In this document: one piece after another, positions 1 through 64,000 of the stretch
How the letters are laid out: the number at the start of each line of letters is the position of its first letter
Position numbering within the stretch: the first letter of the stretch is position 1
NCBI GenBank assembly: GCA_036400935.1
Contig: DASWWW010000003.1
Location: 101,083 to 165,082 of the forward strand
Direction: 5' to 3'
Source of the DNA: Minisyncoccota bacterium
GTDB lineage: Bacteria > Patescibacteriota > Minisyncoccia > Phycocordibacterales > UBA6065
DNA length: 64,000 bases
Notes under the pieces: generated by a model
The model's database searches: none
The model's input: the letters and a program-made list of their open reading frames with translations, nothing else
Told to the model about the DNA's origin: nothing
Position numbers and translations under genes: made by a program

Positions 1-408
1 CTTGTCATCGTAGGATCGGGAGCAGAAGAGGCGAATCTCAAGGCGCTGGCAGCCGCCGCCGGCTTGGCGGATTCGGTCATATTCGAGCCGTGGGCGGATC
101 ACGCGACGCTTGTCTCGTACATGAAGACCTGCGATGCTTTTATTTCAGCCTCGCTCTATGAAGGCTACGGGCTGTCGATGCTCGAGGCGCATGCCGCGGG
201 CGCGACCTTGGTCGCTACGAATGCCGGCATCGCGCCGCTCCTGGCCGACGAGTCATGCCTCATAGCTCCAGGCGATGTCTCCGCCCTTGCCGCCGCCATC
301 GAATGCGCGCTCTCGGGCGAGGCGAAGAATAAGCCCTATCGGTATCCGTACCAGTCGAAATCAGCCTATCTAGATGTGTACCGCGCCGATATCGAGCGCG
401 CAAAATAG
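1..408 (+). CDS. Glycosyltransferase family 1 (GT4-like), C-terminal fragment; 5' end lies outside the window
   Basis: Frame is open from nt 1 (LVIVGSGAEEANLKALAAAAGLADSVIFEPW...). The C-terminal GT1 motif EGYGLSMLEAHAAGATLVATNAGIAPLL is present. Stop at 406-408. Confidence 0.7.
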   Translation, partial: LVIVGSGAEEANLKALAAAAGLADSVIFEPWADHATLVSYMKTCDAFISASLYEGYGLSMLEAHAAGATLVATNAGIAPLLADESCLIAPGDVSALAAAIECALSGEAKNKPYRYPYQSKSAYLDVYRADIERAK

Positions 409-416
409 CAGAAATA

Positions 417-1450
417 TGAAACTTCTTATTGTTACTCAGACGGTAGACAAGAATGACGCGATACTCGGATTTTTCCATAGGTGGATCGCCGAATTCGCCG
501 CGAAATTTGAAAAGGTGACTGTCATCGCGCTCGGCGTCGGCTCGTACGACCTGCCTTCGAATGTCACAGTGCTCTCGCTGGGCAAGGAAAAGGGCACTGG
601 CCGGCTGGGCTATATCAGGAATTTCTATTCGTACATAACGTCGAGAAAGGGAGACTACGATGCCGTATTCGTACATATGAATCCGATCTATGTCGTGCTC
701 GGATCGCCGGTATGGAAAATCCTCGGCAAGAGGATTGCCTTGTGGTACGTGCACAAGACCGTTGATCTCAAGCTTCGCCTCGCGACCATGCTTGCCGACA
801 GGGTGTTCACGGCTTCCAAAGAAAGCTTCAGGATCAAGTCGTCCAAGGTCGTAGTTACCGGTCACGGCATAGATCTGGCGAATTCGACGCTCGCGAAATT
901 CCCTCGCGACAATTCCGACGCGCAGGTGATTGCCACCCTCGGGCGCGTCTCGGCTACCAAGAACGTCGATTTCATGATCAGGGCATTCGCCCGAGCGAAA
1001 AGGGAGTATGGCCAGCCTGCCGTGTTCGAGATAATCGGGAATGCCGCGACGCCAGCGGACGAGGAGTTCAAGGATAGGCTCACGGCGCTTGTAAGCGAGC
1101 TTGGTATATCGGACTCCGTCGTATTCAAGGGGCAGATAGCCAATGAGGCCATTCCAGACTATATTGGAACGGTCGATTTGACCCTCAATGCTAGCTCGAC
1201 AGGCAGCCTCGACAAGGCGGTGCTCGAGTCGATGGCGGTCGGCGTGCCGGTCCTCTGCGCCAATGAGGCGTTCAAGGATATCCTCGGACCGTTCGGCCTT
1301 TACTGCGAGGGCCTCGACGAGGATCGGTTCGCCCTCATGCTCTCGGCGCTCCTGCGCGGCGTGCCGCTCGACAGGAAAGGCCTTCGCGCGGTCATCGAGC
1401 GCGATCATTCTCTCGCAAACCTTATCGACCGAATATCTAAAACCATATGA
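417..1450 (+). CDS. Glycosyltransferase family 1
   Basis: ATG at 417 (MKLLIVTQTVDKNDAILGFFHRWI...). C-terminal GT1 signature GSLDKAVLESMAVGVPVLCANEAFKDILGP. The stop overlaps the next start (ATGA). Confidence 0.75.
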
Positions 1451-2058
1451 AACAAGTAGACCGCGACCATTATTCTTTCAGCTCATACGCCCATGCGGGC
1501 AGATTCGCGAGCTATTACTACCAGCTTCGCGAGATTCATGACGCGAAGCCTTCTTCCGTGCTCGAGGTGGGGGTGGGCGACGCGGTTATTGGAAACTACA
1601 TCCGTGACAATACGGATATTAAGTACACGTCGATCGACGTGGCGGCCGACGTCAATCCGGACGTGATCGGCAGCGTGCTCGCCCTGCCTTTCGAGGACAA
1701 GTCGTTCGACGTCGTCTGCGCCTTTGAGGTCCTCGAGCATATCCCGTTCGAATCCTTCGACAAGGCGATAAGCGAGATGTCTCGAGTCGCCAAGGGCAGG
1801 GTGCTTGTGAGCGTCCCGCATTTTGGTCCGCCTATTAAATTCCTGATCAAGATTCCGTTCCTCCCGGAGCTCAGCTTTGCCGTAAAGATCCCGTATCATC
1901 CCGTACATAAATGGAACGGCCAGCACTACTGGGAGCTCGGCAAGAAGGGCTATTCCAAGAGGGCGGTGATCGAGATCATGTCAAAGTACGGGAAGGTGAT
2001 CAGTGAGTACGTTCCGTTCGAGAACCAGTACCACCATTTCTTTATACTTGAAAAGTAG
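1447..2058 (+). CDS. Class I SAM-dependent methyltransferase (type 11-like)
   Basis: Motif I VLEVGVGDAVIG and the ALPFEDKSFDVVCAFEVLEHIP motif typical of SAM methyltransferases. Confidence 0.7.
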   Translation: MKQVDRDHYSFSSYAHAGRFASYYYQLREIHDAKPSSVLEVGVGDAVIGNYIRDNTDIKYTSIDVAADVNPDVIGSVLALPFEDKSFDVVCAFEVLEHIPFESFDKAISEMSRVAKGRVLVSVPHFGPPIKFLIKIPFLPELSFAVKIPYHPVHKWNGQHYWELGKKGYSKRAVIEIMSKYGKVISEYVPFENQYHHFFILEK

Positions 2059-3183
2059 ATGAAGCTCGCATACATCGTAAACGCACGCATACCGACCGAG
2101 AAGGCGCACGGATACCAGATATCCAAGATGTGTTCGGAGTTCGCCAAGGCGGGCGCAGACGTTACGCTGTTTTTTCCGGACAGAAGGAATGACATCGGCA
2201 AGGATCTCTTTGAGTATTACGGGATCGAGAAGAATTTCAACGTCGTCGCGGTACGTTGCCTCGATGCGGTACGTTTCGCGCCTGTTCTGCGAGGCTTGGC
2301 ATTCGTTATTCAGACAAAGCTTTTTTTGAAGGCCCTGAAAGCCGCCAATATCGACAAGGAGACGGTCGTCTACACGCGTAACCCCGAGGTTGCATCCGAA
2401 TATTATAAGAAAGGGAACAGGGTTTTTTACGATGCCCATAATTTCCCCGAAAAGGATCCGGCACGGATCGTAAATGCCTTGAGGGGCGTGAGCGGCATCG
2501 TCGCGAACTCGTCGGGAACGGCCAGGGCTTTCAAGGAAGCGGGATTCGAGCGCGTCCTCGTCGCCCATAACGGCGTCGACATATCGGAGTTCGACGTACG
2601 GCTTGATTCCAGGGAGGCCCGAGCCCGCATGGGCTTGCGACAGGACGCGAAGATCGCTATGTATGTCGGCCACCTCTACGCGTGGAAGGGCATTGATCTC
2701 GTCGTCGAGGCGGCGGTCCGCCTTCCTGACGTGCTGTTTGCTGTTGTTGGCGGTACAAAGAAGGACATTTTGAAATATGAAAATATAAAGAAGGCGCGAA
2801 ATCTGGCGAACGTCTATTTTCTCGGTCACAGGGCTCGCAAGGACATTCCGGTCTTTCTTCGCGCCGCTGACGTCCTCCTGCTCCCTAACGCTGCGGTGTC
2901 CGCAGAGTCTGAAAAGTACACCTCGCCTCTAAAGATGTTTGAATACATGGCGTCATCGACACCGATCGTCGCGTCCGACTTGCCTTCGATGAGGGAGGTG
3001 CTGGATCAGAATACCGCCACGTTCTTCGCGCCGGGGGATGCAGGGCAGCTCATTTCGGCTATCGAGCGAGTGCTCGGAAATGCGAGCGAGGGCATGGCCA
3101 AGGCCCGGCTCGCGCGAATCAAGGCCGAAGGCTATACATGGGACAACAGGGCCAAAGCTATACTTAATTTTATCAAAGGGTAA
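2059..3183 (+). CDS. Glycosyltransferase family 1
   Basis: GT1 C-terminal domain (GHLYAWKGIDLVVEAA...; E-x7-E-like region KMFEYMASSTPIVASDLPSMREVL). Confidence 0.75.
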   Translation: MKLAYIVNARIPTEKAHGYQISKMCSEFAKAGADVTLFFPDRRNDIGKDLFEYYGIEKNFNVVAVRCLDAVRFAPVLRGLAFVIQTKLFLKALKAANIDKETVVYTRNPEVASEYYKKGNRVFYDAHNFPEKDPARIVNALRGVSGIVANSSGTARAFKEAGFERVLVAHNGVDISEFDVRLDSREARARMGLRQDAKIAMYVGHLYAWKGIDLVVEAAVRLPDVLFAVVGGTKKDILKYENIKKARNLANVYFLGHRARKDIPVFLRAADVLLLPNAAVSAESEKYTSPLKMFEYMASSTPIVASDLPSMREVLDQNTATFFAPGDAGQLISAIERVLGNASEGMAKARLARIKAEGYTWDNRAKAILNFIKG

Positions 3184-3194
3184 TATTAGCCATT

Positions 3195-4955
3195 ATGTGC
3201 GGAATCATCGGAACAAACGAGAATAACGAGGCGCTGATCCGCAAAGCGGGCAAGGCTTTCGCGTACCGCGGCCCTGACGCTTCGGCGACCTTTTCCGACA
3301 AATCCGTGACCCTCGGCCATCATAGGCTTTCGATCATGGATGTCGACCCGCGTTCGACCCAGCCTTTATGCGATGCCGATAGGAAGATTTGGATCGTATT
3401 CAACGGCGAGATATTCAATTTCAAGGAAGTCCGCGCTCTTCTCGAGAGCAAATACGAATTCAATACGACGTCGGATACCGAAGTCCTCGTCTATGCTTAC
3501 AAGGAGTGGGGCAAGGACATGACCAAGCACATCGAGGGCATGTACGCCTTTGCTATTTACGATACTGACAAGCAGACGGTGCTCTTGCTCCGAGACCATC
3601 AGGGTATCAAGCCGCTTTATTACTATGCAAAGGATGGAGTCTTTGCGTTTGCCTCTGAGGTGAAAGGCCTCACGAAGCTTTTGCGCGAGAAAAAGCTTCC
3701 GCTCGATCTCGATCCTAAAGCTATCGAGCTCTATACGGTCTTTGGCTACATTCCGTCGCCGCGCTCGCTCTATAAGGACGTCTTGAAATTGCCGAAGGGC
3801 TCTTACTTCACGTACGATCTTAAGGCGAAGAAGGTTGCGGAAATGGGCAAGTCCGAATTCGCGCCCAAGAAGGTGTCGAGCGAGAAGGAATACATCGATC
3901 TCATCGAGAAGAAAGTGCTGTCGCATCTCATCGCGGACGTTCCTGTCGGCGTATTCTTCTCAGGCGGAACCGATTCGACGCTTATCGCAGCCATCTTGCA
4001 CAAGCACAAGGTCGACCTTGAGACCTTTTCCATCAAGCTCGACTACAAGACCGAGGACGCAAAGTACTTCTCGATGATCAGCGAGCATCTGAAGCTCAAA
4101 TCGAACGTCTATGATTTCGACGCGGGTACTTTGGACTCAGTCTATGAGGAGGTCATGGGCAAGCTCGACGAGCCGACCTACGACAATTCGATATTCCCGA
4201 CGTATTATGTTTCGAAGATGGCGGCTCAGAAGGTGAAGGTAGTGCTTTCGGGCGAGGGGGGCGATGAATTCTTCTATGGCTACCCGCGCAGCCTCGAATT
4301 GAGCAAGATGAAGGACTCATCTGACTACTCTTTGTCGTTCCTCGATTACCTGTATTTCGCATTGCCTCCGTTCAAGGCTAAGAATCATATCTTTCAGAAG
4401 GTTTTCAGGATATTCAAGAAGCCGATCAGCTATTACATCCTCCAGATGTCCATCGCTCGCGACAGGGCGACCCTGGCGTCTTGGAAGGCGGCAAAGAAGG
4501 AGTGCCGAGCGCGCTCGATACGGCCGCTCGCATTGGATCAGGAGCTCTATCTTGAGAACGATCTTTTGCGCAAGACCGATTTGGCCACATCGTATTCGTC
4601 AATCGAAGGGCGCGTGCCGCTGCTCGATATAGACATCTTGAGCAATCATGAGGTTGTCGAGGTTATGAAGCTTGAAGGCGGAGTGCTCAAGGCATTCTTG
4701 AAGAAGCTCCTTGCGACATATATACCGCGCGAGATGGTGTATAGGTCAAAGAGCGGCTTCGGCGTGAACATGGTCACATTCTTCGAGCGATCGAAATACC
4801 TCCGAGCCGACCTCGAGAAGGCTATTGCATTTCTCGCTGAGAGGGGCGTAAAGACCCCTCGCGTCGGGAATATCGATACTGCCATAAGGAAATACCCATA
4901 CCTGTGCTTTGCCCTGATATCCCTCTACAGGTCGATAATCAATAACGAGCGCTAG
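3195..4955 (+). CDS. asnB: Asparagine synthetase (glutamine-hydrolysing) AsnB-type amidotransferase, probably acting as a sugar amidotransferase within the glycan cluster
   Basis: N-terminal MCGIIG (class II glutamine amidotransferase Cys2) and the PP-loop SGGTDS in the synthetase domain. Confidence 0.85.
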   Translation: MCGIIGTNENNEALIRKAGKAFAYRGPDASATFSDKSVTLGHHRLSIMDVDPRSTQPLCDADRKIWIVFNGEIFNFKEVRALLESKYEFNTTSDTEVLVYAYKEWGKDMTKHIEGMYAFAIYDTDKQTVLLLRDHQGIKPLYYYAKDGVFAFASEVKGLTKLLREKKLPLDLDPKAIELYTVFGYIPSPRSLYKDVLKLPKGSYFTYDLKAKKVAEMGKSEFAPKKVSSEKEYIDLIEKKVLSHLIADVPVGVFFSGGTDSTLIAAILHKHKVDLETFSIKLDYKTEDAKYFSMISEHLKLKSNVYDFDAGTLDSVYEEVMGKLDEPTYDNSIFPTYYVSKMAAQKVKVVLSGEGGDEFFYGYPRSLELSKMKDSSDYSLSFLDYLYFALPPFKAKNHIFQKVFRIFKKPISYYILQMSIARDRATLASWKAAKKECRARSIRPLALDQELYLENDLLRKTDLATSYSSIEGRVPLLDIDILSNHEVVEVMKLEGGVLKAFLKKLLATYIPREMVYRSKSGFGVNMVTFFERSKYLRADLEKAIAFLAERGVKTPRVGNIDTAIRKYPYLCFALISLYRSIINNER

Positions 4956-6008
4956 ATGAAAGTCCTCTACCTCTTCAACGGCACCCGCGCGGGCCTCAAG
5001 GAAAAGATACAGACCGGCGAATACCACGGCGGCGGCTTCTGGGGCATGCTCCAGCTCCTGGAATTCGGCATCGAGTCCGATTACATGGAGATCGAGCAGA
5101 CGTACTCTGCGGGCATTGTCCGATTCATCCGCAAGCACGTCCCTGTATACGGCATACACCTGCCGATCTTTTGGAAAATATTTTCATACGACATCGTATT
5201 CACCTCGTCAGCATTCATGAGCCAGCTCGCTCATGCGGTTTTGCATATTCGAAAGCCGATCTGGGTCATGCACGATTTCAGCATCATGAGCCTCATCGGG
5301 GAGGGAAAGACTCTCAAGCAGAAGATGTTCCGATACATGGTCGAGCGGTCGGGCGGCATCGTAACCCTCTCGAATGACGAGACTGACAGGCTCAAGAAGG
5401 CGTTTCCGCATCTCGCGTCGCGCATCGAGCTCGTGCCCTTCGGAGTCGATCTGGATTTCTTCAAGCCAAAGAGCGCTTCGGCAGGAGAGGGAGTAATCGC
5501 AGTCGGATTCGATCCTGAGCGCGACTGGAAAACGCTCGCCGAGGCGGCGAAATCCGTGAGCGTTCCGATCACGGTCGCGACCCGCGAATCCCGCATCGCG
5601 CACCTGCGCCCGCTTCCGGCAAATGTCACCGTGAGGCAGTTTTCCGTAAAGGAATTGGTCTCTGCGTATGACGATGCGGCTATCATAGTCGTGCCCCTCA
5701 ATACTTCATCCGGCGTAAACGACGCCATGGGACTCTCTACCGTCTATGAGGGCATGGCGATGGGCAAGCCTGTGATCGCTACCCGCACGAAGGCGACCGA
5801 GACATACATCAAGGACGGTGAGAACGGACTTCTTGTGTCTGAGGGCGACGCAGCGGCGCTCGCCTCGACAATCAATTCGCTTCTGGCGAATCCTGAGAAA
5901 TCTCGAAAGATCGGCGCGGCAGGGCGCATGTATGCGGAAAAGCATCTCGATATCCATGAGTGCGGTGGAAAATTGGCAGCCTTCTTTAAGGCGCTGAAGA
6001 TTAAATAA
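4956..6008 (+). CDS. Glycosyltransferase family 1
   Basis: GT1 C-terminal motif GLSTVYEGMAMGKPVIATRTKATETYIKDGENGLLV. Confidence 0.75.
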   Translation: MKVLYLFNGTRAGLKEKIQTGEYHGGGFWGMLQLLEFGIESDYMEIEQTYSAGIVRFIRKHVPVYGIHLPIFWKIFSYDIVFTSSAFMSQLAHAVLHIRKPIWVMHDFSIMSLIGEGKTLKQKMFRYMVERSGGIVTLSNDETDRLKKAFPHLASRIELVPFGVDLDFFKPKSASAGEGVIAVGFDPERDWKTLAEAAKSVSVPITVATRESRIAHLRPLPANVTVRQFSVKELVSAYDDAAIIVVPLNTSSGVNDAMGLSTVYEGMAMGKPVIATRTKATETYIKDGENGLLVSEGDAAALASTINSLLANPEKSRKIGAAGRMYAEKHLDIHECGGKLAAFFKALKIK

Positions 6009-6702
6009 GATCCTTCCTTACGAAGAGGGAGTCCTCGTATATGAGCTTGTCGGTATCCTTGCTGTAGTGGCGCGCCATGTCGCCGTAATAGGCGAAGCCG
6101 AGGCCTGTCATGAGCTTGTAAATGTCGTCGAACAGAGGCTGCTTCTCGTAGAGGGCGACATACGACGTCTCGATGACTACCGCGGACGCTTTCTTGACGG
6201 TCTCCTTGCCGCCGAGGATTACTTTGTCCTCAAATCCCTGGACGTCCATCTTTATGAAAATGCCGGGCTCGAGATTTGCATCCTTAAGCACGTCGTCGAG
6301 TCGCTCGATCGAAATGGTCTCCTTGGTAGAGTCCTTGCTCTTCGGATAGAGCTTCTTGTGAAGGTCCGACATGACAAGAAGGGACGAGCTCGGGTGAAAC
6401 GAGCTCCTCTCGATCGTGGTCGATCCCTTTGTATCGCCGAGTGCGGTATTGAACGCCTTGAATTTTGCATCGTTCGGAAGGCTCGCTTCGAGGGATTTGA
6501 AGCAGTCCTTGAGAGGCTCAAAGGAATAGATGGCAGCGTCAGGGAAGAGGGCGCGCATCTCCTTTGCGTAATGGCCGGTATTGGCGCCGATGTCTATGAT
6601 CGTGCGGATGTTCAGGGGTCGGATCGTCGTATCGAGCGTCGGCCTGTATTTCTTGATGTCGTATCCGAACTTATTGAGAAGCCTTTTTATCTTGAGAAGC
6701 AT
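6001..6702 (-). CDS. FkbM-family methyltransferase
   Basis: IIDIGANTGHYAKEM, the FkbM-type SAM-binding motif. The 3' end overlaps the convergent GT by 8 nt. Confidence 0.7.
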   Translation of the reverse strand: MLLKIKRLLNKFGYDIKKYRPTLDTTIRPLNIRTIIDIGANTGHYAKEMRALFPDAAIYSFEPLKDCFKSLEASLPNDAKFKAFNTALGDTKGSTTIERSSFHPSSSLLVMSDLHKKLYPKSKDSTKETISIERLDDVLKDANLEPGIFIKMDVQGFEDKVILGGKETVKKASAVVIETSYVALYEKQPLFDDIYKLMTGLGFAYYGDMARHYSKDTDKLIYEDSLFVRKDLI

Positions 6703-6703
6703 A

Positions 6704-7612
6704 TTAGAGTATTTTATACGATTTGAACTGTTTCATCGTGAGCTTGCCGTCTGCCGACTCGACGTATTGCTCGTTTGGCCTTCCGAAAAAGAGGGGATAA
6801 AGAGCGACGAAGGCGGGCTCGAGCTTTGGAAATATTTTTGTGATACGTGACTGTGGCGAGAAGAAGAGGCGCGCCTTCCATGCCTTTGCGCTGCGGACTG
6901 GACGGGCGTTGTTCTGCTCGCCCTTGTATCGGGATATGCCTTTTGAAAGCTGTCCTTCTCTTTTCCTGAAATTGCTGATGTGCTTGTTGAGAGAGAGCAG
7001 CGGGCTGTGCTTTGCCATCTCGATCCAGAGCCAGTAGTCGCCGGCGCTTCGGTAGTGGCTTGGGATAGGGCCGCTCTTCTTCCAGAGGTCCATGGTAAAG
7101 AATACGCTGTCTGCCTCGACGAAATATGCCTCCTGGCCGTATATGCCGAGGGAGAGCCAGTCTTGCCTGTAGAGCTTGCAGTTTCCGGCGCGCAGAAGCT
7201 CGCTCTTTTCGCCGATCGTCGAGGTGATGCCCTTGACCCACTGCGTCCCCGGGTAGGCCGTAAAGACTTTCTTCATTGCCTGGAATGCTCCCGGATCGAA
7301 CGTGTTGTCGGCGTCGACCCATGTCGCAATGTCTCCAGACGCTTTAGAGAATCCGTTGTTCATGGCGACGATCGCCCCGCCATTCTGCTGAAGGTGGTAT
7401 TGGAAAGTAACGCCCTTACACTTGATGGGGTATTGCTTGGATGAAATCTTTTTCTCGTACTCGCGAGCTATGGTCGCGGTGCGATCCTTGGAGCCGTCAT
7501 CGATGACGATGTATTCGATAGTGAAATCGCCCTCCTGAGAGATGACGCTCTCGATGGTCTCGGCGATCCAGCGCTCCATGTTGTATGCGGGAGTGACGAT
7601 GGAGATTTTCAT
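6704..7612 (-). CDS. Glycosyltransferase family 2
   Basis: MKISIVTPAYNMERWIAETIESVISQ...IVIDDGSKDRT, the GT2 N-terminal DxD region. Confidence 0.8.
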   Translation of the reverse strand: MKISIVTPAYNMERWIAETIESVISQEGDFTIEYIVIDDGSKDRTATIAREYEKKISSKQYPIKCKGVTFQYHLQQNGGAIVAMNNGFSKASGDIATWVDADNTFDPGAFQAMKKVFTAYPGTQWVKGITSTIGEKSELLRAGNCKLYRQDWLSLGIYGQEAYFVEADSVFFTMDLWKKSGPIPSHYRSAGDYWLWIEMAKHSPLLSLNKHISNFRKREGQLSKGISRYKGEQNNARPVRSAKAWKARLFFSPQSRITKIFPKLEPAFVALYPLFFGRPNEQYVESADGKLTMKQFKSYKIL

Positions 7613-8473
7613 TTATTTGAGGTATTTCTCGTAGCCGACGTAATCAGGGTTCGCTTTCTTGACGTCCCAGTTGTAGAGGGGGAGCTTGAACGACCAGTTG
7701 TTCTTGAAGACGTGCGCGGTATGCATGAGGAAGTCGCGGCCGGTGCCTCGTCCTGACGGCACGCCCCAAGTTCGGGCATTCCTTGTTCGCAGGTTCACGC
7801 CTGCAGCGATGACCTCGCGCCTGAAGAGCACGTTATTGTCTCCGCCCGGATAGTTGTGGAGCTTGCCCCAGAAGAGCGGGCGGGTATACGGGAACCACTT
7901 GAGTGAGAAGGGGATGAATCGGTGGAAAGGCAGGCGCATGAGGGGGCCGTGGCACTCCTTCACGATCTTGTTGATGACTTCCGGCCTGATGACTACGGCC
8001 TCCTCGCCGAGCTCCTTGAAGATGCGGTCGACGTCGAGGGTCCTATTGAGCTTGTCAGGGCTGCCATCGAACCAGTCGACGGTGACCATGGTCGCATTGT
8101 ATTTCTGGGCGAGATTGTACTCGACCTCGATGCGATTCAGGAGCGATGCATCGTCGGAATCCTGAGTGGTTATCCAGCCGCCCTTGGCGATGCGGAAGCC
8201 GAAAGCGCGCGCCGACCAGCCGGCATTGATGTCGTAGCCGCGCCAGTTCGTGCGGGAGGGGACCTTCGGATTGCGGTAGAGCTTTACCCGAGGATCCTTC
8301 TTCGTAATAGCCTCTACGGCAGCGTATGAGCCGTCGGTCGAGCCGTCATCGACGACGATGATCTCGAGGTTCTTCCATGTCTGGTTGCAGATAGACTCGA
8401 CGGCGCGCACCGCGCGCACTTCCTCGTTGTAGACCGGGATGACGACTGATATGAGGGGCTGGTTATTTTGCAT
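7613..8473 (-). CDS. Glycosyltransferase family 2
   Basis: ISVVIPVYNEE...IIVVDDGSTDGS, a GT2 signature. Confidence 0.8.
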   Translation of the reverse strand: MQNNQPLISVVIPVYNEEVRAVRAVESICNQTWKNLEIIVVDDGSTDGSYAAVEAITKKDPRVKLYRNPKVPSRTNWRGYDINAGWSARAFGFRIAKGGWITTQDSDDASLLNRIEVEYNLAQKYNATMVTVDWFDGSPDKLNRTLDVDRIFKELGEEAVVIRPEVINKIVKECHGPLMRLPFHRFIPFSLKWFPYTRPLFWGKLHNYPGGDNNVLFRREVIAAGVNLRTRNARTWGVPSGRGTGRDFLMHTAHVFKNNWSFKLPLYNWDVKKANPDYVGYEKYLK

Positions 8474-9650
8474 GATTTTTTTCTAGATATGAAACGAATG
8501 ATTTGAAATTGGCGGCGAACGATTCTCTGGTGTGGTTCTTCAGAACGTATTCTCGAGTCTTCCTGGATCTTTCCCAGAGCTTTTCGGCGGGTTCTGCTGC
8601 CAGGTCTCGGACGGCTTTGCGTATCGATTCGAGTGAGCAATCGGGCAGCATGATCCCGAAGTCGCCGGTTTCGATACCGGTCTCTTTGCTCACGATCGGT
8701 ATGAGGCCGGCATGCATGGCGAGGAGCACTGCCGTAGAGCAGCCTTCGGCGCTCGAAGGGTACACGATGGATATCGAATTCTTGAGGACATCCTCGAATA
8801 CCTTGCTCGAAGGGTCCATGTGGCCCATGGCTTTTATATTCGGGGTCTGAGTAAGCTCCTTTGCGTACGCGTCGGTAAAGTCCTTCTCGCCGTCGTACTT
8901 GCCGCAGGCCGCAAGGGTGAGCTCGGGCATGCCGGCGAACGCCTCGAGGGCGAGGTCGAGGCCCTTGCGCACGACTCCGGATCCGCCGAACCAGATGAAA
9001 TTCTTGCGCGCTTTCGAGATGTCACGGTCGAATTCAGGGTAGGTGTGAGAGCTGCTCGGAGGTACGCTGAAAATAGGCTTCTTGAGGAAGTCGTAGGTGC
9101 TGTTAGGGAACGTGCCGCACAGGCTGCTGAGTACGTGCGCTACGTCGGGCGCTCGCGTCGGCCGGGCGGTTCGTCGCGGGAAGATGGTCGCTCCGCGGCG
9201 TTTCTGTATGTCGGCTAGCCGATTGTACTCGGCCGAGTTCCAGAAGAGCCAATGACCGGCAGTCGCGTAGAACACGAGGATGCACTCGGGGTTGAGGAGC
9301 TTTGAGAGCCTCTCGAGCGACGAGTCGATATCGATGCAGTACGCGTACTTGTGCTTTGGCTTGAACGAGCCGTTATTGAAATCGATGACATCCACGATGT
9401 ATCCGCGATCGACGAATTCCTGCGCCATCTGGACGCATTCCCACCTGTTTGAGTGTCCGTCGAGGATCTTTGGATCCTTTACAAGGAAGGGCAGGGTCGT
9501 ATACGAGAGGAGCACGCGGCCCTTCGGCTCCGAGGCGGGCTTGAGCGTCACTGCGCCCCCGGAAAGCTTGAATATCGCCCTGCTCGCGATCTGATTTACG
9601 GGAAGCTTTCGGATGACGGAATGTATGTGGGCGATTTTCTTGTGGATCAT
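8463..9650 (-). CDS. Glycosyltransferase family 1
   Basis: C-terminal GT1-like region EGCSTAVLLAMHAGLIPIVSKETG. Confidence 0.65.
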   Translation of the reverse strand: MIHKKIAHIHSVIRKLPVNQIASRAIFKLSGGAVTLKPASEPKGRVLLSYTTLPFLVKDPKILDGHSNRWECVQMAQEFVDRGYIVDVIDFNNGSFKPKHKYAYCIDIDSSLERLSKLLNPECILVFYATAGHWLFWNSAEYNRLADIQKRRGATIFPRRTARPTRAPDVAHVLSSLCGTFPNSTYDFLKKPIFSVPPSSSHTYPEFDRDISKARKNFIWFGGSGVVRKGLDLALEAFAGMPELTLAACGKYDGEKDFTDAYAKELTQTPNIKAMGHMDPSSKVFEDVLKNSISIVYPSSAEGCSTAVLLAMHAGLIPIVSKETGIETGDFGIMLPDCSLESIRKAVRDLAAEPAEKLWERSRKTREYVLKNHTRESFAANFKSFVSYLEKNHAK

Positions 9651-9682
9651 GTGGGCTCTGGTTTTTATGTCAACCGATTATA

Positions 9683-10642
9683 TCACGGCCGAATAGGCAT
9701 CAGCTTGATGATTTTCTGCGTTCTTTGCGTCCTGCCAGCATCGTTAAGGTGGGTCGGGGCATCGTAGAAAAGTCCCGCAGGGTACATGAAATCTTTCTGG
9801 CTGCCGACGAATGTCGAGGAAGGAAAAGCTTTCCTGAGCTCCGCCTCGCGGCTCTGGGCTGCCTGCATCGTGCTTGTTGGCGCGGACTCGAGGAGCGGCG
9901 CCCACGATATGAACACTTTTACGCCTTTTTCCTTCATCGACGCGGTCATCCGGACGAGCGTCTCGAGCGAGCCGGAGTCCGCCTGAGGACGGATGAAGCT
10001 CTCGGTTGCCTTGGCCATGTCTTCGGGAGATATTATCGATTCATCGAGAAGAGGCGAATCGATGTCGCCGAAGGCGTTCACGTTCTTGAGCGAATAGACG
10101 CTCGAGGACTGCTTGCCCGATATCTTGTGGGCAATGGATTCAAGCCTGCCTCGGAACCAGCCGGGCAATGCGCGCGTCATGGCGACCACGGTGTGCGGGT
10201 TGAGAATATCTACGACATGAGACGGATTCTCGAGTACTGTCTCGAGGAGTATATGTCCGTCGCCCCCTGGCGGCTGGTGGAGGAGCTCGTATTCCGGAAG
10301 GATGAGGACGATATCGCCCTTGCCCACATGAGGGACGATGACCCTCTCGATAAAACGCAAGCCGAAGCCGGCAAAGACGCCGGTATTCACGACATTCACG
10401 CCGGTCTTTTCCTTGAAGAGCTTCGAGTCGAAGCCGATTGCCGAGCCAGATCCGCCCATGACGATCAGTCGCGGCGCGGCCGTAGCCCCAAGGAGCGACT
10501 CCTTCTTGGCGAGGCTGCGGGCGTACGAGTCTGAGTTCCTGCTCGCGAGGGCGAGGAGGGCTACGACGGCGAATGCGACAAGCGCGAGGCCGATTGCCTT
10601 GCATGAGAATCGCAGGAAGAGTTTTTGTTCTTGAGTAAGCAT
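9683..10642 (-). CDS. DltD/AlgJ-like (SGNH-type) O-acyltransferase partner protein, translationally coupled to the MBOAT gene
   Basis: Start MLTQEQKLFL overlaps the MBOAT stop (TGATG). N-terminal membrane anchor followed by an extracytoplasmic domain. Position and architecture match DltD/PatB/AlgJ partners of MBOAT enzymes. Confidence 0.55.
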   Translation of the reverse strand: MLTQEQKLFLRFSCKAIGLALVAFAVVALLALASRNSDSYARSLAKKESLLGATAAPRLIVMGGSGSAIGFDSKLFKEKTGVNVVNTGVFAGFGLRFIERVIVPHVGKGDIVLILPEYELLHQPPGGDGHILLETVLENPSHVVDILNPHTVVAMTRALPGWFRGRLESIAHKISGKQSSSVYSLKNVNAFGDIDSPLLDESIISPEDMAKATESFIRPQADSGSLETLVRMTASMKEKGVKVFISWAPLLESAPTSTMQAAQSREAELRKAFPSSTFVGSQKDFMYPAGLFYDAPTHLNDAGRTQRTQKIIKLMPIRP

Positions 10643-12087
10643 CAGAATTGGAAATAGATGAATTGGTGGGCGCCGCCGAAGGATCCTGCGCACACGAGGG
10701 CGATGGCGAATGCGACATAGAGGGCATAGCGGGCAGGGGCAGAAGCCGTGCTCAACCGTGCGTGAACGATGCCTCTCGATCGGAAGAAATCTACCGTCTC
10801 CATAAATATGATGCCGAGGACGCCGATAAGCAGCGCCTGCAGGCCGTAATCCATAGCGAGGACATGCCTCATGGCATCGATCGACGTCAGGCTCGAGAGG
10901 AATTCAGGGATGCCGGTAGGGATGCGGGCAAGTATCGAGACGGCGCCCGATACAGTTTCCGCCCTGAAGAATACCCAGGTGACGCATATGAGGATGAAAG
11001 TGAGCGGTACTGAGAACAAGCTCTTGCCTATGGTAATGCCTCGCTTTGCGAGAGCGTTTTCTATCACTAGGTATACGCCGTTTATGCCTCCCCAGATGAC
11101 GTACGTCCAGTTGGCGCCGTGCCACAGTCCGGACAGGAGGAAGGTCGCGAGAAGGTTTGACCGGGTGCGCGAAGCGGAGCCGCGATTGCCGCCGAGGGGT
11201 ATATACACGTAGTCGCGGAACCAGCTCGAGAGCGAGATATGCCACCTCTTCCAGAATTCGCCGACCGATCCCGAGGCGTACGGCCTATTGAAGTTGAGGA
11301 CGAGCTCGTATCCAAGGATGTTGGCGGCGCCTCGGGCAATATCGGTGTATCCCGAGAAGTCGCAGTATATCTGATAGGCGAAGAGCGCCGCAGCCAGGGC
11401 GAGCGTCGGTCCTGGAAAATCTGCCGGAGTGGCGAAGGCGGCGTTTACGAGAGGCGCAAGATTGTCGGCGATGACGAGTTTTTTGAAGAAGCCCCATGCC
11501 ATGAGATGGGCTCCACGACGCGCGAGTTCAGGATTGAATCGGCGATCCTCGAAGAACTGGGGAAGGAGGGTTTTCGGGCGCTCGATAGGGCCCGCCACGA
11601 GCTGAGGGAAGAATGCTACATAGAGGGCAAACTTTCCGAAATGATTCACTGGCTCGACCCTACGCATATATACGTCGATGGTATAGCTGATGCTTTGGAA
11701 TACGTGGAAGGATATGCCGATAGGAAGCAGGAGGTTAAGGAGCGGCAGGGACGTATCGCTTCCGAATGCGTGAAAGACGGAGCTGATCGAGTCGAATATG
11801 AAATTGAAGTACTTGAATACGAACAGGAGGCCGATGTTTCCGACGAGGCTTACCATGAGCCAGGCCTTTCTCTTGGCGTGGCTGTCGCTCTTGCCGATCA
11901 TCAGTGCGGATACGAAATCGAGGACGGTTATGGCGAGAAGTATGAGGCCGTACTCCGGCTTCCACGACATGTAGAAGAAGTAGCTCGCGGCAAGGAGGAC
12001 GATCCACCTGAATCTGGCGGGCGTGAGGAAATTGGCGATGAGGACCAGGGGAAAGAAGACCAGGAATCGGATGTCGACGAAGCTCAT
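10642..12087 (-). CDS. MBOAT-family membrane-bound O-acyltransferase (AlgI/DltB/PatA-like)
   Basis: Multi-TM protein carrying the MBOAT signature ...FWKRWHISLSSWFRDYVYIPLGGNR... with the conserved His. Confidence 0.85.
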   Translation of the reverse strand: MSFVDIRFLVFFPLVLIANFLTPARFRWIVLLAASYFFYMSWKPEYGLILLAITVLDFVSALMIGKSDSHAKRKAWLMVSLVGNIGLLFVFKYFNFIFDSISSVFHAFGSDTSLPLLNLLLPIGISFHVFQSISYTIDVYMRRVEPVNHFGKFALYVAFFPQLVAGPIERPKTLLPQFFEDRRFNPELARRGAHLMAWGFFKKLVIADNLAPLVNAAFATPADFPGPTLALAAALFAYQIYCDFSGYTDIARGAANILGYELVLNFNRPYASGSVGEFWKRWHISLSSWFRDYVYIPLGGNRGSASRTRSNLLATFLLSGLWHGANWTYVIWGGINGVYLVIENALAKRGITIGKSLFSVPLTFILICVTWVFFRAETVSGAVSILARIPTGIPEFLSSLTSIDAMRHVLAMDYGLQALLIGVLGIIFMETVDFFRSRGIVHARLSTASAPARYALYVAFAIALVCAGSFGGAHQFIYFQF

Positions 12088-12091
12088 ATCT

Positions 12092-12973
12092 TTATTTCTT
12101 TACGGTCGAGCGGATCAGGCAGTAATAGCTGTTGGCTTTCTCGAGCATCATCGAGGCGCCGGGCATGAACTCGTCGAGGTATACCTGATACTCGCGGCCG
12201 TCTCGCTCGAAGGTCGAGAGTATGTCGCCGAGCTTGTTGTCGCTCGTGCCGAGCGAATAGTGATATTCGAGGACGCAGGTCTTTATCTTTCCAAGGACGC
12301 CGGCCTCGCGAAGCTCGCGGAGAACCATCTCCTCGGCGCCTTCTATATCGAGCTTGAGCAGGTCTATCGGTCCCTGCACGTACGGCGAGAGCCTTTTCGT
12401 GGTGACGGTCTCGGCATTCTCCTTGGTCGATTCTCCTTTCTGTATCGTCACGTCGAAGACCGACTCGACGATGGTGCTGCCGTACGATCCTGGCCCGCGA
12501 TTATAGAAGGAGACCTTGCCGTCCTTGTTCGATACGGCATACGGCTCGATCTCGACATCTTTGAGCGAGTTCTTGCTGATATTTTGCTCCAGGATAGGTC
12601 GTACTTCGGCAGAAGGCTCGAATACCCTTATCTTGCACGAAGGGAACATGTGCTTGAAATAGAGGACGGACATGCCGGCGTTTCCGCCGCAGTCGATGAT
12701 GGTCGGCGAGTCGGTGCCCGGCTCGAAATAGTAGGACTGGCGTACGAATACTTGCCTGAACGTCTCGAAGAAGAGATGGTATTCGACGAAAGAGACGGTG
12801 AATCCGAGGAAATGCTCCGTCTTGAAATGCATCCACCTGTTCACGAATGCCTTGAGCCTCATCCTAAGGTAGTCGCAGAGCAGCTTGCTGCGCGCCGGAA
12901 GCTTGTATTCGGGCGAGAGTATATAGGCTATATCGAGGGCGAAAGAAGCTATTCGATAGAAGGAGTATCGCAT
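12092..12973 (-). CDS. FkbM-family methyltransferase
   Basis: IIDCGGNAGMSVLYFKHMFPSCKIRVFEPS, an FkbM-type motif. Confidence 0.7.
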   Translation of the reverse strand: MRYSFYRIASFALDIAYILSPEYKLPARSKLLCDYLRMRLKAFVNRWMHFKTEHFLGFTVSFVEYHLFFETFRQVFVRQSYYFEPGTDSPTIIDCGGNAGMSVLYFKHMFPSCKIRVFEPSAEVRPILEQNISKNSLKDVEIEPYAVSNKDGKVSFYNRGPGSYGSTIVESVFDVTIQKGESTKENAETVTTKRLSPYVQGPIDLLKLDIEGAEEMVLRELREAGVLGKIKTCVLEYHYSLGTSDNKLGDILSTFERDGREYQVYLDEFMPGASMMLEKANSYYCLIRSTVKK

Positions 12974-13009
12974 GAGATTGTGTGTCTGTTGGCACCAATC
13001 CTAGCACGA

Positions 13010-14275
13010 TTAGAGCCTTTTGTAAGCGAAATAATAGACGACGGCCGAAACCGCCTCGGAGGCGACGATCGCTATCGACGCGCCGATGAATCCGTAAGGC
13101 GGGATGAGGATGCCGAGGAGGGCGAGGCGCGAGGCATTCGTCGCTATCGATGTGACGTACTTCTTCTTTACGTCGCCGTGAGCGGTGATGAGCGTTTCGA
13201 CGAGGCCCTTTGCTTGGAAAGGAATGGCTAGGGCGAGTATCTGGCTTGCAAGGACGGAAGCCATGTATTTAGGGAAGAAGATCTTGAATATGAACGGCGC
13301 GGCGATTATATATGCGATACAGGCGGCGGATGATACGAGGACCATCTGCATCGTGCGCAGGCCCATACTTTTCTTTACCTCCTCCATGGTCTTGGTCGCG
13401 TAGCGGGGGAAGATGATAGGGAAGAAATTCTCGGAAAAGTTCTTGATCTCGCGGACGGGCGCCTGGGCGAACGAGTAGATAGCGAGCTGGATCGGCCCGA
13501 CGAAATGCCAGAGTATGAGCTGGTCGGCATAGCTCATTATCTGGATGACGATGCCGAGGATGCTCAGGTGCTTGCCGTACTGGACCGTCTCGCTCACTTT
13601 CGTCTTCGTCTCCTCGTCTATCTCGTGCTCCTGGGCGACCTTGTACTTTCGCAGGGCGACCGCGTACATGAACCACGAGAGGGCGAGATTGGTCGCGAAA
13701 TAAGTGATAAGGATCGTGAATATGTCTGTCTTTACGAGGAGGATTCCGATGAAGGCGAGCACGCTCGCGAGGTTTCCCGGGATGCTGTAGGCGGCCATCG
13801 ACTTGAAATCGCCTTTGCCGACAAAGAGCGACTTCCAGACGACGAAGCTGTTGAAGAAGGGATTCGCGAGGGCGATGAGGAGCAGGCCGAAGCCGAGGGC
13901 GGCATTGCCGTTTAGGTAATAGTAGAGCGAGCCAATCGCCGCAGCACCGGCAGCAGGCAAGCTCCAGAGGATGCTCTTTATGAAGAGCGGCCTGACCACG
14001 TCCTTGTTTCCTTGGGCGACGGCTCGCACTACCGACGTGCCGAGGCTGTTGAGCGAGAAGGCGCCGAATATGCCGACGAGGGCGATGATGTACTTGTAGG
14101 TGCCGTAAACGTTAGGGTCGACCTTGTTCGCGAATACGACCGTGAGGACCATGCCGCTTCCGACGGCGGCTACGCGGGTAGCCGAGAGCCAAAAGTTGCC
14201 GCTCGCGAAGCGGACCATGTCGGTCTTTGCGTATTTCTCCGACCAGCGGAGGATCTGTATGATTTTCTGCTTCAT
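13010..14275 (-). CDS. Polysaccharide biosynthesis protein / oligosaccharide flippase (Wzx, MOP superfamily)
   Basis: About 12 TM helices. Start chosen at MKQKIIQILRWSEKYAKTD (internal to the 452-aa track ORF). Typical Wzx/RfbX architecture. Confidence 0.7.
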   Translation of the reverse strand: MKQKIIQILRWSEKYAKTDMVRFASGNFWLSATRVAAVGSGMVLTVVFANKVDPNVYGTYKYIIALVGIFGAFSLNSLGTSVVRAVAQGNKDVVRPLFIKSILWSLPAAGAAAIGSLYYYLNGNAALGFGLLLIALANPFFNSFVVWKSLFVGKGDFKSMAAYSIPGNLASVLAFIGILLVKTDIFTILITYFATNLALSWFMYAVALRKYKVAQEHEIDEETKTKVSETVQYGKHLSILGIVIQIMSYADQLILWHFVGPIQLAIYSFAQAPVREIKNFSENFFPIIFPRYATKTMEEVKKSMGLRTMQMVLVSSAACIAYIIAAPFIFKIFFPKYMASVLASQILALAIPFQAKGLVETLITAHGDVKKKYVTSIATNASRLALLGILIPPYGFIGASIAIVASEAVSAVVYYFAYKRL

Positions 14276-14368
14276 TTCGGCTAGTGTGTATCGTCGGTCT
14301 ATATAATACACGGCGCGGCGGAAAAGTGTCATATTCGGCGCCGCATCCTGTGCTATAGTTTTACGCAT

Positions 14369-16732
14369 ATGACTTTAAACACATTTTTACGCGGGACGGC
14401 TATCGCTTCGGTATTTGCTGCATTGCTGGCGCCATTCATAGTGCTCGACAACTTCTTTTTCCCATTCATCACGGGAAAGGGCTTCTATTTCAGGATAGTC
14501 GTCGAGATCGGATTCGCGGCGTGGCTTCTGCTCGCGTTCCGCGACGCCTCCTCTAGGCCGCGGCCGTCCCTGATCTTCTGGTCGTTCGTCGCATTCATCG
14601 GCGTGATCGCGCTTGCCGACATCTTCGGCGAGAATCCATGGAAGAGCTTCTGGTCTAACTTCGAGCGCATGGAAGGCTTCATAACCCTCGCGCACCTCTT
14701 CCTCTATTTCGTAATGGCCGGCAGCGTGCTCGCTACGGAAAAGCTCTGGAAGCGCTTTCTTGAGACGTCGGTCGCCTCGGCATTCGTCATGGCCGTCTAC
14801 TCGTTCTTCCAGCTGGCCGGAGCGCTGGTCATAAACCAGGGAGGAGTGCGCGTCGACGGCAAGTTCGGCAATGCGACCTATCTCGCCATCTTCCTCGTCT
14901 TCAATATCTTCTTTGCCCTTATCCTAGCGTTCCGCTCGCGCAATGAGAGGCTCAGCGCGCCCTGCGCTATCGGAATCTATTCCGGCATAGGCGTGATCAT
15001 GTTCTCGATATGGGTGTTTCTGGCGCAGTCCGACGCCTTCTCGAAGGGCATTGCGAATCTCGGCTCGAACGTATTCTGGGTCTATGCGGTGCTGGCATTC
15101 GCCGCGCTCATCACGTGGCTCTCGCAGAAATACAGCGCTTCGATCGCGTACGTGTACACCGTGCCGGTCCTCGGATTCGTTCTCTACTTTACGGCTACCC
15201 GAGGCGCGATCCTCGGCATCATCGGAGGCGTCTTGCTGTCGGCGCTGCTCATCGCCATCTTTGATAGGGGCGAGAGGAGGCTTCGAATCATCGCGGCGTC
15301 CGTCATCGGCCTCGTCTTCGTTGCTATAGGAACTTTCATCGCCATCAAGGATACGCAGTTCGTCGCGCAGAGCCCCGTGCTCGGGCGATTCGTGTCGATC
15401 TCGTGGAGCGAGACCAAGACCCAAGCCCGCGCATATATTTGGCCAATGGCGGTAGAGGGCTGGAAGGAGCGGCCTATACTCGGCTGGGGCCAGGAGAATT
15501 TCAACTACATCTTCAACAAGAATTACGATCCTCGCATGTATTCGCAGGAGCAGTGGTTCGATCATACTCACAACATCGTCCTTGACTGGCTCGTAGCGGG
15601 CGGAATCCTTGGCCTTCTCGCATACCTCTCGATGTTCGCGGCGGCTATCTACCTGCTCTGGAAGAAGGCTACCAGCCTCTCATTTACCGAGAAGGCTCTG
15701 CTCACGGGTCTCGGCGCCGCGTATTTCTTTCACAATCTCTTCGTATTCGACAACCTGATCAGCTATGTGCTGTTCGTGTCGGTGCTCGCGTACATCCATT
15801 TCTCATCTACCCGACTTGAGAAGCCTATGGCGGCGGACGCTGCCGAGGTCGAGGATTCCGAGACCATGGCTGCCGGCGCGCTCATGCTCGTCGTGCTCAT
15901 TTTCGGGATCTATTTCTTCAACTGGCGGGCGATAGCGTCTAATACCAGCCTCATAGACGCGTTGAGGTCCATGTCCGTCTATCCGATCCAGCCTGCTGCG
16001 GTTAACGATTCGTTCGCAAAGGCCCTGTCATACGACACTATGGGCCGCCCTGAGATCGTCGAGAGGCTCATCGAGGCTTCCCGTACTATGAATGCCGCGA
16101 ATATCCCTATGGAGCAGCGCACCAAGTTCTTCGAGCTTTCGAAGAAGGCCGTCGAGGCGCAGATCGAGCGCTATCCGGGAGATGCTCGCTACGAGGTCTT
16201 TGCTGCCAATTTCTACGCCCAGTACGGCGCGGCTGATCAGGCTTTGGCCCATCTCCTGAAGGCGGTCGAGCTCTCGCCGAAAAAGCAGACCATATTGTTC
16301 CAGCTTGGATCGCTGCACGCGGTACAGGGCCGCTACAGTGAGGCCCTGGATGTATTCAAGAGGGCGTACGAGCTCGAGCCGTCGTACGGTCAGGCCCTTC
16401 GCTATTATGTTTCCGCCCTCGTCTACAACGGCAAGGAGGCAGAGGCGCGAGCCCTCATCTCGAAGCTCGGTCTGGATGCCGCCTCGTTCTCCGAGGACTT
16501 CGTGAGCGCGTACGCGCAGGTGGGCCAGTGGGACAAGGCGATTGCCGGACTCAAGGCTCAGATTGCCGCCAATCCGACCAATCCCCAGATCCGCATGAAC
16601 CTGGTCGCCGCATACTTCCAGTCGGGCAACAAGGCGATGGCTATCGCAGCCTTGCGCGAGATGATCGCGCTTGATCCGGCGTTCAAGACCCAAGGCGAGC
16701 AGTATATCCAGCAGATACAGGCAACAAATTAA
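14369..16732 (+). CDS. O-antigen-ligase/polymerase-like (Wzy_C) membrane protein fused to C-terminal TPR repeats
   Basis: N-terminal ~470 aa polytopic membrane domain with a Wzy_C-like loop. C-terminal ~300 aa of TPR repeats (ALAHLLKAVELSPKKQTILFQLGSLHAVQGRYSEALDVFKRAYELEPSY...). Confidence 0.7.
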   Translation: MTLNTFLRGTAIASVFAALLAPFIVLDNFFFPFITGKGFYFRIVVEIGFAAWLLLAFRDASSRPRPSLIFWSFVAFIGVIALADIFGENPWKSFWSNFERMEGFITLAHLFLYFVMAGSVLATEKLWKRFLETSVASAFVMAVYSFFQLAGALVINQGGVRVDGKFGNATYLAIFLVFNIFFALILAFRSRNERLSAPCAIGIYSGIGVIMFSIWVFLAQSDAFSKGIANLGSNVFWVYAVLAFAALITWLSQKYSASIAYVYTVPVLGFVLYFTATRGAILGIIGGVLLSALLIAIFDRGERRLRIIAASVIGLVFVAIGTFIAIKDTQFVAQSPVLGRFVSISWSETKTQARAYIWPMAVEGWKERPILGWGQENFNYIFNKNYDPRMYSQEQWFDHTHNIVLDWLVAGGILGLLAYLSMFAAAIYLLWKKATSLSFTEKALLTGLGAAYFFHNLFVFDNLISYVLFVSVLAYIHFSSTRLEKPMAADAAEVEDSETMAAGALMLVVLIFGIYFFNWRAIASNTSLIDALRSMSVYPIQPAAVNDSFAKALSYDTMGRPEIVERLIEASRTMNAANIPMEQRTKFFELSKKAVEAQIERYPGDARYEVFAANFYAQYGAADQALAHLLKAVELSPKKQTILFQLGSLHAVQGRYSEALDVFKRAYELEPSYGQALRYYVSALVYNGKEAEARALISKLGLDAASFSEDFVSAYAQVGQWDKAIAGLKAQIAANPTNPQIRMNLVAAYFQSGNKAMAIAALREMIALDPAFKTQGEQYIQQIQATN

Positions 16733-17790
16733 TGACGATATCAGAGAATATAAACCTGTCGCAATTCACGACGCTGAAAATCGGCGGGCCGGCTCGCTAT
16801 TTCTGCGCGGTTACGAGCGAGGCTGAGCTGGAGGAGGCTCTGGCTTTTGCGAAATCGAAAAGCGTCAGGATTTTCATCCTTGGCGGCGGCTCTAACGTGC
16901 TCGTCGGCGACCCAGGTTTTAATGGCTTGGTTATAAAGATGGAGATGAAGGGGATTGAATTCGAGAAATCCACCGACGGCAAGAGCGTGCTTGTAACCGT
17001 TGCGGCTGGGGAAGCGTGGGATGATCTCGTCGCCAAGACTGTGGAGAAGGGCGCATGGGGATTGGAAAATCTTTCCCTTATTCCTGGAACGGTGGGGGCC
17101 GCGCCGGTGCAGAATATTGGCGCATATGGCACCGAAGTGATGAACGTGATCGAATCCGTGCGCGCTATCGATACCGAGAGCGGCGCGGCCAGGGTTTTCT
17201 CGAACGCCGAATGCGGATTCACGTATCGCGACAGCATTTTCAAGAGGGCCGAGTATAAAAAATACGTAATCGTGTCCGTCTCGTTCAGCCTTTCGCTCTC
17301 TCCGGCGCCGAACTTTCGATACAAAGACATCAAGGAGTATTTCGCCGCGAAAAAAATAGCCAGCCCGACGCAGCTCGATATCCGAAATGCCGTCATAGAG
17401 GTCCGTACCGCCAAGTTCCCGAATCTGGGCGAGGTGGGCACGGCTGGCTCGTTCTGGAAGAATCCGATCATCCCTCGGGCGCAGTTCGAATCCCTTGCTC
17501 TCCGCTATCCGGGCATCCCGGCTTTCCCTGCAAACGCTCCGGCCGGCTCGCGCGAGGTCGGCGCCGACGAGAGTACGGTAAAGATCCCTTTGGCGTGGGT
17601 GCTTGATAGTGTATGCGGTCTTAAGGGATTTGCTTTGGGCAAAGCATTTCTCTTTTCAAGGCAGCCTCTTGTATTGGTTGCCGAACATTCGGCCACGTCT
17701 ACTGATGTTGACCGACTAGCCGCGCATGTCGCAGATATTGTCCTTAGAAAAACAGGTATTATTATAGAAAAAGAAGTCGGATCGCTTTAA
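16732..17790 (+). CDS. murB: UDP-N-acetylenolpyruvoylglucosamine reductase MurB
   Basis: FTTLKIGGPARYF...ILGGGSNVLV FAD-binding motifs. Start overlaps the upstream stop (TAATG). Confidence 0.85.
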   Translation: MTISENINLSQFTTLKIGGPARYFCAVTSEAELEEALAFAKSKSVRIFILGGGSNVLVGDPGFNGLVIKMEMKGIEFEKSTDGKSVLVTVAAGEAWDDLVAKTVEKGAWGLENLSLIPGTVGAAPVQNIGAYGTEVMNVIESVRAIDTESGAARVFSNAECGFTYRDSIFKRAEYKKYVIVSVSFSLSLSPAPNFRYKDIKEYFAAKKIASPTQLDIRNAVIEVRTAKFPNLGEVGTAGSFWKNPIIPRAQFESLALRYPGIPAFPANAPAGSREVGADESTVKIPLAWVLDSVCGLKGFALGKAFLFSRQPLVLVAEHSATSTDVDRLAAHVADIVLRKTGIIIEKEVGSL

Positions 17791-17808
17791 GGCATCTCTA
17801 AACGTACT

Positions 17809-17838
17809 AAACCGCGCCTTAAAGGACGCGGTTTTTTA
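17809..17838 (+). terminator. Rho-independent terminator after murB
   Basis: AACCGCGCC-tttaaa-GGACGCGGTT followed by TTTTTTA. Confidence 0.6.
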
Positions 17839-17956
17839 GTTTTGCGAAGAATCGCAACACTTCATATATCTTTGCTTACCATGCGCTTACACAATTTTCA
17901 TTCCCACATGAAACAGAATCTCTGACTACTCACTGTTCCTTACTTTCGCTCGCATT

Positions 17957-18409
17957 TTACGCTTTTTCAAGCATTGCGCGGGCTTGCGCTTTGAGCATAT
18001 GAGCGGCCAATGCCGATTGCATATACACGAAGCGACTGTGATCACGGCATCCTTTGAGGGGAATGGGGTCACGGTATTGCGCCATGATGGCTACATGGGA
18101 GAACACTTCCATGCCTGAGAGATCAACTTTCGCGTTACCCATATCCTGTTCCGAGGGCCTATTGCTTGTCTCTGATTCCCATAGGAATGGAATAGAGATA
18201 GCAGTGCTGCCCTTCGGACATCCGCGCCTAACAGGCATGTAGCTGAGGCTCACATGGCAGAAGGGGCCAAAGAACCAATGTTGCTCGACACTGATTTCGC
18301 CTGTGGCCATTTCCAGAGGAAACAGCTTGCGAGCGATATCAGCGAGCAGGCTTACGACGACGTTGCAGGGAAGGATTAATCCTTGTGAGTTAGTGGACGA
18401 GGTGGTCAT
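17957..18409 (-). CDS. Hypothetical protein (150 aa); may be non-coding
   Basis: Only sizeable ORF in the lower-GC 17.85-18.6 kb gap. No recognisable motif and atypical composition. Confidence 0.25.
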   Translation of the reverse strand: MTTSSTNSQGLILPCNVVVSLLADIARKLFPLEMATGEISVEQHWFFGPFCHVSLSYMPVRRGCPKGSTAISIPFLWESETSNRPSEQDMGNAKVDLSGMEVFSHVAIMAQYRDPIPLKGCRDHSRFVYMQSALAAHMLKAQARAMLEKA

Positions 18410-18426
18410 TGTATTTTGTGTGTAGT

Positions 18427-18490
18427 GGAATTACTACATTTAGGCTCCGATAGGGCATAGACCCTGTCAGGGAATAAATGTAGTAATTCC
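18427..18490. repeat. Perfect 16-bp inverted repeat (GGAATTACTACATTTA ... TAAATGTAGTAATTCC) with a 32-nt spacer that itself holds a small hairpin
   Basis: Read directly from the sequence. Lies ~135 nt upstream of secA, in a divergent intergenic region. Confidence 0.6.
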
Positions 18491-18624
18491 GCGCATTTCG
18501 AAGATCTCACTGTACTGGGTATATTATACACCTATTTTATATAAAAGTCAAGTGTTTGGATTGATCCCGTATCCGTCTATATAGGGCTTCAAACCGATGC
18601 GATTACATGCTAATATAGCCCTCT

Positions 18625-21117
18625 ATGGCCACATTCCTTACGAAAATTTTCGGAGATCAGAATAAGCGAGATTTGAAGCCTTTTGAAGCACTAGTACCGA
18701 AGATTAATGGGTTCGAGCAGGCTCTTTCGGCACTTTCTAACGAGCAGCTCAAAGGAAAGACTGCCGAATTCAAGGAACGCCTGTCCAAGGGCGAGTCCCT
18801 CGATGATTTGCTTCCTGAAGCCTTTGCCGTCGTCCGCGAGGCGTCCAAGCGAACCCTCAATCAGCGCCATTTCGACGTGCAGATGATCGGAGGCGCGATC
18901 CTCCATCACTCAGGCATCGCCGAGATGCGAACCGGGGAGGGAAAGACCCTCGTAGCGACCCTGCCCGCATATCTCAACGCTCTTTCAGGAAAGGGCGTTC
19001 ATGTCGTTACCGTCAACGACTACCTCTCGCGACGAGACGCGGCATGGATGGGCCAGGTCTACGATTTCCTCGGCCTTACCTGCGCCGTCATCAATCACGA
19101 CACCGCGTATCTCTATGACCCAAAGCATACGGAGGCAGACGCGAATCGCGACGAGAACGGCTCGTTCAAGGTCGCGTACGAATTCCTCAAGCCGTGCTCT
19201 CGCAAGGAGGCGTACGTCGCCGATATCACCTACGGAACCAACCAGGAGTTTGGTTTTGATTATCTCCGAGACAATCTCGAGTACTCTCCTGAAAATCTCC
19301 GCCAGCGCGAGTGGAATTTCGCCATCGTGGACGAGGTGGACTCGATCCTCATCGACGAGGCTCGAACTCCGCTCATCATTTCTGCGGCAACGTCCGATTC
19401 TGAGGACTTTTACAAGATGTTCGCCAAGATCGCCGACACTCTCGCCCCTGAGGTCGATTACAAGATCGACGAGAAGCGAAAGGCAATCACTCTCACCGAT
19501 TCCGGCATTACCAAGGCCGAGAAGGCACTTAATGTCGACAATATCTACACCGATCGCGGTGTAAAATACGTCCATCACCTCGAGACCGCCGTTCGAGCGA
19601 AGGCGCTTTTCCATAAGGACAAGGAGTACGTCGTGCGCGAGAATGAGGTAATCATCGTCGATGAATTTACCGGACGACTCCAGCCGGGACGACGCTGGTC
19701 AGAAGGCTTGCATCAGGCCGTCGAGGCCAAGGAAGGCGCGACTATCCAGAAGGAGAGCCGCACGTTCGCCTCTATCACGTACCAGAACTTCTTCCGCCTT
19801 TACAAGAAGCTCTCCGGAATGACCGGAACGGCTCTCACGTCGCGCGAGGAATTCTTTAAGGTATACCATCTCAATACAATCGCTATCCCTACGAACCGCG
19901 AGGTCGCCCGAATCGACCGAAACGACCAGATTTTCCAGACTGAGGTGGGCAAGTTCAAGGCGATCGCCAAGAAGGTAAAGGAAGTGAACAAGAAGGGCCA
20001 GCCGGTCCTTATCGGTACGGTTTCGATCGAGAAGAACGAGCTCCTTTCGCAGTACTTGAAGCGTGAAGGCGTCGCCCACGAGGTTCTGAACGCGAAAAAC
20101 CATGAGCGCGAGGGAGAGATCGTCGCCCAGGCGGGACGATTCGGCGCCGTAACCATCGCGACGAACATGGCGGGACGAGGAGTCGACATCAAGCTCGGCG
20201 GCGTCCCTGTATCGGAAGAGGAGACCGCGAAGGTAAAGGCCGCAGGAGGACTGTTCGTGCTCGGTACGGAGCGCCACGAGGCTCGCCGGATCGACAACCA
20301 GCTCCGAGGACGAGCGGGACGACAGGGAGATCCTGGCGAGACGCAGTTCTTCGTATCGCTCGAGGACAGCCTCATGCGCGTATTCGCGACCGACATGGTC
20401 AAGAAGATGATGGGCCGATTCGGCATCGCCGAGGATGAGCCTATCGAGAACGGCATGATCACGCGATCGCTTGAGACCGCCCAGACCCGCATCGAAGGCT
20501 TCAACTTCGACGCCCGAAAGCACGTCCTCGAATACGACGACGTCATGAATCTCCACCGCAAGACCGTATACGACCGACGCCGCAAGATGCTTGTCGGCTC
20601 GGACGAGGACGTCCTCGCCGACTTCATGAGCATCGTCGATACCAACGACGCCGCCATCATGGCAGTCATCGAGTCGAAGAAGCAGCAGCTCGGCGAGAAC
20701 TTCCCGAAGGCTCTCCGACACCTCTTCCTCCAGACTATCGACATGTTCTGGGTCGAGCACCTCGAGGCTATGGACTATCTCCGCTCTTCGGTAAACCTCC
20801 GAGCGTACGGCCAGCGAGATCCTTTCGTAGAGTACAAGAGGGAAGGCCTCCAGCTTTTCAAGACCATGCTCATGTCTATCAATGCGCAGGTCATCAGCCT
20901 TCTCCCTAATTTGGGCGGCGCGGCCGCGGCAGACATGAAGCCTCTCAATACCATTGAGGCGGACGCCAAGGGCATCCTCGGATCTGAGACCGTAGCGTCT
21001 TCGGGCGACAAGCTCGGCCGAAACGAGAAGGTCATCATGGTCCGCGACGGCGTTGAGAAAGAGGTTAAGGCGAAGAAGATCGCCGACCACGAGAAGGACG
21101 GCTGGAAGATCAAATAA
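18625..21117 (+). CDS. secA: Preprotein translocase ATPase SecA
   Basis: N-terminus MATFLTKIFGDQNKRDLK..., Walker A MRTGEGKTLVATLPAYLNAL, DEVDSILIDEARTPLIIS. 830 aa. Confidence 0.95.
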   Translation: MATFLTKIFGDQNKRDLKPFEALVPKINGFEQALSALSNEQLKGKTAEFKERLSKGESLDDLLPEAFAVVREASKRTLNQRHFDVQMIGGAILHHSGIAEMRTGEGKTLVATLPAYLNALSGKGVHVVTVNDYLSRRDAAWMGQVYDFLGLTCAVINHDTAYLYDPKHTEADANRDENGSFKVAYEFLKPCSRKEAYVADITYGTNQEFGFDYLRDNLEYSPENLRQREWNFAIVDEVDSILIDEARTPLIISAATSDSEDFYKMFAKIADTLAPEVDYKIDEKRKAITLTDSGITKAEKALNVDNIYTDRGVKYVHHLETAVRAKALFHKDKEYVVRENEVIIVDEFTGRLQPGRRWSEGLHQAVEAKEGATIQKESRTFASITYQNFFRLYKKLSGMTGTALTSREEFFKVYHLNTIAIPTNREVARIDRNDQIFQTEVGKFKAIAKKVKEVNKKGQPVLIGTVSIEKNELLSQYLKREGVAHEVLNAKNHEREGEIVAQAGRFGAVTIATNMAGRGVDIKLGGVPVSEEETAKVKAAGGLFVLGTERHEARRIDNQLRGRAGRQGDPGETQFFVSLEDSLMRVFATDMVKKMMGRFGIAEDEPIENGMITRSLETAQTRIEGFNFDARKHVLEYDDVMNLHRKTVYDRRRKMLVGSDEDVLADFMSIVDTNDAAIMAVIESKKQQLGENFPKALRHLFLQTIDMFWVEHLEAMDYLRSSVNLRAYGQRDPFVEYKREGLQLFKTMLMSINAQVISLLPNLGGAAAADMKPLNTIEADAKGILGSETVASSGDKLGRNEKVIMVRDGVEKEVKAKKIADHEKDGWKIK

Positions 21118-21120
21118 TTT

Positions 21121-21687
21121 ATGATTGAAGCAATCATCGCGCAATACGGCCTCGTGGCGGTCTTCATTGGAACATTCCTTGAGGGCGAGATCGTAGTTAT
21201 CGCGGGAGGGCTTCTCGCTCGGCTCGAATTCCTTTCGTTGCCGCTCGTATTGATCACGGCATTTTTTGCGACGTTCTTGGGCGACCTGTTCTTCTTTTAC
21301 CTTGGACGCAAGAAGGGAACCGCATTCCTGGAGAAGCGCGGCCGCAAGCACTGGCGAAAGCGAGCGGAGAAGGTCCACGACCTTATTCACAACCATCAGA
21401 ACAAGATCCTCTTCGGCTACCGCTTCCTCTATGGCCTTCGCATCCCTACATTGTTCGCCCTCGGCACATCCGAGCTCTCGACCAAGAAGTTCGTCCTCCT
21501 CAATATCCTGAATTCAATCGTCTGGTCGGCTATTTTTGTACTCGGCGGCTATTTCTTCGGCGATCTCTTTACTCTTATCATCGACAACATCCATTCGTAC
21601 GAGAAGAATCTTCTCATCGGCATAGGCATCGTGGCGGTCATCGTGTGGGTGTGGTCGCTTATCAAGAATAGGGAAGAATACAACTAA
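21121..21687 (+). CDS. DedA-family (SNARE-associated/TVP38) membrane protein
   Basis: N-terminal FIGTFLEGEIVVIAGGLLA re-entrant motif characteristic of DedA proteins. Confidence 0.8.
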   Translation: MIEAIIAQYGLVAVFIGTFLEGEIVVIAGGLLARLEFLSLPLVLITAFFATFLGDLFFFYLGRKKGTAFLEKRGRKHWRKRAEKVHDLIHNHQNKILFGYRFLYGLRIPTLFALGTSELSTKKFVLLNILNSIVWSAIFVLGGYFFGDLFTLIIDNIHSYEKNLLIGIGIVAVIVWVWSLIKNREEYN

Positions 21688-21791
21688 GGGAGCCGCCTGC
21701 TTTTATCCGGGCACGCATATCCGCCTGCTGGCGGATTACTCCGCTCGGCCCGTCAGCCTGCGCGAGGCCCGAATAAAAGCATGCGGCTCCC
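21688..21791. repeat. 104-nt structured element with 18-bp inverted terminal arms (GGGAGCCGCCTGCTTTTA / TAAAAGCATGCGGCTCCC, 1 mismatch) and nested hairpins; terminator-like or MITE-like
   Basis: Directly after the dedA-like stop. Internal sub-hairpins TCCGCC-tgct-GGCGGA and CCGGGC...GCCCG. The motif CCGCCTGCT occurs twice. Confidence 0.5.
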
Positions 21792-21807
21792 CTGTGTCTC
21801 GTATAAT

Positions 21808-21836
21808 TTGACTTTAACTTATAAATAAAGTATAAT
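21808..21836 (+). promoter_or_regulatory. Consensus sigma70-type promoter TTGACT-17-TATAAT
   Basis: TTGACT (21808-21813), 17-nt spacer, TATAAT (21831-21836), in an AT-rich stretch upstream of the 21874/21957 ORF. Confidence 0.6.
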
Positions 21837-21956
21837 CATATATTAAGAATAAGCTCCTTGAATACGGTGTTGGTTGAGTTTGGAAGGAAAGAGGCAATCT
21901 GCCGTCTTTCTGGCCTCGGGCCAAGCGGATTGTTATTTTCCCACTAAACTCAACAT

Positions 21957-22725
21957 GAATGCTATTGCTTCCGATAAAGTCGTTACTGAACAAGGTGCAG
22001 ACGCGATCTACTACTTCTTTTCTGTCCCGTCCCATTACGGGGAGCGCGAACTGAAGGCGTTGGATCTCGAGCTGAACGAGAGGGCTTGTGCAGCGATCTC
22101 GCAGGATTACTCCCGCGGCATCTGGTCGTACAAGCCGGATGGCCTCGGTCTGTACGAGGCGCGCCAGCTCCAGAACCTCATGATGGGCCGTGTCGCTGCC
22201 AAGGTCGCCTTCACGAATCACCGCGTTACGCTTGTCCGCAAGGAGTTTCATTCCAACACGGGCGCCATGACGACGGAGGTATGTCTGCCAGTTAGCAGCC
22301 TCGGACGCCTCTACGTCGATCGCTCGCGCGACACGCTGTCGATGCTTACTATTTCCGGTCGCGAGGTGCGGATCGTGGATGATTCCATTCTCGACGACGC
22401 ACCGCATGGCGAAGGCGAGACGGTCGAGGTGCTCGCCTTTGAGGTCGGCGGACACTCTCAGTTAACCCACGAGCGGATCAGTCGCGAGTACGACATTCGC
22501 GGCCTTTATCCGGCGGATCCTCACTCGCTCGCGGCAGCAACCGAGTCGTCCTCGGCTAACGGGCCGCGACCGCGTTCGGTCGCGACGCACTGGATCGATC
22601 CAAAGAGCGGGCAATGGTGCCGCCTGATCGTCAGCCAAGAGCATGGCGTGAGCGCTGGCCGTACCCACGGCACTGGCATTCATTCCAGCTTTTGGCTCGC
22701 GGGCATCGCCAAAGAACGGCGGTAA
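21957..22725 (+). CDS. Hypothetical protein (about 256 aa from ATG 21957; the track ORF begins at TTG 21874)
   Basis: Long ORF with a consensus promoter upstream and a terminator downstream on the + strand. No recognisable domain. Confidence 0.5.
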
Positions 22726-22765
22726 TCCGCTCGAGTTGCAAGACTCGCGTAAAACTTCGCAAAGT

Positions 22766-22793
22766 CCGCGTCCTTGATGGCGCGGCTTTTTTA
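22766..22793 (+). terminator. Rho-independent terminator
   Basis: CCGCG-tccttgatgg-CGCGG followed by CTTTTTTAT. Confidence 0.5.
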
Positions 22794-22844
22794 TATCTTG
22801 ATTTTTGACATTTGCCCGTGGCGGGTGTTTCATAAAGGCACAGG

Positions 22845-23357
22845 TTGATCTTCGATTTTTTTATGCAAACTCTGATTGCTTTTCAGTCAGTTGCTACCGC
22901 GACTGCTGCTGCAGTCACGTCGCTTGTGGAAATTCCACAAGAGTTCGCCAGGAAAAACATCATCCATAGGGATTTTTGCCTGCTCGTGCTTGCCGGCACG
23001 AACAGCGCCCTGATCGTTAAGAGGCCTCAGGTGAAGACATGCTGCCACAAGGACGTACTATGCATTTCTCTCGTGGGCAGCGTCGTCAGGCGCAATGAGA
23101 TGATCGAGCAGGGCTGCTCCGAGTGCCTCATGCGCGCGGGCGGATTCGCGAGCTTTGATGAGTTCGACGGCTGGCTCGGTCAGATAGCAAAGGCCATCGG
23201 CGTATCCAAGATTTACCGGTCACGCGGCAGATCCGAGATTCCCCCGGGACTCCCGCGTTCGGACGCTTGGCATGTTACCGAGTCGCCTTCGAAAATGGAT
23301 CGATGGATGACTGTCCGTATTAGCTCCACGGATGTACGGCAAAGGCCGCCTAATTGA
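22845..23357 (+). CDS. Hypothetical Cys-rich protein (about 164-170 aa; TTG 22845 or ATG 22864 start)
   Basis: ORF between two + strand terminators. Contains CCHKDVLC and CSEC motifs. A TTGACA (22805-22810) lies upstream. Confidence 0.45.
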   Translation: MIFDFFMQTLIAFQSVATATAAAVTSLVEIPQEFARKNIIHRDFCLLVLAGTNSALIVKRPQVKTCCHKDVLCISLVGSVVRRNEMIEQGCSECLMRAGGFASFDEFDGWLGQIAKAIGVSKIYRSRGRSEIPPGLPRSDAWHVTESPSKMDRWMTVRISSTDVRQRPPN

Positions 23358-23372
23358 GGCGGCCTTTTTATT
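23343..23372 (+). terminator. Rho-independent terminator
   Basis: AGGCCGCC-taattga-GGCGGCCT followed by TTTTTA. Overlaps the stop of the preceding ORF. Confidence 0.6.
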
Positions 23373-23388
23373 TGGGGATATCGGTTGT

Positions 23389-24903
23389 CTACTTCACCAG
23401 AATCTTGCCCGTCATACCCTTCGGCTTCTTGATATCGAGCAGCGCGAGAACGGTAGGGGCGATGTCCGCAAGGCCGCCGGCATTGAACTCGATGCCCTTG
23501 GCGGTAATGATCGCCGGCACGGGATTGATCGTATGGGCGGTGTGCTTTTCGCCCGTTACAGGGTCTACGTTCACTTCGGCGTTTCCGTGATCGGCCGTGA
23601 CGAATGCCACGCCCCCACGAGCCTCCAGGGCCTCCAGGACGCGTCGCAGGTTGGTATCGACGGTCTCGACAGCCTTCACGATAGCCGGCACATTCGCTGT
23701 GTGTCCGACCATGTCGGGATTGGCGAAGTTTATGAAGATGAAGTTGGTTCCGGCGTTAATCTCCTCGATGGCCTTGTCCGCGATAGCTTCAGCGCGCATC
23801 TCGGGAGCGAGGTCGTGCGTCTTTACGTCCTTGCGCGAGTCGAGGAGGATGTGCTTCTCGCCCGGATAGAGCTTTTCGATGCCTCCGTTGAGGAAGTACG
23901 TCGCGTGCGGGAACTTCTCGGTCTCGGCGATGTGCGCCTGAGTGAGGCCGGCCGCGGAAACTTCCTTGGCGATCGTCGTATCGATGACGCGGGGAGGGAA
24001 GGCGATGTCGCATTTGAAGCTCTTGTCGTATTCGGTGAGGGTGACAAATACGATGTTGTCCTTCTCTGCCTTCTCGATCATCTTCTTCGAGATCATGCGC
24101 GCGCGATCGGCGCGGAAATTGAAGAAGAGAACGGCATCGTTCTTCTGGATGGGGTAGCTCTTGCCGTTCTTGTCGAGAAAGACGACCGGCTCGAGGTGCT
24201 CGTCCAAGATTCCGTCCATATGGAGGCGAGAAATGACTTCGGAAGGGATATCTCCCGGTTTGCAGACGTTTCCTTTGCATTCAAAGAGGGCCGCCTCGGC
24301 GCGTGCTACGCGGTCCCAGTTGTTGTCGCGGTCCATGGCGTAAAATCGGCCGGTCGCCGTGGCGATGAAGCCCCCGCCGATCTTCTCGAGGTCAGACTCG
24401 AGCTCGCGCAGGAACTGTGCCGAAGACTGAGGGGCCGTATCGCGCCCGTCGGTATAGACATGGATGGCGATAGTCTGGATGCCTGCGTCCTTTGCTGCCT
24501 TTACGAAGGCGACGAGGTGATCCTGGTGGGCGTGCACTCCGCCGTTTCCAAGCAGACCTTTTACGTGGAGGACGGAGTTATTCTTTTTGACGTGATCGAA
24601 AGCCTTTGTGAAAGCCGGAATCTTGGCAAAATCGCCGCTCTTGATCGATTTGGCGATGCGGACAAGGTCGGTGTCGATAACGGTGCCCGCGCCGATGGTC
24701 GTATGGCCGATCTCGCTGTTGCCCATCTGGCCGTCAGGAAGGCCCACGTCGAGCCCAGAGGCTTGGAGGAGGGTGTGAGGGTACTCTTTCCATATCTTGT
24801 CGAAGAAGGGCTTCTTGGCGGATGCGACGGCGTTATGGCTCGCGTCCTCGCGATGACCCCAGCCGTCGAGCACTATTAGTACCGCTTGTTTGAATGTTTT
24901 CAT
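23389..24903 (-). CDS. gpmI: 2,3-bisphosphoglycerate-independent phosphoglycerate mutase
   Basis: MKTFKQAVLIVLDGWGHRED...NSEIGHTTIGAG...; C-terminal metal-binding domain TADHGNAE. Start taken at MKTFKQ (24903), not the upstream in-frame ATG. Confidence 0.92.
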   Translation of the reverse strand: MKTFKQAVLIVLDGWGHREDASHNAVASAKKPFFDKIWKEYPHTLLQASGLDVGLPDGQMGNSEIGHTTIGAGTVIDTDLVRIAKSIKSGDFAKIPAFTKAFDHVKKNNSVLHVKGLLGNGGVHAHQDHLVAFVKAAKDAGIQTIAIHVYTDGRDTAPQSSAQFLRELESDLEKIGGGFIATATGRFYAMDRDNNWDRVARAEAALFECKGNVCKPGDIPSEVISRLHMDGILDEHLEPVVFLDKNGKSYPIQKNDAVLFFNFRADRARMISKKMIEKAEKDNIVFVTLTEYDKSFKCDIAFPPRVIDTTIAKEVSAAGLTQAHIAETEKFPHATYFLNGGIEKLYPGEKHILLDSRKDVKTHDLAPEMRAEAIADKAIEEINAGTNFIFINFANPDMVGHTANVPAIVKAVETVDTNLRRVLEALEARGGVAFVTADHGNAEVNVDPVTGEKHTAHTINPVPAIITAKGIEFNAGGLADIAPTVLALLDIKKPKGMTGKILVK

Positions 24904-24939
24904 ACGCGTTATTGTACAGAAAGTTATGCCCATGCGTCA

Positions 24940-24968
24940 TTGACGATGGCTTTTGCGAGTTGTAGTAT
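24940..24968 (+). promoter_or_regulatory. Sigma70-like promoter TTGACG-17-TAGTAT
   Basis: TTGACG (24940-24945), 17-nt spacer, TAGTAT (24963-24968). Sits between the gpmI start and the small + strand unit. Confidence 0.5.
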
Positions 24969-25036
24969 CTATATCCGGTTAGTCTAACTGTCGGAATATT
25001 CCAAAGTGTTCAGGAATTCAACAAGGAGATCCTTCC

Positions 25037-25249
25037 ATGCCAGCTCGTAGCGGTTTCAGCAGCAAGAACGACAAATCTGCCCCTAGCAGTCCGCAGCAAT
25101 TCCCAGACAAGATCCCTAACCCGCCGGTGCTTCTCAGGCGGGGTATGTGTTCTCGCAGCTCCCGTCCGATTTTTGCGGACGACATTGGTTCGGGAGCCGG
25201 TGTCCGTACGGATCATGGTCGCTATATGGACAGGGTGACTCGCCGGTAG
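25037..25249 (+). CDS. Small ORF (70 aa, Ser/Pro/Arg-rich) preceded by AAGGAG; alternatively part of an ~320-nt sRNA
   Basis: AAGGAG (25023-25028) is 8 nt upstream of the ATG, and SD motifs are otherwise rare in this window. Bounded by a promoter and terminator on the + strand, convergent with eno. Confidence 0.35.
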   Translation: MPARSGFSSKNDKSAPSSPQQFPDKIPNPPVLLRRGMCSRSSRPIFADDIGSGAGVRTDHGRYMDRVTRR

Positions 25250-25264
25250 CTAATACCGATACGT

Positions 25265-25293
25265 GGCCGCCATCACTGATGGTGGCTTTTTTA
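25265..25293 (+). terminator. Rho-independent terminator for the small + strand unit
   Basis: GGCCGCCATCA-ctg-TGATGGTGGC followed by TTTTTT. Confidence 0.6.
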
Positions 25294-25324
25294 TAAACGA
25301 AAGCCGCGCCCGAAGGGCGCGGCT
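25287..25324 (-). terminator. Rho-independent terminator of eno
   Basis: AGCCGCGCCC-gaa-GGGCGCGGCT (10-bp stem). A T-rich tract follows on the minus strand. Confidence 0.6.
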
Positions 25325-25338
25325 TGATTCGCTAGGCT

Positions 25339-26643
<1,305 letters not shown>

Positions 26644-26712
26644 TTAATAGTGCGTGTAGCATTATATACGTTTCCACGGTTTAGGGAATATGGACATGCT
26701 ATACTTTTTCAT

Positions 26713-27042
26713 ATGAAAATTATCGTCAAAATTGTCATAGTCGCTCTCGCAATCATGGGCCTTCCGCGGTTCGTTCCAGGCGTCGCCGTGGCTGGTTTCT
26801 ATTACGCGCTGATCGCGGCCCTCGCCATAGGAGCAATCAATCTCCTGATCAAGCCTTTGATCAGCCTCGTTACGCTTCCGATCAATATCTTTACGCTCGG
26901 CCTGTTCGGGCTCCTCGTCAACGGGGGATTGCTGTGGCTCGTCGCTCTCTACGTGCCGGGCTTCTCGATCGACGGCTACTTGCCGGCGTTCATAGGCGCT
27001 TTGGCTATCGCTCTGATCAATTGGGTTATTTCTAAGTTTTAG
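26713..27042 (+). CDS. Phage_holin_4_2/DUF360-type 4-TM small membrane protein
   Basis: ATG at 26713 (MKIIVKIVIVALAIMGL...). Duplicated PGF/GF-x-I-DG motifs (FVPGVAVAGF..., YVPGFSIDGY...) typical of the family. Confidence 0.65.
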   Translation: MKIIVKIVIVALAIMGLPRFVPGVAVAGFYYALIAALAIGAINLLIKPLISLVTLPINIFTLGLFGLLVNGGLLWLVALYVPGFSIDGYLPAFIGALAIALINWVISKF

Positions 27043-27073
27043 TTGAGAGCATTCAGCGGGAACCGAATCTTTG

Positions 27074-27385
27074 CTATGAGGGCAAATTGAAGTCGAATAA
27101 GACTTCGGAGCCATTTGGTACCGATTCGATAAATTCCCCCGGTACCTCAAGACACTCTCTTCGGTTTTGCTTGTGCAGTCTGTTTATCTCTCTGTCCGTC
27201 GCTGGTAGACAGAGGCCTTCCATACCGTAGTAGACAAAGCCGTCTTTTATCCAGCACGTCTCTCTCGTTACAGCCTCTTCTTTCATTGTTTCCAAAACTT
27301 GCGCTTTCTCATGAATAAGAGAAAGGCACCATGATCTCCACTGTGCTTCTCGACCCTCTTTGACCTTGAATTTTTTATATTTCAT
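27074..27385 (-). CDS. Hypothetical protein (103 aa)
   Basis: ORF MKYKKFKVKEGREAQWRSW... No recognisable family. Confidence 0.4.
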   Translation of the reverse strand: MKYKKFKVKEGREAQWRSWCLSLIHEKAQVLETMKEEAVTRETCWIKDGFVYYGMEGLCLPATDREINRLHKQNRRECLEVPGEFIESVPNGSEVLFDFNLPS

Positions 27386-27390
27386 ATGAT

Positions 27391-27420
27391 TAATTAAAAA
27401 GAGACGGAAATTTCCGTCTC
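27391..27420 (-). terminator. Rho-independent terminator (perfect 7-bp hairpin plus T-tract on the minus strand)
   Basis: GAGACGG-aaattt-CCGTCTC; its reverse complement is followed by TTTTTAATTA. Lies immediately downstream of the 27444..27974 gene. Confidence 0.6.
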
Positions 27421-27443
27421 ATGTAAATCGCGTGTGCGATTGC

Positions 27444-27974
27444 CTAGGCGGTGCAGGCTTCCTCTTGAGCTGCTCCGGTGCGCAAATGCCGAGGGCACTG
27501 GCCGACCTGGCAGCCGCACGACCAACAGATTTGGGCGGATTCCTTGGGCCACCAGGCCGCAGGGGGTTCGCCGAAGAGCTGCCGGTAGCACTCGAGGGTG
27601 CCTTGGAAGTATTCCGATTCCAAAGCGGCGCGCTCTTCTTCCGAAGGGGTCGGAATGTGATGAAGGTAATTGCAGCCGACGATCTCGGACGCCTTGTGGT
27701 ATTCGTAGGTGAAGAGTATGTGGACATGCCACATGTCATCCACTGCATTGGAGATCGGGAAGGCCCTGTCGGGAAAGGCGATCGACAAGCACAGGAAGCG
27801 CTTGTATTCGAGCTCCATTTTCTCCACCTGTTCGGGGTTGAATTTCTGACGAAGAGTCATAAACGTTCTGACTCTGGTGAAATCGAGGACCATGAGGCGC
27901 TCGATGCGATCAACGACGTCGGCAGAGAGCGCGATAGTGCAAGCGCTTAACGCCGGGTGGCTTATTGCATTCAT
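27444..27974 (-). CDS. Hypothetical protein with a DxxWHxHxL motif (possibly DUF1399/GRDP-like) and a C-terminal Cys cluster
   Basis: Contains AVDDMWHVHILFTYEY and the C-terminal CWSCGCQVGQCPRHL. Has its own terminator. Chosen over the antisense 27432..27950 ORF. Confidence 0.5.
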   Translation of the reverse strand: MNAISHPALSACTIALSADVVDRIERLMVLDFTRVRTFMTLRQKFNPEQVEKMELEYKRFLCLSIAFPDRAFPISNAVDDMWHVHILFTYEYHKASEIVGCNYLHHIPTPSEEERAALESEYFQGTLECYRQLFGEPPAAWWPKESAQICWSCGCQVGQCPRHLRTGAAQEEACTA

Positions 27975-28163
27975 GTTTTTTGTGTACTGACCGGTGGACC
28001 AGATGGATCGATTAAGAGATCGGGCGATTCTCTATAAAAGATCTAGCCCAAAAGAACTTTATCATAATGTAGTGTCGGTGCAATGGGTGAGTAAGATATT
28101 TGACTTGCCTCTATCTTTATATCGAAATATAGGGTATATTGAGTGCCTAACACCAAATCTATG

Positions 28164-29132
28164 GCATTTATCGACGAAGTATCATTCCATGTGAAGGCGG
28201 GCAAGGGCGGCGACGGCGTCGTGCGCTGGCTTCACGAGAAGGGCAAGGAATTCATGGGACCCGCTGGCGGAAACGGCGGAAAGGGCGGCGATGTGGTCAT
28301 TGAGGCCGTCCGCGACATCTCGGCTCTCGTCAATTTCAAGAACGTAAAGGAGCTCGAAGCTCAGAACGGCGGAAACGGCGACAAGAAGTCCATGAACGGG
28401 GCAGACGGTGACGATCTCGTACTCAAGCTTCCTATCGGCTCTATCGTCTACAACCACGATACGGAGCAGCAGCACGAGCTCCTTACCGAAGGGCAGCGTA
28501 TTACCATATTGAAGGGAGGTCGCTACGGCCTCGGCAACGAGCATTTCAAGGGCTCGACCAACCAGCGCCCAAAGCAGACCACCGAAGGACGCAATGGCGA
28601 GGAGGCCGACATCACTGTCGAGCTTCGCCTCGTCGTGGATGCTGGATTCGTCGGATTTCCGAATGCGGGCAAGTCGTCTCTTTTGAACGCGCTTACCAAT
28701 GCCAAGTCAAAAGTGGCTTCGTATCAGTTCACAACGCTCGAGCCGTCCCTTGGCGACATGTACGGCTTCATCCTTGCCGACATCCCGGGCCTTATCGAGG
28801 GCGCGTCAGAGGGCAAGGGCCTCGGAGACAAGTTCCTCCGCCATATCGAGCGAACAAAGATGCTCATCCACTGCATCTCCCTTGAGAGCGAGAATATCGC
28901 CAAGGACTACAAGACCATCCGCAAGGAGCTTGAGGCCTTTGATCCGAGCCTCGTAACGAAAAAGGAGATCCTCCTTTTGACCAAGACCGACCTTGTCGAC
29001 GAGAAAACCCTCAAGGCAAAGATAAAGGAGGCCAAGAAGCTCAATCCTGATATCTATTTCGTGTCCGTTATCGACGACGCGCAGGTAAAAACCCTCAAGG
29101 ACGACTTGGTAAAGATGCTCCGCGGTATATAA
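28164..29132 (+). CDS. obg: GTPase Obg/CgtA
   Basis: MAFIDEVSFHVKAGKGGDGVVRWLHEKGKEFMGPAGGNGGKGGDV..., the Obg fold. G-domain GFPNAGKSSLLNAL and DIPGLIEGA. Confidence 0.92.
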   Translation, partial: AFIDEVSFHVKAGKGGDGVVRWLHEKGKEFMGPAGGNGGKGGDVVIEAVRDISALVNFKNVKELEAQNGGNGDKKSMNGADGDDLVLKLPIGSIVYNHDTEQQHELLTEGQRITILKGGRYGLGNEHFKGSTNQRPKQTTEGRNGEEADITVELRLVVDAGFVGFPNAGKSSLLNALTNAKSKVASYQFTTLEPSLGDMYGFILADIPGLIEGASEGKGLGDKFLRHIERTKMLIHCISLESENIAKDYKTIRKELEAFDPSLVTKKEILLLTKTDLVDEKTLKAKIKEAKKLNPDIYFVSVIDDAQVKTLKDDLVKMLRGI

Positions 29133-29141
29133 TCTAACTAT

Positions 29142-30284
29142 ATGAAAAATAAAAGTGGCTTTATCATCTCTTTTGCCATTGTTCTCGCGCTGATCGCTGT
29201 ATTGATCGCGGGAGTGTTCTATTTCGGCAGCTCGAAGGTCCAGGCGCCTGAGTTATGGGCGACCTATGTGAACAAGCCGTACGGCTTTTCGTTCCAGTAT
29301 CCTTCCGGATGGAAGGCGGTCGAGAGCGCTGATGGAACAAGCGTCACCGTGACTTCGGGCATAAAGGGCGAGGGCGGTCTCGGCGCCACTGACGCTTTGA
29401 CGATCGGCTTTGCCGTTCAAAAGAACTCGACGTTCAAGCCTGTAGGTACCAAAGTCGGCGATATCCGCTATGACGATACGTTCCGGGCCTTGGTGGACGT
29501 GCTCGATACGCCGCCGCGCTGTTTGCCTTCTGATAACCTCATGGGCATAAACGAGGCTTTGCCTGCCGTCGTATATGGCGGAAGCACCATGTCCGACCCT
29601 GCATACGTCTGGTCCGCCGTCCTTACCGACGAGGACTATATGATTCTTGTGACCGATACGAGCGCGTACGTCCCTGACCGGAAGGATGCGGCTCTGGTAT
29701 CGGCAGGCAAGCTCAAGATCTACTCGACATTCGCATTGGCCACGACCGTAAAGGCCCGCGCGCCGAAATGCACGGCCTCGCTGCCAAAGGCTTCGGAACT
29801 GACCGATGCCGGCGTCGCGGTCCTAAACGCCCTCAAGTCATCCGATTACAAGAAGCTCGAGACTTTGACGAGCGAGAACGGCCTTACTCTCAACCTCTAT
29901 CCGCGGCTCGACCTTTCAAAGAGCAGCGTCACGAAGGACGCCGTATCTGACATCCCGATCGATTCGACCCAGCACATGTGGGGCTATACTGACGGAAAGG
30001 GCGACGAGATTGTCATGACGACCGCTCAGTTCATGCGCCGCTATATCTATACGGCCGATTACCTCAAAGCTGAAGAGGTCGCTGCCGGCAAGATTCTCGG
30101 CAAAGGCAACAGCGTGAACACGATCCTTGAGGATGCTGGCGACAGGGCGGTCCTCGCGTATTACTTCAGCGGCTTCGATTCGAAATACTCTGGTATGGAT
30201 TGGACGACCCTCTATCTCGTATTCGAGAATGAGAACGGCAGCTACAAGCTGCGCGGAATCGCAAAGGACAACTGGACTATCTAA
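29142..30284 (+). CDS. Hypothetical N-terminally anchored extracytoplasmic protein
   Basis: N-terminal TM helix (FIISFAIVLALIAVLIAGVFYF), then a 350-aa domain with no recognised motifs. Confidence 0.5.
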   Translation: MKNKSGFIISFAIVLALIAVLIAGVFYFGSSKVQAPELWATYVNKPYGFSFQYPSGWKAVESADGTSVTVTSGIKGEGGLGATDALTIGFAVQKNSTFKPVGTKVGDIRYDDTFRALVDVLDTPPRCLPSDNLMGINEALPAVVYGGSTMSDPAYVWSAVLTDEDYMILVTDTSAYVPDRKDAALVSAGKLKIYSTFALATTVKARAPKCTASLPKASELTDAGVAVLNALKSSDYKKLETLTSENGLTLNLYPRLDLSKSSVTKDAVSDIPIDSTQHMWGYTDGKGDEIVMTTAQFMRRYIYTADYLKAEEVAAGKILGKGNSVNTILEDAGDRAVLAYYFSGFDSKYSGMDWTTLYLVFENENGSYKLRGIAKDNWTI

Positions 30285-30287
30285 ATC

Positions 30288-30325
30288 AAAGGCGCGTCGC
30301 AAGACGCGCCTTTATCAAAATTTTA
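30288..30325 (+). terminator. Rho-independent terminator
   Basis: AAAGGCGCGTC-gcaa-GACGCGCCTTT followed by ATCAAAATTTT. Confidence 0.6.
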
Positions 30326-30391
30326 TCAGCCTTGTTGCGTAACTGCTTTTCTATCTTTACGCGCACATCCGTGGCGATATAAAATGTGCGC

Positions 30392-30805
30392 ATGACAGGG
30401 GAAATTTCTATCAAAAGGGACTCCGACGTCGCCACGAGGGGCGATGTGAAGGAGATCGTTGAACGGGCCATAAACAGTGGTTTTGAGAGCTTTGCGATCA
30501 TCGTCGGGAAATCGTTCGAGCAGATGACCACGTATATGGATACTAGGTTTGATGCTATCGATGTACGATTCGATGCCGTGGAGGGTCGCTTGGACAGGGT
30601 TGAAATTCGTCTCGACAAGGTTGAGGCAAGATTGGATGGGGTGGAGGGCCGGCTCGACAAAGTCGAGGGGCGTCTGAGCGATGTTGAAGAAAAGATCGAT
30701 GCCGTTTTCGGCATAATGGAGATCGATGGCATCAATCTCGACGACGATAGTGACGGCGAGGACCGCCTTTGGAAGGATATCGAGCGCCGATGGCCTAAAT
30801 CCTGA
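30392..30805 (+). CDS. Small coiled-coil protein with tandem heptad repeats (RLDxVEx)
   Basis: ATG at 30392 (MTGEISIKR...). Five to six consecutive 7-aa repeats encoded by 21-bp DNA repeats. An upstream TTTACG-16-TATAAA places the start near the TSS (possibly leaderless). Confidence 0.5.
   Translation: MTGEISIKRDSDVATRGDVKEIVERAINSGFESFAIIVGKSFEQMTTYMDTRFDAIDVRFDAVEGRLDRVEIRLDKVEARLDGVEGRLDKVEGRLSDVEEKIDAVFGIMEIDGINLDDDSDGEDRLWKDIERRWPKS
30563..30691 (+). repeat. 21-bp tandem repeats (about 6 copies) encoding VEGRLDK-type heptads
   Basis: Units cgcttggacagggttgaaatt / cgtctcgacaaggttgaggca / agattggatggggtggagggc / cggctcgacaaagtcgagggg / cgtctgagcgatgttgaagaa. Confidence 0.6.
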
Positions 30806-30847
30806 TTTTTTGCTATAAAGAAGCGTCCGCGCACGCGCGCAAAACCT

Positions 30848-32281
30848 ATGTCTACTTACAAAACAACTATCGGCCTCGAAATCCATGCTGAGCTCAAGAC
30901 GCAGACAAAGATGTTCTGCGATTCAAAGAACGATCCGTTCAACAGCGCTCCGAACGCCAACATCTGTCCGGTCTGCATGGGCCATCCGGGAACTCTTCCT
31001 GTCATAAACAAGAAGGCGGTCGAGTCTGTTTTGCGCGTCGGCGTGGCCGTTGGCGGCGAGCTGGCCGATTTCACCGAGTTCGACCGAAAGAACTATTTTT
31101 ATCCTGATATCCCGAAGGGCTACCAGCTCTCCCAATACAAGTATCCTCTGGTTAAGGGCGGCGAGCTCGCGGGCGTAAAGCTTACCCGAATCCATTTGGA
31201 GGAAGACACGGCCTCATCGAGCCACGATACGGGCGATTACTCGCTTGTCGACTTCAACCGCGCTGGCGTGCCTTTGATGGAGCTCGTCACTGAGCCCGTC
31301 ATCCATACCGCCGAAGAGGCGGGCAATTTCGGCCGCGAATTGCAGCTCCTCCTCCGAACCCTTGGCGTATCTGGGGCGAATATGGAGAAGGGCGAGATGC
31401 GCCTTGAGGTAAATATCTCCCTTTCCGACACTGAAAAGCTCGGCACGAAAGTCGAGGTTAAGAATATCGGCTCGTTCAAGGCTGCCGAGAAGGCGATAGC
31501 ATACGAGATCGCGCGCCATACGCAGCTTTTGAAGGCCGGAGAGAAGATTGTGCAGGAGACTCGCGGCTGGGACGACGAGAAGGGCAAGACGTTCTCGCAG
31601 CGAAAGAAGGAGGATTCGCACGATTATCGCTATTTCCCAGATCCGGACCTGCCAAAGCTCAAGATTTCGGAGATTCCTGAGTTCTCAAAGGAGAATTTGG
31701 CAAAGTCATTGCCTGAATTGCCATGGGAGAAGCGCGCTCGCTACGCCGCTATCGGCCTCAAGCCTACCGACGTTTACATATACGTGACTATTCCTGAGGT
31801 CGGCGCCTTCTTTGAGGCGACCGCAAATGCCCTCGGCGACAGGAAGGAGTCGGTCCTGCTTGCTTCGAACTATATCTCTACCGATATTCTCGGCCTTATC
31901 AAGAAAAAGCACGGCGAAGGCCACGAGAATGAGATCGCGCGCCTGCCGTTCGCTCCGGCCCAGTTCGCGCAGCTCATCGGAATGATCGAGAAGAAGGACG
32001 TGTCGTCGCGCGGCGCCAAGGACATCCTCGGATTCATGCTCGAGTCGGGCGGCGAGCCGATGAAGATCGCTACCGAGAAGCAGCTCATACAGAAGAGCGA
32101 CGAGGGCGCCGTAAAGAAGATCGCCGAAGAGGTGATCACGGAAAATCCAAAGGTCGTCGAGGACTACAAGAGCGGAAAAGTCGCGCTTCTCCAATTCCTC
32201 ATAGGGCAGGGCATGAAGAAATCGAAGGGCTCTGCGAATCCTGAGGTCCTCAAGGCAGCATTCCTTGCCTTGCTCTCATAA
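30848..32281 (+). CDS. gatB: Asp-tRNA(Asn)/Glu-tRNA(Gln) amidotransferase subunit B
   Basis: MSTYKTTIGLEIHAELKTQTKMFCDSKN...ICPVCMGHPGTLPV, the GatB N-terminal signature. Confidence 0.92.
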   Translation: MSTYKTTIGLEIHAELKTQTKMFCDSKNDPFNSAPNANICPVCMGHPGTLPVINKKAVESVLRVGVAVGGELADFTEFDRKNYFYPDIPKGYQLSQYKYPLVKGGELAGVKLTRIHLEEDTASSSHDTGDYSLVDFNRAGVPLMELVTEPVIHTAEEAGNFGRELQLLLRTLGVSGANMEKGEMRLEVNISLSDTEKLGTKVEVKNIGSFKAAEKAIAYEIARHTQLLKAGEKIVQETRGWDDEKGKTFSQRKKEDSHDYRYFPDPDLPKLKISEIPEFSKENLAKSLPELPWEKRARYAAIGLKPTDVYIYVTIPEVGAFFEATANALGDRKESVLLASNYISTDILGLIKKKHGEGHENEIARLPFAPAQFAQLIGMIEKKDVSSRGAKDILGFMLESGGEPMKIATEKQLIQKSDEGAVKKIAEEVITENPKVVEDYKSGKVALLQFLIGQGMKKSKGSANPEVLKAAFLALLS

Positions 32282-32727
32282 TGCGACTGCTTATTTGGAT
32301 ATGCGGCATCATAGTAGCCCTAATTGCAGGGTTTTTTTTGCTTTCAAAAGCGCCTGTTCGAGAGAATGCTGCGGTAACGCTCAATGGAGCCGTTTTTAAG
32401 GCGATTGTTGCTGATACTCCGGCGTCGCGCGAGCGAGGCTTGAGCGGATCGAAGCCTTTGGCATCGGATGAGGCGATGCTTTTCGTATTCGAAATCCCTG
32501 ACGATGTCGGATTCTGGATGAAGGACATGAATTACTCGATCGATATCGTCTGGCTCGATGCGAATATGAAGGTCATTCATATAGAAAAGGACGTCGCCCC
32601 TGAAACATACCCGACGGTTTTCTATCCGGAAGGGGCGGCCCTGTACGTTTTGGAATTCTCAGCCGGCACCGCGGACCGCATCGGACTCAAGCTGGGAGAC
32701 ATCGCTTCGGCCTCCGGTGGGAAATAA
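32281..32727 (+). CDS. DUF192 domain protein
   Basis: LFVFEIPDDVGFWMKDMNYSIDIVWLDANMKVIHI, a DUF192 signature. Confidence 0.7.
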   Translation: MRLLIWICGIIVALIAGFFLLSKAPVRENAAVTLNGAVFKAIVADTPASRERGLSGSKPLASDEAMLFVFEIPDDVGFWMKDMNYSIDIVWLDANMKVIHIEKDVAPETYPTVFYPEGAALYVLEFSAGTADRIGLKLGDIASASGGK

Positions 32728-32755
32728 TTCTTTTCAAAAGTTTTCGGTGGGAAAG

Positions 32756-32781
32756 ATCGCTTTTCGTGGGCGATTTTTTTA
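32756..32781 (+). terminator. Weak Rho-independent terminator
   Basis: ATCGC-ttttcgtgg-GCGAT followed by TTTTTTTATTTTT. Confidence 0.35.
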
Positions 32782-33003
32782 TTTTTCAAAACAAGAACAC
32801 GAATTTTTTAAAAAACCAGCTTAAAAATTTTCCCAAAGCGCGCCTTCGCTGCGCTGTTTAATAGAAGTACATTATTTTTAATCTAGACAGGGAAACCGAG
32901 CTGTATCATAACTGAAAAAAAGCGTAATTTTCTATACTTTTCTCTCTGACGTTCGGTTAAAATAAACTGACCTTAAAAATTATTAGCGATCTGCAAATTT
33001 ATC

Positions 33004-35835
33004 ATGAATATCTTTATCACCAAGCGGGACGGAACGAAGCACCTCTTCAATGCTGACAAGATCAACCGATCTATCGCGCGGGCAGCTGCTGGCTTGGAGA
33101 ATCCCGTCGCTATGGTGATGCAGATCGCGACCGATACGCATCTTACGATGTACGACGGCATGACGACCGAAGAATTGGACAAGGCGACGATCAATGCCGC
33201 CGTCCAAAACATCAAGGATGACCCTGATTTCGACATCGTGGCAAAACGCCTCTTGCTCAAGACTATATATAAGAAGGTTTTTGGCGACTACGATACCCAG
33301 GATCCGGCGGATCTTCGCAAGAAGCATCGTGACGGATTCATCGATTACGTGAACAAGGGAGTGGCCGCAAACAGGCTCCATCCTGATATGGCGACCAAAT
33401 TCGACCTCGAGACTCTCGCCAACACTCTTGTTGTAGAGCGAGACGATATTTTCCTCTATTCAGGACTCGACGGCTTGATGAATCGCTACGGCCTCAAGGA
33501 TATAAACCAGAACGCTACCGAGACCCCTCAGTACCTTTTCATGCGCATCGCCATGGGCCTCTCGTACAACGAGACCAATCCTACCGAATGGGCGATCAAG
33601 TTCTATCACAAGATGTCCCAGCACCACTTCATCGCCGGAGGATCGACCAACCTCGGCGCGGGAACTAACCGACCGGCGCTCGCAAACTGCTTCCTCCTCG
33701 AAATCCACGACAATATGGAGCACATCGCGAAGTCTGTTTCTGACGTCATGCTCCTTTCAAAGGGCTCCGGAGGAATCGGCGCGTCTATCACAAAGCTTCG
33801 CGCGTCCGGATCTCCGCTCAAGTCAAATGCCGGAGGCGCTTCTACGGGCCCTACGACATTCGCAAAGATCATCGATACCGCTATTCGCGCCATTCAGCGA
33901 GGAGGCAAGAAGAAGGGCGCTCTCTGCTTCTATATGGAGAATTGGCACCTCGATTTCCCTGAATTCATCGATTGGAAGCATAATGCCGGCGACGACTATC
34001 TCCGCATGCGAACCGCCAACACCGCCGCTTTCATCTCTGACGAGTTTATGAAGCGCGTCATTTCCGGCCAGGACTGGTATATGTTCGACCCTGCTGAGGT
34101 ACCTGAATTGAACGAGCTCTACGGCTCGGCCTTCTCTGAAAAGTACAAGGAATACTGCGCAAAGGCAGAGCGCGGCGAGATGCGCGCCTTCAAGAAGGTC
34201 CCAGCGTCTGAGCAGTGGCGCCATATCATCACGTCCCTCCAGTCTACGTCGCACCCTTGGATTACCTGGAAGGATCCGATCAACCTCCGCGCGCTCAATA
34301 ACAACACCGGCACGATCCATATGTCGAACCTCTGTACGGAGATCTGCCTCCCGCAGGACAAGAACAATATCGCCGTATGTAACCTCATTTCAGTGAACTT
34401 GGCGGGCCATATCAGCAACAAGGAGGTGCAGTGGGGCAAGCTTGAGGAGTCCGTACGACTCGCTGTGCGCCAGCTCGATAACCTCATCGACATCAACAAG
34501 CTTCCTGTTCCTGAGGCTGTCCGATCGGACAAGGAGAACCGCGCCATCGGCCTCGGAGTCATGGGATTTGCCGATGCCATCGAGCAGCTCGGCATTGCGT
34601 ACGACGCTGAGCCGGCTTGGGATTTCGCTGACCGTATCTTCGAGTTTGTTTCCTACATGGCGATCGACGAATCGGCCAATCTCGCGCAGGTTCGCGGATC
34701 GTATTCGAACTTTGCCGGCTCTCGCTGGTCAAAGGGTGAAGTGCCAGTAGACACTATCAAAGTGCTCGAGGCGGATCGCGGCCGACCTGTAACGGTATCA
34801 AAGGAATCAAAGCACAAGGGCCTCAACTGGGACCTTCTCCGATCGAAGGTCAAGAAGGGAATGCGAAACGCTACCCTCATGGCAATCGCTCCGAACGCGA
34901 ACATCGGCCTCGTAGCGGGAACTACTCCTGGAATGGACCCTCGCTTCGCCCAGGTATTCTCCCGAAACAAGATTTCCGGAAAGTACATGGATATCAACCA
35001 CAACCTCGTGAAGGATCTCAAGAACATGAGCCTCTGGGAGAAGGTCCGCGAGCAGATCATCGAGAATCAGGGAGACATCGCCAACATCGAAGGCATCCCT
35101 CAGCACATCAAGGACGTCTACAAGACATCGTTTACCACGTCTCCTCACGCATTTATCGAGGTTGCTGCCCGCGCTCAGAAGTGGATCGACCAGGGCATCT
35201 CGCGAAACATGTACCTCGAGACTCGCGACGTCGACGAGACGATGAAAATCTATACATCGGCATGGGAGAAGGGCGTAAAGACCACGTATTACCTCCACAT
35301 GAAGCCTCGCCATACCGCAGAGCAGTCTACTGTCCGCGTGAACAAGGCCGAGAAGCTCGGCAAGACGGGATTCGCTGCGGTAGCGAGCGGAATGGCAGAG
35401 AAGAAGGCGGCCGTGTTCAGCGCCCCTCTTCAGACATCGATGGATATTGTCGAGCCGGCTCCTATGGTCGCTCAGGACGTGACGCCTATCATGGTCGCGC
35501 CAGTCGCGGCTCCGGTTGCCGCAGCACCCGCATCGGCGCCAGCATCTGTTGGCTGGTCTATCCCGAAGGCGGCCCCTGCATCGGCCGCGGTCTCGCCAGC
35601 GCCCTTCGCGTCCGCTCCCGTATCGTTCAAGATGCCTAAGCAGGCGACCATGAACGTATCCGAGCCCGCGGCCGCCGCTCCGGCCCCTGTGGCAGAAAAG
35701 GCTCCAGCCGGGTACCAGTCGCTCTCAGACCTTGCGGCAATGACCGCCATCAAGAAGCCTCGCGTGATCATGACAGGGAACAAGACGTGCCCGACCGATC
35801 CGTCAGAGCTTGCGCAGTGCGACTCCTGCCAGTAG
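33004..35835 (+). CDS. nrdA: Ribonucleoside-diphosphate reductase alpha subunit (class I, NrdA-like) with N-terminal ATP-cone and a long Ala/Pro-rich C-terminal linker
   Basis: ATP-cone (MNIFITKRDGTKHLFNADKINRSIARA). Catalytic core motifs (NLCTEI). C-terminal Cys pair ...CPTDPSELAQCDSCQ. Confidence 0.9.
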   Translation: MNIFITKRDGTKHLFNADKINRSIARAAAGLENPVAMVMQIATDTHLTMYDGMTTEELDKATINAAVQNIKDDPDFDIVAKRLLLKTIYKKVFGDYDTQDPADLRKKHRDGFIDYVNKGVAANRLHPDMATKFDLETLANTLVVERDDIFLYSGLDGLMNRYGLKDINQNATETPQYLFMRIAMGLSYNETNPTEWAIKFYHKMSQHHFIAGGSTNLGAGTNRPALANCFLLEIHDNMEHIAKSVSDVMLLSKGSGGIGASITKLRASGSPLKSNAGGASTGPTTFAKIIDTAIRAIQRGGKKKGALCFYMENWHLDFPEFIDWKHNAGDDYLRMRTANTAAFISDEFMKRVISGQDWYMFDPAEVPELNELYGSAFSEKYKEYCAKAERGEMRAFKKVPASEQWRHIITSLQSTSHPWITWKDPINLRALNNNTGTIHMSNLCTEICLPQDKNNIAVCNLISVNLAGHISNKEVQWGKLEESVRLAVRQLDNLIDINKLPVPEAVRSDKENRAIGLGVMGFADAIEQLGIAYDAEPAWDFADRIFEFVSYMAIDESANLAQVRGSYSNFAGSRWSKGEVPVDTIKVLEADRGRPVTVSKESKHKGLNWDLLRSKVKKGMRNATLMAIAPNANIGLVAGTTPGMDPRFAQVFSRNKISGKYMDINHNLVKDLKNMSLWEKVREQIIENQGDIANIEGIPQHIKDVYKTSFTTSPHAFIEVAARAQKWIDQGISRNMYLETRDVDETMKIYTSAWEKGVKTTYYLHMKPRHTAEQSTVRVNKAEKLGKTGFAAVASGMAEKKAAVFSAPLQTSMDIVEPAPMVAQDVTPIMVAPVAAPVAAAPASAPASVGWSIPKAAPASAAVSPAPFASAPVSFKMPKQATMNVSEPAAAAPAPVAEKAPAGYQSLSDLAAMTAIKKPRVIMTGNKTCPTDPSELAQCDSCQ

Positions 35836-35991
35836 ACTCGATTCGTCTCTCTTTCACAATCCATAAAGCGGGCTCATACACAAACCCCGCCTAAGTCGAC
35901 GCCGACTTTTTGCTCCGACGCTACATTCTTTAACGCGTTCGAGACTTTTGTTCAGTCCAATTATCAAAATTCAGTAACCGTCAAACACAAT

Positions 35992-36975
35992 ATGGCACTT
36001 ATCGGAAAAGCATCGCCCGAAGACGTAAATCTCCACCCGCTTCGCTACAAGTGGGCGTACGATCTCTACAATCAGGCCGTGCGAAACACGTGGTTCCCTC
36101 ATGAGATCGCCCTCAAGGAGGATCTCGAGGACTGGGCAAAAATGACAGAGGACGAGAGGCATGCGGTAAAGTTTCTCATGGCCTTCTTCAACCCTGCGGA
36201 ATTGATCGTTAACCGATCGATCGCTCTCGGCGTCTATCCGTACCTTAAGTCCCCAGAATGCCATCTCTATTTGGCAAAGCAGATGTGGGAAGAGGCTAAC
36301 CACTGCGTGGCCTTCGAGTACGTGCTCGAGACATTCCCATTCGATCGCGAGAAGATCTTCTCGCTCCACCTTGGCGTGCCATCGATGCAGGCAAAGGAAG
36401 CGTACATCAACAAGTACATGAAGCGCATGATGGACGATAGGCTTGATATCGATACTCCGGACGGCAAGAAGGACTTCATCCGAAACCTCGTCGCGACGAA
36501 CATCGTGATGGAGGGAATCTGGTTCTACTCCGGATTCATGGTAGCCCTCTCGTTCCGCCAGCGGAACCAGCTTCGAAACTTCGGATCGATGATCAACTGG
36601 GTTATCCGCGACGAGTCATTGCATCTCAAGTTCGGCATGAACCTCATCCATAACATCCTTGAGGAGAACGCCGTCCTTTTGACCGAGGAATTCGCTACCG
36701 AAATACGAGACATCATCATCGAGGGAGTGAACCTCGAGGTCAATTACAACAAGGACCTCTTCCCGAACGGAATCCTCGGCCTCAACGCCGAATACGTGAA
36801 CCAGTACGTGATGTACGTCTGCGACCGACGCCTCGAGGAGCTCGGCCTGCCGAAGTACTACAACGTCACCAATCCGGCAAAGTGGATGTCTACCGCTACC
36901 GACGTCTTCGAGCTCGTGAACTTCTTCGAAGCTCAGAACACGAACTACGAAGTGGACGGAGGACACAAGAAATAG
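35992..36975 (+). CDS. nrdB: Ribonucleotide reductase beta subunit (NrdB-like, di-metal ferritin-like)
   Basis: E-x-x-H motifs (EEANHCVAFEY; RDESLHLKFG) and a C-terminal tail; 327 aa. Confidence 0.85.
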   Translation: MALIGKASPEDVNLHPLRYKWAYDLYNQAVRNTWFPHEIALKEDLEDWAKMTEDERHAVKFLMAFFNPAELIVNRSIALGVYPYLKSPECHLYLAKQMWEEANHCVAFEYVLETFPFDREKIFSLHLGVPSMQAKEAYINKYMKRMMDDRLDIDTPDGKKDFIRNLVATNIVMEGIWFYSGFMVALSFRQRNQLRNFGSMINWVIRDESLHLKFGMNLIHNILEENAVLLTEEFATEIRDIIIEGVNLEVNYNKDLFPNGILGLNAEYVNQYVMYVCDRRLEELGLPKYYNVTNPAKWMSTATDVFELVNFFEAQNTNYEVDGGHKK

Positions 36976-36994
36976 TTTAGGATTTGGAATCGCG

Positions 36995-37029
36995 AAAGCC
37001 GCCTTATCGGGCGGCTTTCGTTTTTTTTA
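36995..37029. terminator. Bidirectional Rho-independent terminator between nrdB and the convergent TrmB-like gene
   Basis: GAAAGCCGCC-ttatc-GGCGGCTTTC followed by GTTTTTTTT. Preceded by an A-rich run on the opposite strand. Confidence 0.6.
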
Positions 37030-37812
37030 TTTCAATCCCTTCCAGGCGAGCTCGAAGAAGAATCTCATCATATTGTGAATAGTTTGATCCTCGATGATTA
37101 TGCCGATCGGATTGCGTTCTTCAAAGTTCACGATCGAAACCCTGTTCTCTGCATAGACCGTCACTTCGCCTTTGAAAGGGAACTGGTCCGCGGACATGTG
37201 CCGTACGACGGGAACTATTTCTTTCTTAAAGCCAGCGTATATGTTTCCTACGAAAGCCAGGTCGGTTTTGGTATTTGGCAATATTCCTCGGGTGGTTATG
37301 CCAATCTTTTCTTTGGTGCGCCTATAACGCTCAAAGAATTTTTTTGGCATGAAATCCAGAAGGCCGGATACGTTTGAAAGACCAAGCATCTCATACTTCT
37401 TTTTAACGTTGATATGGTCTTCAAATACAGAAACGACACCCTCATGGCCTTCGTAGTAGGTGATCTTTGGTTTGTTTGGCAGGCTTTCAAATACTCCTTC
37501 GAGTTCTGGAATGAGCTTTTTTGCCTTTTCGAATGATTCATCCGCTTTTTCCTTCTGACGTCGCGCGAAGCTGAGGAGCTTTTGAGGCTGATTAGCCTTA
37601 TAGTATAGTTTTTTGCCTTTTTCTATCTCGCTTACTAGTCCCTTAATGGAGAGGTCCGTGAGGATCTTATAGACAGTGCTGCGATTGAGTCTTGTCTCCT
37701 TCGATATGTGAGAAGGGAAGCCACCACCTTTTTCGATGAGCAGGGCGTATATTGCTGCCGACTTCGGATTGAGGCCGGCTTCTTTTAGTGGCGGAATAAG
37801 GTTGCTTTCCAT
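37027..37812 (-). CDS. TrmB-family transcriptional regulator (module 1)
   Basis: N-terminal TrmB-type wHTH (LKEAGLNPKSAAIYALLIEKGGGFPSHISKETRLNRSTVYKILTDLSIKGLVSEIEKGKKLYY), then a ~170-aa C-terminal domain. Confidence 0.75.
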   Translation of the reverse strand: MESNLIPPLKEAGLNPKSAAIYALLIEKGGGFPSHISKETRLNRSTVYKILTDLSIKGLVSEIEKGKKLYYKANQPQKLLSFARRQKEKADESFEKAKKLIPELEGVFESLPNKPKITYYEGHEGVVSVFEDHINVKKKYEMLGLSNVSGLLDFMPKKFFERYRRTKEKIGITTRGILPNTKTDLAFVGNIYAGFKKEIVPVVRHMSADQFPFKGEVTVYAENRVSIVNFEERNPIGIIIEDQTIHNMMRFFFELAWKGLK

Positions 37813-37948
37813 GACCTGATATAATCACATTCTCCTATTTTTGTCACTTTGTACGAACAAAAATGCAAAGACCATGCTTTTGCCCTTTATTTATAAGGGT
37901 TTTATGCATATTTAATGTTTAATGCCTAAGACAAATTCATAGACGTGG

Positions 37949-39058
37949 ATGTATTCTCCTGCTATGAGTAAACATGCCAAAATAATCTTGGGAATTCTCG
38001 TTGTCGCGGCTTTATTTGTTTGGGGAGTCGTCAGCCAGAAGAATGTGAGCGATATGAGCGTTATTCAGATAGGGCTTATGGCGCCCCTTTCGGGCAATGT
38101 TGCATTCCTTGGCGAGGGAATAAGAGACGCGGCTATTATGGCGGAAAGGGAGCTTAATGCCAGACCGGAGAGCAAGTATGCTTATGAAGTTATCGTCGAG
38201 GATGATGCCTTTGACGTTAAAAAGACGGCGAGCGCGGTTCAAAAGCTCGTAAGCATTGATCGCGTCTCTGCGCTTATTTCCCTCGCGTCCGCCGCAGGAA
38301 ATGTCGTCAATCCTGTTGCCGAGAGAAATCATATAGTTCATTTTGGCATCGCTTCAGACCCGAACGTTGCGAATGGGGACTATAATTTCGTCCACTGGAC
38401 TCCGCCTGCCGAAGAGGCAAAGGTCTTTGTGTCCGAGCTCAAGAGAAGGGGTTACAAGAAAGTCGCGATATTAGGCGCAAATATCCAGGGCGTTGCGGCG
38501 GTGGCTGAGGCCGTAATCCAAGAGACTAATGGTACGGATGTCTCTGTGGTGAATAATCAGGTTTTTGATTTCGGCACCAAAGACTTCCGAACAATGATTG
38601 TCAAAGCTGAAACCACAAGGCCAGATATCTATCTTCTTCTTGCTTTCAGTCCCGAGCTTGAGATCATGACGGGCCAAATTAGAGATTTGGGCGTTAAAGC
38701 ATCCGTCACCTCGATAGAGTCCTTCGAGCAGAGTGATCGGCCCCAGATGTACGAAGGCCTTTGGTATGTAAATGCGGCCGACAGCACGAACGAGTTTAAT
38801 GAAGCATACAAGTCTTTGTATGGCCGGGTGCCTTCGCTTGGCGCGGGCAATGCCTACGACATAGTGCATCTCATCGCGACTGCCGCAGAAAAAGTTTCTG
38901 GGAACCCTACGCCCGACAAGATCGCTGAAAAGCTTTATGAGATCAGGGGTGAGAGAGGTGCGCTCGGAGAGCTTTCTGTGGGACCAGAAGGATTGGTGCG
39001 GTCGAAGGCTGTGGTCCGCGAAATCCGAGATGGCAAGCCGGTGACGATAGGGAAGTAA
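37949..39058 (+). CDS. ABC transporter substrate-binding protein, branched-chain amino acid (LivK/Peripla_BP_6) family, membrane-anchored (SBP1)
   Basis: N-terminal TM anchor, then the IQIGLMAPLSGNVAFLGEGIRDAAIMAERELNA motif typical of the LivJ/K family. Confidence 0.8.
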   Translation: MYSPAMSKHAKIILGILVVAALFVWGVVSQKNVSDMSVIQIGLMAPLSGNVAFLGEGIRDAAIMAERELNARPESKYAYEVIVEDDAFDVKKTASAVQKLVSIDRVSALISLASAAGNVVNPVAERNHIVHFGIASDPNVANGDYNFVHWTPPAEEAKVFVSELKRRGYKKVAILGANIQGVAAVAEAVIQETNGTDVSVVNNQVFDFGTKDFRTMIVKAETTRPDIYLLLAFSPELEIMTGQIRDLGVKASVTSIESFEQSDRPQMYEGLWYVNAADSTNEFNEAYKSLYGRVPSLGAGNAYDIVHLIATAAEKVSGNPTPDKIAEKLYEIRGERGALGELSVGPEGLVRSKAVVREIRDGKPVTIGK

Positions 39059-39100
39059 TCAAAAAAGCCGCGACTCGCGGCTTTTTTGTGCCAAAGATTC

Positions 39101-39880
39101 TTATTTCTTCGCCACCTCCCACATGTTCTGCCACATGAGCTTCATGATGTGGCAGAATTCCTTGCTGTGAACCGTAAAGGCGATCTTCTCACTACCGCCT
39201 GACGCGAAAAGGCACTTGTCCCCGTAAATCCAGTAGCTCATCTTCCAGTCTGTGCCCTTGGGCATGTATCGGACGTTCGTGCGCGTCTTTTGGACGCTAT
39301 TCTCGAGCCATGAATGCTCCTTGGTCTGGAGCGCACGATCGCCGTGCTTCTCGATCGAATAGAACATCACGCCGTACTGGTGGCGCTGCTCGCCGTGCCA
39401 TCGCAGGAACTGCTCGCCGAGGCTGTCGAGCATATCCTGCATGGGCCACATGAGATAGGTTTCAGTGTGATGCTTGGTCCAGGGCATGTCGCGGAACGCC
39501 TGCTGTATGCCGAGGGTGCCCGAATAGAAGCGGATTTTGGGCTTGCCTGCAGGCTCCGCTTTGGCATGGCTATCCATGAACGAGAGCAGGGAAGAGTGGG
39601 CTGCCTTGAACTCCTCCATTCTCTGGGCATGGGCGCGCACGAGCTGCTCCTTGTCAGACATACCGTATTTTTTCCCGCGTTCACTATCCTCGCTGTATTC
39701 GTTTATCAAACTCTTGTCTACAAGGATCGCGACGGCGTCATATACGGATGATTTTGGTATGGCGAGGCGCGCGGATATATCGGCGACGCTCGACGAGCCG
39801 TTGCGGGCAATATCCGTCAGCACCTTGCGCGCGACGGGCTTGAGCCCGAGTGTTTCTAGGAAAGCTTCGTTTTTAACCAT
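39101..39880 (-). CDS. TrmB-family transcriptional regulator (module 2)
   Basis: N-terminal wHTH (LETLGLKPVARKVLTDIARNGSSSVADISARLAIPKSSVYDAVAILVDKSLI). Confidence 0.7.
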   Translation of the reverse strand: MVKNEAFLETLGLKPVARKVLTDIARNGSSSVADISARLAIPKSSVYDAVAILVDKSLINEYSEDSERGKKYGMSDKEQLVRAHAQRMEEFKAAHSSLLSFMDSHAKAEPAGKPKIRFYSGTLGIQQAFRDMPWTKHHTETYLMWPMQDMLDSLGEQFLRWHGEQRHQYGVMFYSIEKHGDRALQTKEHSWLENSVQKTRTNVRYMPKGTDWKMSYWIYGDKCLFASGGSEKIAFTVHSKEFCHIMKLMWQNMWEVAKK

Positions 39881-39961
39881 ATGTGTATTAATTATTCGCT
39901 TTTCGCCGAATTATATACAAATAATACCATTCATATAGTATAACGGCAAGCCAATATACAT

Positions 39962-41071
39962 ATGAAAAAATACATATACATTGTCATTGCGATCGTCGTG
40001 ATTATAGCGGTATGCGTTTCGGTAAATAGGGTAGATAAGGATACTGCCGTGGCAGAGCGGCCAATAAAGATCGGCGCGGTTATCTCGCTCTCGGGTCCAG
40101 CGGCTGCATTCGGCGAATACGCGAAAAGCGGCATGGAGCTTGCGGCAAAGGAAATAAATTCCAAAGGCGGAATGAAGGGCCGAACTGTCGAGATCGTATT
40201 CGGGGACGACAAGACCGATCCGAAGTCAGCCGTGTCGGCCTTCAATAAGCTGTCGAGCGTAGACGGCGTGGACGCGTACGTCGGCGGGCTCTGGGATTTT
40301 ATGGCTCAGCCGCTTTTGCCGCTCGCCCTTTCAAGCAAGACCGCTTTCATATCGCCGTCGCAGTTCAGAATTGAAGGCGCTTTCGACCTTAACGAGCAGT
40401 CGTTCGTGATGCTTACCGATTTTGATAAGGTCATCTCGAGCCTTAGGCCATTCTTGGAGAAAAGCGACGTGAAGAAAATCGCTGTTGTCCATTTTGCTTC
40501 GGGTTTTGGCAGGGAGATCGCCGAAACGATCGATTCGATAAGCCAGGATTTGGGCAAGGGAAAGATTATCGATGAGCAATACGCAGCGATCGGGACAAAT
40601 GACTTCAAGACCACGATCGCAAAGCTCAAGGCCGCCAATGTCGATACCGTCTTTCTCGATATGGTCGACATTGACCCGATAACGTTTCTCAAACGATCAA
40701 AGGAGATGGGATTCGCTCCAAAATTCATCACATACAATGGCGCGCTCGATTCGTTCAAGCAGACCGATATGCAGCTCGCCGAAGGGGTGTTCATTCTTGA
40801 TTGGGAATTCGCGGGCCCTCGCTTCGATAAGCTCTATCAGGACACGTACGGCAGGATCGCGTCCAAGTCCGTGAGCAAGGCATATGACGCCGTATATATC
40901 CTGGCTGAGGCAATAGCGAATACCAACAGCAGGGAAGATGTCGCCGCATATGTAGAGTCGCATTCGTTCGAAACCATGAATGGCACGATCCGGTTCTTGC
41001 CAACGCACGCGGTTGAGACGACGGATGTGTTGCTGAAGGTCGTTAGGGCGGGGAAGGCGATGGCTATTTAA
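39962..41071 (+). CDS. LivK-family ABC substrate-binding protein (SBP2)
   Basis: TM anchor plus IKIGAVISLSGPAAAFGEYAKSGMELAAKEINSKGG. Confidence 0.8.
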   Translation: MKKYIYIVIAIVVIIAVCVSVNRVDKDTAVAERPIKIGAVISLSGPAAAFGEYAKSGMELAAKEINSKGGMKGRTVEIVFGDDKTDPKSAVSAFNKLSSVDGVDAYVGGLWDFMAQPLLPLALSSKTAFISPSQFRIEGAFDLNEQSFVMLTDFDKVISSLRPFLEKSDVKKIAVVHFASGFGREIAETIDSISQDLGKGKIIDEQYAAIGTNDFKTTIAKLKAANVDTVFLDMVDIDPITFLKRSKEMGFAPKFITYNGALDSFKQTDMQLAEGVFILDWEFAGPRFDKLYQDTYGRIASKSVSKAYDAVYILAEAIANTNSREDVAAYVESHSFETMNGTIRFLPTHAVETTDVLLKVVRAGKAMAI

Positions 41072-41801
41072 GCATCTCCCTCAGTTTCTCCTCGATATTC
41101 GTTGCGACGGTCTGATCTTGAATCAATCGGAAGGTAGAATCCATCATTTTGGCAATCTGCGCGTCATGGATCTCGATGGCGAATTTCCTCTCCATATTTA
41201 CGAGGATGGTTCTTGGCCCGTGGAGGAATATTTGCGCCGCATGATCGAAATAGGACGGGTCGAATAGACTTACTTTGAATGGCCTGCCAGTATAGGAATC
41301 GACCCAGTCCTTGCCGAAGAATTCCGCATGATCACGATAGCATTCAATCGAGCTGATTACCTCTGTAACGATTTTATTTCTCTTGAGCGAGCGGTTGGCG
41401 TTCACTATCGGCTCCTCGCCGATAGCTTCGCGCCATGGCTTGCCGACCTTGTTGCCGAGGAGCGATTTGAGGCGGTGCTTCGGGTCGCGGGCGAATTTCT
41501 CGAAAAGTTCGATGATGTCTTTCGGGTCGGTGTATATGCGGATCGAGCGCATCGGCTTTTCATTTTCGGGCTGGACGAATGCGATATCTAGCTTATTCCA
41601 GTATGTTTTCTTGCCTTTCTTGCTCGCTGCTACAAGTCCGCGCTTCTTGAGACGATCAAGGGCGATGTATGCCGTGGGGCGGGGGATCGAGGTCTTTTCG
41701 GACAGACTGAGGGGGGTTTCGTCTGTGCCGAAGTGCTTGAGGATAGCTTTTTCGTTCTTGCTGAGGAGCAGCGCCCTCTCGAAATCTGCTGGTAAATTCA
41801 T
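41064..41801 (-). CDS. TrmB-family transcriptional regulator (module 3)
   Basis: wHTH (LSEKTSIPRPTAYIALDRLKKRGLVAASKKGKKTYW). Confidence 0.7.
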   Translation of the reverse strand: MNLPADFERALLLSKNEKAILKHFGTDETPLSLSEKTSIPRPTAYIALDRLKKRGLVAASKKGKKTYWNKLDIAFVQPENEKPMRSIRIYTDPKDIIELFEKFARDPKHRLKSLLGNKVGKPWREAIGEEPIVNANRSLKRNKIVTEVISSIECYRDHAEFFGKDWVDSYTGRPFKVSLFDPSYFDHAAQIFLHGPRTILVNMERKFAIEIHDAQIAKMMDSTFRLIQDQTVATNIEEKLREMLK

Positions 41802-41826
41802 GCCGTCATCATAGCTGGACGCTATA

Positions 41827-41849
41827 AAATGTCAATAATCCTGACATTT
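41827..41849. promoter_or_regulatory. Candidate TrmB operator palindrome AAATGTCA-ATAATCC-TGACATTT
   Basis: TGTCA-N7-TGACA in the divergent region between TrmB3 and SBP3. Confidence 0.45.
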
Positions 41850-41952
41850 TGTGATGGTTGAAACTTGGCTCAAATAAAAGACTTTTACCGGCAAATCCGA
41901 TGAGAAAAAGGGCGGCCCGTTACATATAAAGGGAATGCGCTAGTATGGCGTC

Positions 41953-43044
41953 ATGACAATAAAAGCAAAAATATTCTCGGCCGCCCTGGCTATCGTACTA
42001 ATCGTTGGCATCGCGACCTTTATCGGCAATCGCGAGGCCGATCAGAATTCCGCGGGCTTCAAGGTCGGTTTGATCTCGATTCTTTCTGGAGACTATGCTG
42101 CCGTCGGCGAAGCGTTCAAGAACGGCGCTGTGCTCGCCCAAGAGGAATACAATGCGGCGCATCCTGCCGCGCCCGTCGAGCTCTACATTGAGGACGACGG
42201 ATTCAGTGGCGGGCGCGGCGTGAGCGCGTATCAGAAGCTTGTCGGCTTGGACAAGGTGGACGCGCTAATAAACGTCTCGACTCCGACAATCGATTCGATA
42301 TATGAAACCGTCTCAAAGACTGACATGCCCGTGATCCAGGGCGGAGAACAGGGCCGGGAGCCTTCGGACGACAACGTCTTTGGCATATATCCATCGAGCA
42401 TCGAATCCGAATACGACTACGGCGTCTATATGCGCGAGCAAGGCATCCGCGAGATGGCCCTCGTCTATACGAACATTGATGCAATGGTGCGTTTCGTCGA
42501 TGCGTTCAAAGAAGGCTTTCAAGGCAAGACGACCGATTTCATAATCAAGGCCGATGAGAAGGACCTCCGTCCGCACGCGCTAAAGGTGGCGGCGTCCGGA
42601 TACGAGACTGTCGGCACATTTATCGTGCCGCAGCAGGGCGCGCAGTTCCTAAAAGAGTACTTGAAGGTTGCTCCAAAAAAGCCGAAGTTCTTCTTTGATA
42701 CAAATTTCCAATCAGGCTTTACCGATTACGAGCGCATTCTCGGAGATCTGACTATTCTCGACGGCAGCATCGTTGGAAGCATGAACATTCCGACTACTGA
42801 TCAGTTCAGGGCATCATACAAAGCTCGCTTTGGTTCGGACGCCGGCTTTCTTGCCGACATAGGCTATGATGCATTCAATGTACTCGCGCGGACGCATGAT
42901 GTTGATCCAAAAAAGTGGCAGGAGAATATCAAAAAGCTCAGCATGGTAGGAGCGAGCGGAGTCACCAAATTCAGCGAGAAGGGGAATCGCAAGCCGGATA
43001 CGAAGATGATGGTTATGAAAGGTGGAAAAATTTCCGAAATCTAG
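41953..43044 (+). CDS. LivK-family ABC substrate-binding protein (SBP3)
   Basis: TM anchor plus FKVGLISILSGDYAAVGEAFKNGAVLAQEEYNAAHP. Confidence 0.8.
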   Translation: MTIKAKIFSAALAIVLIVGIATFIGNREADQNSAGFKVGLISILSGDYAAVGEAFKNGAVLAQEEYNAAHPAAPVELYIEDDGFSGGRGVSAYQKLVGLDKVDALINVSTPTIDSIYETVSKTDMPVIQGGEQGREPSDDNVFGIYPSSIESEYDYGVYMREQGIREMALVYTNIDAMVRFVDAFKEGFQGKTTDFIIKADEKDLRPHALKVAASGYETVGTFIVPQQGAQFLKEYLKVAPKKPKFFFDTNFQSGFTDYERILGDLTILDGSIVGSMNIPTTDQFRASYKARFGSDAGFLADIGYDAFNVLARTHDVDPKKWQENIKKLSMVGASGVTKFSEKGNRKPDTKMMVMKGGKISEI

Positions 43045-43102
43045 GCCGCCAAAACCGTCCCCTCCAGGGCGGTTTTGCTTTGCGCCATTCGTGCTATTCT
43101 GA

Positions 43103-43987
43103 GTGTACAAATCTACCGCCATGGACATAGTCCCACAGCTCGTACTGAATTCCATCATCGCCGGCGCCATCTATATGATGATTGCGCTGGGCTTTAACCT
43201 GATTTACTCGACGGCCAAATTCTTCGACCTCGGCTACGGCGTTCTTACGGCTATCGGCGGCTACGCAACATTCTTCTTTTACAAGAAGCTTGGCCTCGAC
43301 CTCTCCATCGCTATCATCCTCGGCGTTGCTATCGCGGGCGCCATCGGCTATGCGGTGCAAAAGATCGTGTATAAGCCGCTTCGTGCGCGTAAGGCGTCCA
43401 ACATGGTCATGCTCGTGGCATCGCTCGGCGTATTTACCGCATTGCAGGCGCTCATCGCCATTTTCTTCTCGAGCCAGTTCCAGACGCTCTCCATGAATGC
43501 GGGCGGGGACAGGGTATTCGACATCGGCGGGGCGGTCATCACTCAGGTTCAGCTCATCATTCTCGTTTCAGGACTCGTCATCATGGGCATTCTCGGCTTC
43601 GTCTTGAAAAAGACTATGTTCGGCAAGGCGGTGAAGGCCGTTGCCGATGACGAGGAGGTCTCCAAGATCGTCGGTATCAATACGAACAAGGTCGTCTCCG
43701 GCGTATTCATCATCGGCTCGATGATAGCGGGACTCGCCGGCATATTCGTCGGCTTTGATACGGGAATCGAGCCGACGATGGGCATGTCTCTGTTGTTGAA
43801 GGGAGTGATCGCGTCCATCGTCGGCGGCATCGGCAACGTGTATGGAAGCGTGCTCGGCGCATTCCTCCTCGGCTTCGTCGAGAACTTCGGCATCTGGAAG
43901 ATTTCGGGCGAGTGGAAGGACGCGATCGCGTTTGGCCTGCTCATAATTTTCCTGCTGTGGAGACCGCAGGGGATTTTGAAAAGGTAG
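43103..43987 (+). CDS. Branched-chain amino acid ABC transporter permease (LivH-like)
   Basis: Polytopic BPD_transp_2-type permease (LNSIIAGAIYMMIALGFNLIYS...). The true start may be MDIVPQ at about 43121. Confidence 0.8.
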   Translation: MYKSTAMDIVPQLVLNSIIAGAIYMMIALGFNLIYSTAKFFDLGYGVLTAIGGYATFFFYKKLGLDLSIAIILGVAIAGAIGYAVQKIVYKPLRARKASNMVMLVASLGVFTALQALIAIFFSSQFQTLSMNAGGDRVFDIGGAVITQVQLIILVSGLVIMGILGFVLKKTMFGKAVKAVADDEEVSKIVGINTNKVVSGVFIIGSMIAGLAGIFVGFDTGIEPTMGMSLLLKGVIASIVGGIGNVYGSVLGAFLLGFVENFGIWKISGEWKDAIAFGLLIIFLLWRPQGILKR

Positions 43988-44012
43988 GCCCGCTTAATTT
44001 ACAAATAACATC

Positions 44013-45119
44013 ATGAGCAAAAACAAACTTTGGATAATTGTAGGGATTCTCGCGGTACTGATCATCGCCCTTGTTTGCCTAAGCGGGTCTCGCTCAGGTG
44101 ACGGGCTCAGCAAGCCGATCAAGATTGGCGTAATGGCCATACTTAGCGGCGATGCAGCTGCGTGGGGAAACAATGCAAAGAAGGCTATCGACATGGCTAT
44201 TGAGGAGCATAATGCCAAGTATCCGGAAAAGCAGGTGGAGACCGTCTATGTCGATACAAAGGGCGACTCGAAGGAGGCCGTTACCGGGTTTACGAAGCTC
44301 ACCAAGGTAGATAAGGTGCAGTTCATAATCGGCCCTCTTTTTTTGAATGAGCTGACTTCGATTGATCCTCTCGTGCAGGCTTCCGGCATTCCTGTAATCT
44401 CTCCAGCCTATACACCTAAGGAAAACAGGAAGAATCCAAAGAATCCGCTGCTCATGTGGATGGACGCCATGATCGAGACTGAGCGAATCGCTCGCTACGT
44501 GATTGGTCAGGGGGTAAAGACTGTCTCCATAATTCATTCCACTGATGCTTGGGAAACGTCGGTTGCTGGGGAGTTCAAGAAGCAGGTCGAGGCGGCAGGC
44601 GTAAAGGTCCTGGCTGTCGAGACCGTTCAGCAGGATGCTAACGACGTCAGGCTTTCGGTTACGAAGCTCATCGCAGGCAAGCCTGAGGCGGTCTTCCTCT
44701 CGACTTACTTCCAGTATATAAATTCGCTTAAGGCGCTCGGCGAGCAGAGATATTCGGGAAAGATGTTCAGCATCGAGATCGATGATTATCTTGCTGGAGA
44801 GACCAAGGATTTCGTGCGAGAGGTCTTGGCTATAAATCCTGAAAATTACAGCTCGGATTTCAGTGCCGCATTCGAGAAGAGATACGGCGTACGCCCGGGC
44901 ATGCCAGCCGGCCATGCGTTCGACGCGGCTAACTTGCTCTTGGAAAATATCGCAAAGGATTCGAGCAAAGAGAGCGTATTCAACGATTTCAAGACGAGAA
45001 GCTCGTACAAGGGCGTCTCCGGCGAGATCACTTTCACTCCTGATGGAAAGACGCTTTTCCCGACGGCTCTTTACCGAATAAGCGACGGCAAGATAGAGAG
45101 GGTAGGACCGTTGGAATAA
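44013..45119 (+). CDS. LivK-family ABC substrate-binding protein (SBP4)
   Basis: TM anchor plus IKIGVMAILSGDAAAWGNNAKKAIDMAIEEHNAKYP. Confidence 0.8.
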   Translation: MSKNKLWIIVGILAVLIIALVCLSGSRSGDGLSKPIKIGVMAILSGDAAAWGNNAKKAIDMAIEEHNAKYPEKQVETVYVDTKGDSKEAVTGFTKLTKVDKVQFIIGPLFLNELTSIDPLVQASGIPVISPAYTPKENRKNPKNPLLMWMDAMIETERIARYVIGQGVKTVSIIHSTDAWETSVAGEFKKQVEAAGVKVLAVETVQQDANDVRLSVTKLIAGKPEAVFLSTYFQYINSLKALGEQRYSGKMFSIEIDDYLAGETKDFVREVLAINPENYSSDFSAAFEKRYGVRPGMPAGHAFDAANLLLENIAKDSSKESVFNDFKTRSSYKGVSGEITFTPDGKTLFPTALYRISDGKIERVGPLE

Positions 45120-45123
45120 AAGC

Positions 45124-45990
45124 ATGGAATACCTCATTCACCTCGGAATACTCGTCGCCATATATGCCATACTCGGCATATCGCTCAATCTCGTGGTCGG
45201 ATACGCGGGACTGCTCTCGATCACGCAGGCGGCGTTCTACGGAATCGGCGCTTATTCGACGGCCATCCTAATGACGAATTACGGTGTGAATTTCTTCGTA
45301 TCGATACTCGTCGGCATGGTGGCAACGGCGATCGTGAGCCTTCTCGTGGGCTTCGTCCTGTCGCGATTCCGCGAGGACTACTATGCCCTTGGCTCGTTTG
45401 GCTTCAATATCATCATCTACAGCATATTTCTGAATTGGCAGTCTCTGACTCGCGGTCCGCTCGGCATTCCGGGCATCGATAGGCCTGAGGTATTCGGCTT
45501 CTCGTTCTCTGAGAATATCTGGTTCCTTGTCCTGGTCGTGGCTGCCGGCGCCCTCATCTATTATTTAACCGAATACATTTCAAAATCGGCATTCGGCCGC
45601 GTGCTCAAGGCGATCCGCGAGGACGAACAGGCGATTCAGATATTCGGTTACAAGACCATTTACTACAAGCTCGCTATATTCGTAATATCGGCGGTGATAG
45701 CGGGAATCGCCGGAGCGTTCTTCGCGAGCTACATCACGTTCATCGATCCATCGACGTTCACTCTCAACGAGTCGATCTTTGTCCTCTCGATCATCATCCT
45801 CGGAGGCCTCGCGAACATCCGCGGCTCGATCCTCGGCGCACTCTTCCTTATTCTCTTGCCGGAAATCCTGCGCTTCGTCGGCTTCCCGTCGGATATCGCA
45901 GCCCAGATGCGCCAGGTTGTGTACGGAGTGCTCTTGATCGTGCTGATGTTGTATAGGCCGCAGGGATTGTTGGGGGAGTACAAGCTCTAA
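45124..45990 (+). CDS. Branched-chain amino acid ABC transporter permease (LivM-like)
   Basis: Polytopic permease (GYAGLLSITQAAFYGIGAYSTAIL...). Confidence 0.8.
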   Translation: MEYLIHLGILVAIYAILGISLNLVVGYAGLLSITQAAFYGIGAYSTAILMTNYGVNFFVSILVGMVATAIVSLLVGFVLSRFREDYYALGSFGFNIIIYSIFLNWQSLTRGPLGIPGIDRPEVFGFSFSENIWFLVLVVAAGALIYYLTEYISKSAFGRVLKAIREDEQAIQIFGYKTIYYKLAIFVISAVIAGIAGAFFASYITFIDPSTFTLNESIFVLSIIILGGLANIRGSILGALFLILLPEILRFVGFPSDIAAQMRQVVYGVLLIVLMLYRPQGLLGEYKL

Positions 45991-46046
45991 TTGTAATAAG
46001 TCGGACTAGTGCTATCCTTTAATTAATTACTAATAGCCATACTTTA

Positions 46047-47186
46047 ATGAAAAAGACCGTCTGGACCGTCATTGCTGTTATTGTCATTATTCTCATAGCT
46101 GTCTTGGCCCAGAAGCCTTCCAAAGAGGCCGCCACAGGCCCTGTACGGCTCGGAGGCGCATTTATGATTACCGGCCCCGCTGCTCCCGTGGGCGAGCTTC
46201 AGCAGAAGGGCGCGAGCCTGGCTGTCGAGACGATCAACAATGCCGGAGGCATTAACGGTCGTCCTATCGAGATCGTAATCGAGGATGCGGGCTATGATCC
46301 AAAGACCGCCGTAAGCGCGTACCAGGCTCTCAAGATCAAGGGACTGAAGCTCTTCATCATGGATGGAAGCTCGGTCGTCTCTGCAACACACCAGCTCGTC
46401 GTCGATGACGGTAACTTTACGATCGCCGGCGGCGCTACGGCTCCTTCTTATTTCGATAACAGCATCCAGTCGTGCCGCATCGCCCTCACCGCAAAGGACT
46501 TCGCTCCCGGAATGGCTGAGATCCTCCGCAAGCACGACTACAAGAACGTCGCAGTCTTCCTTGCCGACAACGAATACGGCAGGGGACTCGCTTCTGAGTT
46601 CGTCAAAGCCTTCAATGGAAAGGACGAGTCGATCGTAGTGACTGAATTCTACAGCGGCTCTGCGGGTTCAAGCGATTTCAGGACGAATATTCTCAAGATA
46701 AAGGCGCAGCAGGACAAGATAGACGCCATCGTGTTCTCAAACATTCTCACGAACGCGGAGGGCATGCTGAGGCAGATGAAGGAGCTCGGCGTCAACAAGC
46801 CCATCGTGAGTGACAACCCTACATTCGAGAACCCTTCGATCAAGGATTTCTCCCTTCTCGAGGGAACCGAGGTGGTTGATTATGAATACACTCGAGCAAT
46901 CCAGCCTACCGATTCGGCAAAGGTTAAGGGCTTCAAGGAGGCGTATCGCGCGAAGTACGGCATCGATCCCCAGTACTTCGGAGCGGGAACATATGACTCG
47001 ATCATGCTTGTCGCGGAGGCTGTAGGAAAAGTCGGCGAAGATCCAAAGGCAGTCGCGAAATACATCAGCTCACTCAAGAATTACGAGGGTGTTACCGGAA
47101 CGTACACCTTCGACAACGATTGCGAGGTCGACCGAACCCTTATAACCCGCGGTATTAAGAATGGGGTCAAGGTGGATATTAAATAG
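46047..47186 (+). CDS. LivK-family ABC substrate-binding protein (SBP5)
   Basis: TM anchor plus VRLGGAFMITGPAAPVGELQQKGASLAVETINNAGGINGRPIEIV. Close paralog of SBP9. Confidence 0.8.
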   Translation: MKKTVWTVIAVIVIILIAVLAQKPSKEAATGPVRLGGAFMITGPAAPVGELQQKGASLAVETINNAGGINGRPIEIVIEDAGYDPKTAVSAYQALKIKGLKLFIMDGSSVVSATHQLVVDDGNFTIAGGATAPSYFDNSIQSCRIALTAKDFAPGMAEILRKHDYKNVAVFLADNEYGRGLASEFVKAFNGKDESIVVTEFYSGSAGSSDFRTNILKIKAQQDKIDAIVFSNILTNAEGMLRQMKELGVNKPIVSDNPTFENPSIKDFSLLEGTEVVDYEYTRAIQPTDSAKVKGFKEAYRAKYGIDPQYFGAGTYDSIMLVAEAVGKVGEDPKAVAKYISSLKNYEGVTGTYTFDNDCEVDRTLITRGIKNGVKVDIK

Positions 47187-47195
47187 CCTCAATCA

Positions 47196-47948
47196 GTGTC
47201 GATTCTCAGCACAAAAAACCTTATAAAGCATTTCGACGGCGTCCATGCCGTGGACAGCCTTTCGATTTCATTCGAGGCGGGCAAAGTGACGGCCCTAATC
47301 GGCCCTAACGGCTCGGGCAAGTCGACTCTCATCAACACCCTTACAGGCCTGCACGCTATGGACGGCGGCATCGTCCGCATAGGCGAGAAGACTGAGCTCA
47401 CCAAGATCGACCCGTCTGAAGTCGCCTCATACGGCCTTACCAGGACGTTCCAGGACGTGCGCCTGTTCGAGCAGATGACCGTTCTCGATAATATCCTCGT
47501 AGTCCTCACGGATCGAGGCATAGCGAGCGCTTTTGTAAGCAAGCACAATGCCTTTCACCTTGAGAAGGCCGAGGAAGTGCTCCGTAAAGTCGGCCTGTGG
47601 GACAAGCGCAACGAGCTCGCTTTGGGGCTCTCGTACGGCCAGCGAAAGCTTGCTGAGATCGCGCGCATTCTCGCTATGATCCATTCGCCGTCAGGCGAGG
47701 CGCAGGTATTTTTCTTTGACGAGCCGTTCGCAGGACTGTTCCCGGAGATGATCAAGGTCGTCGTGTCTGCCATAAAGGAACTGCGGGCAGCGGGCAAGAC
47801 GGTCATTCTCGTCGAGCACAATATGGATCTCATTCGCGAGCTATCGGATCACGTGTTCGTTTTGGACGCAGGCAAGATTCTGGCGCAGGGAACTGCCGCA
47901 CAGGTGCTTTCTAATAAGGAGGTTATCGAGGCGTATTTGGGGGAGTAG
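47196..47948 (+). CDS. ABC transporter ATP-binding protein (LivG-like)
   Basis: Walker A GPNGSGKSTLINTL, signature LSYGQRKLAEIARIL, Walker B FFFDEP. Confidence 0.85.
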   Translation: MSILSTKNLIKHFDGVHAVDSLSISFEAGKVTALIGPNGSGKSTLINTLTGLHAMDGGIVRIGEKTELTKIDPSEVASYGLTRTFQDVRLFEQMTVLDNILVVLTDRGIASAFVSKHNAFHLEKAEEVLRKVGLWDKRNELALGLSYGQRKLAEIARILAMIHSPSGEAQVFFFDEPFAGLFPEMIKVVVSAIKELRAAGKTVILVEHNMDLIRELSDHVFVLDAGKILAQGTAAQVLSNKEVIEAYLGE

Positions 47949-48689
47949 CTACGCTTCCTTCGAAACCTTCCACAATGAATTGAACAGCGTAAGCATCGAC
48001 TCGGCGAAGTCGGTGCTTTCGACGAGGAAGCCGAAATTATCTCGCGTGGAGATGACGGCGACTTTGTTTTTGTATATGAACATCGTGTTTGGTATCACCG
48101 TGCCTGCGGGCGCGAATCGCGTCTCGCGGAGTGCCTTCTTGTCGGTAGGGTCGTACGTCTTGTCGGCGACTTCCTTGTCCCGGAGGCGCACGCCGATTAC
48201 CTTTATGCCGAGCTTTACGCGCCTCTTTACGTAATTTTCCATGAATTCCTTGCCAGCGACCTCGACGAGGTGCTTTGCCGAGCCGATGCAGTAGTATTCC
48301 TTGATCCCGCCGGTAAGGCTGTCCTCGAAAATGCTCTGGACGCCTTTCTTGCCCGAATAGAAGCGGATGAGTGGCGCTCCTTCGCCGGGGCGGTGCAGGC
48401 CGAGCAGGGAAGGAATGATGTTTTTGGCCACGAGCACGTTCTGCTCGGCCTGCTTTAAGAGCAAGTTAGGCGACTCTGCCTTGTACATGAGCTTCTTTGA
48501 CTGATGGACGACGGATACCAAGCCCTTTTCGGCGAGGCTCTCGAGTATGACGTAGCAGGTAGGGCGCTTCAGGCCAGTTTTGGCGGCAATTTCGGACGCG
48601 GAGAATATGCCGAGCATGAGCGCGTGGGTGTAAATGGTCGATTCCTTCGTATCGAGCCCGAGAGATCGCAGGTGCGGCGAATAGTCCAT
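47949..48689 (-). CDS. TrmB-family transcriptional regulator (module 4)
   Basis: wHTH (ASEIAAKTGLKRPTCYVILESLAEKGLVSVVHQSKKLMY). Confidence 0.7.
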   Translation of the reverse strand: MDYSPHLRSLGLDTKESTIYTHALMLGIFSASEIAAKTGLKRPTCYVILESLAEKGLVSVVHQSKKLMYKAESPNLLLKQAEQNVLVAKNIIPSLLGLHRPGEGAPLIRFYSGKKGVQSIFEDSLTGGIKEYYCIGSAKHLVEVAGKEFMENYVKRRVKLGIKVIGVRLRDKEVADKTYDPTDKKALRETRFAPAGTVIPNTMFIYKNKVAVISTRDNFGFLVESTDFAESMLTLFNSLWKVSKEA

Positions 48690-48717
48690 ATTCAGAGGCT
48701 ATCAGAATCACCTATTG

Positions 48718-48736
48718 TTGTCAATTTTTTTGACAA
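48718..48736. promoter_or_regulatory. Candidate TrmB operator palindrome TTGTCAA-TTTTT-TTGACAA
   Basis: Perfect palindrome (TGTCA-N7-TGACA core) 29 nt upstream of the TrmB4 start. Confidence 0.45.
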
Positions 48737-48856
48737 AATAACCCAAATTCTAAATTATGGCTATAAATATAGATTAAATTTGTATATATAAACAATTACT
48801 TTTGACTATTGTCTCATATACTTTACACTATTCAATATTAATTGTGTTATAAATAT

Positions 48857-49918
48857 ATGAAAAACAAACTGATTTTCCTTGGAGTAGCGATCGCCATCGT
48901 CTGCGTCGGCGTCTTTGTCAACAGGGACTCTTCGCACGAAGTAATAAAGATCGGCGTTGTCGCACCTCTTACTGGACCAGGCTCTGCTTTCGGCAATTCG
49001 CTCGTGAAGGCGATCGAGCTCGCTCAGCGCGATCTTGGAGGCACCAAATATCGCTACGAAGTCGTGATCGAGGACGATGCGACTAATCCCGCGACGTCCG
49101 CGAGCGCGGCGCAGAAAATGATCCAGATAGACGGCGTAAAGGCCATCATCTCTGCTACGTCCGGCAGTGGTAACGCGATCGCGCCCATCGCCGAAGCTTC
49201 GAAAGTGCCGCTCATCTGTATCGCGTGCGCGGACAAAAGGATCGGCACTGGCAAGTACAGCTATACCTCTTCGGTTCAGGTCGAGGACGAAGCAAAGGTC
49301 TTCGTCGATCATGCGGTAAAGAATGGGGCAAAGACCGTCGGCGTCTTGAGCCAGAATCATCCGGGAATAAACGCCGTGGCTGATGCGGTCAAGGCCGAGG
49401 CGATCTCGCGCAATATTCCAGTCGTATACGAGGAAAGGTTCGACGGCAACAACCGCGATTTCAAGACGATCATAAAGAAAGCCGCGGCGGCAAACGCTGA
49501 CATCTATTTCTTGCAGGCATTCCCTCCGGCTCTCGATATCGTGGGCAAGGAATTGGCTGCTCTCGGCGTAAAGAACGTGGCGGGAGGCGCGGGCGCATTC
49601 ACTATCGCGGCTGAGCCGACTTTGTTCGAAGGCAAGTGGTATACCGAGGCTCTCGCCGACGCAGATTTCACCGAGCGATTCTCAAAGGAGTTCCCAGATG
49701 TCCGATTCAACATTCGCACCGGCCCGTATGGCTACGATGCGTTCAATATGCTCGTTCAGGGCTTGGACAAGGATGCTGACATGGCTGCATATCTCGCCGG
49801 CATCGATACATTTGACGGCAAGGTGGGGCAGTACAAGACCGACGGCAACTGGTTCCGCTCGACTCCGGGCGTCTGGATGGTAAAGGACGGAAAGTTCGTA
49901 GTTATTTCGCAGGATTAG
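48857..49918 (+). CDS. LivK-family ABC substrate-binding protein (SBP6)
   Basis: Start MKNKLIFLG (internal to the track ORF 48842). IKIGVVAPLTGPGSAFGNSLVKAIELAQRDLGG. Confidence 0.8.
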   Translation: MKNKLIFLGVAIAIVCVGVFVNRDSSHEVIKIGVVAPLTGPGSAFGNSLVKAIELAQRDLGGTKYRYEVVIEDDATNPATSASAAQKMIQIDGVKAIISATSGSGNAIAPIAEASKVPLICIACADKRIGTGKYSYTSSVQVEDEAKVFVDHAVKNGAKTVGVLSQNHPGINAVADAVKAEAISRNIPVVYEERFDGNNRDFKTIIKKAAAANADIYFLQAFPPALDIVGKELAALGVKNVAGGAGAFTIAAEPTLFEGKWYTEALADADFTERFSKEFPDVRFNIRTGPYGYDAFNMLVQGLDKDADMAAYLAGIDTFDGKVGQYKTDGNWFRSTPGVWMVKDGKFVVISQD

Positions 49919-50663
49919 GCGGAAGCAAATTCCACAGGCACGTGAATACGTGGTCCATCATCTCGGCGATGGCGGGCGAGTCGATGATCATCGAATAGAC
50001 ATCGTCGTCGCGGTGCGAAAAGAGGGCGACCTTCTTGCCATAGACGATAGTCGTGCCTTGGAATGCCTTGCCTGGCATGAATCGCGTTTCGCGGTGGCTG
50101 TCGGATGCATAGTTTTTGGGTGTACGTCCTTCGAATTCGCCGGGTACGATCATTTTCGTGAATATGCCGAGCTTCTTCTTGTACTCGAGCCTCTGCGGCA
50201 GGATTTTCGGCATATAGTCGGCGAGCTTCGGGTGAGATATGGTGTGGAGCTCGCGGATTCCTTTGAGGTGAGGGTTGTTGTATACGTCCTCGATGACGAT
50301 TTTCACGCCCTCGGCTCCCGTATAGGTCTGAACTGAAGACGTGTGCGAGGCGTCCTTTGACAGGCCCTGGAGAAGGGGAAGGACGGAGTCGAGGAGGCTT
50401 TGCTTTTCCTCGAGGTCGCGCGACAGGCGGCTCGGATCTGCCGACAGGTAGCGCAGGACGTTGTTTTTCTTGTAGGACGAGACGAGCTTTTTCGACTCGA
50501 GCTCCTGGAGGGCGAGGTATACCGTCGAGCGGGGAAGGGCGGTGCCTTTTGCGATAAGAAATGCCGTCAGGTCGGCGCCTTTCTTGTGCTTGAGCATGTG
50601 CAAGTAGACTTTTGCCTGCTTGTCGTCGAGGCCGAGCTCGATAAGGGGTTGAGATAGATTCAT
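49902..50663 (-). CDS. TrmB-family transcriptional regulator (module 5)
   Basis: wHTH (LTAFLIAKGTALPRSTVYLALQELESKKLVSSYKKNNVLRY). Start placed at MNLSQPL; the track start MTVIM would lie inside the palindrome. Confidence 0.7.
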   Translation of the reverse strand: MNLSQPLIELGLDDKQAKVYLHMLKHKKGADLTAFLIAKGTALPRSTVYLALQELESKKLVSSYKKNNVLRYLSADPSRLSRDLEEKQSLLDSVLPLLQGLSKDASHTSSVQTYTGAEGVKIVIEDVYNNPHLKGIRELHTISHPKLADYMPKILPQRLEYKKKLGIFTKMIVPGEFEGRTPKNYASDSHRETRFMPGKAFQGTTIVYGKKVALFSHRDDDVYSMIIDSPAIAEMMDHVFTCLWNLLPPNPAK

Positions 50664-50669
50664 GATTAC

Positions 50670-50686
50670 TGTCATAAATTATGACA
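50670..50686. promoter_or_regulatory. Candidate TrmB operator palindrome TGTCA-TAAATTA-TGACA
   Basis: Perfect TGTCA-N7-TGACA immediately upstream of the TrmB5 start. Confidence 0.45.
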
Positions 50687-50823
50687 CCAATACGCTATCA
50701 TGAAATCTTTATTAAATAAAGATTTTTGACGAATTCTACCAAATAGTGTCCAAAGTATGTGGCTATTATTGCGCCCTTCCATAGAATGGGCCCATAGCTC
50801 ATAACTGCTATACTTCACACATT

Positions 50824-51936
50824 ATGAACAAGAAAAGCATCGTCTGGTTGGTCGTGGTTATTATCGCAATCGCTGTTATCGCAAGCGCGGCCGTCAAGAA
50901 GCCGTCGGCCCAGATTGGCACCCTCAAAGTCGGCGTAATTGCCGTCGAGACTGGCGCCGCGGCATATATCGGCGTATCGACCGAAAAAGGCATCGAGATC
51001 GCCAAGGAGGAGCTCGCCGCAAAGCATCCAGACTTCAGGATCGAGACAATAAACGAGGACAGCATGTTCACGCCCAAGGGTGGCATCGACGCGTACAACA
51101 AATTGCGCGCGACCGACAACATTGACTCGATCATTACCATGGCAAGCAACGTGAGCGTGGCCGTAGAGCCTCTTGCGGCCAAGGATGGCATCCTTCATGT
51201 CGCCGCATCGACCCTCGCTAACGGATACACCACTCCTGAGGACCTTTCGTTTAGGCTTACGGCCAAGGGAGATCTCGAGGCCGGTCCGGCTCTCGCGTAT
51301 CTCAAGGGCAAGGGCGTCACGAAGCTCGGCATTCTCGCCATGCAGAACGAGATCGGCGTCTCATTGCGCGACTCTCTCAAGGCGCAGGCTGCGGATTACG
51401 GCATAACGATCGTCATCGAGGAGAATTATCCTGCTGATGCGACCGATTGGAGGACGTCCCTTATAAAAGTCCGCCAGGCAAAGCCGGAGGCACTCTATCT
51501 GGCAGCCCTCGCGGCGCATTCAGCGCAGATTCTCAAGCAGGCCGACAGCCTCGGTTTCGATCCGCTCTTTATCAGCTATCGCGCGACTGAGGATCCTGCT
51601 CTCATAAAGAATGCAGGTACCCTTGCCGAGAAGCTCGTCTATACGACCTCGTTCGACGCCGAGAACAGCCAGCTTGCCAAGGATTTCGCGGCGGCATACA
51701 AGGCAAAGTATGACGAGGAGGTAAACGGCTATGCGGCTGAGGCGTACGAGTCGATGAAACTTACCGCTGAATCGTTCATGAAATGCGGCAAGGATTATGT
51801 GTGTATTAAGGATTATTTTTTCTCTATAAAGAATCGGCCGTCAGTCCTCGGCCCAATCAGCTTTGACCGGAACGGCGACGTATCGTATCCGTTCATCGTG
51901 AAGACTGTGAGGGAGGGGAAGTTCGTGAAGATATAG
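50824..51936 (+). CDS. LivK-family ABC substrate-binding protein (SBP7)
   Basis: TM anchor plus LKVGVIAVETGAAAYIGVSTEKGIEIAKEELAAKHP. Confidence 0.8.
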   Translation: MNKKSIVWLVVVIIAIAVIASAAVKKPSAQIGTLKVGVIAVETGAAAYIGVSTEKGIEIAKEELAAKHPDFRIETINEDSMFTPKGGIDAYNKLRATDNIDSIITMASNVSVAVEPLAAKDGILHVAASTLANGYTTPEDLSFRLTAKGDLEAGPALAYLKGKGVTKLGILAMQNEIGVSLRDSLKAQAADYGITIVIEENYPADATDWRTSLIKVRQAKPEALYLAALAAHSAQILKQADSLGFDPLFISYRATEDPALIKNAGTLAEKLVYTTSFDAENSQLAKDFAAAYKAKYDEEVNGYAAEAYESMKLTAESFMKCGKDYVCIKDYFFSIKNRPSVLGPISFDRNGDVSYPFIVKTVREGKFVKI

Positions 51937-52698
51937 CTACTTTGAGATATTCCAAAGCCCCATAAAGAAGTCGGTATAGCTTTTCGCGATCCTCTCGCTT
52001 TTAACGGAGAAGACGGCTATCTGGGAGCCGTACATGTAAAAGCAGATTCTGTTGTCATAGATCGTGATGTTGAGGTTCCCGGTAAAGGCGATGGGCATAA
52101 GCCTATATTTAAATAGTGGGCGTCCGTTGTTTTCCCTCAAGAATTCTTTCTGCGACGAGCTGCCAATATACAGGAGTTCGATGCCTTTCTTTTGGCGTTG
52201 ATATTCGTACTCGTCAAAGTATTTTCCGTGATTCTTAACGTATTCGTCGCCGCTACCGCCAAGGACGTACATCTTTGAGCCGGGCCTTGCAGCGCGAAGT
52301 ATCTCAAACTCGTTCGCGACAAAGGCCTCCTGCCCACGATACGATTCGAGCTCTTGGATGTCTGGAATGAGGAAGCTCTTTTCGAGCTGTCTCACGACGC
52401 TATCGGCGATCCTCTTTTTGTGTTCGAAGAAGCCGCCGAGCTTTGATGGGGGATAGGGGAAGAATCTTTTCCTGCCTTTGACGATAGTGTGCCCGGTCAG
52501 GCCTTTTTTCTCGAGAGATACGAGCGTGTCATAGACGAATTGCCTGTGCAGGCCGCTATCCTTCGCGATGGCGGTCGAACCCGACTCGCCGAGCGACAGG
52601 AGGGAGGTGTAGACCTTTGCTTCTTTGCTGCTCAATCCAAGCTCCTTGAGAGAAGAAAAGATCTCGTCCTTTGCGCTGTTGTCAATAATTTGTGACAT
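51937..52698 (-). CDS. TrmB-family transcriptional regulator (module 6)
   Basis: wHTH (LSLGESGSTAIAKDSGLHRQFVYDTLVSLEKKGL). Confidence 0.7.
   Translation of the reverse strand: MSQIIDNSAKDEIFSSLKELGLSSKEAKVYTSLLSLGESGSTAIAKDSGLHRQFVYDTLVSLEKKGLTGHTIVKGRKRFFPYPPSKLGGFFEHKKRIADSVVRQLEKSFLIPDIQELESYRGQEAFVANEFEILRAARPGSKMYVLGGSGDEYVKNHGKYFDEYEYQRQKKGIELLYIGSSSQKEFLRENNGRPLFKYRLMPIAFTGNLNITIYDNRICFYMYGSQIAVFSVKSERIAKSYTDFFMGLWNISK
52680..52697. promoter_or_regulatory. Candidate operator TGTCA-ATAATTTG-TGACA overlapping the TrmB6 start codon
   Basis: TGTCA-N8-TGACA. Shares TGTCAATAAT with the module-3 site. Confidence 0.35.
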
Positions 52699-52744
52699 TG
52701 TTTCCGTTTGAGCCTTATTTGATGGCTATTTTTGTCTGTAATTA

Positions 52745-52765
52745 TGTCATCATAATTTACTGACA
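52745..52765. promoter_or_regulatory. Candidate operator TGTCA-TCATAATTTAC-TGACA upstream of SBP8
   Basis: TGTCA-N11-TGACA, 21 nt upstream of the SBP8 GTG start. Confidence 0.35.
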
Positions 52766-52785
52766 CTAAAAAAACAAGTGTTATA

Positions 52786-53856
52786 GTGCACAATATGAAA
52801 AGAATATTGTACATAGCAGGTAGTGTCGCGGTCATAGCGATTTTGATTATTTCAAACGGAGGCTCGAACGCCAATAAGGACAGGGAGATCGTCATTGGCG
52901 CGGCCCTGTCGCTTTCGGGCGCGGCTGTTCAGGATGGCGAGAGCATCAAGAGCGGCTTGGAGCTCGCGCGGGCAGACCTCAAGGCGGAGGGGATCGAAGT
53001 TAGGATAATTTATCAAGACGACAAGACTGAGCCGAAAAATGTCGTTGGCTCCATAAATGCTCTCGCGGCTCAGGGGGTGGAGGCGATTGTCGGGCCGACC
53101 TGGAGCTATTTGGCGGATGCCGGCGTTCCAGTTGCCGACAGCCTGAAAATTGTCACCGTTATGCCCGCAAATACTTCCGAATACGTGAACGCTCGGAGCG
53201 ATTACGCGTTTTATACGACGACAAAGATCGAGAAAATGCTTCCTGTGCTTTCAGAGTGGATATCCGAGAGGGACAAGAAGAAAGTGGCTGTGATCAGTGG
53301 ACAAGGATCGTGGTATCAGGTTGTGCGCAGCGGCGTTCAGAGGGCGGTCAAGGACGCCGGCGCCGAGATCGTGCTTTCCGAAGAGATCCCTTATGGTGCG
53401 GACTCGTCGGCAATCGCCTCGGCGCTCTCGAAGGTGAAGGCTGCCAAGGCAGATGTTCTCTTTTTCGAGGTGGATGACGAGCAGGCGATATTCTCGATGC
53501 TCAAGAAAGTCAGGGAGCAGAAGATTCCCGTAGACATACTGTCGGTCACTACCGCTGTCGAAAGGGTCAAGGGTGATTTGAAGATAGATAATGGCGTATA
53601 CGCGCTTGCGCCCGAAACTTCCGAGGAGTTCAAGGCGAAATATGAGGCAGCCTACGGCAAGCTGGCTCCTGCTTATGCCGACAGCGCGTACGATTCTCTC
53701 ATGCTTCTCGTGGACGCGATAAGGAATAGGGATGAAATGACCCTTGCCTCATATCTCAGGTTCGAGACCGACTACAAGGGCTTTGCCAAAGAGTACGATT
53801 TTGACGCTCGCGGCGACATCATCGGCGGCGCCTGGGTCGTAAGGGATCTGCGCTAA
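52786..53856 (+). CDS. LivK-family ABC substrate-binding protein (SBP8)
   Basis: GTG start, or MKRIL at about 52795. REIVIGAALSLSGAAVQDGESIKSGLELARADLKAEG. Confidence 0.75.
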   Translation: MHNMKRILYIAGSVAVIAILIISNGGSNANKDREIVIGAALSLSGAAVQDGESIKSGLELARADLKAEGIEVRIIYQDDKTEPKNVVGSINALAAQGVEAIVGPTWSYLADAGVPVADSLKIVTVMPANTSEYVNARSDYAFYTTTKIEKMLPVLSEWISERDKKKVAVISGQGSWYQVVRSGVQRAVKDAGAEIVLSEEIPYGADSSAIASALSKVKAAKADVLFFEVDDEQAIFSMLKKVREQKIPVDILSVTTAVERVKGDLKIDNGVYALAPETSEEFKAKYEAAYGKLAPAYADSAYDSLMLLVDAIRNRDEMTLASYLRFETDYKGFAKEYDFDARGDIIGGAWVVRDLR

Positions 53857-53953
53857 TTAGCTAAGCGATCAAAGACGCGAGGTGGACAACCATCTCGCGT
53901 TTTTGCATCCATCTGCTATCGTTAAGCCAGCCATTATTAGCTATACATTCCGT

Positions 53954-55102
53954 ATGACCAAAGCGACGAAAGTTATAGGAGCGATTATCATTATCATTCT
54001 CGTGATTTGGGGCATTTCTGCCGCCCAGAAAAAGAACGTAACGTCTCAGGGCCCGGTCAAGATCGGGGGCGCCTATATTCTCTCCGGCCCAGTCGCTCTC
54101 GTTGGCGAGCTTCAGAGGAACGCTACCGCGATGGCCGTAAAGGAAATCAATGACGCTGGCGGAATTAATGGCCGACCGTTCGAGGTTGTCATGGAGGACG
54201 CTCAGTATGAGGCAAAGACAGCCGTAAATGCATATCAGGCTCTCAGGCAGAAGGGTATCAAGTTCATTATCGCCGACGGATCGCCTGTCGCAGCTCCTAT
54301 CCGACCGATGGCCGTCGCTGACGGCAATTTCATGATGGTTCCTGGTGCTACAGCCCCGTCGTATTTTGATGGCGATAATCGCACGTGCCGCATCGCCCTT
54401 ACCGCGAAGAATTTCGGGCCGGCTATCGCTGACGCTCTCGTGGCGAAAGGCTATAAGAAGGTCGCGACTTTCTATCCTGAGAACGAGTCAGGACGCGGAT
54501 TTTATGATGAATTTACCAAGGCTTTTGCCGCAAAGGGCGGGGAGGTTGTCGTTTCGGAATTCTATAGCGCTTCTGGCTCGGGCGACTATCGAACCAATCT
54601 CGCCAAAATAAAGGCGAAGCTCAAGGAAGTCGACGCCATTGTCATGCAACAGGTGCTCAATACTATCGAGCCCATGTTCAAGCAGATGTCAGATCTCGGT
54701 ATCGACAAACCGATCGTTACTGACTACTACACAATCAACAATCCTGCTTTCAAGAATCTCTCGCTCGCAAACGGCATCGAATTCATCGACTACGAGTACG
54801 CCAAGACCGACAAAGCGACTGACAGCAAGCGGGTAAAGGATTTCAAGGCGAATTACCGCGCCCTCTATGACTCCGATCCGACATTCTTCGCCGCTTCTAC
54901 ATACGATTCGATCTACATTATCGCCGATGCAATCAAGGAGGTCGGTGACGACCCTGCCAAAGTTGGCGCATACGTAAGCAAGCTCAAGAATTATCCTGCG
55001 ATTACTGGAACCGTCTCGTTCAATGACGACTGCGAAGTCGACCGAACGATATCATTGAGCAAGGTCGTTGATGGAAGGATCGTTATTAGCGAGAATAAAT
55101 AG
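53954..55102 (+). CDS. LivK-family ABC substrate-binding protein (SBP9)
   Basis: Start MTKATKVIGAIIIIILVIWG (track ORF begins at 53882). VKIGGAYILSGPVALVGELQRNATAMAVKEINDAGGINGRPFEVV. Collinear with SBP5 (identical CRIALTAK, DDCEVDRT, LKNY segments). Confidence 0.8.
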   Translation: MTKATKVIGAIIIIILVIWGISAAQKKNVTSQGPVKIGGAYILSGPVALVGELQRNATAMAVKEINDAGGINGRPFEVVMEDAQYEAKTAVNAYQALRQKGIKFIIADGSPVAAPIRPMAVADGNFMMVPGATAPSYFDGDNRTCRIALTAKNFGPAIADALVAKGYKKVATFYPENESGRGFYDEFTKAFAAKGGEVVVSEFYSASGSGDYRTNLAKIKAKLKEVDAIVMQQVLNTIEPMFKQMSDLGIDKPIVTDYYTINNPAFKNLSLANGIEFIDYEYAKTDKATDSKRVKDFKANYRALYDSDPTFFAASTYDSIYIIADAIKEVGDDPAKVGAYVSKLKNYPAITGTVSFNDDCEVDRTISLSKVVDGRIVISENK

Positions 55103-55105
55103 TCT

Positions 55106-56245
55106 ATGAGCAAAGTTCTTAAAATAACTGCGGGCGCTGTAGTTCTGATCCTTATCGTCTGGGGTATTATTGCGAGCAGCAAAAAAGATGTTGTATCGAC
55201 CGAGCCGATCAAGCTTGGCGTCTCCACGATCCTTTCGAGCGACTGGGCGGCGTTGGGCCAGAATATAGTGAATGCCTCGAAGCTTGCTGTCGAGGAAATC
55301 AATGCTCGCGGCGGCATAGACGGCCGGACTGTCGAGTTGGTGATCGAAGATGCCGGCCTCGACAGCAAAGCGGGGCTTTCCGCGGCTCAGAAGCTCGTGA
55401 ACGTCGATAAGGTTAAGTACATTATCGGTGGAACCTCGAGCAATGGAACCATGGCAGCGGCGCCTGTGGTAAATCAGGGCAAGGCGGTTTATTTAACTCC
55501 GGTCACTGGTGGTTCGAACGTCGACAATGCCGGAGACTATGTATTCAGGACAGCGAACTCGGATTTGCTCGCGGGTAGGGATTTGGCTTCAGCCGCTTTT
55601 CGACTTGGATACAAGAATGTTGCCACGATCTCCGAAGTCACCGAATACACTCTCGACATAAAGAAGACATTCGAAGCGTCTTTCAAGGAATTGGGCGGAA
55701 TGATCGCGTCCTCTGAGGAATTTCAGCCAGGAACGTCGGATTTCAGAACTATCGTAGCCAAAGTTAAGGCTTCGAAGCCTGACGCTACGCTTGTCCTGTC
55801 TCAGACCGGAACAGGTGGCGCGAAGTTTATAAAGCAGGCTCGAGAGGCGGGAATCGTTGTTCCGCTTTTCTCTGACTTCACATTCATAACTAATGGGGAT
55901 GCCAAGGGAATTGTCGGCTCGTTCGAAGGCGCTTATTTCGCGGATCCCGCATACGATGCAAATTCGGCAACGACGATTGCTTTCTTCAAGAAATATAAGG
56001 ATGCATACAAGGCAGATCCACTTATTCCTTTCCATGCCGCCTCTGCATACGACTCGATTATGATGATCGCTGATGCAATCGATGCGGTTGGCGACAACAG
56101 CGCCAAGGTTCAGACGTGGCTTTCGACTAAAGTTCAGGACAGGAAGGGCTTGATGGGAACGTATTCGATCGATGCCAAGGGAAATTCCGATCTCGGATTC
56201 GTGATAAAGCAGGTAAAAGGGGATAAATTCGTCGAAGTTAAATAA
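55106..56245 (+). CDS. LivK-family ABC substrate-binding protein (SBP10)
   Basis: TM anchor plus IKLGVSTILSSDWAALGQNIVNASKLAVEEINARGGIDGRTVELV. Confidence 0.8.
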   Translation: MSKVLKITAGAVVLILIVWGIIASSKKDVVSTEPIKLGVSTILSSDWAALGQNIVNASKLAVEEINARGGIDGRTVELVIEDAGLDSKAGLSAAQKLVNVDKVKYIIGGTSSNGTMAAAPVVNQGKAVYLTPVTGGSNVDNAGDYVFRTANSDLLAGRDLASAAFRLGYKNVATISEVTEYTLDIKKTFEASFKELGGMIASSEEFQPGTSDFRTIVAKVKASKPDATLVLSQTGTGGAKFIKQAREAGIVVPLFSDFTFITNGDAKGIVGSFEGAYFADPAYDANSATTIAFFKKYKDAYKADPLIPFHAASAYDSIMMIADAIDAVGDNSAKVQTWLSTKVQDRKGLMGTYSIDAKGNSDLGFVIKQVKGDKFVEVK

Positions 56246-56962
56246 ATGCAAAAGGAAATCCTCCTAAAACTCGATAACGTGTCCGTCCATTACGGCGGAG
56301 TAAAGGCTCTTGATGGGGCTTCTGTTCAGATTGATGAGGGAGAGGTCATCGCTCTCATGGGCCCGAACGGCGCGGGTAAGTCTACCGTGCTCAAGGCGCT
56401 CTTCGGCATTGCTCCGATCGAATCGGGCCGTGTTGTATGGCGCGAGAAGGCAATAAAGCCCCTCTCACACGAGATGGTCGAGCGCGGCGTGGCATTTGTA
56501 CCGCAGGGCAGGCGCGTCTTCAAGCACCTGACCGTTCGAGAGAATCTCGAGGTTGGCGGATATTCAGTAAAGGATACGAAGCTCGTCGCAAAGCGTGTCG
56601 ATGAAGTGCTCGAGCTCTTCCCTGTGCTCAAGCAAAAGATCAAGGCGAAGTCAGGAACCCTTTCCGGCGGCCAGCAGCAGATGCTCGCCATTGCCCGAGG
56701 CCTGATGATCGACCCGAAAGTCCTCCTTCTCGACGAGCCGACCCTCGGCCTTGCTCCGAAAGTCGTTCTCGAGGTCTTTGCCAAGATAAAGGAGATAAAC
56801 GAGCGCCGCGGCATTGCCGTCGTGGTCGTAGAGCACAACCTGAAATCCCTTATGGCTATAGCCTCGCGCGCCTATGTCATGGACAAGGGCAAGGTCGCCT
56901 TTAGCGGTTCCGCAAAAGAGGTCGTGGACAGCGACATCCTCAAGAAAATCTTTACCCGATAA
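56246..56962 (+). CDS. ABC transporter ATP-binding protein (LivF-like)
   Basis: Walker A GPNGAGKSTVLKAL, signature LSGGQQQMLAIARGLM, Walker B LLLDEPTLGL. Confidence 0.85.
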   Translation: MQKEILLKLDNVSVHYGGVKALDGASVQIDEGEVIALMGPNGAGKSTVLKALFGIAPIESGRVVWREKAIKPLSHEMVERGVAFVPQGRRVFKHLTVRENLEVGGYSVKDTKLVAKRVDEVLELFPVLKQKIKAKSGTLSGGQQQMLAIARGLMIDPKVLLLDEPTLGLAPKVVLEVFAKIKEINERRGIAVVVVEHNLKSLMAIASRAYVMDKGKVAFSGSAKEVVDSDILKKIFTR

Positions 56963-56988
56963 CCGCCGTGGCATGGGCGGTTTTTCTG
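56961..56988 (+). terminator. Rho-independent terminator closing the SBP/Liv array
   Basis: ACCGCC-gtggcatg-GGCGGT followed by TTTTT. Confidence 0.6.
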
Positions 56989-57023
56989 TGGTTTAATACC
57001 CTTAATTACTCATCAATACAAAT

Positions 57024-57959
57024 ATGGAACCAGTACCACAGTCAGAGACGGTAGCTGCGCCAGTCGCGGCGAAGGCAGTTTGGCCGACATCTTATTCGAT
57101 CCTTGCGCAGGCTCTCGCATTCTATAAGAAGCACGCAAAGGCTTTCTTTATGATCGGCCTTATCCCGTCCGGGCTCACTATTATCATAGCTGCCTTGCTG
57201 CCGGTCCTTGACGGCGCGTCACCATTGGCTGCTGTAGCCGCGCTCGTTACGATCATCCTCAGTATTGCGGCCGGAGTTGTCGGCATCGTCAATCAGATTG
57301 CCGTCATCAAGTCGGTCGATTCTCTCGACAAGAATGAGGCGGTCAACGTTAAGGCGGTATACAAGCTTGGATTCGCTCTCTTTTTCCCGATGCTTTGGGT
57401 GAGCATCCTGAGCGGTCTCGTTACGAGCGGTGGATTGGTCGCATTGATCGTGCCGGGCATTATCCTCGGAATCTACGTCGTGTTTGCCCTCTATGTAATG
57501 GTTTTGGAAGGCAAGAGGGGAATGGCATCCTTGGTTCAGAGCATGGCGTACGCAAAGGGCCAGGCGATGGAGGTCTTCAAGAAGTCGGTCTATTTCGGAT
57601 TGGCGAGCATCGTGCTCTATGTCTTTATCTTGGCTATCCTTGCTGTAGCATCCCTGATCGCTACGAACGATATGACAACTATATTCACGATCATATCCGA
57701 CAGGGCTCCTCTCACTTTCGGCAAAGTCGTTTACACGACGGTTTCGGATATTCTTGCTTACACCGTCTTCCTCCCGATTTATTTCACCTACGGCTACTTC
57801 ATGTACAAGCAGGCTCGCGCGGCGAAGGAGTCCAACCCTGCAACCGATGCCGAGAAGGCGAAGTACGGCAAGACTCTTGTTATCTGGAGCATCGTCGGTA
57901 TTGTAGCGGTCGTGGCCCTTGTCGCGGTCATGGCCATGAGCGTGCTCGCATTGCGGTAG
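57024..57959 (+). CDS. Hypothetical polytopic membrane protein
   Basis: About 6-7 predicted TM helices. No recognised catalytic motif. Confidence 0.5.
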   Translation: MEPVPQSETVAAPVAAKAVWPTSYSILAQALAFYKKHAKAFFMIGLIPSGLTIIIAALLPVLDGASPLAAVAALVTIILSIAAGVVGIVNQIAVIKSVDSLDKNEAVNVKAVYKLGFALFFPMLWVSILSGLVTSGGLVALIVPGIILGIYVVFALYVMVLEGKRGMASLVQSMAYAKGQAMEVFKKSVYFGLASIVLYVFILAILAVASLIATNDMTTIFTIISDRAPLTFGKVVYTTVSDILAYTVFLPIYFTYGYFMYKQARAAKESNPATDAEKAKYGKTLVIWSIVGIVAVVALVAVMAMSVLALR

Positions 57960-57977
57960 GTCGGCAGGCTCTTCAGC

Positions 57978-58008
57978 AAAAGCTCCGCCTTTAGGGCGGA
58001 GCTTTTCA
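57978..58008. terminator. Rho-independent terminator hairpin. Serves the + strand membrane-protein gene and abuts the 3' end of the minus-strand RNase P RNA.
   Basis: AAAAGCTCCGCC-tttag-GGCGGAGCTTTT. Confidence 0.55.
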
Positions 58009-58350
58009 TTTGCTTGTACCGATAAGCCGAATTCTGTTGCCTTGCGGCATGGCGGTCATTTATCTGGGATCGCCGTCGCCGGCGACCTCGAGCGGCACTT
58101 CATCCGGGTTTGACCCGGGATGACACGGCCTTGCACATACGTAAGGATTTTGCCGTTGCACCTTCATGTCTCCATGAAGCTTATCCCGAAGGATACCGAG
58201 CCCTTTCGGGCTCCGGCGTCTCTGTTCGCACCTCTGGAATTGCTTCCGACGGGCGTTACCCGCTACGATCCTCCGCATTGCTGCGGATGTGTTCGGACTT
58301 TCCTCCCCAAGGCCGAAGCCGTGGAGCGACTGCCTGGTACAGGCAACCTA
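58008..58350 (-). ncRNA. rnpB: RNase P RNA (bacterial type A); ends approximate
   Basis: Minus-strand transcript contains GGGGAGGAAAGUCC (P4 5' strand, + coords about 58295-58308), GGGUAACGCC (P10/P11 region), GUGCAACGGCAAAA, and ACAGAAUUCGGCUUAU (P4 3' strand, + coords about 58021-58036). P1 pairs UUGCCUGUACC with GGUACAAGCAA. Confidence 0.85.
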
Positions 58351-58440
58351 TTTCTACGCTATTTTGGGGATAAAATCCAGTCGGGGAGCGCGATCGTTTT
58401 CTGATATACTGTCTCCATTACTTATTAAGCGAGCACCACG

Positions 58441-60771
58441 ATGTCATCACACACTAGCGGCCTGGACAGGGCGGCCTTTATCATCCTTCAGGCAATGCTT
58501 TTCCTTGCGCCGATATTCTTTATCCCGTCGCTCGCGGTGCCTCTGCAGGCGGGCAAGGCCGCATTCATCCTCTATGGTGTTATCGCGGCGTTCATCATAT
58601 GGGCCGTAGCTCGATTGAAAGATGGCGTGTTCGAGGCTCCTCGATCACTCTTCTACGCATCGGCCGGCGTTCTCGCTATCGCTTACACCGCTTCGGCGAT
58701 CTTTTCCGCTAACCAGGGCGTCTCCTTGGCGGGCAGCGGATTCGAGCTGGGTACCCTCTCGTTCTTCCTGCCTTCGCTCGTGCTCTTTGCCCTCGTGCCG
58801 CTCGTGACGAGGTCAAAGGAGCAGGTCTTCTATTCCTACGCGACGCTCCTTGGCTCGTTCTTCCTGGTCGCGCTGTTCCACCTTGTCCGATTCGTATTCG
58901 GCGCGGATGCTCTCTCGTTCGGCGTTTTCACTTCGGCGACGTCGAACATGATCGGCAAGTGGAACGATCTCGGCATCTTCTTCGGCCTTACGACGCTGCT
59001 CTCGCTCATTACTCTCGAGAGGGCCACGCTTACCAGGCTTTTCCGGTCGCTCGTATACGTCTGCTTTGTGCTCTCGCTCGCCATGCTCGTCGTGGTCAAC
59101 TTCTCGCCGGTCTGGATCTCGCTCGCGGCGCTCTCGCTCATCTTCTTCGTCTACAAGCTATCTTTCGACAAGGAAGAAGGGCAGCTCGGCGCGCGCATCC
59201 CGTATCACGCCCTGGCGGTGCTCATCCTTTCTGTGCTCTTTATCTTTGCCGGGTCAAAGATCAGCGGCCTCATTTCGGATCAGCTCGGCACGTCGCAGGT
59301 CGAGGTTCGCCCGTCATGGTCGGCGACTATGGATGTCGCCCAGTCGTCGCTCTCTTCGAATCCCGTATTCGGCGTCGGCACGAACCGCTTCGTCTCGGAG
59401 TGGCTCATGCACAAGCCTGAAGGCATAAACTCCTCGCTCTTCTGGAACGTCGACTTCAATTACGGCATCGGATTCATCCCGAGCTTTATAGTGACTACAG
59501 GCCTCGTCGGAACTATCGCTATCGTGCTTTTCTTGGGCCTCTTCATCGCATTGGCCCTAAAGGCCCTCCTCCGACCGAGCGCGTCTCACTTTACTCGCTA
59601 TCTCGTTCTCTCCTCGCTGTTCGCGAGCGCATATCTCTGGATTTTCTCGGTGATCTACGTGCCTTCGGCGGCTGTCTGGGTACTCACGCTCTTCCTTTCC
59701 GGCCTCTTCATCGCGGCTGCGCGCGAGGATAAGATCGTGGGCGTAAAGAGCCTCTCGGTGCTTCACAAGCCTGCGGCTAGCTTCGTATCGGTATTGCTTA
59801 CCATTCTTGCCCTCATCGGCGCGGTGTCGTTCGCGTACTTCGTGACCGTAAAGGTCCTTGCCGGCGTCTATTTCCAGAAGAGCGTCATCGCGGTCAACGC
59901 GTCGGGCGACCTCGCGAAGGGCGAGAAGGGAATCATGCAGGCGATTACCCTCGCTCCTAACGATGCGTACTACCAGTCGCTCTCCGAGCTCTACCTCGTA
60001 AAGATCAACAATCTCTTCCAGGATACGAAGATCGCGCAGTCGGAGGCGCAGACCCAGTTTCAGCAGCTCCTTGGCGTAGCCATCCAGTCTGCTCAGGCGG
60101 CTGTGGCGTACGATCCGACCAACTACCAGAACCATCTCGCTCTCGGCAGGATATTCGAGGCAATCGTTCCTCTCGAGATCGAGGGGGCATACGACAGCGC
60201 AAAGAAGGCGTACGAGGCCGCTCTTGCCGTTAACCCTACAAGCCCTGAGATCTACCTCGTCCTCGCCCGATTGGAGGTTGCCAAGAAGGACAACAAGGCA
60301 GCCAAGGACTACATCGCGAAGGCGCTCGAGAAGAAGAATGACTACGCAGACGCGATCTTCCTCCTTTCTCAGATCCAGATCTCTGAGAACGACGTCGCGA
60401 ACGCTATCAACTCCGTCTCGGCCGTAGCAACCCTCTATCCGAACGATTCGGGCATCTTCTTCCAGCTCGGCATCCTCTATTACAACCAGAAGAACTACCG
60501 CAACGCCGTCGTCGCTCTCGAAAGGGCGGTCACCCTCAATCCTCAGTACGCGAATGCAAAGTACTTCCTCGGCCTGAGCTACTACGAGAACAAGGATTCG
60601 GCCCGCGCCCTCCAGCAGTTCAAGGAGCTCGAGCAGACAAATCCCGAGAACGAGGATATCAAGGCCATCATCGCAAACCTCGAGGCGGGCAAGGCGCCGA
60701 TTCCGGCATCGACCAATCCCGTAAAGACGGACTTGCCGATCAAGGAGGCATCGACGAAGGAGACGATATAA
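58441..60771 (+). CDS. Wzy_C/O-antigen-ligase-like membrane protein with C-terminal TPR repeats (paralog of 14369..16732)
   Basis: Same architecture as the first copy. TPR region (NHLALGRIFEA...; ALERAVTLNPQYANAKYFLGLSYYENKDSARALQQFKEL). Confidence 0.7.
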   Translation: MSSHTSGLDRAAFIILQAMLFLAPIFFIPSLAVPLQAGKAAFILYGVIAAFIIWAVARLKDGVFEAPRSLFYASAGVLAIAYTASAIFSANQGVSLAGSGFELGTLSFFLPSLVLFALVPLVTRSKEQVFYSYATLLGSFFLVALFHLVRFVFGADALSFGVFTSATSNMIGKWNDLGIFFGLTTLLSLITLERATLTRLFRSLVYVCFVLSLAMLVVVNFSPVWISLAALSLIFFVYKLSFDKEEGQLGARIPYHALAVLILSVLFIFAGSKISGLISDQLGTSQVEVRPSWSATMDVAQSSLSSNPVFGVGTNRFVSEWLMHKPEGINSSLFWNVDFNYGIGFIPSFIVTTGLVGTIAIVLFLGLFIALALKALLRPSASHFTRYLVLSSLFASAYLWIFSVIYVPSAAVWVLTLFLSGLFIAAAREDKIVGVKSLSVLHKPAASFVSVLLTILALIGAVSFAYFVTVKVLAGVYFQKSVIAVNASGDLAKGEKGIMQAITLAPNDAYYQSLSELYLVKINNLFQDTKIAQSEAQTQFQQLLGVAIQSAQAAVAYDPTNYQNHLALGRIFEAIVPLEIEGAYDSAKKAYEAALAVNPTSPEIYLVLARLEVAKKDNKAAKDYIAKALEKKNDYADAIFLLSQIQISENDVANAINSVSAVATLYPNDSGIFFQLGILYYNQKNYRNAVVALERAVTLNPQYANAKYFLGLSYYENKDSARALQQFKELEQTNPENEDIKAIIANLEAGKAPIPASTNPVKTDLPIKEASTKETI

Positions 60772-60787
60772 CCGGCAGGGCTAGGGC

Positions 60788-62467
60788 ATGGTCAAAAAAA
60801 TACTATCATTCGTAGGCAAAGAGATAAGCGGGCTCCATGAAGCCGCTTATCTTTTGGCTTTATCGTCGATAGCGTCGCTCATATTCGCCCTTGTCCGCGA
60901 CAGGCTTCTCGCGCACATGCTTGGAGCTGGCCCGGAGCTCGACGTCTATTATGCGGCGTTCCGCGTGCCGGATTTCATCTTTATCGCTGTGGCGTCGCTC
61001 GTGTCGACGTCGATCCTCGTGCCGTTCCTTATCGAGTCGAGGCAGAAAGGGGAGTCTGAGCTCAAGGAGTCTATCCAGGGCCTTTTCTCGGCGTTCTCGC
61101 TGCTTATACTCGTCGTCTGCGCTGTCGCGTTCGCATTCATGGAACCTATCCAGAGGATGCTGTTCCCAAGGCTCTTTGAGGCGGGGCTAGGAGGCGAGCT
61201 TGTCCACGTCTCTCGCATACTGCTCCTGTCTCCGGCCCTGCTCGGCCTCTCGAACTTCTTCGCATCGATCACGCAGATTCAGAACAGGTTCATGGTCTAC
61301 GCGCTCTCTTCGCCGCTCTATAACGTAGGCATCATCCTTGGCATCGTCTTCCTCTTGCCGTCGATGGGCATTACGGGCATTGCCATGGGCGTTGTATTCG
61401 GCGCTTTGATGCTCTCGCTCACGCAGATCCCTCTCGTCATCCGCGACGGCCTGTTCCCGCGATTCACGTGGCGCTGCAATTGGTCTCACGTAAAGAAGGT
61501 TGCCCGGCTGTCCGTGCCCCGCACCGTGACGATGTCGTCGCAGCAGCTGACGAATCTCGCGCTCATATCGTTCGCATCATTTCTGGGCGCGGGATCGATC
61601 TCGATCTTCAATCTCTCGCAGAACCTGCAGTCGGTGCCTCTCTCTATTATCGGCGTAAGCTATTCGTCCGCCATTTTCCCGATGCTTGCGCGATTGATGG
61701 GCGAGGGCAGGAGGGACGTATTCGTAGGCAAGATGATCTCGGCCGCGCAACATGTAATATTCTGGTCAGTACCGCTGTCCGTGCTCTTTATCGTCTTGCG
61801 CGCGCAGATCGTTCGTACCGTGCTCGGCTCCGGAGAGTTCACCTGGTCTGATACGAGGATCACCGCGGCGGCACTTGCTCTCTTCGTGGTTTCTACCGTG
61901 GGCCAGAGCCTTATCTTGCTCTTTGTCCGCTCGTTCTATGCCGAGGGAAAGACGGCGAAGCCCCTCCTCATGAACGTCTCGTCGATGATCGTGACCGTGG
62001 CGCTCGGCTTCGGCCTCACAAAGCTCTTCCACGCCGTGCCGGCATTCCGATATTTCGTCGAGTCGATCCTGCGCGTTGAGGGATCGGCCGATACCACGGT
62101 CCTCATGCTGCCTTTGGCGTTCTCTTTGGGCATATTTCTCAATCTGTTCCTTCACTGGAGGGCTTTTGCTCGGGAATTCCCTGGATTCACGTATCCTGTG
62201 CTCAAGACGACATTCCATTCGCTCAGCGCTTCGATAATCGGAGGCTTTGCCGCATACAAATCGCTTCGCGTATTCGACGATGTGTTCGATCTTGCGACCG
62301 TTCATGGAATCTTCCTGCAGGGTCTGTGCGCAGGTATCGTGGGCATAATCGCCATAGTCATCGTACTCGCTATCGTGCGCAGCAAGGAGCTCAAGGACGT
62401 CTGGGGCGCATTGCATCAGAAAGTGTGGAAGGTGGATAGGGCATCTCTCGACAAGCTTCCTTTGTAG
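60788..62467 (+). CDS. murJ: Lipid II flippase MurJ (MviN)
   Basis: MOP-superfamily protein with 14 TM helices. N-terminal ...DRLLAHMLGAGPELDVYYAAFRVPDFIF... Confidence 0.85.
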   Translation: MVKKILSFVGKEISGLHEAAYLLALSSIASLIFALVRDRLLAHMLGAGPELDVYYAAFRVPDFIFIAVASLVSTSILVPFLIESRQKGESELKESIQGLFSAFSLLILVVCAVAFAFMEPIQRMLFPRLFEAGLGGELVHVSRILLLSPALLGLSNFFASITQIQNRFMVYALSSPLYNVGIILGIVFLLPSMGITGIAMGVVFGALMLSLTQIPLVIRDGLFPRFTWRCNWSHVKKVARLSVPRTVTMSSQQLTNLALISFASFLGAGSISIFNLSQNLQSVPLSIIGVSYSSAIFPMLARLMGEGRRDVFVGKMISAAQHVIFWSVPLSVLFIVLRAQIVRTVLGSGEFTWSDTRITAAALALFVVSTVGQSLILLFVRSFYAEGKTAKPLLMNVSSMIVTVALGFGLTKLFHAVPAFRYFVESILRVEGSADTTVLMLPLAFSLGIFLNLFLHWRAFAREFPGFTYPVLKTTFHSLSASIIGGFAAYKSLRVFDDVFDLATVHGIFLQGLCAGIVGIIAIVIVLAIVRSKELKDVWGALHQKVWKVDRASLDKLPL

Positions 62468-62535
62468 TGGGCAAGAGGCCAAAATAGGGCCAAAACTGGC
62501 GTTTTTACGGCAAATGTGGTATTTTGAGCTGACCT

Positions 62536-64000
<1,465 letters not shown>

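Follow-up and report, generated by a model that had tools for sequence, protein, structure and literature searches.

CPR bacteria are very rich in DGRs, and we know of no function for the small, domain-less proteins that are their targets there. A set of CPR DGRs was described by Wu et al. 2018 (PMC5758913), and DGRs can act on remote targets. In the CPR-restricted DGR clade 2, the targets have no recognisable domains, and modular, recombining DGR targets have been suggested (Roux et al. 2021, PMC8144416). DGR targets also have a GC-rich hairpin or cruciform 4-34 bp downstream of the variable region (VR), with a stem of 7-10 bp and a 4-nt GRNA loop (PMC3240598). Here, we describe a two-gene unit from a Candidatus Paceibacterota MAG (CPR, small genome) in which the first gene, ORF1, most likely encodes a fixed, orphaned former target with a binding function and is not part of a defence or toxin module. 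All coordinates refer to the window, that is, the whole stretch of 64,000 nucleotides (64 kb) that was analysed.

An accessory insert between dedA and gpmI

The unit consists of a TTGACT-17-TATAAT promoter, two ORFs of 256 and 164 aa (ORF1 and ORF2) and two intrinsic terminators, and lies between dedA and gpmI. As an earlier reading of the locus from its sequence alone (hereafter, the sequence-only reading) had stated, the surroundings are housekeeping genes: secA, dedA (VTT domain), gpmI and eno. The interval between dedA and gpmI is 1,717 bp in the window versus 483 bp in L175, the closest available relative (amino acid identity of 93% for secA, 88% for dedA and 89% for gpmI). Nucleotide identity between the two is 77-80% up to the dedA stop codon and resumes at the 3' end of gpmI; the slot in between lacks the unit in L175 and encodes an unrelated 136-aa membrane protein. 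In more distant relatives, a dedA-PAP2 fusion directly abuts gpmI. The closest locus in the genome collection (L005, 83% gpmI identity) was uninformative, its contig ending 190 nt past gpmI. Judged by this collinearity on both sides of a different gene, the ~1.7-kb segment of this Candidatus Paceibacterota genome is an accessory insert specific to its lineage, consistent with the acquired context proposed earlier, and the slot at the dedA/gpmI junction varies within this lineage.

Codon usage, a comparison with flanking genes that the sequence-only reading had recommended, sets both ORFs apart. Scores were 0.11 bits/codon for ORF1 and 0.04 for ORF2, both within the range of spurious ORFs, versus 0.48 ± 0.12 for housekeeping genes, although the annotated frame was clearly the best of six for each ORF. 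The recommended comparison of GC skew gave no clear anomaly, and neither did GC content (0.60-0.62 in the ORF1 region versus 0.53-0.61 in the flanks).

Directly 3' of the dedA stop codon is a 104-nt inverted-repeat hairpin (21688..21791, +) without a U-tract, which has 25-nt arms of 92% complementarity and an RNA fold of -66.7 kcal/mol (z = -6.96) and is absent from L175. A probable role of this hairpin is to terminate or insulate transcription of secA-dedA. It had been thought to bracket the unit; it does not, because there is one copy, on the upstream side only. Being single-copy in the window, it was also ruled out as a repeated mobile element.

Promoter, start codon and leader RNA of ORF1

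The sigma-70-type promoter (21808..21836, +), with TTGACT at 21808-21813, a 17-nt spacer and TATAAT at 21831-21836, is present as first read and matches the consensus at 11 of 12 positions. It is one of three sites with at least 11/12 matches on both strands of the window, for which 100 shuffles of the window gave an expected mean of 0.37. The same promoter design is common to loci L171-L174 and to loci of the DGR-target family.

ORF1 has two candidate extents, 21955-22725 from an ATG (256 aa) and 21874-22725 from a TTG (283 aa), as had been read previously. Comparison with the homologous locus L171 showed that the 81-nt TTG extension is a conserved, noncoding RNA hairpin, the equivalent reading frame in L171 being out of frame with the gene and running into a stop. 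We therefore place the start of ORF1 at ATG 21955.

The resulting 5' leader of ~112 nt (21843..21954, +) contains the motif AGCTCCTTGAAT at 21852-21863 and a long hairpin at 21873-21954, the last base of which directly precedes the AUG. Buried within the hairpin is GGAAGGAAAGAGG, the only purine-rich, SD-like stretch in the leader. The leader folds with -43.1 kcal/mol (z = -4.0). Both hairpin arms are kept in L171, where changes on the two arms preserve pairing, and nucleotide identity between the window and L171 is higher in the arms than in the coding part. This arrangement suggests that occlusion of the start region by the hairpin would control ORF1 translation.

Rfam searches gave no relevant match for the ORF1 leader (20500-25500, E ≤ 1), RNase P RNA only across the whole window at gathering thresholds, and nothing on eight family loci. 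We also built a covariance model (R1) of the leader RNA shared by genes of the CPR DGR-target family, which finds family loci outside its seed with E values from 2e-20 to ~1e-2. R1 has no match in the window at E ≤ 1, and the ORF1 leader was rejected as a member of this RNA family.

A shared design can be described at a more general level: a near-consensus sigma-70 promoter, a motif of the AG[CTA]TC[CT]T[TC]GA type close to the 5' end of the transcript, and a long hairpin whose end lies at the start codon or close to it. We see it at ORF1, at a neighbouring accessory ORFan (17957-18409) and at the genes related to the N-terminal domain of ORF1, and most CPR DGR-target genes have a well-conserved upstream RNA of 146 positions, absent from Rfam, that follows it. 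Tentatively, and with more doubt than confidence, we propose that this design may be an undescribed class of cis-regulatory leader gating variable or accessory binding proteins in Patescibacteria. If so, ORF1 would record a leader cassette recombining with a DGR variable domain to give a new, fixed binding protein.

Two domains of ORF1

The sequence-only reading found no recognisable domain in ORF1, and the curated libraries agree: neither ORF1 nor ORF2 has a match in Pfam, NCBIfam, PADLOC or PHROGs, and in a word-indexed homology search each matched only itself. Exhaustive HMMER search, in contrast, yielded 212 remote homologues of ORF1, in two non-overlapping blocks, and connected it to DGR variable proteins. 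A remote-homology search, as proposed in that reading, was productive for ORF1.

The N-terminal domain (aa 1-110; 21955..22284, +) falls in a rare family of stand-alone proteins of 100-144 aa. Its phmmer matches, P0003 (E = 6.9e-17), P0011 (E = 7e-12) and P0119 (E = 1.7e-5), cover aa 7-110 only, each being a complete small gene that has a terminator of its own; the N-domain homologues have the same promoter and leader hairpin as ORF1. The C-terminal domain (aa 116-254; 22300..22716, +) has diverged from, but is homologous to, the large CPR family of DGR variable (target) proteins. An HMM of 12 verified DGR-target members matched ORF1 with E = 1.6e-13, aligning over the whole C-terminal domain with the VR-equivalent end included, and the predicted model of this domain has a pLDDT of about 90. 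Because the promoter, leader and N-terminal domain belong to another, rare small-protein family than the C-terminal domain, ORF1 is, as judged by homology, a chimera. Its promoter, leader and first ~110 codons would have their source in the rare family of small stand-alone proteins, and its last ~140 codons in the C-terminal ligand-binding domain of CPR-type DGR target proteins.

No TM segment or signal peptide was found in ORF1. Sequence matches in the PDB, for single proteins and for the family profile, were at chance level only, and a cupin (E = 0.46) and NtcA (E = 1.1) were discarded. Across all 121 family members, Pfam searches found no family that recurs, and neither FGE-sulfatase nor DUF1566. 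With PHROGs empty for both ORFs and no relative of the ORF1 family in IMG/VR, these databases do not point to a phage gene. Downstream, an intrinsic terminator (22766..22793, +) with a 7-bp GC-rich stem (to 22785) and the T-run CTTTTTTAT follows ORF1.

The parent family

We found 11 ungapped VR/TR pairs in the family, 95-106 bp long and ending near the stop codon, in which 155 of 168 mismatches fall at TR adenines. Genes adjoining family members match bAvd (PF22296), DivGenRetAVD and RVT_1. By these features, the family of the C-terminal domain is one of DGR variable (target) proteins. Its members are named from Patescibacteria MAGs and none is in IMG/VR, so that the assignment agrees with clade 2 of Roux et al. 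2021 (PMC8144416). In canonical members, an Avd/RT pair rewrites the final ~33 codons (the VR) from an adjacent template repeat (TR) with adenine-specific errors, and the clusters of some of these members contain 14-37 variant sequences. An adjacent TR is missing from about half of the family loci that have enough flank, and degenerate cassettes with RT fragments are present at L089, L148 and L152. The family analysis also identified a second conserved RNA, which lies between target gene and TR.

Diversification state of ORF1

The VR-equivalent stretch of ORF1 (aa 222-253; 22618..22713, +) is degenerate, with scaffold loss and no TR-like copy in the window. It keeps 7 of 15 conserved VR columns, whereas each of the 120 other members keeps at least 87%, and ORF1 as a whole keeps 29 of 55 family-conserved columns, versus at least 82% in every other member. 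ORF1 agrees with the adenine-free TR codons at only 2-3 of 16-17. It carries substitutions (WWF>FWL, W>I) at scaffold residues that never vary among the other members, as well as a 3-codon deletion and a 1-codon insertion.

We searched the window, which is 64 kb of a genome of roughly 0.7-1 Mb and to which the following absences apply, for the parts of a DGR. No repeat was found by blastn-short with the 3' part of ORF1, and an adenine-tolerant 60-nt scan gave no TR of at least 60% identity (threshold 36/60; examples at 19-25/60, positive controls 60/60). RT and Avd were not found by tblastn (3 RTs, 3 Avds), and HMMs (13 RTs, 18 Avds) against all 467 window ORFs gave best E values of 0.52 and 0.16, respectively. 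No DGR RNA motif was found in the window either. An Avd-like tblastn match at ~31028-31276 (-; E = 0.034) was rejected as spurious: it reached only E = 0.16 by HMM (ORF 30923-31213, -) and is antisense to a 477-aa gene.

Beginning 7 nt past the ORF1 stop codon is a small hairpin, CGAGUU-GCAA-GACUCG (22732..22747, +). It resembles the element downstream of the VR in DGR targets (PMC3240598) in position and in its 4-nt loop, but its stem has only 6 bp and its loop is GCAA and not GRNA; it is possibly a relic of that hairpin or cruciform.

The sequence appears fixed. Four independent run assemblies have the 1,701-bp unit at 100% identity, a comparison of dominant alleles that minority VR variants would escape, and the 90% cluster of ORF1 consists of one member sequence on 11 contigs.

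Alternatively, a DGR elsewhere in the genome could still act on ORF1 as a live remote target and rewrite its last ~33 codons from a TR that is specific to the lineage and of an unsampled type. In favour of this, the family to which ORF1 belongs is one of bona fide DGR targets, cases of remote targets have been described (PMC5758913), and the many members without an adjacent TR make a distant, divergent TR conceivable. The hairpin past the stop codon would also suit a target, as would several NNC codons in the VR-equivalent stretch, which are expected from AAC templates. However, a live target is hard to reconcile with the lack of TR, RT and Avd in 64 kb, with the loss of otherwise invariant scaffold residues along with indels, and with zero nucleotide differences among assemblies and a single cluster member where some canonical clusters have 14-37 variants. 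We consider continued diversification unlikely.

ORF2

ORF2 (22863..23357, +) encodes 164 aa from an ATG, or 170 aa from TTG 22845. It is the Cys-rich protein of ~165 aa that had been read from the sequence, with six Cys (CCHx4C...CxxC, CSEC) and a hydrophobic N-terminus (KD(19) = 1.64 at aa 4-22). It matched only itself among 5.8 billion clusters and had no family or PDB match, and its AF2 structure has a pLDDT of 41. By these searches ORF2 is a true ORFan; it is plausibly protein-coding and its product possibly membrane-anchored and metal-binding. An impression of an ASCH/PUA-like domain from the sequence pattern had no Pfam support at E ≤ 1 and was dropped.

The TTGACA box reported after the ORF1 terminator is there (22805..22810, +), as an isolated sequence not called by the promoter scan. 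After 17 nt it is followed by TTTCAT, which lacks the A at position 2, leaving no acceptable -10; the promoter of ORF2 itself is therefore weak or absent. The intrinsic terminator of ORF2 (23341..23372, +) has an 11-bp stem (to 23367), the T-run TTTTTATTT and the ORF2 stop codon in its loop, and with it both terminators of the sequence-only reading are accounted for. A Phe_leader match in Rfam (23302-23372, E = 0.41) is merely this terminator. No relative of ORF2 lies beside any ORF1 homologue at 170 loci, and the ORF2 region was rejected as a DGR cassette remnant, having no similarity to these loci.

The insert might also be decaying debris, with ORF1 a non-functional relic of a DGR cassette and ORF2 a chance ORF in the remainder. 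Codon scores in the spurious range, the position of ORF1 as the most degenerate member of its family, the lack of a homologue and of a proper promoter for ORF2, and the degenerate cassettes with RT fragments known in the family are all what decay would produce. Yet the frame of ORF1 is intact over 256 codons between a near-perfect promoter with a conserved leader and a clean terminator, its C-terminal domain is predicted to fold, the annotated frame is the best of six for both ORFs, and the ORF2 region bears no trace of TR, Avd or RT. This makes debris an improbable account of the insert. From a strong promoter, an accessory site and proteins of unassigned function, the sequence-only reading had pointed to a defence or toxin-like module. 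That ORF1 and ORF2 form a module of two genes for defence or of a toxin-antitoxin-like kind is very improbable: one family member (L090) adjoins Gabija-like and relaxase genes, but PADLOC, Pfam and NCBIfam are all empty, a terminator and 137 nt separate the ORFs, which are therefore not translationally coupled, ORF2 never accompanies ORF1 homologues at the 170 loci, and DGR biology accounts for the family of ORF1.

Discussion

We favour, as the probable reading, an accessory insert that holds a chimeric ORF1 with a frozen, formerly DGR-targeted domain and a separate ORFan, ORF2. In ORF1, the rewriting machinery would be gone, the VR scaffold would have drifted and the sequence would have become fixed in the population; together, these point to ORF1 most likely being an ordinary binding protein with frozen specificity. 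ORF1 would be strongly transcribed from the sigma-70-type promoter up to its own terminator. ORF2, a Cys-rich ORFan with no detectable relation to the family of ORF1, would be weakly promoted or expressed by read-through.

ORF1 may thus exemplify the fate of a target protein after leaving its retroelement, with a new promoter, leader and N-terminal domain, lost scaffold invariants and a fixed sequence, and would be a concrete case of the modular, recombining targets suggested by Roux et al. 2021 (PMC8144416). For annotation, the "hypothetical protein" VGE35_03440 is now tied to a defined family. Among the by-products, the leader RNA conserved upstream of CPR DGR-target genes has the most novelty; together with the RNA between target gene and TR, it could bear on CPR DGR expression and priming.

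The leader of ORF1 is comparable, by analogy only, with start-site-sequestering leaders, such as RNA thermometers and riboswitch expression platforms, in that its hairpin ends right before the AUG and buries an SD-like stretch, and in that the hairpin is kept in L171 via pair-preserving changes. It differs in having no Rfam family, ligand pocket or thermometer motif identified.

Compared with Mtd of Bordetella phage BPP-1 and TvpA of Treponema, ORF1 is much smaller and not phage-borne, and no sequence or Foldseek similarity was detected. What they have in common is a general layout, in which a C-terminal variable region runs to the stop codon and a small hairpin comes next (PMC3240598), and, in our reading of the predicted model, the order of secondary structures in the C-terminal domain is compatible with a CLec-like alpha/beta domain such as the C-type-lectin fold of these proteins.

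Like remote or orphan DGR targets (PMC5758913), ORF1 is a target-family gene away from any RT or TR, as are about half of the family loci. Remote targets, however, match their TR at all non-adenine positions and orphan-looking family members keep the WWFAG(V/L)RK scaffold, and ORF1 does neither. It departs from CPR DGR targets in general in that the 64 kb around it contain neither a TR nor Avd or RT, in keeping only about 50% of family-conserved columns, in having its N-terminal helical region and leader RNA replaced by those of another family, and in showing no variation among assemblies. It remains like them in lacking TM segments, signal peptides and Pfam domains, and in standing alone as a gene, behind a consensus promoter and a long structured leader and with a terminator of its own.

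Genomic setting of ORF1 and ORF2

The window belongs to a MAG of Candidatus Paceibacterota (CPR/Patescibacteria), and the coordinates given by the sequence-only reading for its dedA-gpmI region all proved correct. Here, secA (18625-21117, +) and dedA (21121-21687, +; 188 aa, VTT domain only) are followed by a 104-nt inverted-repeat hairpin (21688-21791), a TTGACT-17-TATAAT promoter (21808-21836), a leader of about 112 nt, and ORF1 (21955-22725, +) with its own terminator (22766-22793). Beyond a lone TTGACA box (22805-22810) lie ORF2 (22863-23357, +; 164 aa), also with its own terminator (23341-23372), and the convergent gpmI (23389-24933, −), with eno also in this flank. By exact-sequence look-up, ORF1 and ORF2 are VGE35_03440 and VGE35_03445, both named hypothetical protein. 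Promoters with at least 11 of 12 matches occurred three times in the 64 kb, including that of ORF1, versus 0.37 in shuffles.

We compared this region with L175 (GCA_964368565.1), the closest available relative, which was reached via the 90%-identity cluster mate of the window gpmI. Amino acid identity is 93% for secA, 88% for dedA, and 89% for gpmI; the nucleotide alignment has 80% identity across secA-dedA, ends at the dedA stop codon, and restarts at the gpmI 3′ end with 77% identity. Between these blocks lie 1,717 bp in the window versus 483 bp in L175, and the latter encode an unrelated protein of 136 aa with hydrophobic segments. Relatives at a greater distance, with 60-70% gpmI identity, have a dedA-PAP2 fusion directly next to gpmI. 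The different content in L175 and the direct contact in distant relatives show that the dedA/gpmI junction is a variable slot. The fusions encode a DedA(VTT)-PAP2 phosphatase of 419-444 aa, convergent on gpmI (L006 7539-8873, L014 7501-8760, L016 7596-8873), whereas the window and L175 carry the 188-aa VTT part alone.

Codon scores are atypical for both genes (0.11 bits per codon for ORF1 and 0.04 for ORF2, against 0.48 ± 0.12 with a minimum of 0.18 in housekeeping windows and at most 0.20 in spurious ORFs), and in each the annotated frame clearly outscores the other five. The compositional comparison suggested earlier gave a signal in codon usage and none in GC content, which shows no anomaly. 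The unit is real, more than chance, and it is an accessory island, as had been proposed, with an unrelated gene at its position in L175. The inverted-repeat hairpin is very stable (−66.7 kcal/mol) and abuts the dedA stop codon; it has neither a U-tract nor a target-site duplication and is absent from L175. This hairpin could act as a terminator or insulator, or be an insertion scar. As a single copy in the window, on the upstream side only, it does not bracket the unit as that reading had stated.

ORF2 had no homologues in 5.8 billion clusters, PDB, four HMM libraries, or 170 fetched loci; its single-sequence structure model was poor and a fold search with that model uninformative. Its best-of-six frame, strong terminator, and patterned Cys/His content (CCHx4C...CxxC) favour a real gene, while a codon score within the spurious range and the lack of a proper promoter speak against one. 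ORF2 is a probable but unproven lineage-specific gene. Its N-terminus is hydrophobic (KD 1.64) and may serve as a signal anchor, and we saw no evidence of cooperation between ORF1 and ORF2.

Other features of the window

A 150-aa ORFan between murB and secA (17957-18551, −) shares the expression design of ORF1: a TTGACT-17-TATAAT promoter with extended −10 (18551-18523) precedes AGATCTTCGAAA (18507-18496), and a long hairpin lies immediately ahead of the ATG. This ORFan has no Pfam match and is absent from L175, where the murB-secA gap is 147 nt. A third near-consensus promoter, TTGACA-16-TATGAT (41808-41835, −), lies just upstream of a 245-aa TrmB/IclR-type HTH regulator (41064-41801, −). Above gathering score, the window has a single Rfam family, bacterial RNase P RNA class A (58007-58345, −; 127.5 bits); the 64 kb yielded no tRNA genes.

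ORF1 homologues and the C-domain family

ORF1 had no match in four curated HMM libraries and none besides itself in a word-indexed search. The remote homology search that had been recommended was performed as an exhaustive phmmer scan of 1.84 billion representatives, yielding 212 proteins at E ≤ 1e-3. Three small proteins of 101-144 aa cover aa 7-110 only (P0003, E = 6.9e-17; P0011; P0119); in all other matches listed, mostly proteins of about 200 aa, the C-terminal two thirds align to aa ~116-254. Among the matches listed, only ORF1 itself contains both parts. A profile search added 310 members. Nearly all named members come from Patescibacteria MAGs (Zambryskibacteria, Paceibacterota, Andersenbacteria); no member has a Pfam domain, and no relatives were found in IMG/VR.

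Gene order was read from metagenome loci retrieved with the profile of the family. Downstream of the family gene come a 3′ UTR with many CTTNG motifs and a terminator, a promoter and a conserved structured RNA, a stretch translating as an Asn-rich copy of the family protein's C-terminus, a gene matching bAvd/DivGenRetAVD on the minus strand, and an RVT_1 reverse transcriptase of about 340 aa. Pairwise alignment gave 11 ungapped pairs of variable repeat (VR) and template repeat (TR), 95-106 bp long and ending at about the stop codon, and gapped pairs at two further loci; 155 of 168 mismatches fall at TR adenines. This concentration is the diagnostic signature of a diversity-generating retroelement (DGR), and the family therefore consists of CPR DGR variable proteins. 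An HMM built from only those 12 members whose VR/TR pairs are verified or gapped (Z set to 1.8e9) matched one of 467 window ORFs, namely ORF1 (E = 1.6e-13), with the alignment extending to the last model position. AlphaFold2 with the family alignment gave pLDDT of ~85-95 for aa 110-256 and an uncertain model of the N-terminal part, where there is no alignment depth. Foldseek returned nothing significant beyond weak Link-module matches; a C-type-lectin fold is the expectation.

Of the family loci with 2 kb or more of flank, about half lack a nearby TR and keep the WWFAG(V/L)RK scaffold intact, which suggests remote or recently orphaned targets. Loci listed as TR-less or decayed are L085, L087, L089, L090, L091, L095, L117, L121, L136-L138, L148, L152, and L163. 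L089, L148, and L152, reduced to RT fragments or the RNA element, are decaying cassettes. L090, on a contig labelled Methylocystis sp. (GC ~0.64), holds a member outside a CPR-like context, next to Replic_Relax, a DnaG-type zinc ribbon, and an AAA_15/OLD-TOPRIM + UvrD pair (Gabija-like), suggesting carriage on a mobile element.

RNA elements of the family loci

Family genes carry a conserved 5′ leader of about 146 nt, seen in loci L091-L170 (e.g., L143 ~3700-3853, L141 2926-3068, L089 7863-8003) and modelled as R1. It begins with a consensus promoter with extended −10 (GGTGTATAAT), then AGTTCTTTGATA and ACTTGCGA, followed by hairpin 1 (GGTCATAGCSAAAAG...CTSGCTATGACC, with a few compensatory pairs), hairpin 2 (CCTCCTCGG..AGAGGG), and an invariant AAGGAKGAYGMCATG around the start. 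Rfam contains no match to it, and it may be a new cis-regulatory RNA. The leader is not confined to one gene family, since L138 has a second copy (1148-1247, E = 6.6e-10) in front of another ORF, of 202 aa, about 200 nt past the family gene.

Between the target-gene terminator and the TR lies another conserved structured RNA (L139 ~1360-1580, L169 ~4602, L152 ~4531, L140 ~1072, and others). Starting just downstream of the promoter, it comprises GGYAGTAGGYGAATA, a hairpin variable in length and sequence with compensatory changes, and CCGAAYCCAGTATCC(R)TRC; it is unmatched in Rfam and presumably makes up the 5′ part of the DGR template RNA. Family 3′ UTRs (e.g., L139 1246-1300, L087 8619-8680) contain CTTAG/CTTGG/CTTTG arrays right after the stop codon and mini-hairpins such as GGAC-UYYG-GUCC ahead of the terminator; their first motif (TAGTTCTY) resembles the leader motif AGTTCTTTG. 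These arrays may be the DGR target-recognition region.

Degeneration and chimeric origin of ORF1

Neither RT nor Avd was found in the 64-kb window by tblastn and HMM searches, and DGR RNA motifs gave chance-level matches only. No TR was found there by BLAST or by an adenine-tolerant sliding scan at a 60%-identity threshold (36/60), in which positive controls scored 60/60 and printed window examples 19-25/60. ORF1 keeps 29 of 55 conserved non-VR columns and 7 of 15 VR columns, while the corresponding shares in all other members are at least 82% and 87%. Adenine-free TR codons are essentially invariant in true VRs; against four verified TRs, ORF1 has just 2-3 of 16-17 identical, as well as a three-codon deletion and a one-codon insertion. 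The 1,701-bp unit is base-for-base identical in four independent run assemblies, and the 90% cluster of ORF1 holds one sequence on 11 contigs, where clusters of some canonical members hold 14-37 variant sequences. ORF1 is most likely an orphaned (no DGR parts within the 64-kb window), degenerate, chimeric derivative of a CPR DGR variable protein, rather than part of the defence or toxin module first envisaged.

The ORF1 promoter is near-consensus, its frame of 256 codons is intact, and a small hairpin 7 nt past the stop and a clean terminator follow. A stable leader hairpin (−43 kcal/mol, z = −4), whose 3′ end is the base before the AUG, pairs the sole SD-like purine run. From these features, ORF1 would be strongly transcribed and its translation gated by leader opening. 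With no signal peptide and a maximum KD(19) of 0.82, the product would be a soluble two-domain protein, its C-terminal domain displaying a binding surface that is now probably fixed.

The P0003 gene at locus L171 is complete (144 aa), with a terminator and a promoter of the same design (TTGACT-17-TAcAAT). Its leader hairpin shares the arms GTTGAGTTTGGAAGG and CACTAAACTCAAC identically with ORF1, and inner stem changes preserve pairing; L172-L174 have the same promoter/leader design. In covariance-model searches, R1 picks up family loci that were not in its seed (E down to 2e-20) and has no match in the window. Since the promoter and leader are shared with small-protein genes and R1 is unmatched in the window, ORF1 is a fusion: the small-protein family supplied its promoter, leader, and N-domain (aa 1-110), and a DGR target its C-terminal variable domain. 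The 5′ arm of the hairpin also opens a TTG-initiated reading frame (MSLEG...; window 21874-21954, L171 365-457), which in L171 is separate (30 codons, its stop overlapping the main ATG as ATGA) and in the window continues in frame into ORF1; a leader peptide is conceivable.

The VR/TR result agrees with published DGR surveys, which describe a CPR-restricted DGR clade with targets that have no recognisable domains (PMC8144416) as well as remote targets (PMC5758913), and modular recombination of the kind seen in ORF1 was foreseen by Roux et al. (PMC8144416).

Follow-up and report, generated by a model that had tools for sequence, protein, structure and literature searches.

Gene content and setting

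Positions 37027-56988 of the window (the whole 64-kb stretch of DNA that was analysed) hold ten genes of the Peripla_BP_6 family (S1-S10), six of the TrmB family (R1-R6) and one each for LivH-, LivM-, LivG- and LivF-like proteins (Table 1); the families of this ~20 kb locus were called by Pfam and every gene call is supported. The binding proteins score 105.9-204.2 bits against PF13458 (cut-off 31.7 bits) and the regulators 26.3-51.5 bits against PF01978 (cut-off 25.6 bits), and both permeases belong to BPD_transp_2. HMMs built from the locus proteins found no extra copy in the rest of the window. All six regulator genes lie on the minus strand, each head-to-head with a binding-protein gene (R1-S1, R2-S2, R3-S3, R4-S6, R5-S7 and R6-S8). 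Two of these modules head operons with translocon genes, namely S3-LivH-S4-LivM-S5-LivG and S8-S9-S10-LivF; S4 and S5 have no regulator of their own. A previous reading of the DNA, made from the sequence alone, had described this gene complement and its six divergent modules, and the Pfam scores within the window, together with gene coordinates and strands, agree with it. The locus is bordered on either side by a terminator or terminator-like hairpin and another lies between the convergent S1 and R2; elsewhere in the array, convergent genes meet end to end or overlap, with no terminator between them.

The DNA comes from a bacterium of the Paceibacteria (CPR) that has a tiny genome. Amongst the evidence for this lineage are a bacterial RNase P RNA, the origin of the related genome loci, all of which (33/33) are from Patescibacteria, and an NCBI protein from 'Candidatus Paceibacterota' that is identical to S7. 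Seven contigs from independent Logan assemblies carry R4, and six samples contain the contig shown; the locus is therefore not a one-off misassembly. No paper describing ten receptors and six regulators on one Liv-type importer was found in the literature searched; the locus is real and, as far as that literature goes, a variant, not yet described, of a type of system that is itself known.

Table 1. Genes and sequence elements of the locus, in order of position in the window.
Feature	Position	Strand	Remarks
Bidirectional terminator hairpin, nrdB/R1 3' end	36992-37021		13-bp stem and T run; z -4.7; left border
R1	37027-37812	-	PF01978 41.1 bits; 261 aa
Inverted repeat ATTTTTGT-N12-ACAAAAAT, R1-S1 spacer	37837-37864		Degenerate candidate operator
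S1	37949-39058	+	PF13458 135.9 bits; probable start 37964; 364-aa gene call
Bidirectional terminator hairpin, convergent S1/R2	39060-39087		-19.2 kcal/mol; z -5.4
R2	39101-39880	-	PF01978 29.3 bits; 259 aa
ATTCG-N8-CGAAT palindrome	39894-39911		Candidate R2-type operator; single match not significant alone
S2	39962-41071	+	PF13458 157 bits; 3' end overlaps R3 3' end by 8 nt
R3	41064-41801	-	PF01978 26.3 bits (borderline); 245 aa
R3 promoter TTGACA-16-TATGAT	41835 down to 41808	-	
R3 candidate operator palindrome TGTCAATAATCCTGACA	41830-41846		Overlaps -35 box of R3 promoter
S3	41953-43044	+	PF13458 108.8 bits; first gene of operon with LivH, LivM, LivG
Hairpin with T run after S3	43050-43077	+	z -3.15
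Candidate extended -10 element TGCTATTCT	43092-43100	+	Ahead of livH
LivH-like permease	43103-43987	+	PF02653 138.3 bits; probable start 43121
S4	44013-45119	+	PF13458 140.6 bits; between livH and livM
LivM-like permease	45124-45990	+	PF02653 160 bits
S5	46047-47186	+	PF13458 153.7 bits
LivG-like ATPase	47196-47948	+	ABC_tran 84.8 bits; BCA_ABC_TP_C tail 35.6 bits
R4	47949-48689	-	PF01978 46.4 bits; 246 aa; 3' end abuts livG
R4 candidate operator palindrome TGTCAATTTTTTTGACA	48719-48735		Conserved in L008 and L044
Candidate S6 promoter TTGACT-16-TACACT	48802-48829	+	Element also in orthologous and related spacers
S6	48842-49918	+	PF13458 129.7 bits; probable start 48857; 3' end overlaps R5 3' end by 17 nt
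R5	49902-50675	-	PF01978 34 bits; probable start Met5, at 50663 (alignment)
R5 candidate operator palindrome TGTCATAAATTATGACA	50670-50686		6 nt upstream of probable R5 start; conserved in L041 and L044
S7	50824-51936	+	PF13458 142.5 bits; extended -10 element TGCTATACT 9 nt before ATG
R6	51937-52698	-	PF01978 51.5 bits; 253 aa
R6-type palindrome TGTCA-N8-TGACA	52680-52697		Spans R6 start codon
R6-type palindrome TGTCA-N11-TGACA	52745-52765		Conserved in L041
S8 promoter CTGACA-16-TATAGT	52760-52787	+	-35 box is right half of N11 palindrome
S8	52786-53856	+	PF13458 105.9 bits; first gene of S8-S9-S10-LivF operon; probable start 52795, mRNA then would be leaderless
S9	53882-55102	+	PF13458 167.5 bits; probable start 53954; 382-aa gene call
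S10	55106-56245	+	PF13458 204.2 bits, highest Peripla_BP_6 score in locus
LivF-like ATPase	56246-56962	+	ABC_tran 122.7 bits
Terminator-like hairpin with T run	56961-56982	+	Weak z -1.25; right border

The binding proteins are all full-length Peripla_BP_6 proteins, and each has a single N-terminal hydrophobic segment (Kyte-Doolittle 2.2-3.1); inspection of the ten N-termini revealed no lipobox. This segment would be a membrane anchor or a signal segment; the proteins are surface-exposed and, as had been proposed, presumably anchored in the membrane. Predicted pocket residues vary among S1-S10, and the predicted pocket positions of S7 are conserved across 35 orthologs. None of the ten keeps the full set of amino-acid-binding residues of LivJ, and the 'amino-acid-like or amide ligands' previously envisaged are not established. 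The sole PDB relative of S3 is 4ey3, and S10 shares 58% identity with a protein from Wolfebacteria in the related locus L010.

It could be argued that not all ten are receptors for this translocon, and that some are surface sensors or adhesins in an episymbiotic lifestyle, their turnover being driven by host or phage pressure and not by the range of nutrients. The surface exposure and presumed membrane anchoring, the sharp variation in complement between relatives, a phage-associated Bro-N gene inside the array of the related locus L008 and the incomplete LivJ contact set would all suit such a role. We nevertheless regard it as very unlikely, given that S4, S5, S9 and S10 lie close to translocon genes (0-56 nt away) and share their strand, that all ten proteins are full length, that the conservation of pocket positions in the S7 family is expected of ligand binding, and that no kinase or chemoreceptor signalling partner is encoded near the binding-protein genes.

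Regulators and candidate operators

Full-length alignments of R1, R2, R4, R5 and R6 give 20-30% identity; the C-terminal part of R3, which is the most divergent regulator and a near-orphan in databases, matches a profile built from the others. An AlphaFold2 model of R4 (pLDDT 86.6) has TrmBL2 as its best fold match (E 1e-13), with TrmB at 4e-11; for its C-terminal domain, the matches are proteins of the PLD fold. TrmBL2, the closest solved relative, has to our knowledge no known ligand. The assignment of R1-R6 to the TrmB family is upheld by profile scores and, for R4, by fold, whereas the distinct C-terminal domains that the sequence-only reading ascribed to them are instead one homologous, diverged PLD-like domain. 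In size and in this domain the six resemble archaeal TrmBL2; they differ from TrmB in missing its sugar-binding subdomain. As six of the seven sugar contacts of TrmB lie in that C-terminal subdomain (PMC4158304), we can only infer that each regulator senses a different compound, as the earlier reading had suggested. A tyrosine matching Tyr50 of TrmB, a DNA-recognition residue (PMC4158304), is invariant in the alignment of the regulator family.

Five of the six regulator genes have a palindrome at the 5' end, four of these exceeding chance by a wide margin within the window, and the palindromes of four regulators (that of R2 among them) are conserved in orthologous modules. The motif TGTCA-N7-TGACA occurs three times in the 64 kb, once at the 5' end of each of R3, R4 and R5 (0.01 expected), and TGTCA-N8..11-TGACA occurs twice, both times at R6 (0.09 expected). 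Two related loci (L041 and L044) retain the ATTCG-N8-CGAAT palindrome in their R2-like/S2-like modules. Of 52 divergent regulator-binding protein spacers taken across loci, 15 have the exact N7 palindrome, compared with at most five for any palindrome in 100 shuffles, usually 28-32 nt from the regulator start. The promoter geometry TTGACA-16/17-TAnnnT-6 to 9 nt-ATG is found in 14 of 20 modules with the strict TAnnnT and in 17 when this is relaxed; a -10 element follows the half-site on the binding-protein side in just two of 20 cases. A separate consensus promoter for the binding protein is found in 21 of 52 spacers (0.9 in shuffles).

The palindrome of most modules falls on the promoter of the regulator itself, with the binding-protein promoter, where this can be placed, about 75-130 bp away; control of the binding-protein gene by the regulator is therefore putative. 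This qualifies the earlier proposal that each regulator induces its cognate binding protein. The candidate operator core that R3, R4 and R5 have in common makes cross-talk possible and tells against a clean one-to-one control.

Pairing and turnover in related genomes

The architecture recurs in 14 of the 33 related genome loci and on four further contigs. The arrangement had been called highly atypical; this is true by comparison with model bacteria, whereas in Paceibacteria the design recurs. R2-S2, R4-S6 and R5-S7 are found together in L008, L041 and L044, in varying order and position, among the few close relatives examined; R5 and its ortholog in L041 are 84% identical. The divergences of regulators and binding proteins are correlated (Mantel r 0.68; 0/2000 permutations), and the best regulator partner is also the best binding-protein partner in 20 of 51 modules, where ~1 would be expected. 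With the palindromes, this persistence supports the functional coupling of the pairs that had been claimed. R4-like regulators at greater divergence are found with other types of binding protein.

The translocon genes are ~90% identical in close relatives. In the comparison with L008, identity is 83-97% for the core genes and R4-S6 (LivH 97%, over the 118-aa part of LivH held by L008; LivM and LivG 91%; LivF 89%; S6 83%), every other module is non-homologous, and nucleotide homology ends at gene borders. The translocon genes are a conserved scaffold, and the pairs set among them are exchanged or change order.

Such a pattern might conceivably have arisen by old tandem duplications in the lineage and subsequent drift and differential loss, with no exchange of cassettes between genomes. 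All the binding proteins and all the regulators are indeed paralogs (S5 and S9 being 52% identical), S1/S6 with R1/R4 resemble a duplicated module, and a search for recombination sites or long repeats flanking the modules found none. However, a relative whose core is ~90% identical has wholly non-homologous modules in the same slots, the module order is permuted in L044, and the GC3 of R1 and S1 (0.52 and 0.54) departs from the 0.68-0.78 of the core genes. Added to this is a pair consisting of an S7-type binding protein and a TrmB-like regulator on a DPANN archaeal contig of 29% GC. We consider an origin by duplication alone to be very unlikely.

A proposed working of the array

The reading towards which we lean, with moderate confidence, is that the locus encodes a Liv/HAAT-type importer in which a conserved LivHMGF scaffold serves ten divergent receptors, with six regulator-receptor cassettes that are subject to turnover. 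A tiny genome would then give ~20 kb to one importer with ten receptors and, if this is true, the receptor cassettes would be swappable on a single transporter. LivH, LivM, LivG and LivF form the scaffold, the gaps between and around them holding accessory receptor genes, and the ten very divergent binding proteins would each presumably deliver a different ligand to the common translocon. A cassette consists of a binding-protein gene head-to-head with a TrmBL2-like regulator (winged helix, dimerisation helix and PLD-like domain), six such units being self-contained; over evolution, cassettes come and go and change their order on a scaffold that is retained.

A dimer of each regulator would presumably bind the palindrome by the 5' end of the regulator's own gene, which would be TGTCA-N7-TGACA for R3, R4 and R5, the N8 and N11 versions for R6, and ATTCG-N8-CGAAT for R2. 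In R4-type modules, the -35 box of the regulator's leaderless promoter is formed by one half-site (for R4 itself, the left half of TGTCAATTTTTTTGACA in TTGACA-17-TAGCCT-6 nt-ATG), so the regulator should repress itself. The promoter of S8-S9-S10-LivF has its -35 box within the second R6 site, and R6 should therefore repress that operon directly; LivF behind an R6-controlled promoter is awkward, fitting poorly if every receptor needs LivF. The other modules have a separate binding-protein promoter, and there the regulator could act by activation, by a second site or by looping.

The PLD-like domain would receive a signal specific to its type, most likely some small molecule akin to the ligand of the cassette. 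Alternatively, the receptors may be real and the regulators sense nothing, being effector-free, autorepressed local repressors or insulators like TrmBL2, with no ligand-specific induction; they might keep each horizontally acquired cassette at a constant, low level, or protect neighbouring cassettes from read-through. This is unlikely in our view, albeit the most credible of the alternatives considered here. It draws on the TrmBL2-like size of the proteins and their want of the sugar-binding subdomain (PMC4158304), on the main palindrome being at the regulator's own promoter rather than that of the binding protein, on binding-protein promoters that look near-consensus and strong, on the convergent gene ends without terminators, and on family members elsewhere that adjoin unrelated genes. 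Signal reception by the PLD-like domain accords better with the survival of cognate pairs through rearrangement and with the R6 site over the S8 promoter. It also accords with the conservation of the C-terminal domain, which is kept type by type in orthologs (43-91% identity) much as the DNA-binding domain is (40-99%), compared with just 20-30% between paralogs, and with tandem arrays in which 2-7 copies of the PLD-like domain follow a single winged helix, as would suit an autonomous sensor or interaction module.

Gene content and occurrence of the locus

The preferred reading of the locus is a conserved translocon scaffold on which receptor cassettes can be replaced, every cassette having its own local regulator, TrmBL2-like and sequence-specific. 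A listing of the ORFs together with Pfam scans of the window confirms the inventory proposed from the sequence-only reading, namely ten binding proteins (S1–S10), six TrmB-like regulators (R1–R6) and a single translocon, in the order R1< S1> R2< S2> R3< S3> LivH> S4> LivM> S5> LivG> R4< S6> R5< S7> R6< S8> S9> S10> LivF>. All ten binding proteins have the Peripla_BP_6, type I periplasmic-binding fold (105.9–204.2 bits; Pfam cut-off 31.7), and all six regulators have a TrmB-type winged helix (PF01978; 26.3–51.5 bits, cut-off 25.6), the match of R3 being borderline at 26.3 bits against the gathering score of 25.6. The permeases LivH and LivM are BPD_transp_2 proteins (PF02653; 138.3 and 160 bits), and both ATPases match ABC_tran (LivG 84.8 bits, LivF 122.7 bits), LivG carrying in addition the branched-chain C-terminal motif (BCA_ABC_TP_C, PF12399, 35.6 bits). 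With this binding-protein fold, two permeases and two ATPases, the system is an ABC importer of the HAAT family (Liv type). HMMs built from the locus proteins detected no further copies elsewhere in the 64-kb window. R4 is present on seven contigs from independent assemblies and the arrangement is thus no accident of assembly. The locus is flanked by housekeeping genes, with nrdA and nrdB on its upstream side and those for RNase P RNA, a TPR protein and MurJ on the other. After LivF lies a gene for a 311-aa protein without a Pfam match; it has a counterpart at the corresponding position in L008, the closest related locus, where nucleotide similarity covers only the start and end.

The RNase P RNA of the window is of bacterial type A, a MAG at NCBI named ‘Candidatus Paceibacterota bacterium’ encodes proteins identical to S7 and R3 and, in a genome scan with the R4 subfamily as query, all 33 genome loci retrieved were from Patescibacteria (CPR). 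Arrays of divergent regulator–binding-protein pairs within a Liv operon occur in 14 of the 33 (e.g. eight binding proteins and six regulators in Wolfebacteria, seven and six in L012) and also in contigs L003, L041, L042 and L044. CPR bacteria make up a large share of the diversity of bacteria, are without most biosynthetic pathways and probably have few transcription factors. The locus would give Paceibacteria a concrete regulatory logic for imports, in which local regulators from a large TrmBL2-like family are combined with defined candidate operators and leaderless promoters. In the literature searched, no paper joins TrmB with CPR or Patescibacteria, and none describes such arrays.

Every component of the locus comes from the same protein families as the E. 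coli LivJ/LivK–LivHMGF system (HAAT, TC 3.A.1.4), which likewise has more than one binding protein per translocon and is under the control of Lrp. E. coli, however, has two binding proteins, free in the periplasm, whereas the locus has ten, each with one N-terminal hydrophobic segment and no lipobox; its binding-protein and regulator genes are interleaved among the translocon genes, and it has six local TrmB-like regulators. All ten receptors presumably use the one translocon. Several binding proteins feeding one ABC translocon in a reduced genome are also found in the Opp system of the auxotroph Borrelia burgdorferi, where five OppA proteins of varied structure and regulation share a translocon (PMC5736914, PMC7822543). 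Opp, in contrast, belongs to the oligopeptide ABC family, its binding-protein genes lie partly on plasmids, there is no dedicated regulator gene for each of them, and turnover of cassettes within the operon is undescribed. Since several binding proteins per translocon and TrmB control of an ABC operon were both already known, the locus does not constitute a new category.

Table. Coordinates of features in the window and in related loci
Feature	Location	Strand	Remark
R1–S1 module	window:37027-39058		
Convergent gene ends	window:41064-41071		no terminator
R3	window:41064-41801	minus	near-orphan regulator
Convergent gene ends	window:47948-47949		no terminator
Second conserved box	window:48755-48770		TATGGCTATAAATA
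Convergent gene ends	window:49902-49918		no terminator
A/T-rich palindrome	window:50703-50725		R5|S7 spacer
Convergent gene ends	window:51936-51937		no terminator
Gene for 311-aa protein	window:57024-57959		after LivF
Bacterial RNase P RNA	window:58007-58345	minus	just downstream of the 311-aa protein gene
Divergent TrmB-like/S7-type pair	L045:7015-9131		GCA_016203175.1
Neither transporter nor regulator	L008:7977-8648		within array
Neither transporter nor regulator	L008:15630-16430		within array
Neither transporter nor regulator	L042:8198-8872		within array

Regulators and their receptors

It had been proposed that each regulator carries a distinct C-terminal domain, a view that the alignments and the fold of R4 contradict. 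R1, R2, R4, R5 and R6 can be aligned from end to end (20–30% identity), and a profile built from the other regulators matches R3 in its C-terminal part; the C-terminal domains are therefore one diverged domain. The AlphaFold2 model of R4, the only regulator modelled (pLDDT 86.6), has a helix at residues 75–98 followed by an alpha/beta domain. Its Foldseek matches include TrmBL2 (5bpd, E = 1e-13), TrmB (3qph, 4e-11) and the sugar-binding domain 2f5t (2e-6), the best being TrmBL2 chains. The C-terminal domain has a PLD fold, with Foldseek matches to NucT, Zucchini and Nuc, and the long helix followed by this first (PLD-like) subdomain of the effector-binding domain is as in the TrmB family. Tyr46 (R4 numbering), invariant in 20 aligned family sequences, corresponds to Tyr50 of TrmB, a DNA-recognition residue (PMC4158304). 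The regulators, at 245–261 aa, end where TrmBL2 does (about 260 aa). From these lengths and from the R4 model, which ends with the first subdomain, the second C-terminal subdomain of TrmB proper is absent, as it is from TrmBL2; in TrmB, that subdomain provides six of the seven sugar contacts (Asn305, Gly320, Met321, Val324, Ile325 and Glu326; PMC4158304).

The main rival explanation is that the regulators are insulators or silencers without an effector. R1–R6 have in common with both TrmB (Thermococcus/Pyrococcus) and TrmBL2 the PF01978 winged helix, the recognition Tyr, the long dimerisation helix and the PLD-like domain; like TrmB, which exerts local control of a trehalose/maltose ABC operon, they are encoded beside an ABC binding-protein gene with a promoter palindrome (PMC4158304). 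TrmB and TrmBL2 are, in contrast, archaeal, whereas the locus belongs to a bacterial host in which promoters are of the sigma-70 type; the partner of TrmB is a sugar-type binding protein and that of R1–R6 a Liv-type one; and R1–R6, unlike either, are six paralogs in one locus. TrmBL2 is an abundant, general chromatin protein with little sequence preference in its DNA binding, whereas R1–R6 are associated with specific palindromes, the conservation of which argues for sequence-specific binding. Among orthologs of the regulators, the C-terminal and DNA-binding domains are conserved to about the same degree.

Pairwise identity among the receptors is 21–33%, except for S5/S9 (52%), and the predicted pocket positions differ among S1–S10. 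Among 35 sequences of the S7 family, ten pocket positions can be aligned and seven of them show 86–97% conservation, compared with a mean column conservation of 63%; the alignment places an Arg where LivJ has Glu226. These pocket differences, the conservation of the S7-family pocket and that of the regulator C-terminal domain fit type-specific ligands, without naming any; the regulators may sense ligands as well. Assignment of ligands by homology was rejected because NCBIfam scores lie far below the cut-offs and the PDB relatives are only distant HAAT binding proteins: for the LivJ/LivK family NF011933, S3 has no match and the others score 42–101 bits against a curated cut-off of 477, and for the urea/amide family UrtA (TIGR03407/TIGR03669) the scores are at most 83 bits against about 493–495. 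The full set of LivJ contacts, which we take to be Ser79, Thr102, Tyr202 and Glu226 (reference sequence verified as 1Z15_A), occurs in none of the ten in an alignment at approximately 25% identity, in which single positions are uncertain. The matched regulator/receptor pairs form a natural library, the ligands of which would reveal what Paceibacteria scavenge; should the regulators prove to respond to ligands, biosensor parts would be available ready-made in these pairs.

The regulator family is large, with 22,274 cluster representatives at E ≤ 1e-3. R3 is close to an orphan: a word-based search of 5.8 billion proteins returned only R3 itself and one 84% homolog, and this gene heads the operon with LivH, LivM and LivG. 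Many family members are 370, 510, 650, 790 or 1060 aa long, with one winged helix and two to seven tandem PLD-like C-terminal domains (e.g. proteins P0066, P0067, P0069, P0077 and P0122 in the domain table), and seem to represent a multi-domain form of such regulators that has not been described before. Eight Paceibacteria loci (L013, L015, L020–L022, L027, L034 and L040) have no binding-protein genes, yet a regulator of the same family is divergently paired with another gene, such as a methyltransferase, a radical SAM/SPASM enzyme, the DNA polymerase III delta subunit or small uncharacterised proteins. The family thus has the appearance of a general local regulator in Paceibacteria.

Candidate operators, promoters and transcription units

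The 64-kb window contains three copies of the palindrome TGTCA-N7-TGACA (0.01 expected), one each at the 5' end of R3, R4 and R5. With a spacing of 8–11 nt there are two copies, both at R6, one across the R6 start codon and the other overlapping the –35 box of the S8 promoter CTGACA-16-TATAGT. Among the divergent R|S spacers of all loci, 15 of 52 contain the exact N7 palindrome (no palindrome exceeded five in 100 shuffles) and 20 contain it with at most one mismatch, usually 28–32 nt from the regulator start. To our knowledge, the half-site TGTCA differs from the motifs of TrmB. Type-specific sites are kept in orthologous modules: TTACTGTCATAAWTTMTGACA for R5, TGTCA-N11-TGACA for R6|S8, TTGTCAA-N5-TTGACA for R4 and ATTCG-N8-CGAAT for R2. 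The last of these is not significant in the window by itself, and its conservation in two orthologous modules is the sole reason for retaining it.

On the regulator strand, 14 of the 20 spacers show the geometry TTGACA-16/17-TAnnnT-6 to 9 nt-ATG when TAnnnT is required strictly, and 17 show it when this is relaxed; as judged from sequence, it is a leaderless promoter in which the –35 box is the operator half-site. The other half-site was considered as a –35 box for the binding-protein gene and rejected; a –10 element follows it in only two of 20 cases, and it is therefore taken as an operator half and no promoter. Of the 52 spacers, 21 contain a separate consensus promoter for the binding-protein gene, compared with 0.9 in shuffles; the –10 element of this promoter ends mostly 26–44 nt upstream of the start codon. 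The regulators would bind their own palindromes and, because the –35 box coincides with an operator half-site, may well repress themselves. R6 would directly repress S8–LivF, since its site overlaps the S8 promoter, and the other binding-protein genes may also be under the control of the regulators.

Generic promoter and terminator scans of the locus gave totals no higher than in shuffles, and weight was given only to individual site positions and cross-locus conservation. Transcription units are bounded by four hairpins, which follow the upstream gene, S1 (before R2), S3 and LivF; the S1/R2 and post-S3 hairpins were missed by the generic scan and are supported by folding. From the hairpins and the layout of gene ends, the translocon genes are split between S3-LivH-S4-LivM-S5-LivG and S8-S9-S10-LivF, with a candidate internal extended –10 element upstream of livH. 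At the other places where a binding-protein gene (or LivG) converges on a regulator gene, the two ends either share 8 or 17 nt or directly adjoin, and there is no terminator; transcripts reading through would therefore enter the next regulator gene in antisense, which could couple neighbouring cassettes.

Further conserved elements accompany these sites. The box TATGGCTATAAATA (near-palindrome TATrGCyATA) lies 25–30 nt on the binding-protein side of the R4-type palindrome and at the same position in L008, L003, L009, L011, L014, L018 and L024, inverted in some loci. ATTAAT is conserved in short binding-protein leaders. The R5|S7 spacer contains a perfect A/T-rich palindrome, AAATCTTTATT-A-AATAAAGATTT, the core of which, CTTTATTAAATAAAG, is kept in the orthologous spacer of L041 and not in that of L044.

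Turnover of receptor cassettes among relatives

Compared with L008, the core translocon genes are 89–97% identical, R4 94% and S6 83%, whereas all modules except R4–S6 are non-homologous, nucleotide homology being limited to the core genes, the LivG–R4–S6 block and the flank. L041 has R5–S7 in common with the window (84% and 83%), as well as R6, S9 and the core genes; it lacks R4–S6, and its LivG is preceded by an R2-like/S2-like pair. In L044, R2–S2, R5–S7 and R4–S6 are all present in a changed order. Regulator and receptor divergence are correlated (Mantel r 0.68, 0 of 2000 permutations; rho 0.50 within loci), and the best regulator partner is also the best receptor partner in 20 of 51 modules. 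A strict correspondence of one regulator type to one receptor type at all distances was rejected because R4-like regulators (40–46% identity) pair with other binding-protein types; pairing is looser at deeper divergence. As these comparisons show, an ABC-importer operon can keep its translocon scaffold during evolution while its receptor cassettes are replaced.

The locus resembles integron arrays, by analogy only, in that variable self-contained units sit on a conserved platform and their content varies between close relatives. Integrons, however, have an integrase and attC/attI sites, whereas the locus has no integrase (among its own or the flanking genes), attC-like sites or flanking repeats, and its units, unlike integron cassettes, bring their own promoter and regulator. 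No recombination sites or long repeats were found at the module borders, only short paralogous repeats of coding sequence. GC3 of R1 and S1 is 0.52 and 0.54, against 0.68–0.78 for core and housekeeping genes; it is also low in S10 (0.57), S9 (0.60) and S4 (0.62), a spread which suggests imports of different ages.

A bolder proposal, which we hold tentatively and consider rather unlikely, is that each pair forms a mobile, self-contained ‘receptor cassette’ with a promoter, operator, regulator and receptor of its own, that such cassettes pass horizontally between CPR bacteria and are exchanged even with DPANN archaea, and that they plug into slots between conserved ABC translocon genes. If so, ultra-small auxotrophs would gain a rapidly re-programmable, ligand-inducible range of uptake without any integrase.

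A contig labelled Woesearchaeota archaeon (L045; 29% GC) contains a divergent pair of a TrmB-like gene and an S7-type binding-protein gene, the latter 46% identical. It encodes an intein-containing aRF1 and a class I aminoacyl-tRNA synthetase and is therefore taken to be archaeal; this cassette type is thus common to CPR bacteria and a DPANN archaeon. Within the related arrays of L008 and L042 there are also genes that are neither transporter nor regulator, including a methyltransferase (in two different genomes) and a phage-associated Bro-N domain gene.

Follow-up and report, generated by a model that had tools for sequence, protein, structure and literature searches.

The window, that is the whole 64-kb stretch of DNA that was analysed, belongs to a Candidatus Paceibacterota (CPR) genome and carries six TrmB-like regulator genes of about 250 amino acids each and a LivK-type ABC uptake cluster (Table 1). 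The TrmB HTH domain PF01978 was present in 6/6 regulators, and the divergent partner of each was a LivK-type Peripla_BP_6 binding protein (6/6), so that the TrmB/SBP gene calls of the preliminary description hold. Pairwise identity among the six regulators is 20-31%. Five dyads had been reported in the regulator/SBP divergent regions and all of them were recovered at their positions; the N7 spacing described for three was borne out by exact TGTCA-N7-TGACA matches in modules 3, 4 and 5. These 3 matches compare with 0.01 expected from 100 dinucleotide shuffles of the window, and 0/100 shuffles reached 3. In total 35 TGTCA and 28 TGACA half-sites occur in the window, and no TGTCA-N3..15-TGACA pairs beyond the five dyads were found in the 64 kb. 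Modules 1 and 2 had been described as lacking the dyad, which is correct for the exact form, but weak variants exist in both (TGTCA-N8-GAACA and ATTCG-N8-CGAAT), neither of them significant alone.

Table 1. Genes, dyads and promoter elements of the six regulator/SBP modules in window coordinates.
Feature	Position	Strand	Description
Six TrmB-like regulator genes	37027..52698	-	37027-37812, 39101-39880, 41064-41801, 47949-48689, 49902-50663/50675, 51937-52698; PF01978 in each
LivK-type ABC uptake cluster	37949..56962	+	Ten SBP genes (six divergent from regulators, plus 44013, 46047, 53882, 55106); permeases at 43103, 45124; ATPases at 47196, 56246
Module 1 degenerate dyad	37842..37859		TGTCA-N8-GAACA, 2 mismatches, weak
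Module 1 putative regulator promoter		-	-35 GTGACA (TGTCAC half of dyad, - strand), 18-nt spacer, TATATC, 5 nt, ATG
Module 2 candidate variant dyad	39894..39911		ATTCG-N8-CGAAT, between putative promoter and regulator ATG
Module 2 putative promoter	39949..39921		TTGCCG, 17-nt spacer, TATTAT
Module 3 candidate operator O1	41830..41846		TGTCAATAATCCTGACA, extended palindrome AAAATGTCA...TGACATTTT; exact match
Module 3 regulator promoter	41799..41835	-	-35 TTGACA (41835..41830), 16-nt spacer, -10 TATGAT (41813..41808), 6 nt, ATG (41801..41799)
Module 3 SBP promoter	41919..41955	+	GTTACA (41919-41924), 16-nt spacer, TAGTAT (41941-41946), 6 nt, ATG (41953); predicted leaderless
Module 4 candidate operator O1	48719..48735		TGTCAATTTTTTTGACA, arms TTGTCAA/TTGACAA; exact match
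Module 4 regulator promoter	48687..48724	-	-35 TTGACA (48724..48719), 17-nt spacer, -10 TAGCCT (48701..48696), 6 nt, ATG (48689..48687); predicted leaderless
Module 4 SBP promoter P_div	48802..48829	+	TTGACT, 16-nt spacer, TACACT; 66 nt from O1, separate
Module 5 candidate operator	50670..50686		TGTCATAAATTATGACA, perfect palindrome TGTCATAA-A-TTATGACA; exact match; 7 nt upstream of likely regulator ATG (50663..50661), overlaps alternative ATG (50675..50673)
Module 6 N8 dyad	52680..52697		TGTCA-N8-TGACA, TGTCAATAATTTGTGACA; covers regulator start codon (52698..52696) and codons 1-6
Module 6 N11 dyad	52745..52765		TGTCA-N11-TGACA, TGTCATCATAATTTACTGACA
Module 6 SBP promoter	52760..52797	+	CTGACA (52760-52765), 16-nt spacer, TATAGT (52782-52787), 7 nt, ATG (52795-52797); predicted leaderless

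The dyad and its variants in other CPR genomes

The comparative set comprised 566 kb from 35 CPR loci, which were retrieved via the regulator peptide pattern KRPTCY, which leaves the 10-kb flanks and the paralogues without KRPTCY as the only independent controls. Exact N7 dyads fell within the zone from -30 to +250 upstream of a TrmB-like regulator in 37/37 cases, although this zone makes up 3.9% of the 566 kb and 0.35 N7 dyads were expected overall. None was found outside the regulator zones in the 566 kb, other genes with TTGACA-type promoters included. The spacer profile has a sharp peak at N7, with 37 dyads inside the zone and 0 outside it, and hardly any pairs occur in the everted orientation. 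Neither of the two refuting outcomes named in the preliminary description was therefore observed: the dyad is far above chance frequency and confined to the regions upstream of regulators, and it is present in orthologous arrays. Its place on TrmB-like regulator promoters is seen in the genome of the window and recurs across dozens of further Patescibacteria genomes.

Upstream sequence was available for 27 module 4 orthologues from other CPR genomes with 35-94% identity, and the dyad is exact in 24 of these and has one mismatch in the other 3, at a fixed position of -45 to -50 from the ATG and with varying spacers. The module 3 orthologue L036 (84% identical) has kept the O1 dyad while the surrounding intergenic DNA has diverged. 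Module-5-like regulators elsewhere carry the related dyads AGTCATAAATGATGACT, TGTCATAAATAACGACA and TGTCG-N7-TGACA at the matching place, -10 to -28 from the ATG, the module 1 orthologue L019_12048 (39%) has CTGTCG-N8-TGACAG at the equivalent place, and the sole module-2-like homologue has TTGTCGA-N3-TCGACAA. The N8 dyad of module 6 is partly retained in two 39% orthologues as ATGTCA-N8-TGATA, which conservation at the protein level (M-S-x-x-I/L-D) could explain equally well. Three exact N11 dyads adjoin regulators in the 566 kb, all three of which have the recognition helix LHRxxVY; the closest module 6 homologues do not keep N11, two having N18 and one none.

Other half-sites also pair with particular recognition helices. 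Helices KRPTCY, PRPTAY and PRSTVY pair with TGTCA/TGACA, KRTTxY with TGTCG/CGACA or TGTCT/AGACA, AKTTIY with GGTCG/CGACC and PKTSVY with GTCCA/TGGAC. Half-site changes thus appear to track recognition-helix changes in a comparison that ignores phylogeny. Among 40 regulators that were not chosen by the search pattern, 14 had a palindrome centred on GTC-N9/10-GAC whose arms measured 5 bp or more, as against 0.2-0.3% in the controls (shuffled sequence or other AT-rich windows). Paralogues with differing recognition helices bear variant palindromes around a common GTC-N9-GAC core. The same core half-site is common to several paralogues of one genome, three of them in the window, and cross-regulation among these is possible.

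One shared, global transcription factor would simply explain a core half-site common to three paralogues that are 20-31% identical. It is nevertheless quite improbable that such a factor, and not the adjacent TrmB-like regulators, binds the dyad: the site adjoins TrmB-like regulator genes only (37/37), it is present whatever the divergent gene, unrelated small proteins included, and its half-site variants follow the recognition helix of the adjacent regulator.

Promoters around the dyad

The regulator promoter of module 3 is the best sigma-70-like match in 37-56 kb (11/12 positions), with the proximal half of O1 as its -35; its -10 is conserved in L036 and its layout implies a leaderless mRNA. 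The SBP promoter of this module lies 72 nt from O1 and is likewise conserved in L036. The arrangement of TTGACA, 16-18 nt and nAnnnT was found at 29/33 dyad-bearing regulators versus 36% of background windows; the proximal half is TTGACA in 31/33, and a -10 follows in 29/33. The regulator promoters are accordingly predicted to be mostly leaderless and of sigma-70 type, the -35 doubling as the regulator-proximal half-site. The SBP promoter of module 6 matches at 10/12 sigma-70-like positions with a TG before the -10 and takes the right half of the N11 dyad, CTGACA, as its -35; the left half (ATGACA, - strand) is possibly a weak -35 for the regulator. The module 5 regulator promoter could not be located.

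Conservation of the proximal half is in part that of a promoter, since this half doubles as the -35 hexamer and would be kept as such regardless. The distal half has no part in a promoter: the divergent gene is served by a separate, strong one, found at a fixed distance of 64-67 nt from O1 in 28/30 module-4-type loci. The sixth base of the distal half is unconstrained (C14, A7, T6, G6; n=33), and a -10-like hexamer follows it in 11/33, which equals the background (36%). Being conserved without a promoter role, the distal half points to protein binding, for which it would be the decisive evidence.

It follows from the same observations that promoter architecture only, with the dyad as the back-to-back -35 hexamers (TTGACA per strand) of divergent promoters and no dedicated binder, is an improbable explanation. 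TGACA does supply five of the six bases of the sigma-70 -35 consensus, dyad halves are used by each of the three best promoter-like matches within 37-56 kb, and both halves in module 6 are readable as a -35, that on the SBP side very good. Besides the distal half without a -10 partner above background and the other promoter used by the divergent gene, however, the spacing is a fixed N7, dyads of the module-5 type are situated downstream of the -10, GGTCG-N7-CGACC and similar variants do not resemble a -35, and the inverted partner occurs at no other gene in the 566 kb (0 dyads outside regulator zones). A hairpin in RNA or DNA, acting as attenuator, processing site or terminator in place of a protein site, is most improbable. 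If transcribed, the sites could form structures of -3.8 to -9.0 kcal/mol, and the arms change in concert between paralogues, but the dyad of modules 3 and 4 includes the regulator -35 and lies upstream of both divergent starts, where transcription is not expected. In the module 4 orthogroup, moreover, the arms are invariant and not covarying, and the spacer length is fixed. The site is not followed by a T-run.

A candidate operator for autoregulation

The AF2 model of the regulator (pLDDT 82) matched both TrmBL2 (E = 3e-12) and TrmB over its full length. The regulator profile aligns to residues 6-152 of P. furiosus TrmB, with the invariant Tyr46 falling on Tyr50 of TrmB, a residue reported to be important for DNA binding (PMC4158304). 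In the fold, a winged HTH is followed by a long dimerisation helix and then by a PLD-like C-terminal domain, and the CPR regulators would form a CPR-specific TrmB subfamily. TGTCA-N7-TGACA is probably the operator of dimeric TrmB-like repressors that occlude the -35, and the dyad is very probably the DNA site by which these regulators control their own genes.

In a dimer the two recognition helices, each with the motif R-x-T-x-Y, would enter neighbouring major grooves at a distance of 12 bp. As the proximal half is the regulator -35 in modules 3 and 4, a dimer on O1 would cover this TTGACA and should exclude RNA polymerase, giving negative autoregulation. The site of module 5 would span the region between promoter and ATG, and in module 6 the N11 version overlaps the SBP promoter -35. 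Each regulator is proposed to come off the DNA once its C-terminal domain has bound a small molecule akin to the substrate that the neighbouring binding protein recognises. The sequence pattern, its restriction to regulator upstream regions, its conservation, the overlap with promoters and the fold are observed; from these we infer an effector, repression as the effect and the adjacent regulator as the binder. A single rigid dimer is a poor fit to the N11 spacing, in which the half-site centres are 16 bp apart and on opposite helix faces.

In modules 3, 4 and 5 the dyad lies on the regulator promoter, and about 105-115 bp separate it from the inferred SBP start site downstream, so that SBP regulation is not explained by it alone. 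This placement suits autoregulation better than it suits direct control of the SBP gene, module 6 excepted, where alone the dyad (N11) overlaps the -35 of the SBP promoter. TrmBL1 represses from sites downstream of promoter elements and activates from sites upstream, up to 156 bp (PMC4706686), and with this precedent of an outcome set by position a TrmB-like activator or dual regulator, of the kind that TrmBL1 and Tgr represent, might activate the SBP gene from the dyad, perhaps repressing its own gene. In modules 3 and 4 the dyad does lie upstream of a separate SBP promoter. Such activation is rather unlikely, since the proximal half is the regulator -35 hexamer, the classical position for occlusion, the distance of the dyad centre from the SBP start is far from the usual class I/II activator positions, and the SBP promoters already have a near-consensus -35 and -10 and do not obviously need an activator. 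The preliminary description had proposed a shared operator of paralogous, probably autoregulated regulators that diverge in specificity; as a candidate operator of this kind the dyad has strong comparative-genomic support. If true, the autoregulatory operator would be a first readable piece of gene-control code for uncultured Patescibacteria.

Comparison with known systems

Known TrmB-family sites are palindromes at promoters (PMC4158304, PMC4706686). The Thermococcales glycolytic motif (TGM) TATCAC-N5-GTGATA is the site of TrmBL1 in Pyrococcus furiosus and of Tgr in Thermococcus kodakarensis (PMC4158304, PMC4706686). Both TGM and the CPR dyad are 17-bp palindromes of equal register, and TATCAC-N5-GTGATA and TGTCAn-N5-nTGACA share T.TCA / TGA.A, half-site positions 2 and 6 being different. 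The dyad had been called a new operator class; it does differ from TACT-N3-AGTA, but with the 17-bp geometry of the archaeal TGM this is overstated. TGM is bound by a TrmB-family dimer on or beside promoters with an outcome decided by position (PMC4158304, PMC4706686), and such binding is predicted for the CPR dyad. The CPR hosts, however, are bacteria with sigma-70-type promoters and not BRE/TATA, their proteins of about 250 amino acids lack the sugar-binding subdomain and reach 33-41 bits where the TrmBL1 cut-off is 650 bits, and their sites are local, on the regulator's own promoter, with no global regulon seen in the 64 kb and the 10-kb flanks elsewhere.

TrmB of P. furiosus and Thermococcus litoralis is also encoded beside a binding-protein-dependent ABC transporter, with a palindrome overlapping promoter elements, and as a repressor on the TM-operon operator TACT-N3-AGTA it is released by the transported substrate (PMC4158304). 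Its DNA-binding domain aligns with that of the CPR regulator, Tyr50 included. The operators differ in half-site sequence and spacing, a complete sugar-binding effector domain (PF11495) is present in the archaeal protein but went undetected by Pfam in the CPR regulators, and the CPR transporter is of the LivK/branched-chain amino-acid type and not of the sugar type. TrmBL2 (PDB 5BPD/5BOX, about 260 amino acids) is the best full-length structural match to the CPR model at 15-17% sequence identity, with the same order of wHTH, long helix and PLD-like C-terminal domain without sugar-binding subdomain. It is however listed as binding coding and intergenic regions (PMC4158304) and is a chromatin protein according to PDB, whereas the CPR proteins go with a sharp palindrome.

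The layout of the CPR loci resembles that of other one-component systems. In divergent autoregulated repressors of the MarR and TetR type the operator overlaps the -35, and release is presumed to be induced by ligand. The divergent regulator and target, the palindromic candidate operator over the promoter and the presumed ligand-induced release are common to both, but the CPR protein family is different and the promoters are predicted to be leaderless. The CPR loci have a rigid architecture in which a second promoter stands at 64-67 nt, and the cassette recurs in paralogous modules next to one shared ABC translocator.

Occurrence and conservation of the dyad

Dinucleotide-preserving shuffles predict 0.01 copies of the inverted repeat TGTCA-N7-TGACA for the window, which has three, and allowing all spacers of 3-15 nt across the 64 kb added only the N8 and N11 variants of module 6, from a total of 35 TGTCA and 28 TGACA half-sites. 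Re-reading of the window showed that the coordinates of all five dyad sequences in the preliminary description were correct. All five are located between a minus-strand gene for a regulator of approximately 250 aa with the TrmB helix-turn-helix (HTH) domain PF01978 and a plus-strand gene for a LivK-type substrate-binding protein (SBP; Peripla_BP_6). The claim that modules 1 and 2 lack the dyad holds for exact copies and not for degenerate or variant candidates, which are present there. The module-5 placement recurs in module-5-like genes elsewhere. The N11 spacing of module 6 puts the half-sites on opposite faces of the helix and is not retained in the closest module-6 homologues. The N8 dyad of the same module is partly retained in two orthologues, for which conservation of the N-terminal peptide could be the alternative cause.

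Positions of dyads, promoters and palindromes in the window and in related loci (L numbers) from other Patescibacteria/CPR genomes. O1 is the operator candidate on the regulator promoter.
Feature	Location	Sequence or layout	Placement
N7 dyad, module 3	41830	TGTCA-N7-TGACA	overlaps regulator promoter -35
N7 dyad, module 4	48719	TGTCA-N7-TGACA	overlaps regulator promoter -35
N7 dyad, module 5	50670	TGTCA-N7-TGACA	just 5′ of regulator ATG, or across an alternative ATG
N8 dyad, module 6	52680	TGTCA-N8-TGACA	spans regulator start codon
N11 dyad, module 6	52745	TGTCA-N11-TGACA	overlaps SBP promoter -35 (CTGACA, 16 nt, TATAGT, 7 nt, ATG)
Divergent-gene promoter, module 4	48802-48829	TTGACT, 16 nt, TACACT	among the 28 of 30 loci with fixed distance to the dyad
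Second dyad, window	48810-48827	weak match	
Second dyad, other loci	L007, L009, L011, L013, L018, L020, L030-L034		~64-67 nt from O1
A/T-rich palindrome, window	37883-37899	CCCTTTATTTATAAGGG	
A/T-rich palindrome, window	48760-48771		
A/T-rich palindrome, window	50703-50725	AAATCTTTATT-A-AATAAAGATTT	
A/T-rich palindrome, other loci	L008, L010, L016, L032, L034		
Dyad with bidirectional promoter	L008, L010, L014-L017, L022, L024, L025, L030-L034		outside SBP arrays

A word search for homologues returned few, two of whose contigs carry similar regulator/SBP arrays, and a Candidatus Paceibacterota MAG encodes a protein with 100% identity to the module-3 regulator. Scanning species-representative genomes with an alignment of the module-4 orthogroup gave 33 loci, all from Patescibacteria/CPR MAGs and many of them with arrays of TrmB-like regulators and LivK-type SBPs. 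Together with the window, 35 loci and 566 kb of DNA were examined. Neither of the outcomes named in the preliminary description as counting against an operator, a dyad frequency equal to chance or absence from orthologous arrays, was found. All 37 exact N7 dyads in the 566 kb are situated in the regulator zone, which runs from 250 nt 5′ of the start of a TrmB-like regulator to 30 nt into the gene and makes up 3.9% of the sequence. For independent pentamers, 0.35 dyads were expected in the 566 kb as a whole. N8 dyads were found four times in the zone and never elsewhere, N11 dyads three times in the zone and once elsewhere, and other spacers and the everted orientation were at noise level.

Among the module-4 orthologues with upstream sequence, being 35-94% identical, 24 of 27 have the exact dyad and the remaining three have it with one mismatch, mostly at -45 to -50 from the ATG and with differing spacer sequences, giving the consensus (T/G)TTGTCA-N6-TTGACA(A/T). 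The dyad and -10 were also retained in a module-3 orthologue of 84% identity in which the remaining intergenic DNA has diverged, and related dyads are found near the ATG of module-5-like regulators. The dyad accompanies the regulator gene regardless of whether the divergent gene encodes an SBP or one of various unrelated small proteins. It is a real, conserved cis-element.

The two halves of the dyad and the regulator promoter

Since TGACA makes up most of the sigma-70 -35 hexamer, the dyad was checked as possibly being mere promoter DNA, using 79 regulator genes with upstream DNA from the related loci and the window. The proximal half, on the regulator side, reads TTGACA in 31 of 33 dyad-bearing regulators and has an nAnnnT -10 16-18 nt further on in 29 of 33, compared with 36% of background windows. 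It thus has the features of a sigma-70-type -35 (TTGACA, 16-18 nt, a TAnnnT-type -10, near the start codon), which the distal half lacks. In the distal half the sixth base is unconstrained (C14, A7, T6, G6), and a -10 follows in 11/33, which is the background rate. In 28 of 30 module-4-type loci a separate, near-consensus promoter (TTGACA, 16-17 nt, TATACT-like) serves the divergent gene, its distance from the dyad being constant at 64-67 nt. A reading of the dyad as two back-to-back -35 elements was for these reasons, the -10 test on the distal half and the separate divergent promoter, rejected for the N7 sites, and may apply in part to the N11 dyad of module 6. The distal half, having no promoter role yet being conserved at exactly N7, provides the main evidence that a dimeric protein binds the DNA here. 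An RNA hairpin was likewise rejected, as the sites are foldable but the dyads of modules 3 and 4 are not expected to be transcribed.

In 42 of the 79 regulators the distance from the -10 to the ATG is 5-9 nt, most often 6 nt, compared with 26% in shifted controls, and Shine-Dalgarno motifs are nearly absent, being found in 8 of the 79 regulators and in one of 31 long window ORFs searched for GGAG, GAGG or AGGA at -20 to -4. The scarcity of Shine-Dalgarno motifs together with the closeness of the -10 to the ATG indicates that the regulator mRNAs are probably leaderless, with the proximal half as their -35. The module-3 regulator promoter (TTGACA, 16 nt, TATGAT, 6 nt, ATG) was the top promoter-like match in 37-56 kb, and that of module 4 reads TTGACA, 17 nt, TAGCCT, 6 nt, ATG. 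No convincing -35/-10 pair was found for the module-5 regulator, either by eye or in the promoter-match scan. The analysis suggests that leaderless mRNAs are widespread in the source genome. TAnnnT hexamers were also seen 6-8 nt before the ATG at several window genes, e.g. at 14369, 18625, 25339-26625 (minus strand), 29142 and 46047. In some of the distant module-4-type regulators of L031-L033 a leader of ~100-150 nt separates the dyad and promoter from the ATG, and such long leaders contain G+C-rich inverted repeats, e.g. ctctcgccccttcggggcaccctcccc.

The regulators and their half-sites

The PF01978 winged-helix domain was recognized in all six window regulators (26.3-51.5 bits, gathering cut-off 25.6 bits), which share 20-31% pairwise identity. 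Tyr46 of the recognition helix is invariant in all three regulator alignments (the six paralogues, 15 sequences and a narrower set) and stands in the profile alignment opposite Tyr50 of P. furiosus TrmB, reported to be important in DNA binding (PMC4158304). An AF2 model of the module-4 regulator (pLDDT 82, pTM 0.69) predicts a helix at 75-97 followed by an alpha/beta domain. The best Foldseek matches of this model were TrmBL2 (5bpd, E = 3e-12) and TrmB (3qph, E = 3e-10), over ~240-270 columns each and thus along the entire protein, and the TrmB-family layout of a winged HTH, a long helix and a C-terminal domain is covered as far as the prediction goes. The TrmB sugar-binding effector domain PF11495 was not found by Pfam in any of the six, and only the PLD-like N-terminal part of the effector domain was matched by the model (2f5t, NucT, Zucchini), from which the architecture appears TrmBL2-like. 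Scores against the TrmBL1 equivalog NF047390 (NCBIfam) were 21-41 bits, below the cut-off of 650. An HMM search showed the family to be large, 1,341 cluster representatives scoring E ≤ 1e-30 and 8,714 reaching E ≤ 1e-10. Some family members of 510-1079 aa have 3-7 matched stretches (P0030, P0044, P0048, P0051, P0100, P0101 and others) and have the appearance of several TrmB-like units fused in tandem, or of gene calls run together.

The half-sites were found to vary with the recognition helix of the adjacent regulator.

Recognition helices and the half-sites or spacing next to their genes.
Helix	Half-sites or spacing
KRPTCY, PRPTAY, PRSTVY	TGTCA / TGACA
KRTTxY	TGTCG / CGACA or TGTCT / AGACA
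AKTTIY	GGTCG / CGACC
PKTSVY	GTCCA / TGGAC
PRSSxY	AGTCA / TGACT
LHRxxVY	N11; all 3 in-zone N11 dyads adjoin such regulators

Of the paralogues that the search pattern had not picked out, 14 of 40 have GTC-N9/10-GAC within a palindrome whose arms measure 5 bp or more, as opposed to 0.2-0.3% for shuffled sequence and for other AT-rich windows. The covariation of helix and half-site was counted ignoring kinship and is therefore supportive, not conclusive.

The dyad is quite probably an operator, belonging to a large branch of the TrmB family that has expanded in CPR, and would at the same time provide the -35 for the leaderless, autoregulated promoter of the regulator. The adjacent TrmB-like dimer would bind the dyad and exclude or block RNA polymerase, leading to negative autoregulation of the regulator gene, and its PLD-like C-terminal domain would sense a ligand that triggers release from the DNA. 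The N7 dyads of modules 3-5 are located ~105-115 bp 5′ of the SBP start sites, and control of the SBP genes is thus left unexplained by them.

A bidirectional cassette and comparison with known systems

Many module-4-type loci also have a second, weaker dyad (TGTyw-N7/8-TGACA; TGTCA-N7/8-nnACA) that overlaps the divergent-promoter -35. It is centred ~70-73 bp from O1, or near 7 helical turns, with the spacing fixed in 28 of 30 loci, and suggests cooperative or looped binding. Approximately midway between the regulator and divergent promoters of many modules and genomes is an A/T-rich palindrome of the CCTTATAAATAAGG type, which may serve in DNA bending or be bound by a second factor; when it was cast as a strict motif, enrichment was only modest. 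Outside SBP arrays, module-4-type regulators retain both dyad and bidirectional promoter next to unrelated small proteins, a methyltransferase or a zinc-finger protein, and no common target gene emerged, these partners sharing neither a Pfam domain nor mutual similarity. Within the window, 37949-56962 holds ten LivK-type SBP genes, the six divergent ones and four more, interleaved with only two permease and two ATPase genes, suggesting that many binding proteins share one ABC translocator. In a closely related MAG (94% orthologue; L001/L003, 15630-16430 and 7977-8648) the array is rearranged and has a Bro-N domain gene and a methyltransferase gene, neither of them at the corresponding place in the window.

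A wider interpretation, which we hold as doubtful, is that these are CPR-wide modular cassettes in which a one-component regulator of the TrmBL2 type works by looped repression on a rigid, bidirectional promoter, with orthogonal pairs gating the SBPs. The promoter region would then consist of O1 on the regulator -35, the weaker dyad on the divergent -35 ~70-73 bp away and the A/T-rich palindrome at the midpoint, and a looped dimer-of-dimers would repress it. Recognition helix and half-site would co-evolve into many orthogonal pairs, each gating one of the many interchangeable SBPs that feed a shared ABC importer, according to a different metabolite from the host.

Patescibacteria (CPR) are almost all uncultured, and here a large TrmB-like family has a DNA site that is conserved, sharply delimited and easy to test. 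Should binding be confirmed, this would be a first regulator/operator pair of the lineage together with a promoter model (TTGACA, 16-17 nt spacer, TAnnnT, leaderless). Sequence alone would then suffice to predict the regulons of episymbiotic bacteria and the logic of their nutrient sensing, and a natural helix/half-site series would be available for study or engineering of winged-helix specificity. The regulatory principle, a palindromic operator on a -35 with autoregulation, is conventional; new are the lineage, the rigid bidirectional cassette and the helix/half-site series. Within reach of the searchable literature, no work on TrmB-type regulators in Patescibacteria/CPR was found, nor were TGTCA/TGACA sites found in connection with TrmB.

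Published TrmB-family sites are TACT-N3-AGTA (TrmB, TM operon), TATCAC-N5-GTGATA (the archaeal TGM motif of TrmBL1/Tgr) and TACT-N7-8-GAGTA (Halobacterium) (PMC4158304, PMC4706686). Compared with these, the dyad is indeed unlike the archaeal TrmB site TACT-N3-AGTA, as had been proposed. The CPR regulators are equivalogs of neither TrmB nor TrmBL1 and lack PF11495, and their predicted architecture is nearest to that of TrmBL2. The TGM motif itself is not matched by the CPR consensus (T/G)TTGTCA-N6-TTGACA(A/T), but length and register are equal and 4/6 half-site positions are common (PMC4158304, PMC4706686). The further proposal of a new operator class was therefore not upheld: with the 17-bp layout of TGM and T.TCA/TGA.A common to both, the dyad is a new sequence variant.
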